Origin: Methanothermococcus sp. Ax23
GTDB taxonomy: Archaea; AGJL01; Methanococci; Methanococcales; Methanococcaceae
NCBI RefSeq assembly: GCF_049075655.1
Contig: NZ_CP157522.1
Span: forward strand, 1,056,001-1,120,000
Direction of reading: 5' to 3'
Length of the DNA stretch: 64,000 nt
Shown: positions 1-64,000 of the stretch, piece by piece
Position numbering within the stretch: position 1 is the first letter of the stretch
How the letters are laid out: every line of letters starts with the position of its first letter
Program-made: the position numbers and the translations under genes
Notes under the pieces: model-generated
Told to the model about the DNA's origin: nothing
Databases searched by the model: none
The model's input: only the letters and a program-made list of their open reading frames with translations

Positions 1-218
1 ATAAGGCGGTCGTATGGAGTAGCCATCAGGTTTCAATGAACATGCGATTTTCCAATGGTGGGTATATTTTATGTCTTAGTAATTTATTAATTTTATATGA
101 TATAATTATAGCACAATTACAATTTATTATCAATCATCACTTTTTTATAAAGACTTTATTATGTTATTTTTATTTCTATTAAAAATATTAAAATCCATTT
201 ACAAATAGAGGTGAAACT

Positions 219-1511
219 TTGTTAAAAAACATGGACGATTCATTTGATATATATGATATTAAAGCAAGAGAAGTAATCGATTCAAGAGGAAATCCAACAG
301 TAGAGGTTGAGGTTTTAACAGCTGGTGGTGGATACGGTAGTGCAATAGTTCCAAGCGGAGCTTCAACAGGAACTCATGAAGCTGTGGAGCTCAGAGATAA
401 AGACATAAGGTTTGGAGGGAAAGGTGTATTATTGGCAGTAGATAATGTAAATAGCATTATAAAACCAGAATTAATAGGCTACGATTCAAGAATGCAGAGA
501 GAAATCGATATAATAATGAGAGAATTGGACAACACAGAAAATAAGGGAAAACTTGGAGCAAATGCAATACTCGCTGTTTCATTGGCTGTGGCAAAGGCAG
601 CGGCTGATACTGCATCATTACCACTATACAAATACATTGGAGGATGCAACTCATATGTAATGCCTGTTCCAATGATGAATGTTTTAAACGGTGGGGAGCA
701 CGCAGGTAATGAGCTCGACTTCCAAGAGTTTATGATTATGCCAGTTGGTGCCGACTCAATAGCAGAAGCAATAAGAATGTGTGCGGAAACCTACCATACA
801 TTAAAAAAGGTAATATTAGAAAAATACGGAAAAGACGCTGTAAATGTTGGGGATGAGGGAGGATTTGCACCACCAGTAAATGACATTAGAGAAGCATTGG
901 ATTTATTAAATGACGCTGTAAAAAATGCAGGGTATGAGGATAAAATTGTATTTGCATTGGACTGTGCGGCAAGTGAGTTCTACGATGCAGAAAAAGGAAA
1001 TTATGTTGTAAAAGGAAATGACATGACTACTGATGAGCTCATATCATTATACAAAGAAATAGTAAATGAATACCCAATAGCATCAATTGAGGACCCACTT
1101 CATGAAGAGGATTTCGAAGGATTTGCAACAATTACAAAGGAATTAAAAGGTATCCAGATAGTTGGAGATGACTTATTTGTTACAAATACAAAGAGATTAA
1201 GAGAAGGTATTAAATCTGGAGCAGGAAATGCTCTATTGTTGAAGGTAAATCAGATCGGAACACTATCGGAATCAATAGATGCGGCAAATCTCGCATTTAG
1301 AAACGGATACGGTGTTGTAGTATCCCACAGAAGCGGTGAATCAGAGGATTCCACAATAGCAGATTTATCAGTTGCATTAAACGCAGGTCAGATAAAAACC
1401 GGAGCTCCTGCAAGGGGGGAAAGAACTGCAAAATACAACCAACTTATAAGAATTGAGGAGGAGCTCGGATACCCAAAATACGCAGGAAAAGATTTCAGAT
1501 GTCCTTTTTAA
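219..1511 (+). CDS. eno: Enolase (phosphopyruvate hydratase); true start possibly ATG at 231
   Basis: Motifs [41 protein letters not shown]. Confidence 0.98.
1486..1511 (+). repeat. 26-bp direct repeat, copy 1 (3' end of eno)
   Basis: GAAAAGATTTCAGATGTCCTTTTTAA; second copy at 2198-2223 with 1 mismatch. Confidence 0.85.
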
Positions 1512-1692
1512 ATAAATAGTTCTTTTTTATTTTTTTAATTATAATTTTTTACCTTTTTTTATTTATTTTTACAATAATTATATTAATTTCGGAGCTCACT
1601 ATAAACACTATATCGAATAATTTATATATAATCAAAAACATAAAAGGCATAATAAAAACAATAAAGGCACATGGAAATAATCTGGTGATGTT

Positions 1693-2163
1693 ATGGCTAC
1701 AACCTATGAATTAAAAATATACGGTAAAATTCAGCATGTGGGATTTAGGGATAGAATAGAGGATATCGGAAGAGGTTTGGGAATTGATGGGGTAGTTTAT
1801 AATTATAAAGATGGAACAGTCAGAATTTTGGCAAATTTTGATGATGAAGAATTAAAAGAATTTTTTAAAAGAAGTATAAAGTTTTTAGAGAAAAAAGACA
1901 ATTTAATTAAAATAGAAGGGATTGAGGAGAAAGAACTAAATACATTTATTGAATTTCCAAGTGGGATAAACAGGATTTCAGCGGATGATTTACTAGAACT
2001 TAATAAAAAACTTGATGAAGGAGTTAAATATATTAAAATGATTTTTGGAGTTTTGGAAGAAGTTAAAAAGGGACAGGATGAATTACTAAAAGGACAGAAT
2101 GAAATAAAAGAAATACAATTAAAAATGTTAAATATATTGGAAAAAATTGAAAGAAAACTTTAA
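1693..2163 (+). CDS. Acylphosphatase-family protein with C-terminal coiled-coil extension
   Basis: GKIQHVGFR and N-x-x-DGTV acylphosphatase motifs; heptad-like C-terminus. Confidence 0.8.
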
Positions 2164-2197
2164 GATTTTTATATTATCGGAAGCCAGTAAGTTGGAA

Positions 2198-2223
2198 GAA
2201 AAGATTTTAGATGTCCTTTTTAA
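2198..2223 (+). repeat. 26-bp direct repeat, copy 2 (duplicate of eno 3' end)
   Basis: GAAAAGATTTTAGATGTCCTTTTTAA. Confidence 0.85.
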
Positions 2224-2262
2224 TTAAATAAATGATATTTTTTTATAATTTTAGGGGGGATT

Positions 2263-4481
2263 ATGGTAAAAAAAGAAATTACTAATAAAGATTTTTATAA
2301 AGAATTCATAGAATGTTTGGAAAAAGGGGAAGATTTCGAACTACAAAAATATATATCAGATGATAAATTAATTGTTGAAGAAAATATCAATATTTTAAAA
2401 ATTTATGAAGAGATTAGAAATAAAGAATTAAAAGGAGCAACTATTGAAGAAAATGACCAAGAAATAATAATGACTATAAATATAAATATATATATATTTA
2501 TAAAATTGAATTTAAAAATAATTTTACATTTGGAACTTTTGGCATTAAAACTTCGAAAAACACCAAAAATGTTAAAGTAAAAGACCGCAAACCTCTTAAA
2601 ATAATATTTAATGGAGATGTCTGTTTTTGGAGCTCCACATTTAATGGAGAAGTTGATTTCAAAAATGCCATATTTAATGGAGAAGTTGAATTTATAAACA
2701 CAATCTTTAACGGAACGGCAAATTTTAGCGATGCAGAATTTAATAAAATTAAATTTTGGAATGGCTTCCTTTCTGGTGTTTATGATTATCCACTTTGGGA
2801 GTATAGGGCATATACCACCACATTTAATCAGGATGTTGCATTTAATGAAACTAAATTTAAAAAGGCAGATTTTAGCAATACAATATTTGGGAAAAATGTT
2901 TATTTTATTGGTGCAACTTTTGAAGGAGAAGTTGATTTTAAGAATGTTACTTTTAATGAGCAGGTGAAATTTAAATTTACTTTTAAAGATACAATATCAT
3001 TTGGAGAAACAAATTTTAATAATGGCGTTATTTTTGAGAATATTAAATTTACAATTAATGGTGAGGGAAATAAGGAGGATAGGGAAGATAACATCATATT
3101 TATTAAAACAAAGTTTAAAAACGCTGATTTTAGAGGGAATAAATTTAAAAGTTTATCTTTTGAATTTTGTGAGAGTGAGGGGTATTTTCAATTTATGGGA
3201 AATAATGTTGAGAAAAAATTTTGTATAAATGGTTGCTCTTTTGATGGTAATGTTATATTTACTGGAAATTTTGAAGGAGATGTTGAAATTTTTAATTGTA
3301 ATTTTAAAGAAAAAAGTTCTGTTAAATTTGAAAATGTTGAATCCAATGGAGAAAAATCAGAATTTAAAAACATAACATTTGAAGGGATAACAGAATTTTC
3401 AGAAGTTGAGTCTAAAAATATCAAATTCGAAAAATTAATATTTAAATCTGCTACAAAATTTATGAATATTTCATTTAGTCAAATATTCTTTTTAGAATCT
3501 GTTTTTGAAGACCTTGCATTTTTTAAAAAGAAAGAAGAAAACAAAGATGAAGGAATAGCAATTTTCAATTTAGTTAATTTTAAAGAACCAGAGAATACAA
3601 CATTTATAGACTTTCCATTATCAAAAACATCTTTTTTATTAACTGATGTAAAAGAAATAACAATAATTGCAAAAGCAGAGAAAATTTTAAGTGAATATCT
3701 TTTAGATTATTTAGATAAAAAGAATAACGAAGAAATAAAGGAGGACAATAAAGATGAACTTTATGAAAAAGCGTTGGAAATACTTAAACCATATTTAAGA
3801 CAGGAAACAGTTTTAAAAGAATACAGAGACATGAGAAAATCTTTTGAAAATAATAGGACTTATGTTGAAGCGTCAGAATTGTTTATTTACGAAATGGATT
3901 TAATAAGAAGAATAGCAACATTTGATGAAAGAAAATTTATTGAAAAAATTAAACCAGCGTTGGAATATGGTTTATGGGGTATTTACTTTTACTTGCCATA
4001 CTTAGTCTTATTTGAATTTTGGATATGTTTAAAAACTGAAAGTTATCTGATTTTTTTAATTACAATTATAATAGTATTATATGCCATGTGGAAAGGTAGA
4101 GTGATAACATCGCTTACATTTTGGATTTATAAACTCACATCAAACTATGGGGAATCAATAACAAAACCAATATTTATTTCATTTTTTATAATATTGGTGT
4201 TTCCATATATTATTGATTTTTTAAATTGGATATGGTTTTTTGTTTCTAACTTTCCCTTGTTAAACGAACTTTTAAATAAAAATGGTTCAGCATACGAGCA
4301 AATATTAAGAGCATTTTTCCAATTAGGAATTGATAAAGATGTTATAAATTCAACAACTAATCCAATACAAAAAGAACAATTAAAAACATTAGCAAGTTAT
4401 GAATGGCTAATAAGAATCATCTCTTTAATTTTAATCGGTAATATCCTAATAGCAATTAAAAGAAGATTAGAACGAAAATAA
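2263..4481 (+). pseudogene. Pentapeptide-repeat membrane protein, frameshifted at an (AT)6 tract (2486-2497)
   Basis: The frame of ORF 2964-4481 is open upstream to ~2490 (IIFNGDVCFWSSTFNGEVDFKNAIFNGEVEF); F every 5 residues; C-terminal TM helices with SNYGES; removing one AT unit joins it to ORF 2263. Confidence 0.8.
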
Positions 4482-4565
4482 TAATTATAGAATTTTTATT
4501 CATTTTAACAAAATCAATATATATGTATCATGACAAAAATATAATAAAAATTAGGTGGTGAGCTC

Positions 4566-4826
4566 ATGGCAACAAATCCTTCAAAACTAAGAATCAGCCC
4601 AACATTAGATAACATCATATTAGTTGAGAATGTTTTAAAAGAAGATTCAATAATTACAATTGATGAACTATCTAAAAAAACAAACATTCAGATGCCTATA
4701 TTAAAAGAAATTCTTGATTATTTAGAGCAATCCAATAAAATTGTAATATCAAAAAAAGGCATTTCTTGGATATACAATAACAATGAAAAACTACAAAAGG
4801 TAATTACAGAAGGGTTTGAACTATGA
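4566..4826 (+). CDS. Small winged-helix protein, putative antitoxin
   Basis: 86 aa with an HTH-like pattern; ATGA overlap with the downstream small basic ORF. Confidence 0.55.
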   Translation: MATNPSKLRISPTLDNIILVENVLKEDSIITIDELSKKTNIQMPILKEILDYLEQSNKIVISKKGISWIYNNNEKLQKVITEGFEL

Positions 4827-5167
4827 AAAAAATTAGGGTAATTTTATCCCCTGATGCATTTGAAGTTTATAATTATCTAAAAAACAATTGCAACAACAAA
4901 CAAAATGCTTCTTTATATAATGCTATAAATGATAAAGTCGAAATTCTTAAAAATAATGTTCATTATGGGGATGCAATAGGTAAAAAACTGATTCCAAAAG
5001 AATATATTGCCAATTATGGAATTTCTAATTTATTTAGAGTCGAATTACCGCAGTTTTGGAGAATGCTCTATACAATTACCAACGATGGAATAAATATTGT
5101 CGTGGTTATTTTGGATATTTTAGACCATAGGAAATATAATAAAAAATTTGGTTATAAAAATAGATAG
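4823..5167 (+). CDS. Putative RelE/ParE-like toxin
   Basis: 114 aa, basic; LFRVELPQFWRMLYTI...LDHRKY resembles the RelE-fold C-terminal strands. Confidence 0.55.
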   Translation: MKKIRVILSPDAFEVYNYLKNNCNNKQNASLYNAINDKVEILKNNVHYGDAIGKKLIPKEYIANYGISNLFRVELPQFWRMLYTITNDGINIVVVILDILDHRKYNKKFGYKNR

Positions 5168-5324
5168 TAAAATAATTATTGCATCATTGACCATTGTTTA
5201 GTTAAATTATTATCACTTTTCTTTTAATTAATTTTATAAACGAAAGATTTTTAAATATTTATTATATATTTCTAAAAAACTATCACTCCTATTTATTTTT
5301 ATTTAATATAAAAAAGGTGTTCTT

Positions 5325-8030
5325 ATGGAAATAAACCATGATTATAATGTTGAGTTGTTTGAAAAAAAAGGATTCATGAGAAAAAAATGTAAAGAATGCG
5401 GACAGTATTTTTGGACATTAGACCCTGAGAGAGAAACCTGCGGAGACAGCCCATGCGATAAATACTCATTTATCGGAGCTCCGATTACAGATAAAAAATA
5501 CACATACACCGAGATGGTGAAGGAATTTTTAAACTTCTTTGAGGAAAATGAGCACACACCAATAAAAAGGTATCCAGTAACTGCGAGAAGATGGAGAAAC
5601 GATATTCTTTTAACAATTGCATCTATTGCAGTATTTCAGCCGTGGGTAACAAAGGGAGTTGTAGAACCAATTGCAAATCCTCTTGTAATAGCTCAGCCAT
5701 GTATTAGATTAAACGATATAGACAATGTTGGAAGAACGGGAAGGCATTTAACATGCTTTACAATGGGAGGACACCACGCATTCAATAAAGTAGATGATTT
5801 TAAATATTGGACAGATAGAACTGTCGAATTATGCTTCAACTTCATGAAAAAGCTCGGCATAGATGAAAAATCCATTACATTCATAGAAAGCTGGTGGGAA
5901 GGTGGAGGAAACGCTGGACCTTGCTATGAGGTAATAACTCATGGTGTAGAGCTCGCCACACTTGTGTTTATGCAGTATGAAAAAGTCGGAGATGAATATA
6001 GAGAAATGCCTTTAAAAATCATAGATACTGGCTACGGTATAGAGAGGTTTGTTTGGGCATCACAGGGAACACCAACTGTTTATGATGCAATATTTGGAAA
6101 TATCGTTGAAAAATTGAAGGAAAATGTAGGCATTGACTATATTGAAAATATTGATGATAGAATACTTGCAGAAAGTGCCACACTTGCTGGGCTTATGGAT
6201 ATTGAAAATGTTGGAGATTTAAGAGTTTTAAGGCAGAAGGTTGCTGAAAAGCTGAAAATGGATGTGGAAGAGCTGGATAAACTACTTACGCCACTAGAAA
6301 ATATATATGCCATAGCAGACCATACAAGATGCCTTGCATTTATGTTTGGGGACGGTATCGTTCCATCAAATGTAAAGGACGGATATTTGGCACGATTACT
6401 TGTAAGAAAAACATTGAGATACATGAAAAATGTTGGAATTACAATGTCTTTAAAGGACATTATAAATTTACAGCTTGAAGAGTTAAAGGAATTATATCCA
6501 GAATTACTTGAAATGAAAGATTATATAATGGATGTAATTGACGAGGAAGAGAGAAAATACATTCAAACAATTAACAAAGGAAGGGGAATTGTCGAAAGGC
6601 TGGCTAAGTCCAAAGATGAAATATCACTTGATGATTTGATAGAGCTCTACGATAGTAAAGGGCTTCCACCAGAGGTTGTTGAGGAAATTGTAAAGGAAAT
6701 AAATGAGAAAAATAAAACCAAAAAAACCATAAAACTAAATATTCCTGATAATTTCTATACAATAGTTGCCGAAAGACACGAGCAGAAGAAGATGGAAGAA
6801 AGTGAAGAAACAGAAGAAAATCAGAAAAAAGCACTTCCAGAAGTGAATGACATTCCAAAAACCGAGTTATTATTCTATAAAAATCCAAAACAGAAAGAAT
6901 TTGAAGCTAAAATCTTAAAAATAGTTGATGATTATGTAATTCTTGACAAAACCATATTCTATCCAGAAGGTGGTGGTCAAAAATACGATATTGGAGTTAT
7001 CAACGGCAAACAAGTTGTTGAGGTTCAGAAGAAAGACGATATCGTATATCACAAGCTCTCAGATGTAGAAGGTCTTAATGAAGGGGATATTGTAAAAGGA
7101 ACAATAAATTGGGAACAGAGAATCAATTTAATGAGAAACCACACAGCTACACACATAATAAATGCCGCAGCTCAGAAGGTTTTAGGAAAACATGTTTGGC
7201 AGACAGGTTCAAATGTTGAACCAGATAAGGCAAGGTTGGATATTACGCACTACAAGAGAATAACCAGGAATGAAATAAAGGAAATAGAAAAAATTGCAAA
7301 TGAGATTGTTTTAGAAAACATTCCTGTAAAGAGTTCCTTCATGGATAGGAACGAGGCAGAGCAGAAATATGGATTTAGAATATATCAAGGTGGAGTTGTT
7401 CCAGGGAATGTGCTAAGGATAATAAATATAGAAGGTGTAGATGTTGAGGCGTGTGGTGGAACGCACTGTGAAAATACTTCGGAAGTTGGATATATAAAGA
7501 TATTAAGAACTGAAAGAATCCAAGATGGTGTTGAAAGGCTCGAATACACAAGCGGAATAAACTCAGTTAAAGAAGTAAGTGCAATGGAGGATATTTTACT
7601 AAACTCTTCGGAGATATTGGGAGTTCCAGCTGAAAATCTTCCAAAAACTGTTAAAAGATTCTTTGAAGAATGGAAGGAGCAGAAGAAAACAATTGAAGAG
7701 CTCCAAAAGAAAATGGGAGAATACAAAAAGTATGAGCTCGCAAATAAATTTGAAAAAGTTGGAAGCTACGATGTTTTAGTTGAAATGGTTGAAGGAAATC
7801 CAAAGGAATTAATGTCAATTGCAGATAATTTGGTAAAAGAAGGTTCAATTGTGGTTCTATTAAATAACAACGGATATATTTTGTGTAAAAGAGGAGATGG
7901 TGTTGAGCTCAGCATGGGAGAGCTACTGAGGAAAATAGCAAAAGGTGGAGGAAAGGACAACTTAGCACAGGGTAAGTGTTTAGATGATATTAAAACTCTC
8001 AGAAATAAAGTATTTGAAGAATTGAAATAA
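5325..8030 (+). CDS. alaS: Alanine--tRNA ligase
   Basis: Archaeal AlaRS motifs [18 protein letters not shown] editing motif, EACGGTH. Confidence 0.98.
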
Positions 8031-8103
8031 ATTTTTATATTTTTTTATTAATAACTCATATTACTATTTTATTTTTCATTTAAAATTTTAAATAGGTGTA
8101 TTT

Positions 8104-8973
8104 ATGTTTATACCAGGTCATATTACCGGTTTTTTTAAGATATATAAGGATAAAAATATATTAAAAACAGGCTCAACCGGAGCAGGTATTACGCTAAATA
8201 AAGGAGTATATACTGATGTAATTGACGGAAAATCAGATGAATTCCTTCGGAATTCATTACTCGAAATCAGAGATTTCGATGGAGAAATATATTTTAATGG
8301 CGATAAGATAGAATTATGCTCAACAATTGAAGTGGTTAAAAACTATCTGAATTACAACGAATCGGATGAATTTAATTACAATATCATCCATAAATCAGAT
8401 TTTCCATTGGGCTGTGGATTGGGCACATCAGGTTCCTGTGCATTGGGTGCATCATATGAGCTCAGCAAAATTTACAACATAAACAAAGTTTTGGAATTTG
8501 CACATACTGCTGAGGTAAAATGCGGAACTGGACTTGGAGACGTGGTGGCACAATATACAAGAGGTTTTGTAATAAGGAAAAAACCCGGGCTCCCCATAGA
8601 TGTGAAAAAAATAAATATAGATGATATTAATAACTATTATGTAGTTGTTGAAATACTTGGAAAAAAAGAAACTGGCACGATTATCAACAATCCTGAATGG
8701 ATAGATAAAATAAATAAAATGTCTGATGAGCTCCTACAAAAACTATTAAAAAGTCCTACATTGGAAAACTTCATGAGTTTGTCCTATAAATTTGCAAAAG
8801 ATACAGGTCTTGCAAGTGATGAAATAATCGAACTATGCGATGATTTGAGTTTTACCATTGGGAGCTCACAGGCGATGCTTGGAAATACCGTATTTTGTAT
8901 ATGTGAAGATAAAGATTTAAATGATGTATTGTCTATATTAAATAAACCTATTGTATGTAAAATTTATCAATGA
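8104..8973 (+). CDS. Pantoate kinase (GHMP family) with an in-frame ~16-aa hairpin-derived insert
   Basis: [40 protein letters not shown]. Confidence 0.88.
8232..8280 (+). repeat. Double-hairpin micro-element inside pantoate kinase
   Basis: ATCAG-ATGAATTCC-TTC-GGAATTCAT-TAC-TCGAAATC-AGA-GATTTCGA-T: perfect 9-bp and 8-bp stems. Confidence 0.85.
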
Positions 8974-11033
8974 GGGAAATCATGAGTGAAAAATACTTAT
9001 TAACAACAGCTTTGGCATATACAAATGGACCACTTCATTTAGGACATGCGAGAAGCACATATATTCCTGCTGACATTATGAAAAAATACCTGAAATTAAA
9101 AGGTAAGGATGTAATCCATGTTGGTGGAACAGACAACCACGGAGTTCCTATCACACTTACAGCAGAAAAAGAGGGCGTAAAACCTGAGGATATTGTAAAT
9201 AAATATCACAATGAGATAAAGAGAGATTTAGACAATTTAAATGTAGAGTTTGACAGCTACGGAAAAACTCACAGCGATATCCATATAGAAACTGCTCAGG
9301 AGTTTTACAAAAAACTTAAAGAAAATGGATACATTTATGAAAAAGACATAGAGCAGTTTTACTGCCCGAAATGTGATAGATTTTTGGCAGATAGGTATGT
9401 TGAAGGAACATGTCCGTTCTGTGGCGGTGAGGCAAGAGGAGACCACTGCGAAGTTTGTGGAAGACATCTTGAACCAACCGAGCTCATAAATCCATACTGT
9501 ATAAACTGCAACACTACGCCTGAGCTCAGAAAAACAACACATAGGTTCTTTAAATTAAGTGCATTATCCGACGATTTAAGAAATTATGTTGAGAGCTCAG
9601 ACATGCCTGAGCATGTTAAGAATATGGCATACAGCTGGATAAAGGAGCTCCATGACTGGGATATTTCAAGGGATATAAAATGGGGTGTTCCAATACCTGA
9701 CAGCGAAAACCAAGTAATGTATGTATGGTTGGAAGCACCAATTGGTTATATTTCATTTACAAAGCAGTTGGGAGATGTTTGGAAGGATTATTGGTTAAAG
9801 AAAGATAAAAACGAAAATGATAGCGATGTAAAAATATGGCATTTTATTGGAAAGGACATTACAGTTCATCACTCAGTATTTTGGCCAGGCATGTTAATTG
9901 CTAATGGTGAATATAACCTTCCTTCGTCAGTGATAAGCGGCGGTTATTTAACACTTGAAGGAAGAAAGATGAGCACAAGTAAAAAATGGGTTGTTTGGGT
10001 AGATGATTTTGTTAAATACTTTGATTCCGATTATTTGAGATATTTCTTAATGGTAAATGCACCGTTAAATAGGGACTGTGATTTTTCATTTGATGAATTC
10101 CAAAAGAGAATAAACACAGAGTTAATTGCTATCATTGGAAACTTCACACATAGAGCTCTTGTATTTTCACACAGGAAATTTAAGGCTATTCCTGTTGTTG
10201 ATGAAGATAGCTTAAAAGAAGAAGATAAAGAACTGATAAACAAATGTAAAGAAACTGTTGAAAAAGTAGATAAACACATAATGGAATTTAACTTTAAGGA
10301 TGCTATAATGGATATTATTCACCTTGCAAAAGAGGGGAATAATTACTTCCAGAAGATGGAGCCTTGGACTGTTGAGGATGAAAACAGGTTGAAAGAAATA
10401 TTATACACCTGTGCAGTGGTTGTAAAATATATAGTTTATTTGCTTTATCCATTTATGCCAAATAAAACCATGAAACTTCTTGATTTAATGAATGAAGAAC
10501 TTGATTTGGAAATTAGGGGAAATACTTTGAAAAAGCCGAAGGTTGTATTTACAAAAATTGAAGATGACCAAATCAAGATGGTTAAAGGAAAACTATTAAA
10601 ATCAGAAGAAGCTAAGGAAAAGAAGAAAAATAAAAACAAAAAAGATAAAAAAGAAAAAAACAATAAAGACGAAAATAAAAACAACAAAGAAAATGAAAAA
10701 GGTGATTCTATGGATTTAATAAGCATTGATGACTTTGCTAAAATTGAGTTGAGAGTTGCACAGATTTTAGAAGCTGAGGAGGTTCCTAAATCCAAAAAAT
10801 TGTTGAAATTAATTGTAGATATTGGGGATGAAAAGAGACAGGTCGTTGCAGGTATAAAGGGACACTATGAACCATCGGAGCTCGTAGGTAAAAAAATTGT
10901 ATTATTATGCAACTTAAAACCTGCTAAATTATGCGGTGTAGAATCACAAGGTATGGTTTTAGCCGCAGGGGATGAGGTTGTAGCTCTTTTAACACCAGAT
11001 AAGGATGTTCCAGTAGGAAGCAAAATCTGCTAA
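8970..11033 (+). CDS. metG: Methionine--tRNA ligase (start possibly 8982)
   Basis: HLGH and KMSTS motifs, Zn knuckles, C-terminal tRNA-binding OB domain. Confidence 0.98.
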
Positions 11034-11166
11034 TAAACTTTTCTTTTTATATCTTTATTCTAAATTAGATGTATTTTCATTTTATATATTTATTTTTTAT
11101 TTTTTTATATTTTAAACTTTATATATCATATAAAACAAATAAGTATATATTATAAAACAGGAGGGG

Positions 11167-12687
11167 ATGTTTATGCTATTTTTAAAAGTCAAATTTTTAG
11201 ATTTAGACCTGGAAACAAATGCAGTTATTGTAAATGAAGAGGATTTAAAGGGGACTGCATATTATCCTCATGATAGGGTTTTAATAGAAAGTTCGGGAGG
11301 TTCTTTCGTGGGAACTCTATATTCAACAAAAACAATGGTAAATCCAGGGGAAGTTGGTGTTAGTAAGGCAGTTATACCAATACCTTTAAACGAAGGCGAG
11401 GAGGTTAGGATAAGGCATGCTCAAAAACCAGCTTCTTTAAACTATATTAAGAAAAAGATGGACGGCCAGATATTAAAACCTCATGAAATACATACCATTG
11501 TAGATGAGATAGTATCAAGAAAACTATCAAACATAGAATTATCTGCATTTGTGGTTTCAACCTATGTAAATGGGATGGAAACCAATGAAATTGTTGAAAT
11601 GACAAAGAGAATGGCAGAAACCGGAGAAACGCTCGAATGGGATAAAAGTCCAGTTGTAGATGTCCATAGTATAGGAGGAGTTCCAGGAAATAAATACGCA
11701 CTTTTAACAATTCCAATAGTGGCATCAGCTGGAATTACCATTCCAAAAACTTCATCAAGAGCTATTACCTCAGCAGCTGGGACAGCAGACGTTGTTGAAG
11801 TGCTTGCAAATGTAAATTTAGATGCAGAAGAGATAAAAAGAGTAGTTAAGACCACAAATGGATGTCTGGTTTGGGGTGGTGCGGTAAATCTGGCACCTGC
11901 GGATGATATTATAATAAATGTGGAAAGACCACTAGCAATAGACCCTAAACCTCAGTTATTAGCAAGTGTTATGGCTAAAAAGATTGCAACAGGTATTAAC
12001 TATACTGTAATTGATATCCCCATAGGATATGGTGTAAAGATAAAGAATGAAAAAGAAGGAAACCAGCTTGCAAGAAAATTTATAGAGCTCGGCGACTTAC
12101 TGGGCATTCGTGTTGAGTGTGTTCTGACATATGGGGGACAGCCAATAGGTAGGGCGATTGGTCCAGCACTTGAAGCAAGAGAGGCGTTGATGGCGTTAAA
12201 TGACCCAAAATCTGCACCAAAAAGTTTGATTGAGAAATCCCTTTCCCTTGCAGGAGTTTTGTTAGAACTTGGAGGAGCCGCGCAACCTGGAAAAGGTAAT
12301 GAAGTGGCATGGGAAATACTCACATCTGGAAAAGCACTTGAAAAATTTAATGAAATAATAACTGAACAGGGAGGGGAAGAGACAAAACCTGATGAGATTG
12401 AAATAGGAGAGTATAGTGCAGAAATAACTTCTTCAAAATATGGTTATGTAACAGGCGTATCAAATAAACTAATTACAAATATAGCAAAGGAGGCAGGAGC
12501 TCCGAAGGATAAAAAGGCGGGAGTTCTCCTACATGCAAAAACAGGAAATAAGGTAGAAAAAGGAGATGCATTATATACAATTTATTCGAGCTCAGAGGAG
12601 AGATTGAATGCCGCAGTTAATCTTGCAAGAAGAACATACCCTGTGAGAGTTGAAGGTATGCTTCTTAAAAGAATTAGCAGATTCTAA
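11167..12687 (+). CDS. AMP phosphorylase (thymidine phosphorylase family)
   Basis: DVHSIGGVPGNK and KTSSRAITSAAGTAD motifs. Confidence 0.93.
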   Translation: MFMLFLKVKFLDLDLETNAVIVNEEDLKGTAYYPHDRVLIESSGGSFVGTLYSTKTMVNPGEVGVSKAVIPIPLNEGEEVRIRHAQKPASLNYIKKKMDGQILKPHEIHTIVDEIVSRKLSNIELSAFVVSTYVNGMETNEIVEMTKRMAETGETLEWDKSPVVDVHSIGGVPGNKYALLTIPIVASAGITIPKTSSRAITSAAGTADVVEVLANVNLDAEEIKRVVKTTNGCLVWGGAVNLAPADDIIINVERPLAIDPKPQLLASVMAKKIATGINYTVIDIPIGYGVKIKNEKEGNQLARKFIELGDLLGIRVECVLTYGGQPIGRAIGPALEAREALMALNDPKSAPKSLIEKSLSLAGVLLELGGAAQPGKGNEVAWEILTSGKALEKFNEIITEQGGEETKPDEIEIGEYSAEITSSKYGYVTGVSNKLITNIAKEAGAPKDKKAGVLLHAKTGNKVEKGDALYTIYSSSEERLNAAVNLARRTYPVRVEGMLLKRISRF

Positions 12688-13085
12688 ATCAATTCGAATT
12701 TTATCTGCTTTCCTTCCCCTATTAGTTCTTTAAAATCCGTAGCAATGGGGCATATTTTATAATAATCCAACGAATAGTTTTTTCCAGAAGTTGTTAAAAG
12801 ATGTGGATTTATAAACAAAATTTTTCCATTCATCTTCAATGCAATATATGGATGAGCTCCGAAGGTTTCTGAAAAACCTATCAGCTTATCCACATCCTCC
12901 TTTGAGATGTAAAATTTCTCTTTTGATGTAGTTTTGCACTCAAATGCGTAAATTTTTCCTTTTTTTCCTACAATCAAATCAATACCATGACTTCCAGCAC
13001 TTCTAACCACTGCAAACCCTTTATTTTCAAACATTTTTTTGAGCTCTCTTTCAAAGTTGGAACCTTTTTTATATTTATATCCCAT
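12684..13085 (-). CDS. hjc: Holliday junction resolvase Hjc
   Basis: KGSNFERE, VVRSAGS, DLI and ECK nuclease motifs. Confidence 0.93.
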   Translation of the reverse strand: MGYKYKKGSNFERELKKMFENKGFAVVRSAGSHGIDLIVGKKGKIYAFECKTTSKEKFYISKEDVDKLIGFSETFGAHPYIALKMNGKILFINPHLLTTSGKNYSLDYYKICPIATDFKELIGEGKQIKFELI

Positions 13086-13215
13086 CAAAACAGACACCAT
13101 TTAAATAGATACCATTTAAATAAAGTTGAAATAAAATAAAAAAGGAAAATTATCGTCAATCCACATAAGATGTCATGGATAAATCATGAGTGTTCGTAGA
13201 TTGACTATACTTAAA

Positions 13216-13662
13216 TTACTCAATACTTTCAACAATCTCTTTGAATTTATTAATGTCAAGTCTTTTATATTTTTCCAATATGGAATTATATTTGCTGTCA
13301 ATTTCTTCAATATTTAATCCATCTTCTTTTTCAACTTCTTCTAAACCCTTTGAAATTAACTCCAAAGCCTTCTGCTCTGCTTCAAGCTGGTGAAATCCTT
13401 CCCTTGGACCTCCTTTTCTAAATGCCCTACATCTTCTCTTATCCCATATTGGAAATCCCCTATCTTTACAGAATATTTTATTTTTTTCAAGGTTTCTAAC
13501 AATATTCGCTATTTCATCAACAACTTCATCTTCCCCTTCGATATATGCCCCAAAACATGTTTCTTTAACTTTTATATTGTAATCCAATGAATTTAGAAAC
13601 CTAAACAATTTTGAAGGAGATGTTTTTGCATCCTCTGATAAAACTATCACTTTTGTTTTCAT
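13216..13662 (-). CDS. Methanogenesis marker protein 6-like
   Basis: VKETCFG, KDRGFPIWDKRRCRA, GGPREGFHQLEAE. Confidence 0.8.
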   Translation of the reverse strand: MKTKVIVLSEDAKTSPSKLFRFLNSLDYNIKVKETCFGAYIEGEDEVVDEIANIVRNLEKNKIFCKDRGFPIWDKRRCRAFRKGGPREGFHQLEAEQKALELISKGLEEVEKEDGLNIEEIDSKYNSILEKYKRLDINKFKEIVESIE

Positions 13663-13809
13663 GCTACCACCTATTATTTTTATATATTATATTTTTCATT
13701 TATTTTATACCTTTTCGAAGTTCCTATGTCCTCTTTTATTCTCAAGTTCTTTAGATGTTATTTTTTCAATATCATTATAAAGCATTTGGTGAGCTCATAC
13801 TCCTAAATC

Positions 13810-14880
13810 CTATTTATTCACATTAAACCATCTATAATAATTTCTCTCAACGTATTCTCTTACTTCATCAGGGTTTAATCCGTTTGCATAGGAGTATATC
13901 GAAATTCCCCCAGCTCCTACGCCCTCTTTTACAGAACCTTTGCAGTATGATTTTAAACCATCGAGCTCCGATTTATCGTAGTTAAATTTTGATGCAAATA
14001 TTGGGACATTCTCATTTATTTGTTCAACAATCCCCTTCAAATCTGCATTTTTATCATTTAAGACAAATTCAGTTGTTCCTATTGATATTAATCCTGACTT
14101 TAATATATTTTCTTTTTTATAGTTTTTATCTATTTCGCCTATCACGGAAAGCACAGAAGCCATCTGAGTTCCTCCCGCCAATATGACAGGTCTCCCCCGT
14201 TTAGCTGATGAGAACGCCATTCCTGCAACAACAGGCATCATCTTGTCCCCAACTGCATTTAAAACATCAAATACATCCTTTGATTTTGCATATTTTAAAC
14301 CATTTTCAACAACATTCAACTTTAATTCCTTTGGATTTTCAACAGAGCCGGAGCTTATTTTATCCTTTGCATCGTATCCCAATCCCAACAATACTCCCAA
14401 AGCCGTGGTAGTTCCACCAGGGACACTTTCACCGATTATAAGGGTATCACATGTTAAATTTTTTCCGATAATCTCCCCCATTTTAAATAACTCTTTTGAG
14501 TTGTCCATCGCCTTACCTTTATAAATATCCCCCGTCGATTTGTCATCAACGGAGATATATGGTATTTTTGGTTTTACAGCACTTCCAGCATCTATTGTTA
14601 AAACAGGAATGTCCTTTAAATCAACATTTGCTCTTGTTATGGTGGCTGGGCTTGGGCATCCTGTGGCATCTATCGGCGGTGTTGAAATGGATAGACTTTT
14701 GCCCAATACCACGAGCTCCATATCTGCGGCTGGCGTGTATTCAATCACTTTTTTATTAACTCCTGATATTGGGATGTATTTTGTAGTTTCTATTGACGAA
14801 ATTACACAGGAAAATTGGACGTTTTTATTTTTTATCTTATCTAAAAATCCATCGTTATCATTTACAGAGATTATTGACAT
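13810..14880 (-). CDS. cobT: Archaeal nicotinate-mononucleotide-dependent phosphoribosyltransferase (CobT-like)
   Basis: TPAADME, GESVPGGTTTALGVL, LAGGTQM, VKEGVGAGG. Confidence 0.85.
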   Translation of the reverse strand: MSIISVNDNDGFLDKIKNKNVQFSCVISSIETTKYIPISGVNKKVIEYTPAADMELVVLGKSLSISTPPIDATGCPSPATITRANVDLKDIPVLTIDAGSAVKPKIPYISVDDKSTGDIYKGKAMDNSKELFKMGEIIGKNLTCDTLIIGESVPGGTTTALGVLLGLGYDAKDKISSGSVENPKELKLNVVENGLKYAKSKDVFDVLNAVGDKMMPVVAGMAFSSAKRGRPVILAGGTQMASVLSVIGEIDKNYKKENILKSGLISIGTTEFVLNDKNADLKGIVEQINENVPIFASKFNYDKSELDGLKSYCKGSVKEGVGAGGISIYSYANGLNPDEVREYVERNYYRWFNVNK

Positions 14881-14910
14881 GACATACACCTTTTTATGGG
14901 CAATAAATAT

Positions 14911-15262
14911 TTAGCAAGCGATTTCCATTTCACCTTCATTTAATCCATTGTAATTTAAACCTTTTATGGTAGATTCTCTAACTATCTCTTTATTTCTTTT
15001 TAATACTTCCAATTTCATATTTAATTTAATTACATCCTTTGTTATTTTAATTACAAGCTTCAAATTTAATTAAATTTTTTAATAAATCGTATTTATCAAC
15101 TTTGAATATCTTTGAAGCGTCCAATATCTCTATCCCTACAATATCTTTGCTGTCAAAATCCAATAAAACATTATCTAAATCAATAGTTATTTTTGATTTT
15201 GCACCTTTTTTATATATAAATAAGTCATCATTTTCAAAATCATAATCAACACTAACAGTCAT
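14911..15262 (-). pseudogene. DUF2283-like protein, frameshifted near 15058
   Basis: DYDFENDDLF...IVGIEILDASK; after one extra base the frame continues VIKITKDVIK...EIAC* to 14911. Confidence 0.7.
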
Positions 15263-15873
15263 TATTTTTCCCTCCGTTTCCTATTTTGTGGATATATTGT
15301 GATTAAATTAATAGACAATGGTTCTACTGATTTTATCTAATGTCGGCGGGAAGACCCTTCCGTAAGGGATTGAATAAAAATCCTGAAGGGATTTTTATAG
15401 CCCTCCACTTCGCTACGGGGGATGAGAGCCGACAAAAAATATAAATATTATGACGTAATAAAATAAACATATAAATGGGCGAAAACCAAGCTCATTCTAC
15501 ACTATTTTCATGCACCTGCGGAAGGCGGGGGTGAGCCTGTGGAGAAGTGAGCCCCTACCTAGGTAGTTAATAACTACTGGTGATGGCAAGCTCGTTCAGT
15601 GAAGCAGGAAGCCCCTTCCGTAAGGAAGGGGCACTTCACACTAATAACTACTACAATATCATGCTCCTCGCTGTTCTCATAATATACTTTAAATTTTCCA
15701 TCCTTTTGTTTTAGTATTCCCACGGGTTTATTTTCAGTTATGATTTTAAGTATTTCTTCTTCATCAGGTAAATCCTCTTCCCTAAGTTCCAATCTTGTTT
15801 CATAGTGTTTAGTTTTATTAAAATTCTTCTTTTTAGAAGTAAATAGATAAGATAATACCTCATCAATATCCAT
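15262..15873 (-). pseudogene. Small nuclease/toxin-like gene (DUF4258-like) interrupted by a MITE
   Basis: Removing 15337-15639 restores ...HDIVVVISIKSVEPLSINLITIYPQNRKRREK*, whose TAA overlaps the ATG of the DUF2283-like gene. Confidence 0.75.
15337..15639 (+). mobile_element. Non-autonomous IS200/IS605-family (tnpB-derived) MITE, 303 bp
   Basis: Inserted 3' of TTTAT with no target duplication; left end GTCGGC...GCCGAC; right end GAAGCAGGAAGCCCCTTCCGTAAGGAAGGGGCACTTCAC; remnant of a TnpB C-terminus (PAEGGGEPVE). Confidence 0.88.
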
Positions 15874-15931
15874 CCTTTCACCATAAACCGGAGCTCCTAT
15901 ACCAACCTAAAAATAAAATATTAAATTATAT

Positions 15932-17098
15932 TTATAAATCAATATCCTCATCCTCATCTAAATACAATCTATACTGCTCTATATCGTCGCCTAATTTATT
16001 TACAATTGCCCTTGCAACTCTTCCAGGGTCTCTTGATTTTGTAATTCCCCTTCCAACAACTAAAATATCGTATTTGGTTTTTAATTCATCAATGTTATCT
16101 ATTGAAACTCCGCCGGCAACTCCCAATATTAATTTTTTGTCATCGTCCGCATTCGTGTTTGTATTGACTATATTTAACCTATTCCTATTAAATGTTTCTT
16201 CATCAATTCCCCTATGCACCATTAAAACATCCGGTTTTAGTTCCAAGGAGTTGTATAATTTTAAAGGGTCGTCAATGTTTATGGTATCCAAATAACTCAT
16301 TATTCCGCATTTTTCACATTCATGAATACCTTTTAAAATTGTGGCTTTTGGGGCAATACCACTTAAAACCACAGCATTTGCCGTGCATTCAAAAGCCATT
16401 CTAACTTCTATTCTACCTGTATCAAGTGTTTTTAAATCTGCAACTATGTATCCATCGTAGAGCTCCCTTATATGTTCTATAACTTCGATGCCGTATTTTT
16501 TAATAAGTGGTGTTCCTGCTTCAATTATTATCCTATCGCTTTTTGGAAGGGAATCAATTATAAATTCCATATTTTCAATTGTTGGAACATCAAGGGCAAC
16601 CTGTAAATATGGTGGTCTTTCCAATCTTATGTCTCTGAATCCCACCAATGGATGTAGAGCTCTGTATTTTTCCTTTTTTATTTTTTCTTTTGATGGGTAT
16701 TCATTCAGAGCTCTGGTGATGGCAAGTTTTGTTGCACCATAGTAGTAATGAAACAGCTTTCTTTTATTTAGTGTGGTATATGGAATATCTGGGACAGAAA
16801 CAGTAATTACTGCCTTTAAGTCTTCGTCAAGGTCTAAATCTGCAATTGCCTTTGCTACGCCGTATTGAATTACTCCATGTAGGAGCTCATCCTGAATTTC
16901 ATTGTTTAGGTTATGTCTTGGAACAACAATTGATAATGGTTTTACGATTAAATTATCCCTTAGATTTGCAAATATTGGAGATGGAGTTCTCGTAAGTGCG
17001 TTTGTAAATGCAATATCTATTTCATTCCCTTTTCCAATAATTACATTAACAATGGCATTTATATCCTTCCCAAGGACTGCTTCACCAAATTTTATCAT
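15932..17098 (-). CDS. Fae-like/3-hexulose-6-phosphate synthase fusion protein
   Basis: N-terminal FGEA... Fae-like domain; C-terminal LQVALD, EAGTPLIK, ADLKTLDTG, VAGG HPS barrel. Confidence 0.82.
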   Translation of the reverse strand: MIKFGEAVLGKDINAIVNVIIGKGNEIDIAFTNALTRTPSPIFANLRDNLIVKPLSIVVPRHNLNNEIQDELLHGVIQYGVAKAIADLDLDEDLKAVITVSVPDIPYTTLNKRKLFHYYYGATKLAITRALNEYPSKEKIKKEKYRALHPLVGFRDIRLERPPYLQVALDVPTIENMEFIIDSLPKSDRIIIEAGTPLIKKYGIEVIEHIRELYDGYIVADLKTLDTGRIEVRMAFECTANAVVLSGIAPKATILKGIHECEKCGIMSYLDTINIDDPLKLYNSLELKPDVLMVHRGIDEETFNRNRLNIVNTNTNADDDKKLILGVAGGVSIDNIDELKTKYDILVVGRGITKSRDPGRVARAIVNKLGDDIEQYRLYLDEDEDIDL

Positions 17099-17145
17099 AA
17101 TATCCTCAAATTAATCTTTTATTTTTTATTTTTTATCTTTTATTT

Positions 17146-18074
17146 TAGTGTGGGTCATATTACACTCTAACCTCTAATACCTTCATATAAGGATAACCTC
17201 TGGTAATGAGATTATATAGTGCTAAAACCTGTGCAGAAACTACTGCACAGAGACAGAATACTTTTTTACGAATATAACCTTTGATATTAATCCAAAACTT
17301 ATTCATAAATCGGTTCTTTAATATTGAATTGGTGTGCTCTATTTTAACTCTTATCTTAGAAACTTCCGAAGGAAGTTTCTTTTTATTTTTCCTACCCAAT
17401 CTCCGTGGATTATGTGCTGTTATTAGTTCATTTTTGTATAATTCTATCGCTTTTTTTTAAATCTTTTGAATCATAGCCTGCATCTGCACAGGACTTTTTG
17501 GTAGGTACTAATAATTTATCAGCTACTTTACAATCGTGAGTATTTGCTGTGGTAAATTCTGCTCTTAATGGTATTCCTAACTTATCTACTGCTAAATGTA
17601 ATTTAAAGCCTTTAAACATTCCTACACTGTTATATCCTATCTTTCCCTCAATATCTGTTTCGTCTTTTATTGGAGTGCTATCGTATATTGACCATTCAGG
17701 ATTATTTAGTTCAATATATTTATCACCTAATAAAGTAATTATTGCATGCAATTCTTCATCTAGGGATTTTTTCCATCTATCGATGGTTCTTCTACCAGGG
17801 CAGGATTTAAATCCTAATGCAGTTAAAATCTGTGGATTATTTTGTAAGTGTAATACTAACGCTCTATTTGAATGTATGCCTTTTAAAAAGGCATACACTA
17901 ATAGTTTAAGCCTCAACTCTAAATTATATCCTTTTCTCCCTACCTTTCTTCGTTTAGGGATTCGGTCAATTAAATCTGATGTAATTATCTCATTTACCAC
18001 TTCCTCAGCCTTCATATTATCGTCTTTTTTATAATATTATATTTAGTATAGGTTATATATTTTGACCCATACTA
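17146..18074 (-). mobile_element. IS5/IS1182-like DDE insertion sequence (~929 bp)
   Basis: TIRs TAGTGTGGGTCATAT / TAGTATGGGTCAAAT; 14-bp flanking direct repeat TTTATCTTTTATTT; transposase inside. Confidence 0.85.
17160..18015 (-). CDS. DDE transposase split by a +1 frameshift at A8 (17451-17458)
   Basis: YDSTP, GFKLHL and ADAGYDS in ORF1; RVKIEH in ORF2. Confidence 0.8.
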
Positions 18075-18168
18075 TTTATCTTTTATTTTATTTTTTATAA
18101 TTTTTTTATAAATCATGTCTCTTTATTGGTTTTACCTTTTTCTATTTTTATTTTTTATTATTTTATCG

Positions 18169-18444
18169 TTATTCAAAAGTCTTTTTTAATGGCTCTAAAT
18201 GTGTAGATAGTGTGTTAATTACATCATTTAGCTTTTCAAAGATTGACTCTTTATCTACCTTATTTGAACTAATGAATTTGTTTAAATCAACAATATAGGA
18301 AGTTTCTGCAATTATATAATTTAAATCATGATTAACCTTTACACTTCCAAACATGGGCACTTTAAACATGTTTTTAAAATCCGTATGATACATTTTTATA
18401 ATATCCTCAGGCTCTACAACTTCATTTTTAATTATTGCCTGCAT
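18169..18444 (-). pseudogene. Hypothetical protein, probably the 3' part of a gene interrupted by the tnpB element
   Basis: ATG lies 2 nt from the element's right end with no RBS; a decayed in-frame upstream portion appears beyond 19906. Confidence 0.45.
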
Positions 18445-18480
18445 TCTGACCTACTCCCACGACTAAAGTCGTGGGGTTCT

Positions 18481-19742
18481 TTAGCAGGGTCTAACCCTAC
18501 ATGGGTTGCCAAGCCCACTACCCCTATCTCCGTTTAGGAGATTCAGGGCTACCTTATGCGATACTTTTTTTAAAATATTCAAAGCCCCGTTAATGTCTGC
18601 ATTCAAAACCATGCCACACTCACTACACACATACAAACCCCTATACTTCCTATTACTCTTTTTAACTACACCACAATTACTGCAAGTTTGAGAAGTATAA
18701 GCTTCATTAACCTGTTCTACTGTTAATCCCTTTTCCTCTGCCTTATATGTTATCATACTTACTAACCTACCAAAAGGTATTCTATGCAATTGCTGATTAA
18801 CCCTATCTCCAATGTCAATACTTGAAATGCCTTTGTTTAACTCGCCGATTACAATCCTTGAAACTTTGTTATCCACTGCAAAATCGATAATCATTTTACT
18901 TATTTTATGTAGATAATCCTTAGTATAATTCTTTTCCCTTACTGTTAAGCGGGATAATCGTTTATTATATTTTAACTCTTGCTTTGTTAGGGTAGATTGG
19001 ATTTTTCCTTTACTTTTAGCAAACCATCGGAATTTAGAAATTAACCTTCTTCCATCGTAGATTACTGCACTGCCCGTATTGGTTACTACTGTTGCTAAAT
19101 TCTTAATTCCTAAATCAATACTTAGTATATTACCTTCTTTGATAGGTTCTTGAATTACTGGTTTCTTATGGATTAAGTGAAGTATGTAGTAGGTTATCCC
19201 ATAGATGGTCTGCGGAACTATCTCAACTTCTTTAACCTGCATGGTATCAAGCGGTAGAGTTTTCGATAAATCTACCCATAAGTACTTGGACTTGATACCA
19301 TGCTTCTCTTTGAGATAGTTTTTAGTTTGTTTAGATAATGATAACCTTAACTTATTGCCTATGATTTTGAAACCTTGCTTCTTCCATTTTACGGGAAAGT
19401 GTCCATCTTTTGGTTGGTATCGTGGTCTTTTAGTGTGCTGTTTGAAGTAGTTTTGCCATGCAATCGCTTGCGTAGCAAGCGAGCAACGAAAACCGAAGGT
19501 TTTCGTCTAATTTGAAGTTTTTGACATACTGCCTGTGCTGACTGTGAGTGCAGGTTTTTAAACCAGAAGTTGTTCTTCATTTGAACATCTATTTTATTTG
19601 GTTTAATATTTCGCTGTATTACTTCGTAGTTGGATGTATTCCAGAGTTTTGATGCTGAATAGGTTAAATGGTTTATGATTGTTAATTGTTCATTATTTAA
19701 ACTTCTGGTTAGGTTTATTGTCAGCACTCTGGTTACTTGCAT
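18481..19742 (-). pseudogene. tnpB: RNA-guided endonuclease TnpB, frameshifted by a 47-nt hairpin insertion
   Basis: RuvC IDLG, GEL and NADINGALNI motifs; Zn finger CSNCG/CSECG; deleting 19462-19508 gives a continuous frame KLQIAWQNYFKQ. Confidence 0.92.
19462..19508 (-). repeat. 47-nt double-hairpin micro-element inside tnpB
   Basis: AG-ACGAAAACC-TTC-GGTTTTCGT-TGC-TCGCTTGC-TAC-GCAAGCGA-TT. Confidence 0.9.
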
Positions 19743-20192
19743 GGAATTCACCAAATTTATATATGCCATTATTCTAATTACACTCATATTATGTAGTGAA
19801 GTATATAAAAAAATGATGTCCGCCTATCATCCAATCTCATAAGAGATTTTACAAAACCTTGTTTTGTATAACGATTAAAATCGTTGGCTTTCTCGGCGGT
19901 TTATCGTAAAAAATTAATTTCTTTGAAATTTTATGTCACCATACGCTTCGCACACTATAATTTAGAATATCTCTAATATTCATTTTTCCGAATAAGACTC
20001 AGCTTATATATTCCATCCTATGAATTGAGAATATTTTTTTATTAATGTTAATAAATTTGACGAAAATAATAACGTATATATAATACTATTTATTTATTCC
20101 GTAATATATGATATTATTTAATATTACACTGTTGCAACATGTGCATGTCTTTTCATTATATACTTGATGTTATTTATAAAACTGGTGGTTGT

Positions 20193-20603
20193 ATGGCTGA
20201 AAGAATAACCATGACTATTCAAAAAAGTCTTTTGAAAGACTTAGAGGACGTCATTAAGGAATCAAATAAATCAAGGTCTGAGGTAATTAGAGATGCATTA
20301 ATTGAGTATATAAAAAAATATGAGTGGCTTCATCAAATAGGTTCAAGAGCTGGAGAAATCACCCTAATATATCCATTAAATGTCCATAAAAAAGTTTTGG
20401 ATGTTGAGCAGGGGTATAGGAATATTATAGTAACCTCAATTAATTACATTATAAATAACGAATTTTTAAGAGTAATGGTTTTAAAAGGTCCAAAGGAAGA
20501 AATTATTAAATTAACAGAGAATCTAAAAAGTATCAATGATATAAAATATGCGAAATTGGCAACAGTGGGTTTTGAAAATAAGAATAAAAATAAAAAATCA
20601 TAA
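20193..20603 (+). CDS. NikR-like ribbon-helix-helix regulator lacking the canonical Ni ligands
   Basis: RITMTI...SRSEVIRDAL RHH domain plus a NikR-type C-terminal domain. Confidence 0.8.
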   Translation: MAERITMTIQKSLLKDLEDVIKESNKSRSEVIRDALIEYIKKYEWLHQIGSRAGEITLIYPLNVHKKVLDVEQGYRNIIVTSINYIINNEFLRVMVLKGPKEEIIKLTENLKSINDIKYAKLATVGFENKNKNKKS

Positions 20604-20788
20604 ATTAGGCGCAAACATTTATTTGTGGGCCAATACCATAACATACTCTAACTACCAATGATTAAAACTCTTTATTTTTATAAAAACATAATCTATATAT
20701 ACCAATAAACTTTTATAATTATATTCATTAAATATATAAAAATATAACTATGTAATGGTAATGCATAAAATTTTTCAAAGGTGAGGGA

Positions 20789-21205
20789 ATGCACATATCC
20801 GGCGCACAGGGGAAGACTTTGGTTCCTGAATATAAAGATGGTTTAGTTATATTAACACTAACAAATGAAGATAATGAAGAAATAGAATCTGTAAATATGG
20901 ATGAAGAAACCACATCATTATTAATAACTCTATTAAACAGTGGTGTAATAACCGCAGAAAATATAAACAAAAAATTCAAAAGAGAGGGCGTAAAATTACA
21001 GAAAATACAAGATGTTGGAACTTGTTTTGCAAATGAAAGCAGTAGAATTTCGATAGCAATACTTCCAGCAGATGAAAGAAGAACTGCATCTATATTGGTG
21101 GGATTCCACAAAGAAGATAGGCACTCCTCAATAATCGTAAAACCAAAGAGAGCTGCTTATTTGAGTATGATATTAACAAAAATTATTATTTCGAATATTG
21201 AATAA
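20789..21205 (+). CDS. Hypothetical protein
   Basis: GGTGAGG RBS; 138-aa ORF with normal composition. Confidence 0.7.
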   Translation: MHISGAQGKTLVPEYKDGLVILTLTNEDNEEIESVNMDEETTSLLITLLNSGVITAENINKKFKREGVKLQKIQDVGTCFANESSRISIAILPADERRTASILVGFHKEDRHSSIIVKPKRAAYLSMILTKIIISNIE

Positions 21206-21367
21206 GCAAATAATTTAACTATTTTTCTCTTTTTAATATTGACATATTTTTTATGTTTTTAATATTATAATCCAAAAATTTAAATACATAACATTAATTT
21301 TTTTAATGATAATGTTTATATAATCTAATACATAATATAAAGATTAATTATTTAGACGGTGATTTTT

Positions 21368-22072
21368 ATGCTCGGTGTTTGTATGCGTTCAAAGTTGAAG
21401 GAAATGCCCTGGCATTCATTGGTTGAAAATTCGGTTCGAAATCCTACTGATGTAAATTTCAAATACATTGACTGGGGACTTCATTACTATCCAAAAATAA
21501 TAAAAAACGAATTTATCGTAGGATTCCACGCACCAATAATTGATTTAGGAAATCCAAAAGATAAAAATAAAACCTGTTTAATAGCTTTAAAAAATATAAT
21601 TGATGAAATAAAAGGATATGATTATCTAACAATTCATTTGCACAATGGAAGAGAACCTGATAAGGATACATTGATAAATAATTTATTAGAAATAAGCAAT
21701 TATGCAAAAAGGAACAATATAACGTTATGTATTGAAAATTTAAGGACAGGATTTTCATCAAACCCCAACAATGTAGTTGAAATGGCAGATATTTGCGACT
21801 GCAACATAACTTTTGATATCGGTCATGTGGGCTATAATGATAGGGAGGAATTCATTGATTTGTTTTCCGACAGGATATATAACGTTCATGTGTATGAGCT
21901 CGAAAAGGATAACATAGGGCATATTGCACCGGATAATCTGGATAATTTAAGACCAATTTTGGACAAACTATTAGACAATAAATGTGATTTCTGGCTCATT
22001 GAACTTATGAAACTGGATGAAATCATACATACAAAAAATCTGTTGAAAAATTATTTAAATGACCACAAATAA
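21368..22072 (+). CDS. Sugar-phosphate isomerase/epimerase-like TIM barrel (AP endonuclease 2 family)
   Basis: FHAP, IHLH, IENL, FDIGH, NVHV and HIAP metal-binding motifs. Confidence 0.82.
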   Translation: MLGVCMRSKLKEMPWHSLVENSVRNPTDVNFKYIDWGLHYYPKIIKNEFIVGFHAPIIDLGNPKDKNKTCLIALKNIIDEIKGYDYLTIHLHNGREPDKDTLINNLLEISNYAKRNNITLCIENLRTGFSSNPNNVVEMADICDCNITFDIGHVGYNDREEFIDLFSDRIYNVHVYELEKDNIGHIAPDNLDNLRPILDKLLDNKCDFWLIELMKLDEIIHTKNLLKNYLNDHK

Positions 22073-22107
22073 GATACTTAAAAATATAGAAATATAATGG
22101 TGAAATC

Positions 22108-22941
22108 TTGAACATAATTGATTATAATGATAATTTTATCGATTTCAAAAGGTCATTTAAAGAATTGGAACTTTCAAAAGAAACCATGGATATAATTAAT
22201 AATGAGAGTATGGATTTGAAAGATATAGTAATTGGGGAATTTTCAGGGAGGGACAGTGCCGCAGCAATAATAAAGGCGATGGAAAGTAATGATATAAATA
22301 TTGTTCTTCCAATAGTGGCATTTACTGGAACAGACTATGGGGACATGGATATATTTTATAAAAATTGGAAACTTTTAAACAAGAGAATCAATCAACTGTA
22401 TGAAAATAAAACTCTTTTGCCACTTCACTTCATGTTTGAGCCAAAACTTTGGAATGCATTGAATGGCAGGTTTGCAGTGATGATATCAAAGAAATACAAC
22501 TATTATACACCATGTATTGGATGCCATGCATATTTAAGGATTATACGAATTCCTATTGCAAAGCAATTGAGTGGAAAGATAATAAGTGGGGAGAGAATCC
22601 ACCACAACGAAGATTTTAAAATCGACCAGTTTAAAGAAGTTTTGGAGACATATCATAAACTATGTAGTGAGTTTGATGTAGAGCTCCTATTATCTGTAAA
22701 GGATGTAAAAGAAGGGGAAGAGATAAAAGAAATTATCGGCTACAAATGGGAGCAGGGGAAAAATCAATTTTCATGCGTATTCAGCGGAAATTACCGGGAT
22801 AAGGATGGGAAGGTTATTTTTGATAAAGAAAATATATTGGGCATATTGAATGAATTTATATATCCATCATCAGTTGAGATTTTAAAAAAAGGTTATGAAG
22901 GGGATTTTAGATATATTGAGATTGTAAAAAACTTTATTTAA
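22108..22941 (+). CDS. PP-loop-like adenine-nucleotide alpha hydrolase family protein
   Basis: EFSGRDSAAA (SGxDS) and PCIGCH. Confidence 0.6.
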   Translation: MNIIDYNDNFIDFKRSFKELELSKETMDIINNESMDLKDIVIGEFSGRDSAAAIIKAMESNDINIVLPIVAFTGTDYGDMDIFYKNWKLLNKRINQLYENKTLLPLHFMFEPKLWNALNGRFAVMISKKYNYYTPCIGCHAYLRIIRIPIAKQLSGKIISGERIHHNEDFKIDQFKEVLETYHKLCSEFDVELLLSVKDVKEGEEIKEIIGYKWEQGKNQFSCVFSGNYRDKDGKVIFDKENILGILNEFIYPSSVEILKKGYEGDFRYIEIVKNFI

Positions 22942-23006
22942 GTATTTATTATTTAGTATGTGTTGTTTTATATTTATTTGCATTATTTTTTAATTTTGGT
23001 GATATT

Positions 23007-24305
23007 ATGAGAACCATTTTGATACTTCTTGATGGGTTGGGTGATAGGAGCTCGGAAATTTTAGGGGGAAAAACACCACTTGAATATTCCGAAACTCCAA
23101 ATTTGGATAAGCTTGCGGAAAAAGGAATGACTGGACTAATGGTCCCATATAGGGAAGGCATTCCATTGGGGACAGAGATTGCCCATTTTTTACTGTGGGG
23201 GTATTCCATTGAGGACTTTCCTGGAAGGGGTGTTATTGAAGCACTTGGGGAAGATATGGTGATGGAGGATAATGCTATTTATTTAAGGGCATCCCTTGGA
23301 TTTGTAAAATCTGATGAAAAGGGATATTATGTGATGGACCGGAGAACAAAAAACATATCCGAAGGAGAAATAAAAAAACTAATCAATTCACTTCCAAATT
23401 TTGTTGATGGCTATGAATTTGAATTAAAGTATTCTTATGATGTGCATTTTATATTAAAAATAAAAGAGGAAAATGGATGGATTTCAGATAAAATTTCTGA
23501 TTCCGACCCGTTCTACAAAGATAGGCATGTAATGAAGGTATCTCCTGTAAAGGAATTATGTAAAAATGACATGGAATATAGAAAAGCAGAAAGCACATGC
23601 AATGCATTAAATAAATATCTGCTAAAATGTCATAAAATCCTTGAAAACCACGATATAAATATTAAGAGAAGGAGGAAACAAAAACAACCTGCAAACTTTC
23701 TGCTGACAAAATGGGCTGGGAAATATGAGGATGATATTCCATCATTTAAAGAAAAATGGGGGATGAATGGAATTATTATAGCAAATAGTGCTGTTTTTAA
23801 AGGACTATCAAAACTTTTGAAAATGGATTACATGGCTATTGAGGACTTTGAAACTGCGGTAAATACTGGAATAAAGTTAATGGATTATGATTTTATCCAC
23901 ATTCATACAAAAGAAACAGATGAAGCTGCACACACAAAAAATCCTATGAATAAGGTTAAAGTAATTGAAAAGATTGATAAATATTTAGCCCCACTTTTAA
24001 ACATTAATTTGGATGAAAATTTAGTAGTAATTACCGCCGACCACTCAACACCTTCTGTTGGAAGTCTTATTCATTCGGGGGAAAGCGTTCCCATAGTGGT
24101 TGTTGGAAAAAATATCCGATTTGATGATGTTAAAGAATTTAACGAAAGAGTATGCTCAAAAGGTCATTTAAGGATATTTTCAAAAGATTTGATGAATGTT
24201 ATTTTGAACTATACTGACAGAGCTCTGCTTTATGGTTTGAGAAGTGGGAGCTCTATTTTAAGATATATTCCAAATGATGATGATATTGAGCATTTAAAAG
24301 AATAA
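23007..24305 (+). CDS. Cofactor-independent phosphoglycerate mutase-like protein (AlkP superfamily)
   Basis: LLDGLGDR, TPNLD, GRGVIEALG, DEAAH, TADHSTP. Confidence 0.85.
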   Translation: MRTILILLDGLGDRSSEILGGKTPLEYSETPNLDKLAEKGMTGLMVPYREGIPLGTEIAHFLLWGYSIEDFPGRGVIEALGEDMVMEDNAIYLRASLGFVKSDEKGYYVMDRRTKNISEGEIKKLINSLPNFVDGYEFELKYSYDVHFILKIKEENGWISDKISDSDPFYKDRHVMKVSPVKELCKNDMEYRKAESTCNALNKYLLKCHKILENHDINIKRRRKQKQPANFLLTKWAGKYEDDIPSFKEKWGMNGIIIANSAVFKGLSKLLKMDYMAIEDFETAVNTGIKLMDYDFIHIHTKETDEAAHTKNPMNKVKVIEKIDKYLAPLLNINLDENLVVITADHSTPSVGSLIHSGESVPIVVVGKNIRFDDVKEFNERVCSKGHLRIFSKDLMNVILNYTDRALLYGLRSGSSILRYIPNDDDIEHLKE

Positions 24306-24316
24306 TAAGTGAAAAA

Positions 24317-24889
24317 ATGCCCAATGCATATGCCCATTTGGTTTTTGGAAAATTATTTTTGGAAAATCATAAAATCACAGATTTTAATATCGCAAATAAT
24401 AAAAAAATAATAAATAGTATTGATTTGGACAACTTTTATTTTGGCTGTGTGATTCCAGATATAAACCATATTTCTAAATTAGAGAGAAGGATTACTCATT
24501 TTTATGACAATAATGTTTTTGAATTCTTCGAACCAAAAAATAGTGTAGAATATTCCTTTTGTTTGGGGTATGATATACACATAAAAATTGATAACTTATG
24601 GAAATACAACATACGATTAAAATACAACATACCTCTTGAAGAAAATTTGAAAATATACAACTATCTTGATTATTTTTTGAAAAAAGAATATGGGGTTGAT
24701 TATAACTATTTTAAAGACCATATTTTTAGGGGCAATTGTGATTTGCTGAAAGAATTAAATATAAACAAAAAATTATGCGAAGAATGGAAAAAAAGATGTA
24801 TAAATGATAAAATTGAACTTGAAAACAAAAATAATAAAAATAATGCCTATGAAAAACTGATAAAAGAGTTTTTAAATATTCTGGGTTAA
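24317..24889 (+). CDS. Zinc-dependent phospholipase C/P1-like hydrolase
   Basis: N-terminal MP...H, FYFG...PD, THF, GYxxHxxxD. Confidence 0.6.
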   Translation: MPNAYAHLVFGKLFLENHKITDFNIANNKKIINSIDLDNFYFGCVIPDINHISKLERRITHFYDNNVFEFFEPKNSVEYSFCLGYDIHIKIDNLWKYNIRLKYNIPLEENLKIYNYLDYFLKKEYGVDYNYFKDHIFRGNCDLLKELNINKKLCEEWKKRCINDKIELENKNNKNNAYEKLIKEFLNILG

Positions 24890-25861
24890 TTTTAAAATAC
24901 TATCTTTTTTAATATTAAATGAAACCTCATCCCCTTCTTTTAACATCATTTTTGTATTATGAATTTCAGAAATTAATATATTATCCCTATATTTTATGGC
25001 ATATCTCACAAGGTTGCCAAGATATTCAATATCTACTATTTTTCCAGTAAAATCTCCCTTTCCCACAGTTATATTCTCGGGTCTCACAAAATATTTATAT
25101 TCCTTATCATAGGGCATATTTAAATAAGTTAGAATATTTTTTGGAACCTCATTTATATTTCCTATAAAGTTTGCGATGAATTCTGTTTTTGGGCAGGCAT
25201 ATATATTTTCGGGCATATCCAACTGTTCAATTTTGCCGTTATTCATAACCCCTATTCTATCGGATATTGCCAATGCCTCCTCCTGGTCATGCGTAACATA
25301 TATGGAAGGTATATTTAAGTCCCTTTGAAGTTTTTTTAACTCTTTCCTCATCTTTATTCTCAATTTTGCATCTAAATTGCTAAGGGGTTCGTCAAGTAGT
25401 AATACTTCTGGTTCGATTACCAATGCCCGAGCTACTGCCACCCTTTGCTGCATCCCACCGCTTAACTCATTTATATTGTAATTCTCAAATCCTTCTAAAT
25501 TAACCATATTCAATGCATCTTTAACCTTTTCTTTTATCTCATTCTTTTTTAATTTTTTTATTTTTAAACCATAGGCTACGTTTTCATAAACGTTTAGATG
25601 GGGAAAAAGTGCGTAGTTTTGAAACACCATGCCTATATTTCTCTTATTTGGTGGAATGTTAGTAATATCCTTCCCATTTAAAAAAATCTTCCCATTATCG
25701 GGCATTTCAAAACCTGCTATTGTCCTTAGGCAGGTGGTCTTCCCACACCCACTTGGTCCCAGTAATGAGATGAGCTCATTTTCACATTCAAAATTTATGT
25801 TGTCCAAAATTTTTATGTTGGAATATGACTTTGATACATTGGCGAGTTTTAGAATTGCCAT
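24872..25861 (-). CDS. ABC transporter ATP-binding protein (PotA/FbpC-like)
   Basis: GPSGCGKT, LSGGMQQR, LLDEP. Confidence 0.95.
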   Translation of the reverse strand: MAILKLANVSKSYSNIKILDNINFECENELISLLGPSGCGKTTCLRTIAGFEMPDNGKIFLNGKDITNIPPNKRNIGMVFQNYALFPHLNVYENVAYGLKIKKLKKNEIKEKVKDALNMVNLEGFENYNINELSGGMQQRVAVARALVIEPEVLLLDEPLSNLDAKLRIKMRKELKKLQRDLNIPSIYVTHDQEEALAISDRIGVMNNGKIEQLDMPENIYACPKTEFIANFIGNINEVPKNILTYLNMPYDKEYKYFVRPENITVGKGDFTGKIVDIEYLGNLVRYAIKYRDNILISEIHNTKMMLKEGDEVSFNIKKDSILKLTQNI

Positions 25862-25920
25862 TTTATCACCTTATTAAAATTAGATTTGATTTATGAGGTG
25901 TATTTTTATGGAGCATGGCA

Positions 25921-27549
25921 TTAATCAGCAATAAAATTTTTACCTTTTAGCTTCCAGATTAATAGCACACCAACAACTGACAAAATTATCATCATTAGGG
26001 AATAACAGGCTGCAACTCCAAATTCATCGTTAATTGTAGCTTCAAACACCATGGCAGACAAAACCTTTGTGTTTGCAGTTATAAGGAATATAATTGAACC
26101 CAAAGTTTTTACCGTGGCAATAAATGTATATATCATGCTGAAAATTATTGCAGGCTTTAACATAGGCAAAACAATCTTATAAAATGTTTTTAATTTGTCT
26201 GCACCTAAATTAAGAGATGCTTCTTCTATGGATTTTTCTATTTGAGAAAGTGTGGTATATCCAGTTTTATATGAAAACGGAAGTTTTCTAACAACACAAT
26301 TTAAAATAATAATTAAAGATGTCCCAGTCAATAACAGGGGTTGAGTATTGAAAGCCAGTAGATAGCCAATACCCATAAATGTTCCCGGAATGGCAAAAGG
26401 AAGTAATATTATTAAATCCAGCATTTTTCGCCCAAAAAATCTATCTCTTACAATCATATATGCAAAAACCATGCCCATCAATCCAACCAATATACTTGAT
26501 GATAGTGCAAATATTACGGTATTTTTTAATGCAGGCATGCCCTTCTGTAATGCTTCTATAAGATAATTCAACGTGAATGTGTAGTTGTATCCAAAACTCT
26601 TTGTAAATGCGGCTAGAAATACCGCTGAAAATAACATACAAACTACAACGGCAAAAACCATAGGTGGTAGAGATAGTAATAGTTTGTATCTCCCCTTTAT
26701 TGAATAAGGTTTTATTTTCATGGTTTTTTGACCATGCTCTTTGTAAAGTCTGTTGTATAATGCAAACAATATTAAAGAAGGTATTAACAAGATTACGCTC
26801 AATGTTGAAGCCATGGCCGTATTAAAGTTGCCTATTATTTCAAAATAAGAAGCTGTTGCAAGGGTGTTGAAATTTCCACCAACTATAATGGGAGTTCCAA
26901 AATCTGCCATAGAGCTCATAAATATTAAAAGCCCAGCACTTAATATTCCCGGGAGAAGTAGGGGAAATGTGATATTTTTGAAAACCTTAAATTCGTTGGA
27001 ACCTAAATTTCTAGCGGCGTCTTCTAAATTGGAAGATATGCCCAGCAAAACAGCGGATATTATTAAAAATGCCGTGGTGGTATAATCAATTGATTGAAGA
27101 ATAACTACACTTTTCCAGCCGTATATGTTTGGTTCCAATCCCAAAAGCCCGTAGGTTATTAATCCATGCCTTCCAAATAGAAATACATAAGCCAGTGAAT
27201 CTATAAATCCGGGGGTAATTATTGGGAGCAATACGGCAATTTTTAAAAAAATCTTTCCTTTAATATCTGTTTTAAAAATAAGCAATGAAAACAATAATCC
27301 CATAAATAATGATAATGTAGTCGATAAACATGCTACCATTAAACTGTTTTTTAAAATACTGTAATAGTATGGGTTTTTAATAAATTCTATGTAGTTTCTT
27401 AATGTAAATCCGTCATCATAAAATGACTGTATAAGAACGGAGGATATGGGAAATGCCACAAATATTAATAAAAAAATAAATCCTATCAGATGGGACAAAT
27501 ATTTTGTAAATTTTATACTTGCCATCTTTTCGAATCTTTTGTAATCCAT
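25921..27549 (-). CDS. ABC transporter permease (FbpB/ThiP-like, two TM modules)
   Basis: Two EAA loops (LEDAARNLG, IEEASLNLGA); DFGTP. Confidence 0.92.
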   Translation of the reverse strand: MDYKRFEKMASIKFTKYLSHLIGFIFLLIFVAFPISSVLIQSFYDDGFTLRNYIEFIKNPYYYSILKNSLMVACLSTTLSLFMGLLFSLLIFKTDIKGKIFLKIAVLLPIITPGFIDSLAYVFLFGRHGLITYGLLGLEPNIYGWKSVVILQSIDYTTTAFLIISAVLLGISSNLEDAARNLGSNEFKVFKNITFPLLLPGILSAGLLIFMSSMADFGTPIIVGGNFNTLATASYFEIIGNFNTAMASTLSVILLIPSLILFALYNRLYKEHGQKTMKIKPYSIKGRYKLLLSLPPMVFAVVVCMLFSAVFLAAFTKSFGYNYTFTLNYLIEALQKGMPALKNTVIFALSSSILVGLMGMVFAYMIVRDRFFGRKMLDLIILLPFAIPGTFMGIGYLLAFNTQPLLLTGTSLIIILNCVVRKLPFSYKTGYTTLSQIEKSIEEASLNLGADKLKTFYKIVLPMLKPAIIFSMIYTFIATVKTLGSIIFLITANTKVLSAMVFEATINDEFGVAACYSLMMIILSVVGVLLIWKLKGKNFIAD

Positions 27550-27867
27550 ACAAACACCAAAAAAGTATTAGTATATTAATATAGAGAGAGTGGTAGATAT
27601 GATAATTATGAATTAAGGTGTTATTTTGTTATTATTGATTGATATCTATTTTTCCACTCATTTAAAACTTCATCCCTATGCTCTCCCCAATATACAAAGT
27701 CCATGTCTATGAAATCTAATTCACTAGGATTTGGAACTCCTTCAAGGGTTTTTATATCACTTCTTACGGGAACTCTTGGACTTGCATTCATTAAAACTTC
27801 TTGCCCTCTTTTTGACAATACCCAATCCACAAATTTCTTTGCATTGTTTGGATGTTTGCAGTCTTTA

Positions 27868-29022
27868 CTGACAGTGTGAATTAACAATACCATCTTTAAA
27901 ATCAAAAAATAGAAATAGGTAGTAGTTAAATATCTCATTAAAAAACGGTGAATTCAGCATGCTAAAGACATTAAGTAATATGCTCACTAATTCTATAAAT
28001 AGTTTAGGATTTAACTGTTCGGAAGAATTATCTAAGTTTGCATTGGTTAGAACGTTAACGCCGATAAAAACTATTAAAGCATTTTCAGAAAGTATTTCAA
28101 AAATCCACAGAACAACTATCGTTAAAAACTTGCAAAAACTCTTCGAAGAAGAGTTTTACTTATACGCTCAATTATTAAACCTTCCCGACATTTTGAATGA
28201 CAATAGATTTAAATACGCTGCAATAATCGATTCAACATTATTAAGAAGATGGAGTGAAAACATTTATGGTTGTAGTATTAGATACAATTACATCGAAAAT
28301 CATAGCAAACTATATCAAGAGCAAATAAACTGCTGTATCTATCACAAAAAAAAGGGCTTTATACTATTCACACTACGATAAAACCACTCGACAAAAAATC
28401 CACAAACATATTTATTGAAATCATTGAATTTTTATCTCAAACTAACATCAGGACGGTTATAGGGGACAGTTTTATCACAACAAAGAAAATTCTAAAGGTA
28501 TGTAAGGAATTGGGAATCGAATACATTGGCAAACTTAGGAAAAACATTATAATCGAGTTTTTCAGTAAGAAGGTTAAAGTGGAAGAATTGTTCGAAAAGG
28601 ATTTTCAAAAAAGAAAGTTCAAATTAAGGACGATTAATGGAATAGAGTTCAAATTATCCGATAGGATTGTGAATATTCCAAATGTTGGCAAGGTTAAAAT
28701 CGTTGCTGTGCAAATGGAAAATCAGAAAAAACCTAAGTATTTAGTCTCTACAAACTATAAAAAGAAGGCGGAGAACATTATAATCGAGTATATGAAGAGA
28801 CCAAAGATAGAAGAAAAACATAAAAGGGATAAATCGATTTTAGAAGTTGAAGGGAATTACATAACTTCTGAAAAGAGTAATATTGGATTCATTAGATTTA
28901 TGGCGGTAGTATCAAACTGCATCGAATACTTAAGCTACAACTATGGATTATCGTTTTATGAAATCGTTAAAAAGTGTGGTAAAGAACTAATAAAGAAAGG
29001 AATATCATAATCACACTGTCAG
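27868..29022 (+). mobile_element. DDE insertion sequence (IS701/IS4/ISH3-like), 1155 bp
   Basis: TIR CTGACAGTGTGA at both ends; 7-bp TSD GTCTTTA at 27861-27867 and 29023-29029. Confidence 0.93.
27959..29010 (+). CDS. Transposase, probable -1 programmed frameshift at A AAA AAG (28346-28354)
   Basis: IIDST in ORF1; IGDS and RPKIEE in the -1 frame, which is open from the slippery site. Confidence 0.8.
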
Positions 29023-30011
29023 GTCTTTAACTATTGCAACTGGTGAAGGCCACCAAACCACTTTATCAAGATATACTGATTTTATTGGTGCATTAGGATT
29101 TTTCATTTGAGCAATATGTGGGTCAGGAGATACTCCAAAAGTATATTCTCCTGAAATAACAACATTACCGGGTCCAGAACCTCTTTTTGTTAAAAAGGGG
29201 GTATTTTCATAAAATTTATCAAGGTATTTCCAACCTTCATCTTTTCCTTTCATTTGGAGTATTCCGCATATTGTGAAATATGCTGTTCCAGATATTGTTG
29301 GATTTGATGCTATGAGTTCCCCCTTATATTCTGGTTTTATCAAATCATCCCATGTTTTTGGTTCTGGAAGATTTTTATCTTTGAGTAATTTGGTGTTTTC
29401 CAAAACTCCAATTGTAACAAGGGATACGCCAGTCCAGTAATGCTCTTTATCTACAAATTTACTATCTATATACTTTGCATTTGGAGATTTATAAGGCATC
29501 AATAAACCTTCATTTTTAGCCTTTATGAAGGCATCAATACCCCCACCGAACCATACATCACATGAAGGATTGTTTTTTTCTGCCATAAGTCGAGATAACG
29601 CTTCTCCTGATGACATCGAAACATAATTTACTTTTATGCCAGTATCTTTTTCAAATTCTTTTGCAATTGTATCCAATCCACCGTAGGCAGCATAGATATT
29701 GATAACCTTTTCTTCTGTTGGATTACTTTTTGATGGTGTGGATGTAGAGCTCTGGTCATTAATACATCCGCAGACACTCAAAGACAAAATTATCCCAAGT
29801 ATGGCAAGAATAGGCACGTATTTTTTCACAATTTCACCTTATTTACTGATGTATGGTGTGTTCTTAATTGAGATTAATATTTATAATTTATTATTTAGAT
29901 TTTTTAATGGCATGAGGTTTATGTGAGCTCATATCAAAAATAATATATACTAAAATGGGAATAATTATATTGTAAATAATAAAAGAATTAAAATAAAAAA
30001 GAGGGGAAACT

Positions 30012-30326
30012 ATGAAAAATGAAGTCTTTGTAGGAGAAGGAATGAAGTATGTTAAAGAAGATTGTCCAGACATATATGAGGCAATTGTTAAATTAAACAA
30101 CGCGGTATATTCTGGAAAGGTCTTGGATTACAAAACCCAAAAGTTGATAGCAATCGGCATTGCAGCATCAACAGGAGATGAAAAAGCAACTAAAAAACAG
30201 ATGAAAAGTGGAATGGCTGAGCTCGGTATTACAAAAGAGGAAATATGTGATGTATTAAGAGTAGTATTATTAACATCAGGTATGCCTGCATTCACAAAAG
30301 CTATAAAAATATTGTATGAGCTATAA
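30012..30326 (+). CDS. Carboxymuconolactone decarboxylase (CMD/AhpD-like) family protein
   Basis: LDYKTQKLIAIGIAA, GITKEEI, GMPA. Confidence 0.85.
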   Translation: MKNEVFVGEGMKYVKEDCPDIYEAIVKLNNAVYSGKVLDYKTQKLIAIGIAASTGDEKATKKQMKSGMAELGITKEEICDVLRVVLLTSGMPAFTKAIKILYEL

Positions 30327-30442
30327 TCGCATTATTTCTTAATTATTTGACGAAATTCGAAGGGTCAAATATTTATGAAATATACTACATATATATTTGT
30401 ATAATTTGTTTAATACATTTAGCAACAAAAGTAAGGGGTAGT

Positions 30443-30799
30443 ATGAGTTGTATTGATGCAAAAACCATGGTAGAAGGAACTGATTTTGAGAAAAAACATA
30501 CTCCAATGATTGAGTGTAATGATGTAGTTAAAGCAGGGGAAATTTTTGAAGTTAAAATTCACACCGCGGGGGTTGAACATCCAATGGAGGATGGACACTT
30601 TATCCAATTTATAGGACTTAGGATAGGGGATATTCCTTTGGCAAGAGCTGATTTAACGCAGTATGCTAAACCAGAGGTGGCATTTCATATAAAAGCTCCA
30701 TCTGAAGGTCATGAAGGCACTGTCATGAAATTAACTGCATTTATGTACTGTAATTTGCATGGAATTTGGAAGTATGAAAAAGAGGTAAAAATAGAATAA
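30443..30799 (+). CDS. sor: Superoxide reductase (neelaredoxin type)
   Basis: EKKHTP, HPMEDGHFIQFI, YCNLHGIW. Confidence 0.93.
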   Translation: MSCIDAKTMVEGTDFEKKHTPMIECNDVVKAGEIFEVKIHTAGVEHPMEDGHFIQFIGLRIGDIPLARADLTQYAKPEVAFHIKAPSEGHEGTVMKLTAFMYCNLHGIWKYEKEVKIE

Positions 30800-30899
30800 C
30801 ACCAATATGGGATATTTCAAGAAGGACATAAGAGAATCTCCATAAATAATGAAAATAAAAAAATAAAAAAATAATATTAAAAATAAAAATAAAAATAAA

Positions 30900-31050
30900 A
30901 AATCGATGATACTATCCGCTAAAAATCTCTTTGAGATTTTTAGACTAGTATCATCTAAAAAAAGAGAAATCGGTGATACTATCAGATGAATTTCACAGAA
31001 TGAAATTCATTACTAGTATCATCTAAAAAAAGAGAAATCGGTGATACTAT
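30900..31050 (+). repeat. Mini-array: 39-bp direct repeats separated by distinct 28-29 nt hairpins
   Basis: ACTAGTATCATCTAAAAAAAGAGAAATCGGTGATACTAT at 30944-30982 and 31012-31050; partial copy at 30900-30915. Confidence 0.9.
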
Positions 31051-31204
31051 GGCAAAATATCAATGTATGTGTGGATGGATATATGATGAAAATGTTGGAG
31101 AGCCTTCTCAAAATATAGCACCAAATACCAAGTTTGAAGATTTGCCAGATACATTTAAATGCCCTCAGTGTGGTTTGGGAAAAAACGCATTCAAAAAAAT
31201 TTAA
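31049..31204 (+). CDS. Rubredoxin (51 aa; not in the ORF track)
   Basis: MAKYQCMCGWIYDE...FEDLPDTFKCPQCG; GGTGA RBS. Confidence 0.93.
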   Translation: MAKYQCMCGWIYDENVGEPSQNIAPNTKFEDLPDTFKCPQCGLGKNAFKKI

Positions 31205-31236
31205 TCCTTTAATATTTTTATAAAAGAGGTGGAAAT

Positions 31237-31494
31237 ATGTTAATTGAAGTAATCACTTCCCCACAATGCCCTCACTGTCCTGCTGCTAAAAGAGTAGTTG
31301 AAGAAGTTGTAAAAAAGGTAAGCTGTGATGACATTGAAGTAAAATATATCGATGCAACAGAAGACCCTGGAACTGTGGAAAAATACAGCATAATGGCAGT
31401 TCCAGCTATCGTCGTAGATGGGGAGGTAGCATTTGTAGGAGCTCCTTCAAGTGAGCAACTTGAAAACTACCTGAGAGAAAAATTGAATAGGTGA
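31237..31494 (+). CDS. Thioredoxin/glutaredoxin-like protein
   Basis: CPHC and AVP motifs. Confidence 0.92.
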   Translation: MLIEVITSPQCPHCPAAKRVVEEVVKKVSCDDIEVKYIDATEDPGTVEKYSIMAVPAIVVDGEVAFVGAPSSEQLENYLREKLNR

Positions 31495-31503
31495 ATTATA
31501 TCC

Positions 31504-32016
31504 ATGATTAAGGACAAAATGCTAAAAGCTTTAAACGAACAGATAAATAAAGAGCTCTTTTCGGCATATCTCTACTTATCCATGTCTGCTTATGCCGAAT
31601 CCATAGGATTAAAAGGATTTGCTCAGTGGCTCAAAGTTCAATATCAAGAGGAGCTCGACCACGCCATGAAATTCTATACTTATGTGATAGAACGGGGAGG
31701 AAAAGTAGAATTGGAGTCCATCGATAAGCCAAAAAATGAATGGTCATCAATATTAGAAGTTTTTGAAGACGGATACGAGCATGAGCAGTTTATATCAGAA
31801 TCCATCAATAATCTAATGGATTTAGCAGTTTCTGAAAAGGATTATGCTACAATGAATATGCTTCAATGGTTCATAAATGAGCAGGTTGAGGAGGAATCTT
31901 CATTCTTGGAAATTGTGGATAAATTAAAGCTATTGGATGGAGACAAAAGAGGCTTATTCATGCTCGACAAAGATTTGGGTCAAAGAACCTATGTTCCATT
32001 AATTACTCAAAATTAA
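31504..32016 (+). CDS. Non-heme ferritin
   Basis: LNEQINKE, EELDHAMK, EQVEEE. Confidence 0.95.
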   Translation: MIKDKMLKALNEQINKELFSAYLYLSMSAYAESIGLKGFAQWLKVQYQEELDHAMKFYTYVIERGGKVELESIDKPKNEWSSILEVFEDGYEHEQFISESINNLMDLAVSEKDYATMNMLQWFINEQVEEESSFLEIVDKLKLLDGDKRGLFMLDKDLGQRTYVPLITQN

Positions 32017-32047
32017 GTGAATATTCTAAAAATATAGGTGATACTAC

Positions 32048-32233
32048 ATGGTATGGTGGAAATGTTCCAACTGTGGATATTTATTTGAGGCTGACACAGT
32101 GCCTGAAAAATGCCCAAATTGTGGCGAAATTTGCACTTTTTATGATGTAACCTGTTATACACCAGACTGCGGATGTCAAGGTTATGACCCAAAATTAGTT
32201 GCAAGGTCGCCAAATGAAGAAAGCAGACTTTAA
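32048..32233 (+). CDS. Small rubredoxin-like Cys-rich protein
   Basis: WKCSNCGY...CPNCG...[14 protein letters not shown]. Confidence 0.85.
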
Positions 32234-32258
32234 ACTTAAATGGGGGTTAAATTTAATT

Positions 32259-32400
32259 ATTAGACGAAAACTTCGGTTTTCGTTGCTATATGCTTATTCG
32301 GAGCTCTGATTGAACTCCTTTGGATTTTGTAGCATCGAACCGAGGGTTCGAAATTAAAATTGTGAAGCAATTTTATATTCTACGCTCCTTCGGAGCTCCG
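32259..32400. repeat. Intergenic cluster of short hairpin modules
   Basis: ATTAGACGAAAACTTCGGTTTTCGTTGC (1-nt indel versus the tnpB insert), TCGAACC-GAG-GGTTCGA, TAAAATTG...CAATTTTA, GCTCC-TTC-GGAGC. Confidence 0.8.
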
Positions 32401-32458
32401 ATAACATAAATTAACACCTTAATAAATATATTAATCAACAAATGGGAGAGGGTAAAAT

Positions 32459-33139
32459 ATGTGTGAAGAAGTATGTTGTATTGGAGAATACAGAATGCCA
32501 TTAATAGGGGAGAAATTCCCTGAGGTAGAAGTTAAAACTACGCAAGGAGTTATAAAATTACCTAATCATTTTGAAGGTAAATGGTTTATTTTATTTAGCC
32601 ATCCTGCGGACTTTACCCCAGTTTGCACCACAGAATTTGTAGCATTTCAAAAGAGATATGACCAATTTAAGGAGTTAAATGCCGAATTAATAGGTTTAAG
32701 CATAGACCAGGTATTTAGTCATTTGAAATGGATTGAATGGATAAAAGATAATCTAGACGTTGACATTGAATTTCCAGTAATAGCAGATGATAGAGGGGAA
32801 TTGGCTGAAAGATTAGGCATGGTAAGTCCATATAAGGGCAATAATACAGTTAGGGCAGTATTTGTTGTAGATGACAAGGGAGCAATTAGGGCAATATTGT
32901 ATTATCCGCAAGAGGCTGGAAGAAATATCGATGAAATAATAAGATTGGTTAAAGCACTTCAAACATCCGATAAAGGAGTGGCACTTCCAGCGAACTGGCC
33001 TAACAATGATATAATCGGGGATAAGGTAATAGTTCCACCTGCTTCCACAGTTGAAGAAATGAATCAGAGAAAAGAAGCGGCTGAAAAAGGAGAAATAGAA
33101 TGCCTTGATTGGTGGCTTTGCTGTAAAAAATTAGAATAA
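32459..33139 (+). CDS. Peroxiredoxin (archaeal Prx6 type)
   Basis: [31 protein letters not shown]. Confidence 0.95.
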
Positions 33140-33165
33140 ATTATTCATATTTATTTTTTTGGTGA

Positions 33166-33411
33166 ATGAAAATGGTAGAAATTAAATTAGCTTGCAAATT
33201 AGATGACAGTTGTGAAAAACCAAAGTATAGGAAGTATAGGTGTAAAGTTTGCGGTTGGACATATGACCCGTTAAAAGGAGACCCTAGCCAAGACATTTCT
33301 CCAAAAACTCCATTTGAAGAGCTTCCGGACGATTGGATTTGTCCCATTTGCAGAGGTAAAGTTGGAAAAGAGTCCTTTGAGCCATTGGATGAATTAGTAG
33401 AATTTGACTGA
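33166..33411 (+). CDS. Rubredoxin with N-terminal extension
   Basis: YRCKVCGWTYDP...FEELPDDWICPIC. Confidence 0.93.
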   Translation: MKMVEIKLACKLDDSCEKPKYRKYRCKVCGWTYDPLKGDPSQDISPKTPFEELPDDWICPICRGKVGKESFEPLDELVEFD

Positions 33412-33419
33412 GGTAAAGT

Positions 33420-34007
33420 ATGAAAGAGACAATTACAAATTTAATAAAGGCATACATTGGGGAAAGCTTAGCTAGGAATAGATATACTTGCTATGCAAAA
33501 ATTGCAAAAAGTGAAGGATATGAACAGATTTCAGAGATATTTTTATTAACAGCAGAAAATGAAAGAGAGCATGCTAAATGGCTATTTTATTTAATCACCG
33601 AATTAAAAAAGAAATACAATGTTGATGAGGATTCAATAAAGGTAAATGATGTTGAAGTCCCTATTGTTTTAGGAAATACTGCTGAAAATTTAAGGGCTTC
33701 AATCGAAGGGGAACATTTTGAATATACTGAAATGTATCCAAAATTTGCCGAAATAGCAGAAAAAGAAGGATTAAACGACATTGCAGAAAGGCTGAGGGCA
33801 ATTGCAATTGCTGAAAAGCATCACGAGGGGAGATTTAAGAAATTGTTAAAAGAAGTTGAAAATGGAACAGTATTTAAGAAAGATGAATCTGTTGAGTGGG
33901 TTTGTAGGAAATGTGGCTACACTCACAAAGGGGATGAACCGCCAGAGGTGTGTCCATCTTGCAGCCATCCAGCGAAGTATTTTGAAATATTATGTGAAAA
34001 ATATTAA
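33420..34007 (+). CDS. rbr: Rubrerythrin
   Basis: GESLARNRY, ENEREHA, EKHH, CRKCG/CPSC. Confidence 0.95.
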   Translation: MKETITNLIKAYIGESLARNRYTCYAKIAKSEGYEQISEIFLLTAENEREHAKWLFYLITELKKKYNVDEDSIKVNDVEVPIVLGNTAENLRASIEGEHFEYTEMYPKFAEIAEKEGLNDIAERLRAIAIAEKHHEGRFKKLLKEVENGTVFKKDESVEWVCRKCGYTHKGDEPPEVCPSCSHPAKYFEILCEKY

Positions 34008-34076
34008 TTGTAAATTAATATTTATTACCATATATGTAAATTAAAATTAAAATCAAAAATAAGGGGGCGATATATT

Positions 34077-34427
34077 ATGAAAAATGCATTTTTAGTATTT
34101 TCTTACATGCACAACGATAAGCCGAACATGCCAGTAATGTTGCATGTGTTGCTATTTGCAAAGGAGATGAAGGAAAAGGGGGATGATGTGAAAATAATAT
34201 TTGAAGGCGAAGGTGTTAATTGGGCTAAGGATTTGCTAAATGAAGAGCATCCATTTTCAAACCATGCTAAGCCCTTAATGGATAATTTTGTAGTTTGTGA
34301 AGCATGTGCAAGCATGTTTGGCATATTGGATGATGTAAAAGATAAACTAAATGTTGAAAATGACTTATTCGGGCATGTAAGTTTAAAGAAGTATTTAGAT
34401 GAAGGTTTTGATGTAATTAAATTTTAA
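34077..34427 (+). CDS. DsrE-like protein
   Basis: VKIIFEGEGV and VCEACA. Confidence 0.72.
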   Translation: MKNAFLVFSYMHNDKPNMPVMLHVLLFAKEMKEKGDDVKIIFEGEGVNWAKDLLNEEHPFSNHAKPLMDNFVVCEACASMFGILDDVKDKLNVENDLFGHVSLKKYLDEGFDVIKF

Positions 34428-34504
34428 TTAACATTTTGGCTGTTTAGCCAAAATTTTTTATTTTATTTTTATTTTAATTTTTATTAATACTGCGTGGTGA
34501 TTTC

Positions 34505-35092
34505 ATGACACTAAGTTCAAAAAACTTTAATCCTGAGATTCCTAAAAAAGTTATTGAAGCTGGAAAGGATATACTAGGAGAAGACCATGTAAAGTCATTC
34601 CAAAGATGCTACCAGTGCGGAACATGCACGGGGGCATGTCCAAGCAGTAGAATAACGGCTTTTAAAACTAGGAAATTAATAAGAATGATTCTCAGCGGTT
34701 TAGATGTTTTTGATAGTGAAGATATGTGGATGTGCACAACATGCTATGAATGCTATGAAAAATGTCCAAGAGAAGTTAAAATAACTGATATTATAAAAGC
34801 CGCAAGAAACGTGGCATGTCAAATGGGGTTAATAGCTGAGGCACATAGAAAAACAACATTGTATGTTTATTTAACAGGTCATGCTGTCCCAGTAAATGAC
34901 GAGATAAAAGAAGTAAGAAAAAAGATTGGATTAACTGAAATCCCCCCAACAACCCACAAATACCCTGAGGTTTTGGAGGATATAAGGGGACTTATGAATG
35001 ACTTAGAGCTCTGCGATAAGGTAGGAATTTGTCCAACAACAAAAAAATTAAAAGAGCTTAAACCTATGAGATGGGAAGATTTAAGCGAATAG
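34505..35092 (+). CDS. hdrC: Heterodisulfide reductase subunit C paralog
   Basis: [38 protein letters not shown]. Confidence 0.9.
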
Positions 35093-36283
35093 GTGATGTA
35101 TTTGGCAGTTAAAATAAAAGACGGGATATACTGGGTTGGTTCAGTGGATTGGGAAGTCAGAGAGTTTCATGGATATGAAACTTCAAAGGGGAGCTCATAT
35201 AATTCATACTTAATAGTGGATGAAGAAAATGTTTTAATTGACTCTGCAAAACATTACATGTTTGAAGAGCTCATGGAAGGAATTTCATCAGTAATTGACC
35301 CAATGGATATTGACTACATAGTGGTAAATCATGCAGAAAAAGACCACAGCGGGTGTATTGATAAAATTGTTAAATTGTCTGGTGCAAAGGTCATCACAAA
35401 TGAAAAAGGGAAGGAACATTTAGAGCTCCAATTTAACACAGAGGATTGGGAGTTTATAATAGTAGATACTGGCGATGAGATAAACATTGGAAAAAGAACT
35501 TTAAAATTCATAAAAACCCCAATGCTTCATTGGCCTGACAACATGATTACCTACTGCATTGAGGATAAAATTTTATTCTCCAATGATGCCTTTGGACAGC
35601 ATGTAGCAACGTCGGAAAGATTTGACTATGAAGTTGAAACTATTGAAGAGATTTTTGAAGATGCGAAGGAATATTTTGCAAATATACTATTGCCCTATAA
35701 AATGCTCATACCCAATGCAATTAATGCTGTAAAAGGTTTAGATATTGACTATATTTGCCCATCCCACGGATTAATATGGAAAGAAAAAATAGAAGAAATT
35801 TTAAATAGATATATGAAGTGGTCATCAGGGGAGTGTAAAAATAAGGCTGTAATAGCTTATGATAGCATGTATGGTTCAACTAAAAAAATGGCACATGCCA
35901 TAGGAAGTGGATTGTCAGATGAGGGTGTTGAAGTAAAAATTTATAATATCTCCGGAACTCCAATGAATACAATAATGAAAGAGATTTTAGATGCAAAATA
36001 TATCTTAATCGGCTCCCCAACATTAAACTCAAACGTATATCCCCCAGTTGCAATGTTTTTAGCATATATGGAAGGATTAAAACCAGCAGATGGTAAAATA
36101 GCAGTAGCGTTTGGTTCTTACGGATGGATGGAAATGGCAACTGAAATTATAAAGAAATCCTTTGAAAAATTAAACTTTAAAGTTGTCGATGATGAATGCT
36201 TAAAGTGTAGATTTGTTCCAAAGGAAGAGTATATAAAAAAATGCTATGAATTTGGAAAAAAACTATCAGAAATTGAAAATTAG
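35093..36283 (+). CDS. fprA: Flavodiiron protein (F420H2 oxidase/FprA family)
   Basis: HAEKDH, HWPD, DAFG, PSHG; flavodoxin SMYGST. Confidence 0.95.
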   Translation: MMYLAVKIKDGIYWVGSVDWEVREFHGYETSKGSSYNSYLIVDEENVLIDSAKHYMFEELMEGISSVIDPMDIDYIVVNHAEKDHSGCIDKIVKLSGAKVITNEKGKEHLELQFNTEDWEFIIVDTGDEINIGKRTLKFIKTPMLHWPDNMITYCIEDKILFSNDAFGQHVATSERFDYEVETIEEIFEDAKEYFANILLPYKMLIPNAINAVKGLDIDYICPSHGLIWKEKIEEILNRYMKWSSGECKNKAVIAYDSMYGSTKKMAHAIGSGLSDEGVEVKIYNISGTPMNTIMKEILDAKYILIGSPTLNSNVYPPVAMFLAYMEGLKPADGKIAVAFGSYGWMEMATEIIKKSFEKLNFKVVDDECLKCRFVPKEEYIKKCYEFGKKLSEIEN

Positions 36284-36370
36284 GGACAATAAAATAAAAT
36301 TATATATTATATATAATATATAAAAAAATATATAATAACTGTAAATATTCAAAATAGGGAGGAGATAAAT

Positions 36371-36658
36371 ATGATAACAACAAACCACCCGTTATATGAA
36401 TCATTAAAGGATATTCAAGATTTTAAATTAAAATTGGCTGAATTCTTTAAAGATAAGGACGTATTTCCAATAAAGAGCAAAGTTGAGTTAGCAAATGCAT
36501 TGCCTTGTGGTTTATCATTGCCTTGTGGGGATATTGAAGCAGGGGAGTTAGTTAAATTAATGACTGATGCAGATTTTCCAATAAAAGACTACGAGGATTT
36601 GGCAATAAAGTTATCCAACAAATGTGTAATTGAAAAGAAGGAAAAAGAAGAAATGTAA
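36371..36658 (+). CDS. MTH865-like small protein
   Basis: FPIKSKVELANALPCG...AGEL...DFP. Confidence 0.7.
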   Translation: MITTNHPLYESLKDIQDFKLKLAEFFKDKDVFPIKSKVELANALPCGLSLPCGDIEAGELVKLMTDADFPIKDYEDLAIKLSNKCVIEKKEKEEM

Positions 36659-36728
36659 TTAATATTTTTATTTTATTTTTTATATTATGGTTAATCCATT
36701 CTTTCGTATATTTAGATATGGTGAAATA

Positions 36729-37316
36729 ATGAAAATCTTTGGTATAAGTGGAAGTCCGAGATTACAGGGAACTCATTATGCAGTAAATTATGCATTGGAT
36801 TATTTAAAAGAAAAGGGGTGTGAAATTAAGTATTTTTCAGTTGCTCGAAAAGAAATAAAATTCTGTATGCACTGTGATTATTGTATAAGAAAAAAAGAGG
36901 GCTGTATTCATAAGGACGATATGAATGAAGTTTATGAAAATTTAATATGGGCGGATGGAATAATAATGGGGACACCAATTTACCAGGGAAATATTACTGG
37001 ACAGTTAAAAACCGTAATGGATAGATGCAGGGCAATAGTTGCGAAAAATCCAAAGGTTTTGAATGGTAAGATTGGAATGGGTATAGCAGTTGGAGGAGAC
37101 AGAAACGGTGGGCAGGAAATAGCTTTAAGGACAATCCATGACTTTTATATAATAAATGAAATGATTCCAGTAGGTGGAGGTTCATTTGGTGCAAATTTGG
37201 GTGCAACTTTCTGGTCAAAAGATAAAGGAAAAGATGGCATTATGAAAGATGATGAAGGGTTGAGAGTTTTAAGAAAAACTTTAAATAAATTTTTAAACAT
37301 ACTATCTAAAAGATAA
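36729..37316 (+). CDS. Iron-sulfur flavoprotein (Isf family)
   Basis: GSPR, CxxCxxCx6C, GTPIY, GGQE. Confidence 0.9.
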   Translation: MKIFGISGSPRLQGTHYAVNYALDYLKEKGCEIKYFSVARKEIKFCMHCDYCIRKKEGCIHKDDMNEVYENLIWADGIIMGTPIYQGNITGQLKTVMDRCRAIVAKNPKVLNGKIGMGIAVGGDRNGGQEIALRTIHDFYIINEMIPVGGGSFGANLGATFWSKDKGKDGIMKDDEGLRVLRKTLNKFLNILSKR

Positions 37317-37376
37317 GTAGATTAATATCATTATATATGAATTTTTATAAAAAATAAAATAAAAAAGTGTGGTTTC

Positions 37377-37940
37377 ATGGTTAAAATTGCATGGGGCATT
37401 ACCGGATGCGGAGATAAAATAGAGGAAATAGTTCATCTGATGATTGAATTAAAGAATAAATATAATTTGGATATAGATATATACGCATCAAAAAGTGCGA
37501 AGGTTGTTTTAAAGTGGTATAAACTCTGGGATTTGATGATGGATGAATTCTATGACATTAGGGTGGAAGTAGATGCAAATGCTCCCTTTTTACCGGGAAA
37601 ACTGCAAACTGGAAAATATGATATATTTATCGTAGCTCCGACGACTGCAAACACCGTTGCAAAGGTGGCACATTGTATTGCCGACACACTCATCACAAAT
37701 TCAATTGCTCAGGGCGTTAAAGCGAAGGTTCCAACATATATTTACCCGCCAGATAATAAAATTGGGGAAATTGAAACAATAATCCCAAGTGGAAAAACTT
37801 TAAAGTTATATATTAGAAAGGAAGACGTAGAAAATGTTAATAAATTAAGAGAAATGGACGGCATAACAATTTTGGATAGTGTGGATGAGATAAAAGAAAC
37901 GATTTTAAAATATGTGGAACATAAAAAGGATAATGAGTGA
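37377..37940 (+). CDS. afpA: Archaeoflavoprotein AfpA
   Basis: AWGITGCG, PTTANTVAK, ADTLITN. Confidence 0.88.
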   Translation: MVKIAWGITGCGDKIEEIVHLMIELKNKYNLDIDIYASKSAKVVLKWYKLWDLMMDEFYDIRVEVDANAPFLPGKLQTGKYDIFIVAPTTANTVAKVAHCIADTLITNSIAQGVKAKVPTYIYPPDNKIGEIETIIPSGKTLKLYIRKEDVENVNKLREMDGITILDSVDEIKETILKYVEHKKDNE

Positions 37941-38004
37941 TTAATTATAAAATACTTTTTTCATGTTTCATACGCATCCACTAAAAATGAAGAAAGGTGA
38001 TTAA

Positions 38005-38745
38005 ATGCTAAAAATTGAAAATTTATGTGTTAAAATAGGTGATAGGGAAATTTTAAAGGACATCAACTTGAATATCAATACCGGTGAAACCCATGTTTTA
38101 TTTGGTCCAAATGGGGCAGGTAAATCAACATTAATAAATACAATACTGGGAAATCCAAAATATGAAATTGTAAGCGGTAGTATTTATTTTAAAGGAAAGG
38201 ATATTACCGATATGCCAATGCATGAGAGGGCAAAACTTGGGATAGGTATATCCTATCAAAGTCCGCCAGCAATTCCCGGAGTAAAGTTGAAAAATCTTTT
38301 AAATATAATTTCAAATAGAGATTGGAATGAAATTGAAAAAATGGCTGAGATATTAAATTTTAAAGATTTCCTTGAAAGAGAAGTAAATGTTGGATTCTCA
38401 GGCGGTGAGGCAAAAAGGTCTGAATTACTTCAAATATATGCTCAAAATCCTGATTTTATAATGTTCGATGAGCCAGATAGCGGTGTAGATGTAGAAAATG
38501 TGGAATTAATTGGAACCCTTATAAATGAATTACTTGATAAAAACAAAATGCCAAGTGATAGAAAAAAATCTGGTTTAATAATTACACATATGGGCCATAT
38601 TTTAAACTTTATGGATGTAGATAGAGCTCATGTTCTCTATGATGGAGTTGTAGCTTGTTCAGGTCATCCAAAAGAAATTCTTAATAACATAATTAAATAC
38701 GGATATGAGAGGTGTGTAGCATGCTATCAAAAGAGAAAGCACTAA
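38005..38745 (+). CDS. sufC: Fe-S assembly ATPase SufC (SmsC)
   Basis: [22 protein letters not shown]-terminal CxxC. Confidence 0.93.
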
Positions 38746-39941
38746 AAATAAAGGAAATTGCTGAAAAATATAAGGATGTTCCAGCACCATATGGGGAAGA
38801 TATAAACCTTGGAGAATACAAGATAGAAAAAGGCGGTATATCAGTAGATTCATTGATGGAGCTCGACGAAGAGTATAAATCCAAACTTGAAAGCATTGGT
38901 ATAGATATTGAAGAGAAGAGCTCCGCTGGTTCATACTTGCAGATAAACAATAAGGCAGTTTATTCAAAAACAGACTCAAAAATTGAAATGATGCCTATCT
39001 CAGAGGCATTAAAAAAATATGATTTGGATGATTACTACTGGAATCTTGTTGAGATTAAGGACAAATACTCAGCAAGAGCCGCATTGGAATTAACAGAAGG
39101 ATTTTTCATAAGAGTTCCAAAGGGAGTTAAAGAAACAATACCACTTCAAACATGCCTTTTGATTGGTGAGGAGAGCTCATCCCAAAATGTTCATAATATT
39201 ATAATTGTTGAGGAAGGGGCTGAGTTAAATGTAATTACTGGATGTGCAACTTCCTCACATGTAAAATCAGGGCTTCACATTGGAGTTTCTGAATTCTATG
39301 TAAAAAAAGATGCAAAATTGACATACACTATGATACACGACTGGGGCGAAAATGTCCATGTGAGGCCAAGAACTGGGGTGCATATTGAAGAAAATGGTGT
39401 ATTTATAAGCAACTATGTTGTTATGTCCCCTGTAAAATCAATTCAAAGCTACCCAACCGCATATTGCGTGGGGGATAATTCAAAGGCAACATTCCAAACA
39501 GTAGCTTATGGAAAAGGAAACTCAAAAATGGATATGGGTTCAAGGGTTGTTCTATCTGGAAAAAACAGTAGTGCAGACATGATTTCAAGAACTATTGTCG
39601 TGGATAATGCTGAAATAATAGCAAGAGGGCATCTTATTGGGGAAAGTGAAAATGTGAAAGGACATTTGGAATGTAGAGGTCTAATTTTATCAGATAATGC
39701 GCACCTTCATGCAGTCCCTGAATTAGATGCTAGAAAGACAAACCTTGATTTATCACATGAGGCAGCTGTTGGAAAAATTGCAGAAAACCAGCTAATGTAT
39801 TTAATGTCAAGAGGTTTAACAGAGGATGAAGCAACATCTTTAATTATAAAAGGATTTTTAAGCGTGGATATATCAGGACTTCCGCCAAAACTTGCAAAAT
39901 CTGTTGAGCAGATAATGGAAATGACCCTTGATGCATTGTAA
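38721..39941 (+). CDS. sufB: Fe-S assembly scaffold SufB/SufD family (SmsB)
   Basis: [24 protein letters not shown]. Confidence 0.93.
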
Positions 39942-40114
39942 TTCTCTTTTATTTTTTTATTTTTTTAGTTTTTTAATTTCGCATGATATTCGGGAAATTA
40001 AGTAGAGCTCTTTTAAATTTAATATTGCAGTTCGTTTAAATTATAGATTACAATATATAAATATAAAATAACCTAAATTGTTAATGGCTAAAAATCTAAA
40101 AAAAAGAAATAAAA

Positions 40115-40303
40115 TTATTTTTGCTGTTTATTTTGATGGTATATAGGAGTCCATTTTAATTTTCTTGCAACTCTTTTGAGTTTAAAGTTTTTTTCACATT
40201 TTGATGAGCAGAAAAACATAACGGAACCGTCTTTTTTCACATATTTTTTTCCAGTTCCAGGCTCAATTTTTCCGCCACAAAAACTACATGTTTTCCATTC
40301 CAT
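40115..40303 (-). CDS. rpl24e: 50S ribosomal protein L24e
   Basis: CSFCG...IEPGTG...FCSSKC. Confidence 0.96.
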
Positions 40304-40313
40304 GTTATTCACC

Positions 40314-40541
40314 TTATCTTCTTCTACCTAGTGGCTTTGCTTCTCTTTCTGTTTCTCTGAGCATTATAATATCCCCAACTTTAACAGGACCTTTAACATT
40401 TCTTGTTAAAATTCTTCCGGTGTCTTTTCCACCGAGAATTTTACATCTTACCTGAAATATCTCTCCTGTCACACCGGTTCTTCCGCTTACTTGGAGAACT
40501 TCTGCGGCTGTTGCCTCTTTATAGACCATGTCATCAGACAT
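40314..40541 (-). CDS. rps28e: 30S ribosomal protein S28e
   Basis: [21 protein letters not shown]. Confidence 0.97.
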
Positions 40542-40570
40542 TTAATCACCTATCCATATAATTTATTAAA

Positions 40571-40924
40571 TTATGCTTTTAAAGCGTTTATTTTTTCTAC
40601 TAATTCATTTAATGCGTTTGAATCTCCCTCAGCTACAACTGCAACTGCGGATGTTGGAACTTCTAAACCAATAGCTTTTCCTAAATCTTCTTTTGTAGCT
40701 ACATAGGTGTAAGGAATACCTTTTTCTTCGCAAATTACAGGTATGTGAGCAACGATTTCTTCTGGCTGAACGTCTTTTGCTAATACAACCAATTTAGCAT
40801 TTCCTCTTTCTACTGCTTTTGTTACTTCGTTTGCTCCTTTTTTAACTTTTTCTGATTTTGAAATTACTTCTACTGTTTTTTCTTCTATTTCTTGTGGAAC
40901 ATCAAATTTTACATAGATAGCCAT
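40571..40924 (-). CDS. rpl7ae: 50S ribosomal protein L7Ae
   Basis: [24 protein letters not shown]. Confidence 0.97.
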
Positions 40925-41264
40925 AATATGACCTCCTTCATTTTTAAAAATCGTTTTTTATCCGGATTATGCCCACTCATATCATCATGGTATTAAAAAG
41001 AGTGGCTAGTGCTATATCATTTAAAGTAATATATATAAGTTGTGGTTTGACATGTTTTGAGATTTAACTATAAATGTAAATATTTAAGCATATTTTTTAA
41101 TATAATTAAGTTTCGTCTTAATCAAAATAGAAATTTATATATATTACCACATTTACAATTAAATTGTATTTCGTTAATAAATGATATATTATGTAATTAA
41201 ATATAATTAACAAATATAGTTGATAAACGTGGCTGTATGACAGTAATACATTTTCGGTGAGTTT

Positions 41265-41834
41265 ATGGAAATTATTCTAAAAAAATTGGAAAATCATGAA
41301 ATGAATAAACAGGTAAAAAAAGTCATTGATTTTCACGGTTGTTTGAGTCCCGGGGCATTGATAGGTATTTACATGTTCAATTTGGCAAAAAAAATTCTAA
41401 ACATCAATGATGGAGAACGAATGTATGCAACATGTGAAACCTATAACTGCCTTCCTGATGCATTCCAAGTTCTTGGGGGATGCACAATAGGAAATAAAAG
41501 ATTAAAAGTAATAGATACTGGAAAAATGGCAGTTTCAGTAAATACAATTGGAAAAGAAGGGGAGAATATAAAAGGCGTTAGAATTATTCTCGACAATAAA
41601 AAAACGGCCAATTACTCCGCCCTTCATCCTTGGTATATGAATACAAAAAAGGTTCCTTATGATGATGTGATATTGGATATTATTGATGCCGGAGAATCAG
41701 TATATTCTTATGAATTTATAGATGTTGCGGTGCCGGTTAAATTCAAAAAACGAATAGAATTATGCGATATTTGCCAAGAACCATTTGTTTCATACAATGG
41801 GGAGAAGATATGCCTAACTTGTTCGAATAAATAA
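41265..41834 (+). CDS. fmdE: Formylmethanofuran dehydrogenase subunit E family protein
   Basis: FHGCLSPG, CLPDAFQ, CTIGN, C-terminal Zn finger. Confidence 0.9.
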   Translation: MEIILKKLENHEMNKQVKKVIDFHGCLSPGALIGIYMFNLAKKILNINDGERMYATCETYNCLPDAFQVLGGCTIGNKRLKVIDTGKMAVSVNTIGKEGENIKGVRIILDNKKTANYSALHPWYMNTKKVPYDDVILDIIDAGESVYSYEFIDVAVPVKFKKRIELCDICQEPFVSYNGEKICLTCSNK

Positions 41835-41851
41835 TAATTATTGGTGATACG

Positions 41852-43075
41852 ATGGATACAATCACGCTTATTCCAAAAAATAATATTGACATGCCAATTG
41901 AGGCTGATGTAATTTCCCCCGATGTTTTTGCAAATAAAACCCTTGATGAAATAAAATCATTGCTTGTTTGGCAGGGGAACACAAGAGTTCCTTTATCAGA
42001 ATTTTTTGAAATTAAAGGAGAGAATGTTCCTTCAAAAGAGCCCACCATTGTAATAGACGGAGATGTTAGCAAGGTAAAATATATCGGCTCAAAAATGAGC
42101 TCCGGTAAGATAGTAATAAATGGCAATGTTGGCATACAGTTGGGATATGAAATGAAAGGTGGAGAGATTATAGTAAATGGAGAGGCTGGCAGATTCGTAG
42201 GAAGTGAAATGAAAGGCGGTAAAATCCACATAAAAGGAAACGCAGGAGATTATATAGGCTGTGCATACCGAGGAGATTGGAGAGGAATGAGAGGAGGCAC
42301 AATAATCATTGAAGGAAATGCTGGAAACAACATTGGTGGAGGGGCTCTTAAAGGAGAAATAATTATAAAAGGAAATGTCGGTCAGTTCTGTGGTATCAAC
42401 CTGAGGGGTGGAAAAATCGTCATTGGTGGCGGTGCTGAAAGAAATGTTGGTGCTGAAATGATTAAAGGAGAGATTATAATTTGTGGAACTATTGATAAAT
42501 TCCACCCTGGTTTTGAATTAGTTGAAGAAGTGGATGGAAAGGAGCTCGGTTTGGATGGAACATTCCTTAAATTCACAGGGGATAACTCCATGAAAAAACC
42601 AAAAGGAGTTTTATATGCTTCAAAAGAACATAACAAGCATCTTATAGGATTAGAGTCCAGAACTGAAAATTATATAATCGGAAAAAACAAAATTGAGGCA
42701 GTATTTAACTCAGGAAGCACTATTGTGCAGGGTGCAATTATCAAAGGGGGAGACAAATTCACAAAAGAATATATTGAAGTGTGTGCAGTTTGCCACATCC
42801 ACCCTGATGATTACAACATATTGGGACAACCCCAAAAAGTTAGGATTTCAAGAAAAGGATATGGCGTGGTTGTGAGAGCTCTCCCTGATGATGACCTTCA
42901 AAGAGGTAATGTCTTTATACCAAGAAGTATTTGGGCAAATGTTGTGGCAGACCCATATACCGAGGGTTCTGGCTCTCCAAACTATAAGGGATGTAAAGTA
43001 ATTGTTGAACCTGCTTCTGATGATGAAAAAATACTGAGTGCAGAAGAGATATTGGAATCCTATGGGGTGAAATAA
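41852..43075 (+). CDS. fmdC: Formylmethanofuran dehydrogenase subunit C with fused D-like domain
   Basis: GXGXG beta-helix repeats followed by a molybdopterin-binding D-type domain (FIPRSIWAN...GSPNYKG). Confidence 0.9.
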   Translation: MDTITLIPKNNIDMPIEADVISPDVFANKTLDEIKSLLVWQGNTRVPLSEFFEIKGENVPSKEPTIVIDGDVSKVKYIGSKMSSGKIVINGNVGIQLGYEMKGGEIIVNGEAGRFVGSEMKGGKIHIKGNAGDYIGCAYRGDWRGMRGGTIIIEGNAGNNIGGGALKGEIIIKGNVGQFCGINLRGGKIVIGGGAERNVGAEMIKGEIIICGTIDKFHPGFELVEEVDGKELGLDGTFLKFTGDNSMKKPKGVLYASKEHNKHLIGLESRTENYIIGKNKIEAVFNSGSTIVQGAIIKGGDKFTKEYIEVCAVCHIHPDDYNILGQPQKVRISRKGYGVVVRALPDDDLQRGNVFIPRSIWANVVADPYTEGSGSPNYKGCKVIVEPASDDEKILSAEEILESYGVK

Positions 43076-44436
43076 TGAAAGAAGTTTATAGAAGTCTTAT
43101 ATGTCCCGTCTGTGGCGGTGCATGTGATGATATTGAAGTAGAATTTGACTCTGAAAAGGAAGAAATAGTTGTTAAAAATGCCTGTAAAATGGGTGCGGCA
43201 AAATTTAAAGAGGTTTATAGTCATCACAGAATCAGAACTCCTCAGATAAAAAAAGATGGGAAATTTGAAAATGCAAGCTGGGATGAAGCTTTGGATAAAG
43301 CGGCTGAAATACTGGCAAATGCAAAAAGACCACTGTTTTTCATAGGAAGTGAAACATCGACAGAGGCGATGAGAGTTGGATTACACATGGCTGAGTATTT
43401 AAGGGGAGTGGCTGATTCAAACGCAACTATATGACACGGACCTACACTTATGGGAATTCAGGAATCCGGAATTTCTGGTTCCACAGCAGGAGAAGTAACA
43501 AATAGAGCAGACCTAGTGGTGTATTGGGGAACCAATCCAATGGACTCAATGCCTAGGCATCTGTCAAGATATGCGGTATATCCAAGAGGGTTTTTTAGAG
43601 AAAGGGGGAAACGAGATAGGTTTGTAGTTACAGTAGACCCGAGAAGAACAGCCACGGCAAAGGCATCTGACCTGTATATTCCTATAAAACCTAACTCCGA
43701 TTATGAAGCATTTGCGGCAATATTAACAATATTAAAAGGAAAGGAGCCACATCCTTCTGTGGAAGAAATCACAGGAATACCTATTGAAACCCTTAAAGAT
43801 TTGGCACATAAAATGACCACATGTCAGTTCGGAGCTCTCTACGGTGGATTGGGATTGCCTGCATCAAGAGGAAGGAACAGGAATATTGAAATGATTATGA
43901 AGGTAGTGGCTGAGATTAATAAATATACAAAATTCACCATAGGAGCAATTAGAGGACACTGTAATGTGGCAGGGTTCAACCAAATTGCATCCTGGATGTA
44001 TGGATTCCCATTTGGTGTGGATTTCCTGAGAGGATACCCAAGATTCAACCCAGGGGAAACTACAACAGTTGATTTATTACTCAACAAAGAAGTGGATGCC
44101 GTATTTGTAATGTGTGCTGATTTAGGAGCTCACCTGCCAAAAGAGTGTGTTGAGTATTTGAAAAATGACATTCCTGTGATTTGTGTAGATATAGCACCAT
44201 GTCCTACAACATCATTGGCTGATGTGGTGTTGCCGGGCGTAATTGATGCTATGGAGTGCGATGGAACATTTTACAGATTTGACAATATCCCTATCAACTA
44301 CAAGCCATTTACAAAATCTCCATTCCCATTCACAAAAAGCAACGAAGACACATTAAAACAGTTGTTTGAAAAAATAAAAGAAAAAGTAAATAACAATCCT
44401 GAAAGAACAGCGGATGATGTGAGAATAGAAGTTTAA
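43075..44436 (+). CDS. fmdB: Formylmethanofuran dehydrogenase subunit B, selenoprotein (UGA at 43432-43434)
   Basis: ORFs 43075 and 43450 share a frame; NATI-UGA-HGP places the UGA at the Mo/W-ligand Cys/Sec position; CPVCGGACDD, RGHCNVAG. Confidence 0.92.
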
Positions 44437-44494
44437 TATTAAATATTTTTTATTTTTTTATTTTTATATTTATATTTATTTTAATATTATTTTT

Positions 44495-45625
44495 TTACTC
44501 AAAAACCCACACATCAACAACATCATTTTTATTTTTTAAAGTTTCATCTTCTTTTATCTCAATTAATCCATCGGCATAGGCGATTGATGTAATTAAATTA
44601 GAGCCTTTAAATGTTGGGTATGCCATACCATCTTTTAATTTAACTGGACGGAAATATGTCATCCCATACTCGGAAGGTATATCTTCTGATAGGTGAGCTC
44701 TAACAACCTTCTTTGAAAATGGAACATGTGCCAGTTTTTTTAAGAACGGTAGTAAAAACACATAACTACAAGTTAAACAAGACACCACATTTCCGGGCAT
44801 GCAGAAAATCGGTTTTTTATTTATCTCACCAAAGAGCATAGGCATTCCAGGTCTCATTTTGACTTTATGAAATATTATTTCCCCTATGCTTGATACCACT
44901 CTTGGAAGATAGTCCTTTTTTCCAGCAGATACTCCACCGGAGGTAATAATTACATCGCAGTGTTCCAATGCCTTATTTATCTTACTTTTTAAATCATCAA
45001 TATCATCCTTTGCATTTCCAATAAATATTGGTTGGCAGTTTGATTTTTTTACAATGGAAAAAATTGTTTTTGAATTTACATCCTTTATTGAATTTAATTC
45101 ATTTCCCGTGGATATTATACCAACCTTTGGAGTTTCATAAACCTTTATTTTTTCAATACCCAACGATGCAATGATTCCTATATTTCTCTCGGTTATTACT
45201 GTCCCTTTTTTTAAAACTTTATCATTCTTTTTTATATCGTCCCCTATTTTTATTATATTGGTTTCTTCAATGTCACCAATTAAACGAATCTCATTATTTG
45301 ATTTTTCAACATATTCAATAGGGATTACATAATTAGCCCCTTCGGGAACTTTTGCACCTGTGGCAACATGGATACATTCGCCCTTTTCAATTTTTAAATC
45401 TCGCATATCTCCTGCAAGGACTTCATCTACTAGTGTGTAATGTTTTAAATTTAAATCTACAACAGCATAACCATCCTTATCCGATTTACTAAAAAATGGA
45501 ATGTCCATATTTGAAGTAATATCTTCTGCTAAAACTTTACCGTATGAATCGTATATATCTACATAATTTACCTTATTAAATGAATATTTATTCAATATAT
45601 TTTTTGCATCACATACGCTAATCAT
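44495..45625 (-). CDS. moeA: Molybdopterin molybdotransferase MoeA
   Basis: DGYAV, STGNEL, TSGGVSAG, RPGMP, MPGN. Confidence 0.93.
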   Translation of the reverse strand: MISVCDAKNILNKYSFNKVNYVDIYDSYGKVLAEDITSNMDIPFFSKSDKDGYAVVDLNLKHYTLVDEVLAGDMRDLKIEKGECIHVATGAKVPEGANYVIPIEYVEKSNNEIRLIGDIEETNIIKIGDDIKKNDKVLKKGTVITERNIGIIASLGIEKIKVYETPKVGIISTGNELNSIKDVNSKTIFSIVKKSNCQPIFIGNAKDDIDDLKSKINKALEHCDVIITSGGVSAGKKDYLPRVVSSIGEIIFHKVKMRPGMPMLFGEINKKPIFCMPGNVVSCLTCSYVFLLPFLKKLAHVPFSKKVVRAHLSEDIPSEYGMTYFRPVKLKDGMAYPTFKGSNLITSIAYADGLIEIKEDETLKNKNDVVDVWVFE

Positions 45626-46103
45626 TATATCACTACCTTTTTTGAAAATCTTAATATTTTAATTATTTTTTTAAATAATAGTAAGTCTTTATACTTAATA
45701 TTTATCCAGTTTAGTAATATGCACTAATTACAAATATAGTATATTATATATAAATTTCCAAACTGCCCCAATATAAAATTAAAATAAGATAATACTATCT
45801 AATGAATTACTCCACCTTATGGCTGAGTTGAATGAAAACCTTTCTTCATGCCCCTTATCCTTCGGACGAAGTTTCCCAACTCATAAGGAATACTAGCTCA
45901 GAGATTGCCCCCTTTTAGATGTTCAATTTTGTTTTTTCTGACCAACAAAACCCAAAGGATTTGTCGAAAATCCGAACTTGTGAGTTTTCATCTGGATATC
46001 ACAGGTTATAACCTATAAATAGTATAATATAATATATCATTAACAACTAAACAATATTGTAGATTTTATACGATTATACTACATAACCTAAATTGGGGTT
46101 AGT

Positions 46104-46487
46104 ATGAAATTATTATCTAAAAGAGCTCAGCTATCATTAGAATTTTCAATATTGCTTTTAGCAATACTTGTAATGTCCATTTTATCAATTTATTATTTCC
46201 TAAATGATAATTTTAACGAAAAAGACAGGATGCTAGATAAAATAGAAGTTGGGGCTAAAACTGCTGTTTCACTTGTGAATTCTGGATGCAATGGAACTCA
46301 TACGGATTATCCGATAATATATTTAGGTATGAAATATGATGACACTAAAACAAATATTAGTATATATGTAAAAAACCGGAGCTCCGTAGATGATTACACA
46401 AAAAAGTTTATTAACTACACAATATATAATAGTCAAAATATAAATAGCTCTAAATATAATATAAACGTAATATATTCAAATGACTAG
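46104..46487 (+). CDS. Class III signal peptide (pilin-like) protein
   Basis: KRA/QLSLEF followed by a hydrophobic helix. Confidence 0.82.
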   Translation: MKLLSKRAQLSLEFSILLLAILVMSILSIYYFLNDNFNEKDRMLDKIEVGAKTAVSLVNSGCNGTHTDYPIIYLGMKYDDTKTNISIYVKNRSSVDDYTKKFINYTIYNSQNINSSKYNINVIYSND

Positions 46488-46497
46488 AAGGGATAGT

Positions 46498-46824
46498 ATG
46501 GCATGTATCGACAATTATAATTATGAAATATTGCACAAAGGTTCATTTAGGGAATGTGCGGAATACATCAGAAACAATTATAAAAACATAAGGGATTTAG
46601 ACGCTGGGGAGGAAGTTGTGGAAGGGGTCATGTTAATTGGTAAGCCGCCAATTCCAATAGCTTATGAAGAAGATTATATTGTATTTCCATATACAAAACC
46701 ATGTTATGGAAGTTTTGTTTTAAAAATCCCCTTAGAGGAATATATAAAAAGCGAAAAGAAGAAAAATGAAGATAAAAAAGATAAAGAAGGTAAAAATATA
46801 TTATCTAAATTAAAATTTTGGTAA
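46498..46824 (+). CDS. DUF1894-like conserved archaeal protein
   Basis: GKPPIPI, FPYTKPCYG. Confidence 0.72.
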   Translation: MACIDNYNYEILHKGSFRECAEYIRNNYKNIRDLDAGEEVVEGVMLIGKPPIPIAYEEDYIVFPYTKPCYGSFVLKIPLEEYIKSEKKKNEDKKDKEGKNILSKLKFW

Positions 46825-46833
46825 GGTGGTATT

Positions 46834-47280
46834 TTGAAGATAATGATTATATTGGGGTGTCCAGAACCTCCTGTTTTAATTCCTTCTTTTATATATCTTT
46901 TAAATATGCTAAAAAATAATGGTCATGAAGTGGTTGTTTCGGCAAATCCTGCTGCATTAAAATTGATTGAAACAGCTGACCCTGAAAAATATTATTTAAA
47001 AGGTGTTGGATTTCAAAATATAGACGAAGGATTGAAGCATAAATTTGATGTTGATATGATTATTGGTTTTGCACATAATGATGCTGCTGTTAATTATATT
47101 ATTACCTATAAAACAGTTTATGGTTCAAAAACTACTGCATTGGTATTTGGTAGGTGTATAAACGAAGAATTTGTAAAAAGTTTGGAAGAAGAAGGTATTA
47201 AAACATTTACCGCCAGGGCATTCCATAACCCAATGCCTGTTGTTGTGCAGTTAAAAAAGATTGTAAATGAAAATTTATAA
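46834..47280 (+). CDS. DUF1890-like conserved archaeal protein
   Basis: LGCPEPP, NPAALKL, HNDAA, AFHNP. Confidence 0.75.
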   Translation: MKIMIILGCPEPPVLIPSFIYLLNMLKNNGHEVVVSANPAALKLIETADPEKYYLKGVGFQNIDEGLKHKFDVDMIIGFAHNDAAVNYIITYKTVYGSKTTALVFGRCINEEFVKSLEEEGIKTFTARAFHNPMPVVVQLKKIVNENL

Positions 47281-47322
47281 CCATATAATCTATTTTATTT
47301 ATTTTTATAAAACTTGTATATT

Positions 47323-48093
47323 TTATATTTTGGTTAATTCATCCTGCTTTATCAGCGCTTCCCTTACACTTCTTTTAACACATTTTGCAATCATTTCTCC
47401 CAGTTTTGTATGCCCTCCCGTATAGTCTGCCTTTTTCCCGAATCCTTTAACAACAATTATATTATCCGTTCCTGTTCCAGTAGCCTGCAATTCTGGGTAT
47501 TTTGTGCTTTTTATGTTCAATTCCTGAAATGCGTTTGTTTTTGCTTCGGTAATTGTAATAATTGCCCTTGCCATTGCCCCATCTGTTAAATCTGCATTTG
47601 TTATAAGTATTATATTAACAGTTCCGACTTTTTCTTTTTCAACCAACTTTCCATTAACGATTTTATAGGTTTTAAAGTCTTTTTCGATATAATCCGCTTC
47701 TTCATCCCCCAACCGTATGGCATTAAATTTTGCTCCCGCAGTTGTAAATGCTATTGTGTAGAATTCATCAAATTCTTCTTTTGCAACGGCAAGATTGTCC
47801 ATATTTGCCCCAGTGGATAACAATGCAATATCCTTTTCATTTATGCCTATCTTTTCCAAAACCTGCTTTTCATAATCTTTATAACTATGGACCTTATCCC
47901 AGAATAGAACAGGTATTGAGTTATTTCCAACATATTTAACAGTTTTAAATCCCTCTCTTGTAGATAATACTTTTCTATTTTTATTAAATTCAATCATCAA
48001 TGTTTTTGTAGGTTCTGATTCATCTCCAATTTCTACTGTATGGGGTATTTTTAGAGCTCTCCAGTTATCCAATTTATAAATGTTTTCAATCAC
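47323..48093 (-). CDS. cbiZ: Adenosylcobinamide amidohydrolase
   Basis: TAG...NA, GTVNII, TEAK, ATGTGTD, GGHTKLG. Confidence 0.88.
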   Translation of the reverse strand: MIENIYKLDNWRALKIPHTVEIGDESEPTKTLMIEFNKNRKVLSTREGFKTVKYVGNNSIPVLFWDKVHSYKDYEKQVLEKIGINEKDIALLSTGANMDNLAVAKEEFDEFYTIAFTTAGAKFNAIRLGDEEADYIEKDFKTYKIVNGKLVEKEKVGTVNIILITNADLTDGAMARAIITITEAKTNAFQELNIKSTKYPELQATGTGTDNIIVVKGFGKKADYTGGHTKLGEMIAKCVKRSVREALIKQDELTKI

Positions 48094-48275
48094 TTTACCA
48101 CCAGAAATAAATATTATATTTTTAATATAGTTTAATAATTTAGTATATTATTACGATATTATATTTAATTGATATTTAAATGTTTTAAAGTAATCTTAAA
48201 TTAAGCATATAAATAGATATGTCAATATTAAATATACCAATTATCCAAAAAATAAAAAATTAAACTATTGATAAT

Positions 48276-49361
48276 ATGATGAATAAAATACATGAAAAGC
48301 AATTAAACGAAAATAAAATTAAAATATTGGATGAGGTAAAAAAACATTATAAAGAATACTTTATTTACGCCATTAAAAGAAAATGGTTGGAAATTCCTGA
48401 TGAGATACACCATAAAGAAATAGGTTTTGGATATTTAAAAAAGGTAGATAATAGGAATATATCCTTCGATTCTGAAAAAGAATATTTAAAATGGGTTTTG
48501 GAAAACGCTCCATTTCATTTATATAAATCTCTCTCATATATGGAACATCCTGATTTCATTGGCGGTGCTTCTCAAAAAAAGATATTAAAAAGAGAGATGG
48601 CATTTGATATTGATGTCCATAGGGTAAAAAAATGCACTCATGAGGACGATGGCTGGATTTGTAAATACTGTTTGGAGGAGGCAAAAAATCAAGCATTTAT
48701 ATTAATTGATGAATTTTTAATATCTGATTTTGGTCTATCAAAAAATGATTTAAAAATAGTTTTCAGTGGAAATAGAGGATATCATATTTACATAAAACCG
48801 CAGGATGAGGAGATAAAAAATACCATAGAACATTGGGATAGGTATCAAAGGCGATATTTTATAGAGTATATATTGGGAAAGAATTTAAATTTAAATTATG
48901 TTGGAAGCGGATGGAGTAGGAGAATATTAAATAATATAAAAAATAAGCAGATAAAAACCCAGTTGAGTAAAACCAAAAATTGGAAGCAAATAATTGATAA
49001 AAAAAATGAAAATGATAAAAATAAAATACTATCAATAATAGAAAATACCAAAAACAGATTGGAACTTGATGAAAAGGTTATGGAAGATGACATTAGATTG
49101 TTAAGAGTAATTGGTTCTTTACATGGATATACAGGATTTATTGTTAAAGAAATAAAATACAATTCATTGGAATATTTTAACCCTTTAAACCATGCAGTAT
49201 TTTCTAAATTCAATAAAGAATATTATAATGTAAAAATAAATCAAAAGATTGATTCATTGAGAATAAAGGATAAAACCTACACTACTCGGAGTAAGGAAAT
49301 CCCTGCAAGCATGTTATTGTTTTTATTTGGTCATGGCGTGGATTTTGAAATATTGGATTAA
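48276..49361 (+). CDS. priS: DNA primase catalytic (small) subunit
   Basis: FDID, FSGNRGYH, D..V..D.IRLLR, SLHG. Confidence 0.95.
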   Translation: MMNKIHEKQLNENKIKILDEVKKHYKEYFIYAIKRKWLEIPDEIHHKEIGFGYLKKVDNRNISFDSEKEYLKWVLENAPFHLYKSLSYMEHPDFIGGASQKKILKREMAFDIDVHRVKKCTHEDDGWICKYCLEEAKNQAFILIDEFLISDFGLSKNDLKIVFSGNRGYHIYIKPQDEEIKNTIEHWDRYQRRYFIEYILGKNLNLNYVGSGWSRRILNNIKNKQIKTQLSKTKNWKQIIDKKNENDKNKILSIIENTKNRLELDEKVMEDDIRLLRVIGSLHGYTGFIVKEIKYNSLEYFNPLNHAVFSKFNKEYYNVKINQKIDSLRIKDKTYTTRSKEIPASMLLFLFGHGVDFEILD

Positions 49362-49387
49362 TCATAGAAATTTAAGTTAATTTTAAA

Positions 49388-50354
49388 CGCTCATGTTCTT
49401 ATATCGGTTGAAAGTAATATCGATAACCATGTCTGTTTATTATTTAGTTTCAATGCCAACAAGTCTAAATACCCCTGTAACCATCGGAAACTAACTCCTC
49501 GGTATTTACTCATATAACTTCTTAAAAAACTGTGTCTATTCTCACAGCTATTGACATGAACATCTCCACGGGCAAATTCTCGCTTGGAATGATTTACAAA
49601 ATCATGCCCTTTCACAGTATTATCTAAATATATAGGTAGGTTTTCATAGATAGAATATTCATCAGTATATATCTTTATTTTTCCATTAATACAATCCTTA
49701 AATCTGTTCTTGAATTTTTTAGGAAACTTTTTAAGATTTTCAAAAACTGTGAATTTAACTTCCTTAGATTTTCGAACTACTATTGTAATTATTGGAGGTT
49801 TTCCTGATTTTGCTGTTCCTCTCCCTCTTTTGTGAGAACTTCTTTTTTTAGGATTCTTTTTTTAAACCTTTATCTCCTGCATGGATGTAAATTTCATCCA
49901 TCTCTATAATATCTTCCAATGTAGGGGATAATTTACCAGATATTTTTTGAACCTCATGGACGAAGTTTAAAACTGCTTTGTAGTCCCTATCCAATTCCTC
50001 AGAAATCTCTTTTGTAGATTTATGAGGCATATTTGCCAAAATATACATCATTTCATTAACTGGAAATTTATGATGTTCAAATATGGTATTAGTTAGGTCA
50101 TTGAATAATTTTCCACAGCTTTTACATTTATATCTTTGAGATTTCTTTGAGTTAGAGCCGTATTTTAAAATCTCTTTACTATTACAGTATGGACAAGTTA
50201 TTCCATCTTTCCATTTAGCTTTCCTAATTACCTCATAACATTTCTCTATATCTGGTAGAAATAAATTCCTGATAATGTCTTTATTCTCTATCATGGTAAA
50301 TATTATATATTTGAGAATATATAAATATTACCAACTGGAATATACAGATGAGCG
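49388..50354 (-). mobile_element. IS1595-family insertion sequence (~967 bp)
   Basis: Imperfect TIRs starting CGCTCAT; 8-bp TSD ATTTTAAA at 49380-49387 and 50355-50362. Confidence 0.92.
49391..50294 (-). CDS. IS1595 transposase split by a +1 frameshift at A7 (49857-49863)
   Basis: CPYC/CKSC Zn ribbon and EMDE in ORF1; the +1 frame gives KRGRGT, YTDEY, VNHS, HVNSCE. Confidence 0.85.
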
Positions 50355-50357
50355 ATT

Positions 50358-51209
50358 TTAAATTCTGAATAAATCCAGCCCTATATCAACGGCACGGGCG
50401 GAATGTATTAAGCATCCCATGGATATTACATCAACATCGTATTTTGCATAGTCTAATACATTATCTTCGTTTATTCCACCACTAACTTCAATAAATGGTC
50501 TATATTTATTTTTATTTTCAAATTCATTTATTATATTAAGGGCTTCTTCAATATTATCAGGCTTAAAATTGTCTAACAATATAATATCTGGTCTGTATTT
50601 TAATACTTCTTTTAACTGCTCTAAATTATCTACTTCAATCTCCACCTTTTTTGAGAAACTGAGCTTTTTTATCTCATTAAAGCATTTCTCGATTCCAACG
50701 GCTTCAATGTGATTATCTTTAATCATCACCATATCATCCAATCTTAATCTATGGGTATCGCCTCCCCCAACATAAACTGCATATTTTTCAACCATTGATA
50801 GCATTGGGAGGGTTTTTCTTGTGCAGGCGATTTTTACATTTTTATTTATTTCCCTTACCATTTTTACTATGTGATATGTTTTCGTAGCTATTCCAGACAG
50901 ATGCATTAGAAAATTTAAAATTGTTCTTTCAAGTGTTAAAATTGTTTTTGTATTTCCATAAATCTCCATTATATGAGCATTTTTCTGGACGACACTCCCC
51001 TCATTTACAAAGATTTTGTATTTTAGATTATAATCATCCAAGAAATCCGCGACAAAATTTATTCCACAAACTACTGCATTCTCCTTAACTCTTATTACTG
51101 CCTTGGATTCGTGGTTTTTTGGAATAATCAATTCTGTGGTTAAATCTCCAAAACCAACATCATAAATAAGAGATTCTTTTAAGAGTTTTTTTACACATTC
51201 ATTTATCAT
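50358..51209 (-). CDS. nadC: Nicotinate-nucleotide diphosphorylase (quinolinate phosphoribosyltransferase)
   Basis: TRKT, HRLRLDDMVMIKDNH, EIEV, LLDN, EVSGGI. Confidence 0.97.
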   Translation of the reverse strand: MINECVKKLLKESLIYDVGFGDLTTELIIPKNHESKAVIRVKENAVVCGINFVADFLDDYNLKYKIFVNEGSVVQKNAHIMEIYGNTKTILTLERTILNFLMHLSGIATKTYHIVKMVREINKNVKIACTRKTLPMLSMVEKYAVYVGGGDTHRLRLDDMVMIKDNHIEAVGIEKCFNEIKKLSFSKKVEIEVDNLEQLKEVLKYRPDIILLDNFKPDNIEEALNIINEFENKNKYRPFIEVSGGINEDNVLDYAKYDVDVISMGCLIHSARAVDIGLDLFRI

Positions 51210-51435
51210 AAAATCACCAATCAACATATCTATACCATTTTATATTATTTATTAAATTTTAACAGTGATGAATTATTTATTAAGGAATTCTGGAATTTTT
51301 TTAATTTATGAATATAAATACATTTAATATATCATTATGCCCTCTATGATTAGCCATATAATTAGCCATATATAGTATGTATTTAAAATATTATCAAATT
51401 ATTCTTTTATGTATATTATTATAAGGTGGTATCTT

Positions 51436-51828
51436 ATGCTTAAAACACTTCCCCCCACACTAAGAGAGAAAAAAAGATATATTTCATTTAAAATTCTTTA
51501 TCATAAGGAATTATCTGGAGGCGAGGTAGTAAATATAATCAGAACTGCAATTATTGATTACTATGGAGTTTGGGGCTGTTCAAAGAGTAATCCGTGGTTA
51601 ATTGATTATAATCATCCAAAGGGTCTTTTAAGAGTATGCCGTGATGAAGTGGATTTTGTGAAGTCCGCACTTATTTTATTTAATGAATATAAAAAACATC
51701 CAATAAATATAATAATATTAGGAGTTTCGGGAACTATCAAAAAGTCAAGAAAAAAGTTTTTAAAAGTCCCTCATGAAGAATATTATAAAGTTATTCAGAG
51801 AAGAAAAAAGGAGATGCAATCCAAATAA
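51436..51828 (+). CDS. rnp2: Ribonuclease P protein component 2 (Pop5)
   Basis: LPPTLREKKRYI, GVSGTIKK. Confidence 0.93.
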   Translation: MLKTLPPTLREKKRYISFKILYHKELSGGEVVNIIRTAIIDYYGVWGCSKSNPWLIDYNHPKGLLRVCRDEVDFVKSALILFNEYKKHPINIIILGVSGTIKKSRKKFLKVPHEEYYKVIQRRKKEMQSK

Positions 51829-51901
51829 TTCAATAAACCATAAAAATAATTAAAAAAATAACTTAAAAACATTAACCTAAATAAAAAATAAAGGTGCTAT
51901 C

Positions 51902-52816
51902 ATGTTAAAAACCAGCATATTTGGAATCGATTTTAAAAATCCTGTATTTTTAGCCGCTGGAGTGATGGGTGAAACAGGAAGTGCATTAAAAAGAATGGCA
52001 AAAAATGGTGCAGGAGCTCTATGCACAAAGTCAGTTGGAATGGAAAAAAGGGAAGGACATAACAATCCAACAATGGTTGAAGTTGAGGGAGGTTTCTTAA
52101 ATGCCATGGGACTTCCAAATCCAGGAGTAAGGGAATATGTCGAGGAACTTGAAAGAGTGAAGGATGATTTAAAACGAATGGATGCAAAATTAATAGGTTC
52201 TATATATGGAAAAGACCCCAATGAATTTTCGGAGGTTGCAGAAATTATTGAGCCCCATGTGCAATTAATAGAGTTAAACATATCCTGCCCACATGCCGGT
52301 GGTTGCTACGGAGCTCAGATAGGACAAAATCCAGATTTATCATATAAGGTTGTTTCTGCTGTAAAAGATGCTGTAAATATTCCCGTTGTGGCAAAACTTA
52401 CCCCAAATGTGGTAGATATAAAGGAGATAGCAAAAACTGTTGTTGAAGCAGGAGCTGATGGGATTACGGCAATAAATACCTTAGGTCCTGGAATGGTAAT
52501 AGATATAGAAACCCAAAAACCAATACTGGGAAATAAAGTCGGTGGAATGTCGGGAAAAGCTATAAAGCCAATAGCCGTAAAAAATGTATATGATATTTAC
52601 TCAGTAGTTGATGTCCCAATAATTGGAGTTGGAGGAATAACTACTGGATATGATGCTATTGAATTTATGTTGGCAGGAGCTCATGCTGTTCAGGTTGGAA
52701 CTGGTGTTTATTACAGAGGATACGACATATTTAATAAAATCTGCGATGAGATGGAGGCATTTTTAAAGGAGAAGAATCTCAAACTCAAAGATATAATAGG
52801 GGGAGCTCATGAGTGA
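51902..52816 (+). CDS. pyrD: Dihydroorotate dehydrogenase (family 1B catalytic subunit)
   Basis: [27 protein letters not shown]. Confidence 0.96.
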
Positions 52817-53999
52817 GAAAAATTTTAATGAATTTGTGGAGTTTCCGAGCGTAAGCGAGGAAATGAGCAAATTCGAAGAATTTGTGCAATTTTTAAACTC
52901 AAATAATCCATCTGAGGTAATCGATAAGTTAAATTTAATAAATGAAATGGAGAAAAGTAATAAATGGGATAATAAAAGTAATAAAAGTAATAATAAAGAT
53001 AAAACTAATACTAACACTGAAAGTAATAAAAAATACATCACATACTCAAAAAATGTATTTATTCCATTGTGCAATTGGTGCAGGAATGTTTGTGGATACT
53101 GCACATTTAGAAATGAAAATTATAAATTGATGAATAAAAATGAGGTTAAAGAAATCCTTTTAAAAGGAGACAAATACGGCTGTAAAGAGGCATTATTTAC
53201 ATTTGGAGAAAATGTTGATGAAAACGAAAAAATAAGGGAAGATTTAAAAAAAATGGGATACAGTAGCATTTTAGAATATCTTTATGATTTGGAGGACTGG
53301 TGCCTTAATAATACTGAATTATTGCCCCATACAAACTGCGGGATACTGAATTATGAAGAACTAAAACTATTAAAAGAAGTTAATGCTTCCATGGGTCTTA
53401 TGCTTGAAAATTCAAGTGAAAGGCTTTTTAAAACCATCGCACATAAGGACAGCCCTGGAAAAGAGCCGAAAAAACGATTAAAAATGATTGAAAATGCTGG
53501 AAAATTAAAAATCCCATTTACAACAGGTATTTTAATTGGGATAGGTGAAACAAACGAGGAAATTGTTAAATCATTATATGACATTAAAAAACTTAATGAA
53601 GAATATGGGCATATTCAGGAGGTTATAATTCAGAATTTCAGGTCGAAAAAAGGCATACCTATGGAGGACTTTAAAGAGCCTTCTCCTTTAAAAATGTTGA
53701 AGGTTTTAATCGTGGCAAAATTAATATTAAACGATATATCCATACAAGTTCCTCCAAATCTAAATTCTGAAACTGGTCAGTTATTCTTATTTGCGGGTGT
53801 TGATGACTGGGGCGGAGTATCTCCATTAACAAAAGATTATGTAAATCCGGAAGCTCCATGGCCGGAGATTGAGGAGTTAAGGCGATATACTGAGGAATTT
53901 GGATATGTATTAAAAGAGAGATTGCCAGTTTATGAAAAATATATTAATAAAACATGGTTAAGTGATAAGGTGCTTGAAAAAATTTTATATAAAAAGTAA
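52809..53999 (+). CDS. cofG: FO synthase subunit CofG (radical SAM)
   Basis: [38 protein letters not shown]. Confidence 0.95.
52839..52886. repeat. 48-nt in-frame double-hairpin insert at the cofG N-terminus
   Basis: TTTCC-GAGCGTAAGCGA-GGAAA plus CAAATTC-GAA-GAATTTG; GAATTTGTG repeated 48 nt apart. Confidence 0.75.
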
Positions 54000-54043
54000 T
54001 AAAAAACAGATAATAAAAGATAGGCAATAATAAAAAAGCAAAA

Positions 54044-54511
54044 CTACTTAATTTTAAACCAGCAGTATCCATTTTCTTTTATTATTAATCTATTCTCATC
54101 CCATAGATTTATTTTATATTTTTTTCCATTTAATTCATTTAGCATGGCAACAAGCATGGATGGGATGGGGCATGCACTTCCAGGTATTTCAGCCTCCCCA
54201 ATTTGCTTTGGGCAGTATCTACATTTATCTATTTTTATCCCAATCTTTTCATCTTCAATTATGTAATCATCACACATATCACAAAAATTTATTAAAAATT
54301 TTATTAATTCTTTTTCGTCTTCCGGGGTGTCAGAATGTATTTCTTCCACACATCTTGCAACTTTTTTTCCCACTCCATTTCCTACAAGATTTGTGGTTCC
54401 TTGATTTAAGATTCCCAATTGTGCAAATTCTGCCAATAATGAGGTTAAAACAATATGTAGATTTTTTAATTTTCTATCTTCGATTAATTTCTTATATGAA
54501 TCAATTGCCAT
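54044..54511 (-). CDS. Hypothetical Cys-rich protein (V4R/output-domain-like)
   Basis: C..CP, ACPIP and terminal C; AGGTGG RBS. Confidence 0.65.
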   Translation of the reverse strand: MAIDSYKKLIEDRKLKNLHIVLTSLLAEFAQLGILNQGTTNLVGNGVGKKVARCVEEIHSDTPEDEKELIKFLINFCDMCDDYIIEDEKIGIKIDKCRYCPKQIGEAEIPGSACPIPSMLVAMLNELNGKKYKINLWDENRLIIKENGYCWFKIK

Positions 54512-54694
54512 ATTACCACCTTTTTAAAAATATGTTAAAAGGTAATAAAATAGCATATATATACTTTTTTAGAATACTTTATAATAAATAAAATTAATTT
54601 TAATTATGGATATAACATAATATAATGCAAGTATTAAATAATTTAATAATAATATAATATAAAAAAATAATTAAAAATATTAACTAAAATTAAT

Positions 54695-54758
54695 AATGGA
54701 TTCAGGTCGGGTAAGTATCATCATAAATCAGATAACCCTCTTTTCATCATTATCCATT
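54695..54758 (-). ncRNA. Box C/D 2'-O-methylation guide sRNA targeting 23S rRNA
   Basis: AATGGAT-A-ATGATGA-AAAGAGGGTTAT-CTGA-TTT-ATGATGA-TACTTACCCGAC-CTGA-ATCCATT: C, D', C' and D boxes, two 12-nt guides, terminal stem. Confidence 0.93.
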
Positions 54759-54927
54759 TTTTATATTTTATATCACTTAGTATCTAATCATATATATACT
54801 TTAACAAAATAGCGGAGCTCATAGTTAAATTTAAATAAGATATTTATCTTAATATGTTTTTGATATATTCCAAGTTTTACATGACTTATAATTAATTTTT
54901 AAATAATAATATCTTATTGGAGATAAA

Positions 54928-55215
54928 ATGTCTAACCCAAAAGATAGTCTTAACGCTATTAGAAATAGAATTAACGAAATAGACGAGCAACTAATAGCAT
55001 TGATGGCTGAAAGAACTCAGTTTGCAGGTGAAATTGCTCGTCTAAAAATGGCATTAGATATGCCCATAAATGATGAAAAAAGAGAACGAGAAATTCAGGA
55101 AAAAACACGAAAATTATGTGAAAAATATAATTTTAACCCTGATTTAGCGTTAAAAATACTAAACCTACTTATAGATTACAATAAAGAAATACAGATGAAA
55201 GAATTAAAAAAATAA
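54928..55215 (+). CDS. aroQ: Chorismate mutase (AroQ type)
   Basis: RNRINEIDEQL...ER...K...D.KRE. Confidence 0.92.
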   Translation: MSNPKDSLNAIRNRINEIDEQLIALMAERTQFAGEIARLKMALDMPINDEKREREIQEKTRKLCEKYNFNPDLALKILNLLIDYNKEIQMKELKK

Positions 55216-55330
55216 TAAATTATTTAAATAATAATTATATTATACTAATAGACATTATAATAATCACGATATTAAAAACATAAAACAATATAAAAAATTA
55301 AAGAATTAAAATAAAATAAAAGGTGATACT

Positions 55331-55522
55331 TTGGGAAGAATTAGACAAACATTCATAAAAAGAGCAGGAGAAGAGCTCTTGGAAAAATTCGAAGACAAAT
55401 TCACAACAGATTTTGAAACAAACAAAAAAGCTGTTGAAGAAGTTGCATTAATCTCTACAAAAAGACTCAGAAACAGGATAGCAGGATATATTACATCAAG
55501 AGTTAAAAAAATGAGTGCATAA
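55331..55522 (+). CDS. rps17e: 30S ribosomal protein S17e
   Basis: MGRIR...DFETNK...RNRIAGYIT. Confidence 0.97.
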   Translation: MGRIRQTFIKRAGEELLEKFEDKFTTDFETNKKAVEEVALISTKRLRNRIAGYITSRVKKMSA

Positions 55523-55538
55523 TTGGAGATGATTTTTT

Positions 55539-56411
55539 ATGCAAGGAGTATTTCCTGCAATTATAACTCCATTTAAAGATGGTGGAGTATATTATGAAGG
55601 GTTGGAAGAAAATATAAATTTTTTAATTGATAATGGTATCAGCGGTATTGTCTCAGTAGGGACAACCGGAGAATCTCCAACCTTAACATATGAAGAACAT
55701 CAAAAAGTAATAGAAAAGACTGTTGATACAGTTGATGGAAGGGTAAAGGTAATAGCAGGCACAGGCTCAAACTCCACAAAAGAAGCTGTCGAGCTCTCCC
55801 AATTTGCCGAAGATGTGAGTGCCGATGCCGTGCTTTTAATAACTCCATACTACAACAAACCCACCCAAGAAGGTTTAAAGAAACACTTTGGTAAAGTGAC
55901 TGAATCCATCAATATTCCAATAGTATTATACAATGTCCCGTCAAGAACAGCGGTTAATCTTGAACCAGGGACAATAAAATATTTATATGAAGAATACAGC
56001 AATATCACAACGATAAAAGAGGCTAATCCTAATTTATCACATGTCTCAGAAATTGTAAATTCCTGTGATATAAATATTCTTTCTGGAAACGATGAATTGA
56101 CTCTCCCAATAATATCTCTTGGGGGAAAAGGTGTAATTAGCGTTTTAGCAAACATCGTTCCAAAGGAATTTGTTGAAATGGTGGATTACGCATTAGAAGG
56201 TAAATTTGATAAGGCGAGAGAAATCCACTATAAACTATTTAATCTTATGAAATTAATGTTCGTCGAAACAAACCCAATACCTATAAAAACTGCCATGAAT
56301 ATGTTAAAGATGCCTGCTGGTGAGTTAAGACTTCCATTATGCGACATGTCCGAAGAAAATAAATTAAAATTAGAAAATGCACTAAATGATGTTGGATTAT
56401 TGAAAAAATAA
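55539..56411 (+). CDS. dapA: 4-hydroxy-tetrahydrodipicolinate synthase
   Basis: GTTGE, PYYNKP, LYNVPSRT, IKEA. Confidence 0.97.
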   Translation: MQGVFPAIITPFKDGGVYYEGLEENINFLIDNGISGIVSVGTTGESPTLTYEEHQKVIEKTVDTVDGRVKVIAGTGSNSTKEAVELSQFAEDVSADAVLLITPYYNKPTQEGLKKHFGKVTESINIPIVLYNVPSRTAVNLEPGTIKYLYEEYSNITTIKEANPNLSHVSEIVNSCDINILSGNDELTLPIISLGGKGVISVLANIVPKEFVEMVDYALEGKFDKAREIHYKLFNLMKLMFVETNPIPIKTAMNMLKMPAGELRLPLCDMSEENKLKLENALNDVGLLKK

Positions 56412-56477
56412 TATACTAATAAAAATAAACTATAAAAAATAGCATAATCTATATATATAATAATCTTTGTGATATTT

Positions 56478-56717
56478 ATGGTCGATATAGAAAAAATTCA
56501 AAAGCAGGCAGAAGAAATTGTTGAAAAGTTTTCAACAGTCCTTGAAAGTTTTGAATTGGGAAATGAAGAAGAATACTATATCCTTGAAACCAAAAATGTT
56601 TTAAGGGATGATGACGAACCCGTTTCAAATACTTCATTTAAAAAAGATGCACTTAGCATAGCTCCAAAAACAAAAGATGACTATATCGTCGTTGAAAAAA
56701 GTAAGTGGAGCAATTAA
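56478..56717 (+). CDS. gatC: Asp/Glu-tRNA amidotransferase subunit C
   Basis: NVLRDD...AP.TKDDYIVV. Confidence 0.78.
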   Translation: MVDIEKIQKQAEEIVEKFSTVLESFELGNEEEYYILETKNVLRDDDEPVSNTSFKKDALSIAPKTKDDYIVVEKSKWSN

Positions 56718-56753
56718 TAATATATATATAAAAACAAAAAGGAGCGTGGTACT

Positions 56754-56855
56754 ATAAAAAGAAGTTCAAGAAGATGGAAAAAGAAAGGTCAGATGAGATG
56801 GAAGCACTACAAAAAGAGAATTAGAAGAATGAAAAGAGAAAAGAGAAATAAATAA
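56754..56855 (+). CDS. rpl41e: Ribosomal protein eL41 (eS32), probable AUA start; not in the ORF track
   Basis: (I/M)KRSSRRWKKKGQMRWKHYKKRIRRMKREKRNK after the SD-like GGAGCGTGGT. Confidence 0.85.
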   Translation: MKRSSRRWKKKGQMRWKHYKKRIRRMKREKRNK

Positions 56856-56905
56856 TCATAATCATTAAATTAATAAATTCAATAAATCATTTTATTTTTT
56901 AGATT

Positions 56906-57898
56906 TTATATAAAATCATCAAACAATATTTCATCAAATTCATATTCAAAGTCTTTTTTAACATACATTTCAAATTCCTTGGGAGTTATTAGCGGTTTTT
57001 TATAATTTAAATAATCATCTAAAACTATTCTTGGACAGGCACATATTATATAGGCATCAACATTGTATATTAAATAATTTGGCGAGATATTGTTTAGGAC
57101 AATTGGAATATATTCGATATTGTTTTCTTTTAAAAGACTCAACATATTGTTAAAAATATTTATTCGACATTGACCTTTTTTCGTTGAAAGCACAACACCA
57201 ATCTTTTTTGGAGGATTTAAAAGCAACTTTGAAATAGCCCCTATTCTTTTTTTGATAAATTTCTTTATCTCATCATCGGTAATTTTGGAGAGCTCCCCAG
57301 TTACAGGGTTGTATATATTCACAGGTTTTTTAAATTTATATGCCAGCATTAAAGGGTGGAATCTCCCTGTTCCAACAAACAATATATTGCCCATATTTTT
57401 TGCGGTTTCTTCGCCAACGTTTGCCCTACAACCAAGTATTACCGCAGGATTGTATTCCTTTAACATTTTTTTAAACTGTATAGTCGTGGCAATAAGGATA
57501 TTGTCTCCATATTCATTTAAAATTTTTTTAATATCCTTCATAATAAGTTCTAAATTTTCACCATCGGGTTTATAGTATGCATGAATAAAAACTGTTGGTA
57601 TTTCTGGTTTAGCATAGGGGAGCTCCTCGTGACCATAGTGTATTATCAAATCAACATCGAGAGATTTTACATCAATATCGCATAAATCACATGCTCCAAA
57701 GCAGCTTTCACCCCATAGGATGAGCTCTAAATCTGCATCTGCATTTTTATATTCATCATCTTCTTCAAGATATTTTTTTATTTTATCTATCTCTTGTTCA
57801 ACGGATAATTTTAAACCCTCTGGTGCTTGAAATAAAATTCTTTTTGCATTATTTCGTTTTATTTCACTTATTACTCTTTCTGTTTCTAAGTCCCACAT
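56906..57898 (-). CDS. dph2: Diphthamide biosynthesis protein Dph2
   Basis: QAPEGLK, CFGACD, HYGH, ILGC, GRFHP, ACPR. Confidence 0.95.
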   Translation of the reverse strand: MWDLETERVISEIKRNNAKRILFQAPEGLKLSVEQEIDKIKKYLEEDDEYKNADADLELILWGESCFGACDLCDIDVKSLDVDLIIHYGHEELPYAKPEIPTVFIHAYYKPDGENLELIMKDIKKILNEYGDNILIATTIQFKKMLKEYNPAVILGCRANVGEETAKNMGNILFVGTGRFHPLMLAYKFKKPVNIYNPVTGELSKITDDEIKKFIKKRIGAISKLLLNPPKKIGVVLSTKKGQCRINIFNNMLSLLKENNIEYIPIVLNNISPNYLIYNVDAYIICACPRIVLDDYLNYKKPLITPKEFEMYVKKDFEYEFDEILFDDFI

Positions 57899-57902
57899 TG
57901 TA

Positions 57903-58364
57903 TCACTTGTTTTTAATCTTCTCTACAACTTTTATTCCATATATTTCGGTGCTAGGATACTGACCATTTTCATCTTTTTCAATGGCTTTTACCATATCCC
58001 AGATGGTCAGAAGTGCAACAGAAACCCCAGTAAGTGCTTCCATCTCTATGCCAGTTTTATATGTGGTTTTTACCTTTACTTCAACTTCGATATTGTCATC
58101 GTGTATGGTAAAATCCACATTTATGGAGGTGATAGGCAATGGATGGCACATTGGGATTATATTTGAAGTATTTTTCACTGCCATTATTCCTGCAACCTGA
58201 GCTGTTGTTAATACATCCCCTTTTATTAGTTCCTTTTTAGTTATTGCCTCTATCGTAGATGGTTTTAACCTTATAAATCCCTTTGCAATACATATTCTTT
58301 CAACATCTTCTTTATCTGACACATCAACCATTTTTACGCCTTTTTCATCAACATGAGTTAGCAT
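57903..58364 (-). CDS. moaC: Cyclic pyranopterin monophosphate synthase
   Basis: [32 protein letters not shown]. Confidence 0.97.
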
Positions 58365-58456
58365 AATTTTCCTCCACATTTGCAATATTTATATATTCTT
58401 TATATACTTAGCAGTATATTATTAATGGTATATAAATTATAAAATCGCGTGAAATA

Positions 58457-58891
58457 ATGAAGCTTGAAGGAACTACAAAAAAGATAATGGAATTATTAAC
58501 TGAATATTCCACTACAAAAGATATTGCAGAACATTTAAATCTACATCCAAAAAATATAGATAGATACATCAGGGTTTTAAGAGATTTGGGGCTTGTGATG
58601 ACAAAAAAAGGAAAAAACGGCGGGGTGTTTTTAACAGAGGAGGGAAAGTATTTAATTGAAAAGAAATATATAAGTTTAATAACCATAAAGGTTCAGATAG
58701 TGACAGAGGATAGAATAGGACTTTTAGCAGATATTTCGTCGGAGATATCAAAAATAGGAGGGAATATCTTATCTACAACCCTTGAAAGGGAGCATGATGA
58801 TGTAATTATTTGGCTTGTAATAGAAAATATTGAATTTGAAAAGCTAAAAGAAGTTTTAAAGGACGATGTAAAAAAACTGGTGATATTATGA
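58457..58891 (+). CDS. Winged-HTH plus ACT-domain transcriptional regulator
   Basis: N-terminal HTH with GKNGG wing; DRIGLLADIS ACT motif. Confidence 0.85.
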   Translation: MKLEGTTKKIMELLTEYSTTKDIAEHLNLHPKNIDRYIRVLRDLGLVMTKKGKNGGVFLTEEGKYLIEKKYISLITIKVQIVTEDRIGLLADISSEISKIGGNILSTTLEREHDDVIIWLVIENIEFEKLKEVLKDDVKKLVIL

Positions 58892-59445
58892 TAGAGGTTG
58901 AATTAAAGGCAAAACTTGAAAAAGAAGATATACCAAATTTTATTCGTAAATTAGAGGATTTAGGTTTTGAAAGACTTGTTAAAAAGGAAGAAGTGGATAT
59001 ATACTTCAACGGTATAGATAGGGATTTTAGGGAAACTGATGAAGCACTTAGAATCAGAAAGTCTTTGAATATTGACGAAAAGTATGTAAAATGCTATATG
59101 ACATACAAAGGTCCAAAAATGGACAATATTTCAAAAACTAGGGAAGAATTTGAGGTTCAAGTGAGTGATGGAGAATCTACAAAAATAATCTTGGAAAAAC
59201 TTGGTTTTAAGCCAGTAGAACCTATTGTAAAAATAAGGGAAATATACAAAAAGGATGACATCAGGGTATCTATCGATGAAGTAGAAAATGTTGGAACCTA
59301 TGTTGAATTTGAAAAGATGGTGAAATTAGAATCTGAAAAAGAGGATGCCATAAAAGAACTTATTAATTTAATGAAAAGTTTAAATATTAGTAATGACAGA
59401 TTAGTAAAAACATCATATTTGGAGCTGAGGGATAAAAATGAGTAA
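58888..59445 (+). CDS. cyaB: CYTH-domain protein (class IV adenylate cyclase-like)
   Basis: EVELK, D.YF, LRIR, TYKGP, REE.E, SYLEL. Confidence 0.9.
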   Translation: MIEVELKAKLEKEDIPNFIRKLEDLGFERLVKKEEVDIYFNGIDRDFRETDEALRIRKSLNIDEKYVKCYMTYKGPKMDNISKTREEFEVQVSDGESTKIILEKLGFKPVEPIVKIREIYKKDDIRVSIDEVENVGTYVEFEKMVKLESEKEDAIKELINLMKSLNISNDRLVKTSYLELRDKNE

Positions 59446-59554
59446 GAAAGATTCCAAATCTAACAAAAAAATAGACGGTAGAAAATTGATGGCAATATTC
59501 ATTGGAATAGCCATGATTTGCTCAGTGATTCCGTTATTTTTAATGAATTTATAA
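59438..59554 (+). CDS. 38-aa single-pass membrane microprotein (not in the ORF track)
   Basis: MSKKDSKSNKKIDGRKLMAIFIGIAMICSVIPLFLMNL; GAGG RBS; overlaps the cyaB stop. Confidence 0.55.
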   Translation: MSKKDSKSNKKIDGRKLMAIFIGIAMICSVIPLFLMNL

Positions 59555-59751
59555 TTATAATAAAATATTAAAAATATTTATTATTTATTAATATAATCTC
59601 TCTTTTACGATTGATATTCTGGCTAGACATTCCCCTATTTTTAAATAATATAAAAATAATTAATGTATGTTATTTATTTACAATCTTATTAATCATTAAT
59701 TTGATTCAATTATTTATTTAATTTTATTTTAATGTAGGATGGTGATACTCT

Positions 59752-61548
59752 ATGGCTTTAAGATGTCCAATAGTAAGTGTTCTAGGTCATGTTGATCATG
59801 GGAAAACAAGCTTGCTTGATAAGATAAGAAAAACAAGAATTACAAAAAGAGAAGCTGGCGGAATTACTCAGCATATCGGTGCCAGTGAAATACCAACGGA
59901 TACAATAAAAAGAATATCGAAAGATTTACTTGGAATGTTAAAGGCTGATTTAACAATTCCTGGAATTTTGGTAATTGATACGCCAGGGCATGAGGCATTC
60001 ACTTCTTTGAGAAAAAGAGGAGGAGCTCTGGCAGATATTGCCATACTTGTAGTTGATATAAATGAAGGATTTAAACCCCAAACAATTGAGGCAGTTAATA
60101 TATTAAAACAGAATAAAACACCGTTTATAGTTGCAGCGAATAAATTAGATTTAGTTCCAGGATGGAATTCCGTTGATGGACCTTTTGTTTTAAATTCTAA
60201 TGAAACAAAACAGCACCCTAATGCATTAACGGAATTTGAAATTAGATTATATGAAAATATAATAAAACCACTAAATGAGCTCGGTTTTGAGGCAGACCTT
60301 TTTACAAGGGTAAAGGATATTACAAAAACTGTAAGCATCATACCAGTATCTGCTTTTACTGGGGAAGGTATTCCTGATTTACTTGTTATGCTTGCAGGTT
60401 TAGCACAGAAGTTTTTGGAGCAGAACTTAAATTTAAATGTTGAAGGTCCTGCAAAGGGAACAGTCCTTGAAATTAAAGAAGAGAGGGGTCTTGGAAAAAC
60501 AATTGATGCCATAATATATGATGGTGTTGCTAAGCAGGGGTATTATCTTGTAGTGGGTAATCCAACAGGGGTTGTAGTTTCAAGGATTAAGGCACTTTTA
60601 AAACCAAAACCTTTGGATGAGATGAGAGACCCAAGAGATAAGTTTAAACCTGTGAAAGAGGTAGCTGCGGCGTCAGGGCTTAAAATATCTGCACCAGATT
60701 TAGATAGTGTTATAGCAGGTAGTCCATTGAGAATTGTTCCAAAAAATAAAGTAGAGGAAGCTAAAAAAGAAATTATGGAAGAAATAGAAGAAACGGCAAT
60801 ACCAACTGATGATGAAGGAATTATTATTAAAGCCGATACAATGGGCTCATTGGAAGCTCTTGCAAATGAATTAAGAAAGAAAAATGTCAATATTAAAAAA
60901 GCAGAAGTAGGGGATGTTTCCAAGAAGGATATCATAGAAGCATCATCCTATGCTCAATCTAACCCATTAAATGGCGTTGTAATAGCTTTTAATACAAAGA
61001 TACTTCCAGATGCTAAAACAGAAATGGAAAAATCAGAAATAAAGGTATTTGAAGGAAATATTATATATAAATTAGTTGAAGATTATGAAGAATGGTTCAA
61101 AGAAATGGAGGAGCTCCTAAAATCAGATGACTTTAACAAACTTACAAAACCTGCAATTTTAAAGATACTTCCAAACTGTATATTTAGAAAAAGCAAACCT
61201 GCAATATGTGGAGTGGAGGTTTTGTATGGGACATTAAGGATAGGAAGTCAGCTAATGGGAGAAGACGGAAAAAGATTGGGATATGTTAAAGAAATAAAAA
61301 ATAGTCAGCAGGAAAACATAAGAGAGGCAAAAGTCGGCATGCAGGTTCCTATTTCAATTGAAGGAAATATTATGCTTGGAAAGCATGCAAAGGAAAATGA
61401 TATACTTTATGTAGATATTCCCGAAAATGAAGTTAGAAAACTGCATCACGAATATATGAATGAATTAAGAGGGGATGAAAAAGAGGCTTTGGAAAGATAT
61501 GTGGAATTAAAAAGAAAATTGGAAAATAATATGTTTTGGGGCATATAA
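59752..61548 (+). CDS. infB: Translation initiation factor aIF5B/IF-2
   Basis: GHVDHGKT, GGITQHIGA, DTPGH, NKLD. Confidence 0.98.
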   Translation: MALRCPIVSVLGHVDHGKTSLLDKIRKTRITKREAGGITQHIGASEIPTDTIKRISKDLLGMLKADLTIPGILVIDTPGHEAFTSLRKRGGALADIAILVVDINEGFKPQTIEAVNILKQNKTPFIVAANKLDLVPGWNSVDGPFVLNSNETKQHPNALTEFEIRLYENIIKPLNELGFEADLFTRVKDITKTVSIIPVSAFTGEGIPDLLVMLAGLAQKFLEQNLNLNVEGPAKGTVLEIKEERGLGKTIDAIIYDGVAKQGYYLVVGNPTGVVVSRIKALLKPKPLDEMRDPRDKFKPVKEVAAASGLKISAPDLDSVIAGSPLRIVPKNKVEEAKKEIMEEIEETAIPTDDEGIIIKADTMGSLEALANELRKKNVNIKKAEVGDVSKKDIIEASSYAQSNPLNGVVIAFNTKILPDAKTEMEKSEIKVFEGNIIYKLVEDYEEWFKEMEELLKSDDFNKLTKPAILKILPNCIFRKSKPAICGVEVLYGTLRIGSQLMGEDGKRLGYVKEIKNSQQENIREAKVGMQVPISIEGNIMLGKHAKENDILYVDIPENEVRKLHHEYMNELRGDEKEALERYVELKRKLENNMFWGI

Positions 61549-61756
61549 TTGATTTATTATATTCATATAAATTTTATATATTTTTAAGTTCCCTATTTTC
61601 ACTTTAAATGTATATAAATTAAAATAAATTAAAATCGTAAGTAATATATATGATATAATTACAAGATACATAAATCAGCTAGGATAAATTAATTAAATTC
61701 AAAATACATATTATAATATTTAATCCTTTAAATCTCTCTATTCTTGGAGGCATATC

Positions 61757-63244
61757 ATGATATTAATTATAGGTTATGGCTCTTTTGGTCGTAAGGTTGT
61801 AAATTATGCCAAAACCATGGATAAAGTCGTTGTAATTGATAAAAATGCTTCGGTATTTGAATCTCTTGAAAAAGTTGATTTTAACTATGTTGTAGGGGAT
61901 GCGTCTGAGAAAGAAACGCTCAATAGAGCCGATATTAAAGATGCGGACACTATATTGGTACTAACTAATAAATATGAAATAAACAAAAAAATAGCAGAAT
62001 TGGTGTCTGAACTAAATCCAAAAGGATATTTAATAGTTAGAGGGATTGTAAAATATCCTGATTTATATTCTGGTATTAATGTAAATAAAATAATTTATCC
62101 AATAGAATGTGCGGCTAAGGAAGTCATACATGAAATAGAAAAATCTAAATTAAGAAGAAAATTAATGGATTTGGAAGAAATAGTTATGAGTGTTAAAATA
62201 AGACACAATAATGTTTCTGAAAATTCCAAACTAACTGAAAATCATGAAAATAACAATAATGGAGATAATAAAGTTCCTTTTTTAATAGTTATGCACAATA
62301 ATCCAGACCCTGATTCAATAGCAAGTGCAATGGCTTTAAAAAGAATAATGGGAAAATGGGGGGTAGATTCTGATATAACCTATGGTGGAAAAATAGGATT
62401 TGATGAAAATAAGGCAATGATTAATTTATTGGGCGTAAAATTAATCCATATAGATGAGATAGATTTAGATGATTATGTGGGCATTGCATTAGTGGATGCC
62501 TCATCTTCAAAGGTATTACCAATAGATGCTAAAAATCATAAAATTGATATTATTATCGACCATCATGACAATGGAGATTTAATTGCTGATTATATGGATA
62601 TTAGGTCAGATGTTGGAGCTGCGGCAACTATTTTAACAGATTATTTAATGCATTTAAACATGACACCAAAACAGGATTTGGCTACTGCCCTTTATTATGC
62701 TATATGCACGGATACAAACTATTTTAAAAGAAAGACATCTAAAAAGGACTTTGAAGCTGCGGGGTATTTGCAGGATTTGATGGACCCAAAGACACTAGAA
62801 ATGATAGAAAATCCTGAAATGGATACTGAAACCATGGAAATATTGGCGAGGGCAATTATTAACAGAAAGATAATCAGAAGCAGTATAGCTCTTTCATATG
62901 TTGGAATGATAAAAAACAGAGATGCCCTACCAAAAGCTGCGGATTTTTTACTTAAAATGGAGGGTATTACAACAACATACGCTTTTGGAATCTCTGAAAA
63001 CAAAATACACATAAGTGCAAGAACAAAAGATTTAAGGATTGATGTTGGAGACATAATGAAAAGAGCATTTGGAGGAGGAGGACACCAAAAATCTGCTGCG
63101 GCAAGCATAGACCTCGGAATTTTTGAATCGGTTTCAGACAAAGATTCCCTTAGAAAATTGGTTGAAGAGGCAATTCAAACTAAAATACTTGAAGTCATGG
63201 GTATTGAAGAAGGAGGGGAAAAATCCAAAATTAGTGAGCAGTAA
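61757..63244 (+). CDS. TrkA-N (RCK) plus DHH/DHHA1 phosphoesterase
   Basis: IGYGSFG Rossmann motif; HNNPDPD, IDHH, GGGH. Confidence 0.9.
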   Translation: MILIIGYGSFGRKVVNYAKTMDKVVVIDKNASVFESLEKVDFNYVVGDASEKETLNRADIKDADTILVLTNKYEINKKIAELVSELNPKGYLIVRGIVKYPDLYSGINVNKIIYPIECAAKEVIHEIEKSKLRRKLMDLEEIVMSVKIRHNNVSENSKLTENHENNNNGDNKVPFLIVMHNNPDPDSIASAMALKRIMGKWGVDSDITYGGKIGFDENKAMINLLGVKLIHIDEIDLDDYVGIALVDASSSKVLPIDAKNHKIDIIIDHHDNGDLIADYMDIRSDVGAAATILTDYLMHLNMTPKQDLATALYYAICTDTNYFKRKTSKKDFEAAGYLQDLMDPKTLEMIENPEMDTETMEILARAIINRKIIRSSIALSYVGMIKNRDALPKAADFLLKMEGITTTYAFGISENKIHISARTKDLRIDVGDIMKRAFGGGGHQKSAAASIDLGIFESVSDKDSLRKLVEEAIQTKILEVMGIEEGGEKSKISEQ

Positions 63245-63297
63245 AAAATATAAGAAATAAAAAATAAATAAAAATAATAAAAAATAAAAATATACTA

Positions 63298-63588
63298 ATG
63301 TATGATATTATGCTCAAAGAACTGATAAACAAGATAATTTGGCATCCAGATTACGACTCAAAAGACTATGAAATAGTTTATTTGCATAGGGTTAGCGATA
63401 GTGAAAGGGAAGATTATAAGGGGCAGTCAATTCTTAATAAGATTATCACAATGGATAAAATATCGATAGAAGATTCATTTATAGTTTATAATGTGAATAA
63501 CCAAATAAGACACATTCCATTTCATAGAATTTTAGAAATTAGAAACAAAAAAACTGGGGAGATTTTGTATAAAAAAGTAAAAAGATAA
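63298..63588 (+). CDS. DUF504/MJ1316-like RNA cyclic-end recognition protein
   Basis: KIIWHP, YLHR, IPFHRI. Confidence 0.78.
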   Translation: MYDIMLKELINKIIWHPDYDSKDYEIVYLHRVSDSEREDYKGQSILNKIITMDKISIEDSFIVYNVNNQIRHIPFHRILEIRNKKTGEILYKKVKR

Positions 63589-63626
63589 TTGTTATCTAAA
63601 ATATATAAACAAAGAAGGTTATTCAT

Positions 63627-64000
63627 ATGGTGAAAGTAGAGGAATATATGACAAAAAATGTGGATTATGTCGGTCCAGAGGATAGGGTAAAGGATGTGGT
63701 GAAACTTATTAAAGAAACCACTCATGATACATTTCCTGTGGTATTAAATGGTAAGTTAGTCGGTATCGTTTCAGTCCATGATTTAATCGATAGGGATGAG
63801 AATGAAAAAATAAAAAATCTCATGATTAAAAGAGAAGATATGATTGTTACTCGACCCGATGCAAATGTTAGGGATGTTGGAAGAATTATGTTTAGAACAG
63901 GATTTTCAAAACTTCCTGTTGTGGATGAAGATAATAATTTAGTGGGCATAATAACAAATACTGATGTAATAAGGTCCCAAATAGAAAAAACCACCCCTAC
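63627..64000 (+). CDS. CBS-domain protein (truncated by the window end)
   Basis: MVKVEEYMTKNV...FPVV...LVGIVS..DL; second CBS LPVVD...LVGIIT..D. Confidence 0.88.
   Translation, partial: MVKVEEYMTKNVDYVGPEDRVKDVVKLIKETTHDTFPVVLNGKLVGIVSVHDLIDRDENEKIKNLMIKREDMIVTRPDANVRDVGRIMFRTGFSKLPVVDEDNNLVGIITNTDVIRSQIEKTTP

Follow-up and report, generated by a model that had tools for sequence, protein, structure and literature searches.

Palindromic repeats termed MJRE1-3, some of which lie in frame within genes, have reportedly been described for Methanocaldococcus jannaschii; 141 such elements of ∼100 nt each, 14.3 kb in total, are said to be present. Cyanobacteria reportedly carry small dispersed repeats that consist of a single hairpin of ∼20 to 30 nt. 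For bacteria, REP sequences are palindromes of 20 to 40 nt with an unpaired conserved tetranucleotide (GTAG) at one end, some of them located in genes; several families can coexist in a genome, and their movement is presumed to proceed through single-stranded hairpins (PMC3733652). The same survey also notes CGTC-tagged families without a dedicated transposase, and its REPs are bacterial, the word "archaea" occurring in the reference list only (PMC3733652). The RPE of Rickettsia, likewise CGTC-tagged, are selfish palindromes that sit in frame within housekeeping genes and have no known mobiliser.

Here, we describe a family of double hairpins from Methanothermococcus sp. Ax23 (genome G000), starting from a 64-kb stretch of its DNA (the window). 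This double-hairpin family of heat-loving methanogens is a real mobile element, which has inserted in genes and in other transposons.

Structure, consensus and distribution of the double hairpins

Two 47-nt double hairpins, one in the pantoate kinase gene and one in a tnpB gene, are present where the preliminary description had placed them, with coordinates revised to 8233 to 8279 (plus strand) and 19464 to 19510 (minus strand), respectively. Both start with a tag (TCAG or TTAG), followed by a 9-bp stem with a 3-nt loop, a linker (TAC or TGC), and an 8-bp stem, likewise with a 3-nt loop. The two copies align without gaps and differ at 7 base pairs, all 7 compensated, exactly as counted before (seven compensatory changes, none broken). 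Folded as single-stranded DNA, they reach z scores of −5.2 (pantoate kinase copy) and −5.9 (tnpB copy), and 0 of 200 shuffles were as good. Genome-wide, 258 perfect hairpins with stems of ≥9 bp were counted, compared to 49 to 64 expected from three first-order Markov simulations, and 161 adjacent hairpin pairs, compared to 1, 8, and 4 in the simulations. Chance is excluded as the source of this genome-scale excess of hairpin pairs, and the copies found with a covariance model exceed chance as well.

This covariance model of the family (R1) has a consensus built on 15 seeds. The element is 47 to 50 nt long and has a single orientation, with a TYAG tag 5′ of the first hairpin (9 to 10 bp), a TRC linker, and a second hairpin of 7 to 9 bp. 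Six alignment columns are invariant among the 15 seeds, T1, A3, and G4 of the tag do not vary in them, and there is a clear consensus for tag, stem bases, and linker, so that the initial characterization of the family as conserved in structure but not in sequence was wrong. The upper parts of the stems vary between copies, and the sequences C-GAA-G and C-GTA-G close the loops. The two hairpins of an element are unlike each other and lie in tandem on one strand, and the ends of the element are not complementary. First and second hairpins vary and occur in differing combinations across copies, in agreement with the earlier idea of modular, interchangeable hairpins. Stem pairing is retained in 97.7% of the alignment cells, 15 of 17 pairs have changes on both sides, and double-change cells number 104, compared to 28 in shuffles (a value of 104 was reached in 0 of 500 shuffles), so the covariation anticipated for the family is strong. 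G-T cells are scarce (5/658), which makes a DNA palindrome a better fit than an RNA fold.

The genome contains 65 R1 copies, of which 43 are located inside copies of an insertion sequence (IS) or its MITE; ∼22 unique sites lie outside the IS, and many copies are intergenic. The element was found in 21 of the 40 Methanococcales genomes searched (20 of the 31 relatives compared) and is absent from 19, including all 7 of one genus; as far as searched, the family is confined to this order. Copy numbers reach 35 and 46 in two relatives (G013 and G017), and 11 of 12 Methanocaldococcus genomes have 1 to 14 R1 copies, some within long ORFs, as in G027 and G028, two genomes of Methanocaldococcus type. 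A 100% identical twin of the window's tnpB copy occurs in unrelated surroundings, in genomes that belong to two families. Rfam gave no match at gathering score in the 64-kb window.

Five further modules had been proposed for the window. Those placed at 19833 to 19869 and 52839 to 52886 hold as a polymorphic 37-nt module and a 48-nt insertion of a sister family, respectively (see below). The stretch at 32259 to 32400 matches R1 in part: a partial element at 32260 to 32290 (plus strand; TTAG, first hairpin, TGC; E = 1.6e-5) opens an intergenic composite hairpin array that reaches ∼32400 and has piecewise matches elsewhere in the genome. The remaining two, at 15370 to 15416 and 30916 to 31011, gave no R1 match at E ≤ 1, despite having the tag-hairpin-linker layout. 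The first of these candidate modules (15370 to 15421, plus strand, intergenic) shares the layout with other tags (TTGA, hairpin, AGC, second stem), lies within a ∼94-nt composite with a 7-nt inverted repeat at its bounds (15341 to 15434), and has ∼10 partial relatives in the genome. The second consists of two neighbouring long hairpins (30905 to 31018, plus strand), each with an inner hairpin, of which the second inner one is flanked by TCAG and TAC; only short matches to them were found elsewhere in the genome.

Filled and empty sites in an IS200/IS605-type element

The host of the tnpB copy is a tnpB-only IS of the IS200/IS605 type (18446 to 19907, minus strand), with TTAC flanking its left end at 19908 to 19911. 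TTAC, the IS608-type target, is found before the left end of all 38 IS/MITE copies; the MITE of this IS family is ∼320 to 380 bp long, and an intact tnpB paralogue matches Pfam OrfB_IS605 and Cas12f1-like_TNB. At site A (19464 to 19510), the 47-nt element of the TTAG/TGC subtype (R1 score, 74 bits) causes a frameshift and splits the gene into ORFs 19389 to 19787 and 18481 to 19242. Site A is filled in seven of the nine full-length IS copies, in which tnpB is broken, and empty in the other two, in which the tnpB ORFs are intact (404 and 420 amino acids). Site B (19070 to 19072, minus strand, a coordinate derived from query position ∼980) is empty in the window's tnpB and holds an in-frame element in three other IS copies (net +48 nt). 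Site C (18479 to 18480, minus strand), 3 nt from the right-end hairpin, is likewise empty in the window's copy; a 50-nt element, identical or nearly so among copies and with a few single-base variants, occupies it in 22 of 37 IS/MITE copies. At the other end, a 37-nt double hairpin that belongs to another family (19835 to 19871, minus strand; boundary ambiguous by 2 nt; fold z score, −4.9) directly adjoins the left-end hairpin; this module is present in 30 and absent from 7 of 37 IS/MITE copies. Both end inserts are found in 19 of the 37 copies, the left-end insert only in 11, the right-end insert only in 3, and neither in 4.

The state of site C requires nine changes on the tree, with at least five of them forced by well-supported branches, and the hairpin 3 nt away from it exists in three variants, each with filled and empty states. 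The tree of full-length IS copies is star-like and unresolved. Recombination between IS copies could, as an alternative to new events, account for the mosaic of filled and empty sites. When gaps of 15 to 150 nt between repeats were screened without bias, 29 of 34 gap positions proved to be double-hairpin modules, at 6 distinct sites. Several insertions adjoin a hairpin that was already there, for example at IS200/IS605 ends; in an IS bearing a Y1 gene, the element fills the left end in G015, and the same site is empty in G020 and G028.

In-frame copies in housekeeping genes

Three housekeeping genes of the Ax23 genome carry in-frame copies. The pantoate kinase element (TCAG/TAC subtype; R1 score, 60.5 bits) adds 48 nt, corresponding to 16 residues, to ORF 8104 to 8973 and keeps its frame; it is absent from the 12 orthologues compared (10 by alignment, G003 and G012 by nucleotide comparison). 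A thiamine-enzyme gene elsewhere in the genome also has an in-frame insert, and its site is empty in G003 and in all five other aligned orthologues. Since both inserts are absent from G003, the closest relative (∼90% identity), these insertions are young. The third gene, a CofG-like radical-SAM gene (minus strand, ORF to 53999), contains in its N-terminal part a 48-nt in-frame insert of the sister family (52842 to 52889), made up of a hairpin and a short variable stem that closes a ∼12-nt conserved loop. A homologue of this insert, likewise 48 nt long and polymorphic, lies elsewhere in the genome and has no similarity to its own flanks. The CofG insert is present as one copy in Ax23 and as two tandem copies in G003; none was found in G004 and G009 at the nucleotide level or in three more distant orthologues by protein alignment. 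The sequence immediately upstream of it in CofG resembles part of the insert.

Clean empty sites in orthologues, together with those in paralogous IS and MITE copies, bear out the proposal of a very small noncoding insertion element. The proposal that the insertions are recent is partly right; the CofG copy is common to the sister species G003, and the tnpB copy is present in seven of nine full-length IS copies. In coding regions, an insert with a length divisible by three leaves the gene open, and other lengths break it, as in tnpB; the in-frame copies are read through as protein and contain no stop.

Hairpins formed de novo, by on-site template switching or fold-back synthesis without a donor copy, would be in keeping with the microhomology of 1 to 5 nt at the junctions, the resemblance upstream of the CofG insert, and the variable upper stem parts. 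This origin is scarcely credible, as it is already contradicted by the long consensus that copies share and that is unrelated to their flanks; in addition, most of the 22 copies with a filled site C contain one and the same 50-nt sequence, and the CofG homologue is unlike the sequence around it.

An RNA route, in which a structured RNA is reverse-transcribed and integrated or an intron-like insert is removed from transcripts, is highly improbable. The hairpins would form in RNA also, some copies lie in transcribed genes, and the 47-nt tnpB insert would be harmless if spliced out; against this, G-U pairs are nearly nil, a TTCG-like loop is, on inspection of the sequence, out of register with its stem and not a stable RNA tetraloop, and no bulge-helix-bulge motif was seen by eye at the junctions. 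Moreover, copies in coding regions run with the gene in some cases and against it in others, and the in-frame ones are stop-free and protein-coding.

These orientations also weigh against host-selected functional motifs (protein-binding sites, terminators, or replication or recombination signals) that spread by their usefulness. Compensated changes that preserve the stems across an order, the many intergenic copies, and the loop closures would suit such motifs: C-GAA-G and C-GTA-G are unusually stable DNA triloops, which would suit thermophiles. Nevertheless, we consider this explanation improbable, given that a tnpB gene is interrupted and frameshifted, that the enzymes carry their copies in frame at nonhomologous places, that nearly half of the genomes of the order lack the element, and that the window has no Rfam match.

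Junctions, mobiliser and relation to known systems

The element lacks terminal inverted repeats and does not duplicate its target; the junctions are ambiguous by 1 to 5 nt of varying sequence. An A precedes the tag (position −1) at 51 of 56 unique sites (background, 0.34; P ∼8e-19) and position −2 is A at 33 of 56, whereas the flanking base at the opposite junction varies. A hairpin lies near each end, which would put hypothetical cut sites 4 nt from one hairpin foot and directly at the other (0 nt). Orientation shows no bias (11 plus and 15 minus at unique sites) between replichores that are weakly defined by skew. The absence of terminal inverted repeats, the fixed orientation, the tag beside a hairpin foot, and the A at −1 form a layout typical of single-strand hairpin transposons.

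The preliminary description had named an HUH/Y1 enzyme as a candidate mobiliser, which the gene content does not favor. Y1_Tnp (PF01797), for which 6 of 14 control genomes were positive, had no match in the Ax23 genome (98.9% complete), nor did Rep_trans, Y2_Tnp, or Helitron_like_N; the last two (PF04986 and PF14214) were silent in all 14 control genomes as well, so that their absence carries little weight. Intact Y1 genes exist in 3 of 31 relatives, compared to 20 of 31 with the element, and the copy-rich genomes G013 and G017 have no Y1 match. No element copies flank the Y1 genes of G020 and G028, and the G015 copy is an insertion into the left end of the IS. The resident IS/MITE family, with its 38 copies all 3′ of TTAC, also lacks a Y1 gene of its own in the Ax23 genome, so that gene absence is compatible with past activity or activity in trans. 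Element and TnpB counts correlate across the 31 genomes (Spearman, 0.74), a value inflated by the copies that ride inside IS/MITE and by the nonindependence of related genomes.

The lack of matches to these mobiliser families (two with silent controls) would also be expected if the family were old and now immobile, with a few ancient insertions copied passively by IS/MITE and shuffled by recombination or gene conversion. Two-thirds of the copies do lie in IS or MITE copies, the CofG insertion is older than the split between Ax23 and G003, one in-frame copy is common to three species outside the host's family, and the star-like IS tree leaves room for recombination. We nonetheless regard this explanation as unlikely, in view of the unique sites outside the IS, the young pantoate kinase and thiamine-enzyme inserts, site C being filled and empty on all three variants of a hairpin just 3 nt away, and the identical twin of the tnpB copy in two families.

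Empty sites, paralogous polymorphism, recurrent gain or loss, compensated stems, and order-wide spread instead argue that the double-hairpin modules are, in all likelihood, mobile insertion elements. As a whole, a miniature non-autonomous transposable DNA family moved in trans by an HUH-type mechanism is the explanation that we consider reasonably probable. In such a mechanism, the element would leave and enter as single-stranded DNA folded into its own hairpins, an HUH-type (Y1-like) enzyme that recognises structure, acts in trans, and is presumably not encoded in the Ax23 genome today would cut and join it, and insertion would proceed without target duplication, nearly always right after an A. 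The HUH-type step itself is tentative and somewhat doubtful: the missing Y1 gene in Ax23, the few Y1 genes among relatives, the single-A target, and the cut-site distances speak against it.

A classical MITE moved by a DDE transposase was considered and rejected, as the ends are not complementary and the junction ambiguity of 1 to 5 nt is not a duplication of fixed length. With IS200/IS605 elements and palindrome-associated miniatures, the element shares the absence of terminal inverted repeats and of target duplication, one orientation, end hairpins, and precise presence or absence. It differs from them in its target, a single base (A) and not TTAC or a motif of 4 to 5 nt, in being about one-seventh the size of the resident IS200/IS605-type MITE, and, compared to IS608, in the distances (4 nt and 0 nt) that would separate its cut sites from the hairpin feet. 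An origin as an IS200/IS605-derived miniature was likewise rejected, because the ends share no sequence with either IS family examined. In BLAST comparisons of the IS with the genome and the relatives' loci, the sole match was the inserted element itself; the Y1-bearing IS of G015, G020, and G028 have unrelated end hairpins, and only a 4-bp stem base is shared with those of the resident IS. IS200/IS605 ends are thus places of insertion for the element, not its origin.

REP sequences resemble the element in the unpaired tetranucleotide at one end (GTAG in REP, TYAG here). Unlike REPINs, which consist of two inverted copies of one hairpin, it has two different hairpins in tandem, and unlike the REP/RAYT REPtron, it has neither a RAYT or Y1 gene in the Ax23 genome nor a Y1 gene flanked by element copies in G020 and G028. 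RPE, which are 100 to 150 bp long, differ in being bacterial, CGTC-tagged, unrelated in sequence, and longer. Cyanobacterial small dispersed repeats are said to be similar as tiny nested hairpins that also occur in mobile elements and have no known transposase, but they are single hairpins of different sequence from a different phylum. Helitron/IS91 elements may serve as a lead only: the reverse complement of the element starts with TC and ends with CTRA, with a hairpin just before the end, a T follows it at 51 of 56 sites, and there is no target duplication, whereas the element is two orders of magnitude smaller and has a variable flanking base at the opposite junction.

MJRE are alike in their Methanococcales host, in being dispersed palindromic repeats without a known mobiliser, and in occurring partly in genes with the frame kept, a trait seen here in three housekeeping genes and in ORF copies of G027 and G028. 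They are reportedly ∼100 nt each, roughly twice the unit length found here. The earlier suggestion that the system is undescribed is doubtful, as in-frame palindromic repeats were reported from Methanocaldococcus jannaschii in 2005 and the family is present in that genus. Set beside MJRE by description, the element is probably the same kind of repeat, with overlapping families.

Architecture and covariation of the double hairpin

Direct reading of the sequence and a gapless alignment of the copies in the pantoate kinase gene (window positions 8233 to 8279, plus strand) and in tnpB (19464 to 19510, minus strand) gave the same two double hairpins that the preliminary description had written out. 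In each copy, a four-base tag, TCAG or TTAG, precedes a perfect stem of 9 bp with a loop of 3 nt; a three-base linker, TAC or TGC, then leads to a second perfect stem, of 8 bp and likewise with a 3-nt loop. Seven base pairs differ between the two copies, and all seven differences are compensated. Folded as single-stranded DNA, either strand of both copies forms two hairpins (z scores of −4.4 to −5.9; 0 of 200 shuffles match).

The genome comprises 1.66 Mb with 31.9% G+C and a second contig of 7.7 kb. Its main contig contains 1,024 perfect hairpins with a stem of at least 7 bp and a loop of 3 to 4 nt, compared to 568 to 641 in three first-order Markov simulations used as chance controls, and 258 with a stem of at least 9 bp, compared to 49 to 64. 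Stems of at least 8 bp in which each arm has three or more G or C residues number 295 versus 31 in one simulation, and C-TTC-G or its complement, seen 95 times, is the commonest loop and closing pair among the perfect hairpins. Pairs of perfect hairpins no more than 5 nt apart occur 161 times, versus 1, 8, and 4 times in the three simulations, well above chance. Altogether, some 150 hairpin modules, which fall into at least three kinds, are present in the genome. A third family of hairpin pairs, distinguished by a GACTT linker of 5 nt and by flanking motifs of its own, was seen at about ten places (e.g., 313974 to 314022 and the 1121799-1147 kb region).

A consensus is obvious among 15 distinct copies of the element, with six invariant columns, and nine of these copies served as the seed of a covariance model (R1). 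At an E value of ≤0.001, R1 found 65 matches in the genome; judged by their flanks, 43 lie within insertion sequence (IS) or MITE copies and about 22 at unique sites. Covariation was assessed with 41 distinct copies, drawn both from this genome and from related ones. In this alignment, which was fitted to R1 and is thereby biased toward structure, standard pairs make up 97.7% of the cells, G-T pairs occupy only 5 cells, and changes on both sides are found at 15 of the 17 pairs. Double-change cells number 104, compared to 28 in shuffles, none of 500 of which reached 104, and the signal was lost once the partner columns were slid. The gapless seed alignments agree with the compensated pairing of the fitted alignment. 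The family had been called conserved in structure but not in sequence; the first half of that statement holds, whereas the second is wrong, since tag, stem bases, and linker are conserved and only the upper halves of the stems vary.

Positions 2 and 39 of the element are linked: TTAG occurs with TGC and TCAG with TAC, TTAG-TAC is rare, and TCAG-TGC is absent. Orthologous copies in this genome (1043319 to 1043367) and in its closest relative, G003 (locus L069, 1501 to 1549), differ at exactly these two positions. The coupling of the second bases of tag and linker could mean that the two sites are in contact or that subfamilies have undergone conversion.

Insertions into genes and insertion sequences

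The pantoate kinase has 16 added residues exactly at the element, and they are absent from all 10 aligned orthologues (nine further loci, on the minus strand, were left out of this alignment). At the nucleotide level, the site is empty in G003 and also in G012, another related genome. The G012 gene (locus L003) does contain another insertion elsewhere, ∼32 residues of low complexity, which is not a hairpin element. A second in-frame copy of the element lies outside the window in a thiamine-enzyme gene, and this site is empty in G003 and in five of five other aligned orthologues. The module in CofG (52842 to 52889, minus strand) belongs to a sister family and adds 48 nt in frame. In this family, the second part consists of a conserved ∼12-nt loop on a short stem of variable sequence; a loose pattern for this loop hit 46 places in the genome, ∼40 of them after a first hairpin as judged by eye. 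The CofG site carries one copy here and two tandem copies, in frame, at the start of the G003 gene (L098), and it is empty in the related genomes G004 and G009 (nucleotide level) and in three more distant orthologues (protein alignment). The CofG insertion thus predates the split between this genome and G003, and the doubled element in G003 shows that modules can also grow by tandem duplication. Copies in coding sequences run with the gene in some cases and against it in others. The clean empty sites in pantoate kinase, the thiamine-enzyme gene, and CofG agree with the earlier reading of the elements as insertions.

The host of the tnpB copy (18446 to 19907, minus strand) is a tnpB-only IS of 1.4 to 1.5 kb with about 28 MITE derivatives of 283 to 407 bp. 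TTAC, the target of IS608-type IS200/IS605 elements, stands 5′ of the left end in 38 of 38 IS/MITE copies (window 18446 to 19911 and 37 other places). At each of four sites, some members of this family carry an insert whereas others are precisely empty. The window's IS is filled at site A, which holds its 47-nt copy (19464 to 19510, minus strand), and at a 37-nt site (19835 to 19871, minus strand), where a double hairpin of another family abuts the left-end hairpin; it is empty at site B (net gain of 48 nt) and at site C (50-nt insert, 3 nt from the right-end hairpin and 36 nt from the right end of the IS). An unbiased screen for gaps of 15 to 150 nt between repeats yielded 34 gap positions, 29 of which are double-hairpin modules at six distinct sites; the other five represent three unrelated small indels. 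Among the nine full-length IS copies, seven are filled at site A and have a broken tnpB, and the two that are empty there have intact ORFs of 404 and 420 residues.

Site C is filled in three of the nine full-length copies, and among 37 IS/MITE copies, 19 are filled at both the 37-nt site and site C, 11 at the 37-nt site only, 3 at site C only, and 4 at neither. When the insert columns are left out of tree building, site C changes nine times, with at least five changes forced by well-supported branches, compared to ∼12 changes with shuffled labels. Each of three variants of the hairpin 3 nt from site C is found both filled and empty. With a poorly resolved tree of the full-length copies, this mosaic may reflect either repeated entry or exit of the same element or frequent recombination of IS copies. 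The site C insert lies in the right-end region that encodes the TnpB guide RNA scaffold, to which it would add two stem-loops.

In a further relative, G015, a 49-nt copy lies 6 nt from the left-end hairpin of an IS that bears a Y1 (HUH-type) transposase gene, and the same site is empty in G020 and G028. Three of the mapped insertions thus adjoin end hairpins of IS200/IS605 elements, and the hairpin arrays at 15341 to 15434, 30905 to 31018, and 32260 to 32400 would fit a preference for landing beside existing hairpins.

Junctions, distribution, and the search for a mobiliser

Definition of the junctions, which the preliminary description had suggested, left an ambiguity of 1 to 5 nt and revealed neither terminal inverted repeats nor a target duplication of fixed length, so a classical MITE is out. 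The base before the tag is A at 51 of 56 unique sites (background, 0.34; P of about 8 × 10^−19), and the base after the element is T at 26 and A at 21 of them, which is not significant. TTAG or TAG, resembling the start of the element, stands just after the cut at 4 of the 56 sites and at some empty sites, which is suggestive but not significant. No replichore bias was seen in the orientations of the element, with a weak GC skew.

At an E value of ≤0.001, R1 matched 20 of 31 related genomes and 21 of the 40 genomes in the whole phylum-level set, all of them Methanococcales, with 0 to 46 copies in the relatives and none in the seven genomes of one genus (g3). Outside the order, absence refers to a strict pattern scan of the genomes of 185,579 species, which returned five stretches, three of them from named Methanococcales, and placed the family in Methanocaldococcus and Methanothermococcus records. 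The other two do not extend its range: a stretch filed under Bacteroidales (L074) has a full element and 78 to 81% DNA identity to positions 196 to 199 kb of this genome, and its contig looks like Methanococcales DNA in the wrong bin; the fifth, bacterial stretch scores only 30 bits, at the level of chance. Elements identical to the window's 47-nt tnpB copy occur in G030 (L042 and L065) and G017 (L044), which belong to different families. They share the same 40-nt left flank in a context unlike that in the window, which suggests horizontal transfer on a common carrier element.

An HUH/Y1 enzyme had been named as a candidate mobiliser. Profile searches of the genome, which is 98.9% complete, gave 0 matches to Y1_Tnp and none to Rep_trans; Y2_Tnp and Helitron_like_N also had no match, and both profiles were silent in every control genome too. 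The genome's transposition genes comprise two IS607-type resolvase genes, two DDE transposase families, and two TnpB families. Two IS607-type units (46736 to 48638 and 1510598 to 1512500) each carry a serine recombinase gene followed by that for a 435-amino-acid TnpB; this recombinase was set aside as mobiliser, as no fixed crossover dinucleotide fits all mapped junctions. Among the 31 related genomes, Y1 genes are intact in three and degraded in three, all six with at least 11 copies of the element. The element is present in 20 of the 31, but this genome, G013, and G017 have 35 to 65 copies without Y1. Element and TnpB counts correlate (Spearman coefficient of 0.74 across 31 nonindependent genomes), in part through the copies that IS elements carry along. 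Simple membership in IS200/IS605 or REP/RAYT is disfavored by the target of a single base, by the geometry, and by the lack of co-occurrence. The resident TTAC-targeted IS, with 38 copies, is also without Y1, so an HUH enzyme may have been lost or may be brought in by a plasmid or virus. Single-strand hairpin transposition by an HUH-type enzyme is our tentative first choice for the chemistry, held with more doubt than confidence.

A 140-amino-acid, five-copy ORF (27959 to 28381) was considered as a hidden small HUH protein and rejected: it is the front of a 1,158-bp IS, has a DDE-like motif by eye, and gave only an insignificant Pfam match. This IS (27865 to 29022) is present in five copies of at least 99.4% identity, and the ORF contains a perfect hairpin (28135 to 28157; 10-bp stem, TTC loop). 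Another perfect 10-bp hairpin (17358 to 17380) lies just downstream of a DDE transposase fragment (17428 to 18015; DDE_Tnp_1, DUF772) of an eight-copy family; the fragment adjoins the tnpB IS. The 7.7-kb contig (L041), probably circular since its largest ORF runs off both ends, encodes helicase-like ORFs with weak DEAD/ResIII matches, and no recognizable Rep and no copy of the element was found on it.

Significance and relation to known repeats

We regard an order-wide family of miniature hairpin transposable elements in the Methanococcales as real. The preliminary observation stands; of its interpretation, the insertions hold and the denial of sequence conservation falls. A bolder and rather unlikely reading is that, in genomes without a recognizable HUH gene, a ∼50-nt unit of a four-base tag and two hairpins inserts again and again at the same positions by IS200/IS605 end hairpins and perhaps excises from them precisely; either an undescribed enzyme would move it, or ordinary host proteins of replication or repair would act on its extruded hairpins. 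If true, few known self-propagating DNA units would be as small, and the element would be a natural inactivator of TnpB-type elements, seven of nine tnpB copies here being broken by it. What moves in-frame palindromic repeats (RPE, MJRE, and CGTC-tagged REPs) has been a question for about twenty years. This genome offers an unusually clean test case: the element is very small with sharp boundaries, a sister species lacks the young insertions, three sites in one IS family are filled or empty depending on the copy, and some genomes of the order have dozens of copies whereas others have none, which makes excision assays, hairpin-oligonucleotide pull-downs, and phylogenetic profiling practical. 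For annotation, it matters that the element adds 16 residues to enzymes, breaks tnpB, and puts two stem-loops at the right end of an IS. Worth following are the mobiliser and what seems to be recurrent use of sites next to IS200/IS605 hairpins.

Searches of the open literature yielded no account of such repeats from the Methanococcales. Among published repeats, the MJRE set of palindromic repeats of Methanocaldococcus jannaschii comes closest; overlap is probable, as the family occurs in that genus, some copies lie within long ORFs, and the genome described here has ∼150 modules of at least three kinds. In layout, the element resembles REP sequences with a tag (PMC3733652), whereas it has no RAYT, a different tag, two unlike hairpins in tandem, and an archaeal host.

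Follow-up and report, generated by a model that had tools for sequence, protein, structure and literature searches.

The leader of the rubredoxin gene in Methanothermococcus sp. Ax23 raises the question of how two exact copies of a 39-nt string, the second of which runs into the start codon of the gene itself, came to lie upstream of it, and whether they are best understood as the repeats of a repeat-spacer array, as the residue of insertion events or as parts of a structured leader that acts on translation. The stretch of DNA that was analysed, here called the window, is 64 kb long, belongs to a heat-loving Methanothermococcus methanogen and is A+T-rich (31.6% G+C).

Setting and anatomy of the repeated region

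The region lies in the intergenic space between two co-oriented genes, with sor upstream and rub downstream:

30443..30799, + strand: sor, upstream gene, superoxide reductase of the desulfoferrodoxin type (Pfam Desulfoferrodox, E 3.6e-29)
31049..31204, + strand: rub, rubredoxin gene, 51 aa (Pfam Rubredoxin, E 7.5e-22)

Around it extends an O2-defence cluster comprising a CMD-family protein, SOR, rubredoxin, a thioredoxin-like protein, ferritin, peroxiredoxin, rubrerythrin and an FprA-like flavoprotein. No Rfam family was matched at gathering score over the window, and around the array only chance-level matches emerged with E values up to 5; likewise, the tRNA/tmRNA search of the window returned none, and a plasmid collection held no match to the array or to the double-hairpin (DH) element considered below. 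In the literature searched, a limited collection, we found no published description of the rubredoxin leader element. Inspection by eye led us to reject a C/D-box sRNA (there is no D box), a K-turn (the internal loop has no tandem G-A pairs) and a bulge-helix-bulge intron (the two bulges face each other and are not 4 bp apart).

As a preliminary description of this DNA had it, two exact 39-nt repeats and a partial one follow each other with a period of 67 and 68 nt; the exact copies lie at 30944-30982 and 31012-31050, and the intervening segments measure 28 and 29 nt. Further copies are absent from the 64-kb window with up to 3 mismatches allowed, and from the window plus 10 fetched loci (209 kb) with up to 10 ungapped mismatches. 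The same description had proposed a partial third repeat, and this holds only for the last 16 nt of the segment in question (30900-30915, 15/16 identical), whereas the rest of 30877-30915 is not really alike (64% overall). Its other structural statements proved accurate. Both intervening segments are perfect hairpins, one of 11 bp with a loop of 3 and one of 10 bp with a loop of 5. The end of the second full repeat provides the rubredoxin SD GGTGAT and the AT of the ATG, the ORF at 31049-31204 being confirmed. Furthermore, the repeat ends extend the stems, with outer arms that are complementary over 10 bp across each spacer (30905-30914 with 30946-30955, and 30972-30981 with 31014-31023; 0 expected from 100 shuffles in either case).

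The informative segmentation of this region is not that of repeat and spacer; it reads L1, hairpin 1, R1, linker, L2, hairpin 2, R2, linker, L3-ATG. L stands for the SD/start region of 10 to 11 nt (GATGATACTA at 30905; GGTGATACTA at 30972 and 31040) and R for its reverse complement (TAGTATCATC at 30946 and 31014); within the 39-nt repeat, the anti-SD arm R comes first, an A-rich linker follows, and a copy of L stands at the end. The single parts are the following:

30900..30915, + strand: L1, slightly mutated first SD/start copy, with GATGATACTA at 30905-30914; 5' arm of outer stem 1 (15/16 against the matching 16 nt of the 39-mer)
30919..30943, + strand: inner hairpin 1, perfect 11-bp stem, loop 3, arms 30919-30929/30933-30943; its stem core is shared with the closest related locus, L001, at 10400-10420, in the equivalent place
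30946..30955, + strand: R1, anti-SD arm, reverse complement of L; 3' arm of outer stem 1
30956..30971, + strand: linker 1, A-rich, 16 nt
30972..30982, + strand: L2, exact decoy copy of the SD/start region, GGTGATACTAT; 5' arm of outer stem 2
30986..31010, + strand: inner hairpin 2, perfect 10-bp stem, loop 5, arms 30986-30995/31001-31010
31014..31023, + strand: R2, second anti-SD arm, able to pair with L2 (decoy) or L3 (real SD)
31024..31039, + strand: linker 2, A-rich, 16 nt, identical to linker 1
31040..31051, + strand: L3, SD (GGTGAT) and rubredoxin ATG

Every L pairs with the next R over 10 bp and thereby clasps an inner hairpin, giving two compound stem-loops of about 50 nt, and every R is just as able to bind the following L on the other side of the 16-nt linker. 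Because R can pair with the preceding or with the next L, we read R as an anti-SD, L1 and L2 as decoys and L3 as the working SD. The anti-SD arm is a 10-bp complement of rubredoxin's own SD/start region, located 16 nt upstream of it. A search of about 209 kb for exact anti-SDs lying no more than 150 nt upstream of an SD and start codon returned only this leader (window and L001) and one unrelated coding match; moreover, the full rubredoxin unit, with arms copied from the SD region, has no other copy in the window or in the 209 kb. As a separate observation, hairpin 2 also opens a mini-ORF of 5 codons (30986-31003).

Number of units in related sor-rub loci

In all nine archaeal loci fetched (L001 to L009), rub directly follows sor. 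The closest locus found, L001, belongs to an assembly of Methanothermococcus sp.; the SOR proteins of L001 and the window share 90% identity, and the DNA is collinear, with 86-89% identity. The L001 leader contains exactly one unit, made of L, an inner hairpin, R, a 14-nt A-rich linker and L-ATG. Since the inner stem core of this unit is the same as that of hairpin 1, unit 1 is orthologous between the window and L001, and the leader in the window corresponds to that of L001 plus one extra unit of 68 nt, which the pairwise alignment places as follows:

30957..31026, + strand: window-specific segment in the comparison with L001, covering 70 columns of the alignment (the unit really added measures 68 nt and may be placed in any register within the repeat)

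The other eight of the nine loci (L002-L009) contain no unit. In the "M. okinawensis" assemblies (L002-L004) the sor-rub spacer is only 8-12 nt long, in L005 it is A-rich, measures about 93 nt and has a plain SD without the element, and in the Methanocaldococcus-type loci (L006-L009) it spans about 85-130 nt by manual count, again without the element. The element is dispensable, since these eight relatives do without it. The occurrence of 0, 1 and 2 units among the loci therefore indicates stepwise growth, with unit 2 as the newest; its flanks are still identical at 39 of 39 positions.

We aligned the arms in three rows from two genomes, the window and L001, two of the rows coming from one genome. 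Two arm positions distinguish L001 from the window. At position 8, L1, R and the real SD/start copy have all changed together; at position 2, L1 and R have done so, with the working SD keeping a G and hence a G-U pair. In these three rows from two genomes, every cell of the alignment pairs in both alternative structures, L1:R and R:L2, and the pairs changed on both sides number two in L1:R and one in R:L2. When five random substitutions were simulated over the 30 arm positions, both helices were kept in 2.9e-4 of the trials. The aligned arms thus suggest that both pairings were kept either by selection or by templated copying; templated repair or gene conversion could, without selection, be the source of the co-variation.

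Predicted folding and a possible effect on rubredoxin translation

The predicted fold of the array reaches -47.5 kcal/mol (z = -7.1), with none of 200 shuffles as good, and the two compound stem-loops taken singly reach -23.9 and -22.4 kcal/mol. The open state, in which L1:R1 and L2:R2 are formed and the SD is free, has a computed energy of -44.9 kcal/mol at 37 C and of -18.3 kcal/mol at 65 C. The best closed state, with L1:R1 and R2:L3, has computed values of -42.5 and -15.7 kcal/mol at the same temperatures. The earlier suggestion that the repeat ends could also pair over the ribosome-binding site is borne out by this R2:L3 pairing, which appears both in the folding and in the alignment. The model thus predicts that the SD-open and SD-sequestered states are mutually exclusive and nearly isoenergetic.

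In the predicted ensemble of the full leader, the SD has a probability of about 0.5 of being unpaired, and in an RNA without L2, such as one starting inside the array, this falls to 0.01-0.03, even at 65 C. For L001 the corresponding predictions are similar, 0.28-0.50 with the full leader and 0.00-0.01 when the RNA starts at 10404. Since the closed helix is expected from the model to remain folded at 65 C, the leader would not be a simple thermometer.

In our estimation the chances are even that the array is a young, lineage-specific stack of two compound stem-loops, derived from hairpin insertion and local duplication, that forms an SD-decoy/anti-SD leader and may modulate rubredoxin translation. 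Its regulatory role is what we infer from the folding model. In an RNA carrying the whole leader, the last anti-SD arm would choose between an identical decoy and the real SD, leaving the SD open or sequestered, and in transcripts starting inside the array the SD is predicted to be closed. Given that the RNA lacking L2 is predicted to be closed and the full leader to be about half open, rubredoxin translation could depend on the transcript (read-through from sor or an internal start) or on the kinetics of folding. In this way, the array may set or modulate the translation of rubredoxin relative to sor, possibly as a promoter-dependent or kinetically controlled switch without a known ligand. 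As to a sensor, none was found for the leader: there were no Rfam matches, and no protein or sRNA partner was identified.

RNA thermometers are SD-sequestering leaders, and translational riboswitches use anti-SD/anti-anti-SD platforms. The rubredoxin leader resembles SD-sequestering leaders and the platforms of bacterial translational riboswitches in that a complement of the SD lies just upstream of it, has a competing upstream partner and takes part in exclusive structures. However, the competing partner is here an exact duplicate of the SD/start region, that is, a decoy, and not a distinct anti-anti-SD. Different from such platforms, moreover, the leader yielded neither an aptamer nor another sensor, its closed helix persists at 65 C in the predictions, and the element is archaeal, modular and grown by the addition of units. 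The leader combines two known kinds of object, the insertion of a palindromic mini-element and an SD-sequestering leader.

To our knowledge, there is little documentation of translational control by structured 5' leaders in archaea. In the available portion of one report, L7Ae regulates the translation of its own mRNA through the structure of the leader RNA (PMC6298567), and this was the only such case retrieved in a limited literature search. The natural series of zero, one and two units could serve as a system for studying the control of an O2-defence gene's output by an SD decoy and an anti-SD in a strict anaerobe, and under the regulatory reading it would represent an RNA structure caught at successive stages of its assembly.

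A dispersed double-hairpin family and its relation to hairpin 2

The DH element is 47-50 nt long and consists of two adjacent short hairpins, the stems of which co-vary, with 7 pairs changed on both sides. We describe the family with two covariance models, R1, seeded with three DH copies, and R2, with five seeds (the names of these models are unrelated to the arms R1 and R2). The following copies are located in the window:

8230..8277, + strand: DH insertion of 48 nt, in-frame in the pantoate kinase gene; 16 extra residues in the alignment of homologues; seed of the model
19462..19511, - strand: DH copy interrupting tnpB (TnpB identified by Pfam/NCBIfam)
32259..32298, + strand: solo DH hairpin 1 (model R1, 30.4 bits, E 1e-5; model R2, 38.2 bits, by then a seed)

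The pantoate kinase insert occurs in 4 of the 19 aligned homologues and is missing from 15, one of which is 97% identical; judged from this alignment, the segment is a genuine recent insertion. The copy in tnpB is the sole lesion of that gene, the N-terminal part and a C-terminal part of 326 residues being open in different frames. The solo hairpin is part of a hairpin-rich, window-specific insert (32239-32437). In the 209 kb, we could recognise four full DH copies, two in the window (8232-8280 and 19462-19511) and two in L009, from Methanocaldococcus sp. 28A (6514-6563 and 2986-3034), together with two solo first hairpins in the window and a marginal match in L001. With model R1, the second L009 copy and the solo hairpin at 32259-32298 were retrieved as further matches, both at E of about 1e-5. 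The family is spread over two genera, shows differences in presence and absence between genomes and includes intergenic copies; it is probably mobile. We could see neither terminal inverted repeats in the DH alignment nor a clear target duplication at the DH copies, the bounds of insertion being ambiguous by 1-2 nt and the empty sites having been compared as protein only.

Hairpin 2 with its flanks (30981-31014) resembles hairpin 1 of the DH element, in agreement with the earlier remark that spacer 2 and its flanks match the pantoate kinase insert. The pattern common to 8234-8257 and 30983-31010 has two occurrences against 0.00 expected, with 12 plus 11 nt of flank and stem shared. Furthermore, hairpin 2 scored 21.8 bits with model R1 (E 0.003 over 209 kb; E 8.5e-4 over the window with filters off) and 20.2 bits with the five-seed model R2 (E 0.01), all of these E values being marginal and roughly calibrated. 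Because the model matches and the exact flank match occur together, hairpin 2 likely belongs to the DH family. For hairpin 1, membership of the DH family was not supported, with 10.3 bits and E 1.2 under model R1 and no match under model R2.

Origin of the two units

A plain tandem duplication followed by gradual divergence, which the preliminary description had set as the outcome that would speak against its own account, is not what the region displays and was rejected, the flanks being identical at 39/39 positions and the spacers at only about 15/31 aligned columns by manual count. Unit 1 arose in the common ancestor of the window genome and L001, and unit 2 was added later as a 68-nt insertion consisting of a hairpin likely of the DH family and a duplicate of R-linker-L. 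The origin by hairpin insertion and local duplication is well supported. As for the exact route to unit 2, three possibilities fit: the insertion of hairpin 2 with a 39-nt duplication, the joint insertion, between SD and ATG, of hairpin 2 and a copied R-linker-L, and an unequal exchange between alleles with different inner hairpins. Of the iterative hairpin insertion with target duplication that had been proposed earlier, the growth unit by unit is retained (0 in eight of the nine loci, 1 in L001 and 2 here), and the target duplication fits unit 2, but it is not told apart from tandem duplication or from unequal crossover with hairpin replacement.

A 33-nt in-frame insert specific to L001 (L001 8804-8836) carries a 10-nt direct duplication of its flank and an inverted copy of part of it, and this anatomy hints at a fold-back or template-switch step. 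The indels of at least 8 nt between the window and L001 number 20, and among the 13 of at least 15 nt that were examined, two combine a direct flank copy with an inverted-repeat arrangement; with only 2/13 of this kind, the pattern is therefore not pervasive. In the available part of a study of the process, template switching is a route to perfect stems and to compensatory changes made in one step (PMC8794818). The rubredoxin leader is similar to template-switch products in that R repeats the adjacent L perfectly in inverted orientation, the stems are free of mismatches and compensatory changes affect two arms, and the L001 insert is similar to them in its inverted and direct flank copies. On the other hand, different from such products, the inner hairpins here have no local template, hairpin 2 resembles the dispersed DH family, and the extra direct copy of 16-39 nt requires a further step.

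It is possible to hypothesize, as a rather improbable extension, an insertion process templated by the target and undescribed so far, in which a hairpin lands and first an inverted and then a direct copy of the target is written alongside it (L - hairpin - rc(L) - filler - L). Repeated rounds of such a process would build a repeat-spacer array without Cas proteins, which would here have been co-opted as a modular decoy-SD/anti-SD switch with a gain set by the number of units; the L001 insert, located at an unrelated site, would then be a second footprint of it.

Competing explanations

The explanation that competes most directly with a translational role is that of a neutral by-product, and we hold it to be unlikely, with a probability that still counts. 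According to it, selfish or mutational hairpin insertions (mobile palindromic mini-elements, template-switch or fold-back replication errors, slippage) accumulated in a tolerant spacer, templated correction kept the pairing and the identity of L, and expression is not meaningfully affected. The lack of the element in eight of nine related loci and the very young age of unit 2, with its 39/39 identical flanks, accord with this, as does the over-representation in the window of perfect hairpins with at least two G-C pairs (10 against 1.9 +/- 1.8 in 30 shuffles). The DH family has also entered the coding gene of pantoate kinase and tnpB, the 33-nt insert of L001 has a like anatomy, with a direct duplication and an inverted flank copy, and template switching, as portrayed in the accessible part of PMC8794818, is a known route to perfect stems and one-step compensation. 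However, the coordinated change of the arms is a three-way one, which includes the functional SD/start copy, itself constrained, and an exact anti-SD 16 nt upstream of its own SD is predicted to affect initiation if transcribed. We consider improbable that the stem-loops are instead an element of RNA stability or processing, or an attenuator, in the transcript of a sor-rub operon, which would shield the downstream rub segment, cause transcription to pause or terminate, or serve as the mark of a cleavage site, and would uncouple sor and rub without SD competition. With -22 to -24 kcal/mol each and a fold predicted to persist at 65 C, the stem-loops are very stable; they lie between co-oriented genes separated in L002-L004 by just 8-12 nt, and inner hairpin 1 has a T5 run in its 3' arm in both the window and L001, all of which would suit such a function. 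However, a scan with a bacterial model, of limited use in archaea, detected no terminator-like site on the + strand (the promoter-like sites in the same scan were at shuffle level only), the long T runs belong to the minus strand, and the copying of the SD/start region by the outer arms and their co-variation with it would be left unexplained.

An action at the level of DNA, as a cruciform or as a site for a redox-responsive regulator of the O2-detoxification cluster, duplicated to provide extra operator copies, appears very improbable to us: the setting among O2-defence genes and the long inverted repeat formed by the outer arms would be in keeping with it, but a distance of 31-32 nt between the arms is unusual for a dimeric operator, the motif is found nowhere else in the window, including the regions before the other O2-defence genes, and the sequence of the arms simply equals the SD/start region. 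As for the CRISPR-like array of the preliminary description, whether a degenerate or orphan array or a case of Cas-independent spacer acquisition, we assign it a negligible probability and regard it as effectively refuted. The region shares with CRISPR arrays a repeat-spacer geometry, with direct 39-nt repeats at regular spacing and dissimilar intervening sequences of similar length (28-29 nt). Nevertheless, there are only two full repeats and a 16-nt partial one, the repeat is made of an anti-SD arm, a linker and an SD/start copy, so that it contains the SD and overlaps the start codon of a gene, and the spacers are palindromes, the first inherited in L001 and the second derived from the genomic DH family, whereas CRISPR spacers are unique, non-palindromic and taken from foreign DNA. 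No further copy of the repeat exists in the 209 kb, none of the 70 ORFs of the window reaches an NCBIfam Cas cut-off, and no cas genes are present in the 64 kb. The TnpB fragment shows a sub-threshold similarity to Cas12f2 (118 bits against a cut-off of 450).

Relation to known palindromic elements

IS200/IS605-derived palindrome-associated elements are hairpin-based mini-elements, and the DH element is likewise a hairpin-based mini-element in a genome with a TnpB-type IS. Different from them, the DH hairpins are unrelated to the hairpins at the IS ends (near 19850-19868 and 18456-18475), neither tnpA nor a conserved target tetranucleotide was seen, and a DH copy interrupts tnpB itself.

With mobile repeats of the small palindromic type (REP/REPIN, MITE-like elements, Rickettsia palindromic elements and, as described in citing work, the repeats of Methanocaldococcus jannaschii) the DH element shares dispersed copies, differences in presence and absence and the in-frame insertion of several codons in a housekeeping gene. 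It differs from them in its length of only 47-50 nt, its two short hairpins, the lack of visible terminal inverted repeats or clear target duplication and the lack of an assigned transposase, and the full rubredoxin unit, for its part, is not dispersed. In-frame insertion into genes is a trait of Rickettsia palindromic elements, and the palindromic repetitive elements of M. jannaschii (Suyama et al. 2005) share it according to a citing passage in PMC2996958; they are also listed among the references of PMC2229807. The DH element, present or absent among near-identical pantoate kinases, adds to the few palindromic elements known to insert in-frame into housekeeping genes.

Dispersed copies of the double-hairpin element

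The double-hairpin family, a dispersed element of 47 to 50 nt made of two adjacent hairpins, is represented within two genes of the window and, in part, between two others:

8230-8277, double-hairpin insert in the pantoate kinase gene (48 nt, in-frame, 16 residues)
18481-19787, minus strand, TnpB-type gene, IS200/IS605-like
19462-19511, double-hairpin insert (47-50 nt) in the TnpB-type gene
19850-19868 and 18456-18475, hairpins on either side of the TnpB-type gene
32239-32437, insertion rich in hairpins (104 + 65 nt), flanked by peroxiredoxin and a small rubredoxin-like ORF

The pantoate kinase insert is carried by 4 of the 19 aligned homologues. Since it is present, one residue shorter, in a homologue of 91% identity and missing from another of 97% identity, the distribution points to an exact loss, to recombination or to more than one gain. 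In the TnpB-type gene, the double-hairpin insert is the sole lesion, and the parts flanking it are both open, in different frames; the hairpins on either side of this gene may represent the ends of the insertion sequence. The hairpin-rich insertion, which is missing from the closest relative's sor-rub locus (L001), contains a solo first hairpin of the family together with a second stem (about 32336-32352) similar to the second hairpin of the family, and its folding z-scores are -1.8 and -2.9.

Outside the window, the sor-rub locus of Methanocaldococcus sp. 28A (L009) holds two copies (2986-3034 and 6514-6563), one of which is intergenic and adjoined by IS-like ORFs, so that the family is distributed over at least two genera. 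More generally, the whole window contains 10 perfect hairpins whose stems reach 9 bp or more and include two or more G-C pairs, compared to 1.9 ± 1.8 in 30 dinucleotide shuffles, and several of them feature loops of the GAA/TTC or TTCG type.

Features in or resembling the rubredoxin unit

30986-31003, 5-codon mini-ORF in hairpin 2, upstream of the rubredoxin gene
L001 8804-8836, in-frame insert of 33 nt, within the orthologue of the window ORF 24317-24886

The mini-ORF begins with the ATG at the start of hairpin 2, 9 nt downstream of the GGTGA core of the decoy Shine-Dalgarno sequence (L2), and terminates at a TGA inside the hairpin; L001 does not contain it. The L001 insert combines a 10-nt direct duplication of its flank with an inverted copy of a portion of that flank, and shares with the rubredoxin unit the L / rc(L) / L logic. 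The five-seed covariance model of the double-hairpin family matched this insert marginally (19.5 bits, E 0.016).

Other features of the window

15335-15645, G+C-rich intergenic stretch, dense in hairpins
24981-29928, segment of about 4.9 kb missing from L001
27624-27938 and 29014-29829, minus strand, split substrate-binding protein gene
27959-29007, IS4/ISC1217-like transposase ORFs of an insertion sequence
43075-44433, two ORFs (43075-43431 and 43450-44433) that read as formylmethanofuran dehydrogenase subunit B

The hairpin-dense stretch, with folding z-scores of about -3, may correspond to an unannotated small RNA; one of its stems (15611-15632) ends in a GTAA loop, a hairpin at 15374-15398 resembles that of one L009 copy, and an Rfam search of the stretch at E values up to 1 returned chance-level matches only. 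The segment missing from L001 carries an ABC transporter's ATPase and permease genes, with best matches to aminoethylphosphonate-, polyamine- and iron-type families, and the insertion sequence is what splits the gene of the cognate substrate-binding protein. The two subunit B ORFs jointly span profile positions 2-112 and 119-421; their arrangement is the pattern expected of an in-frame TGA selenocysteine codon rather than of a broken gene.
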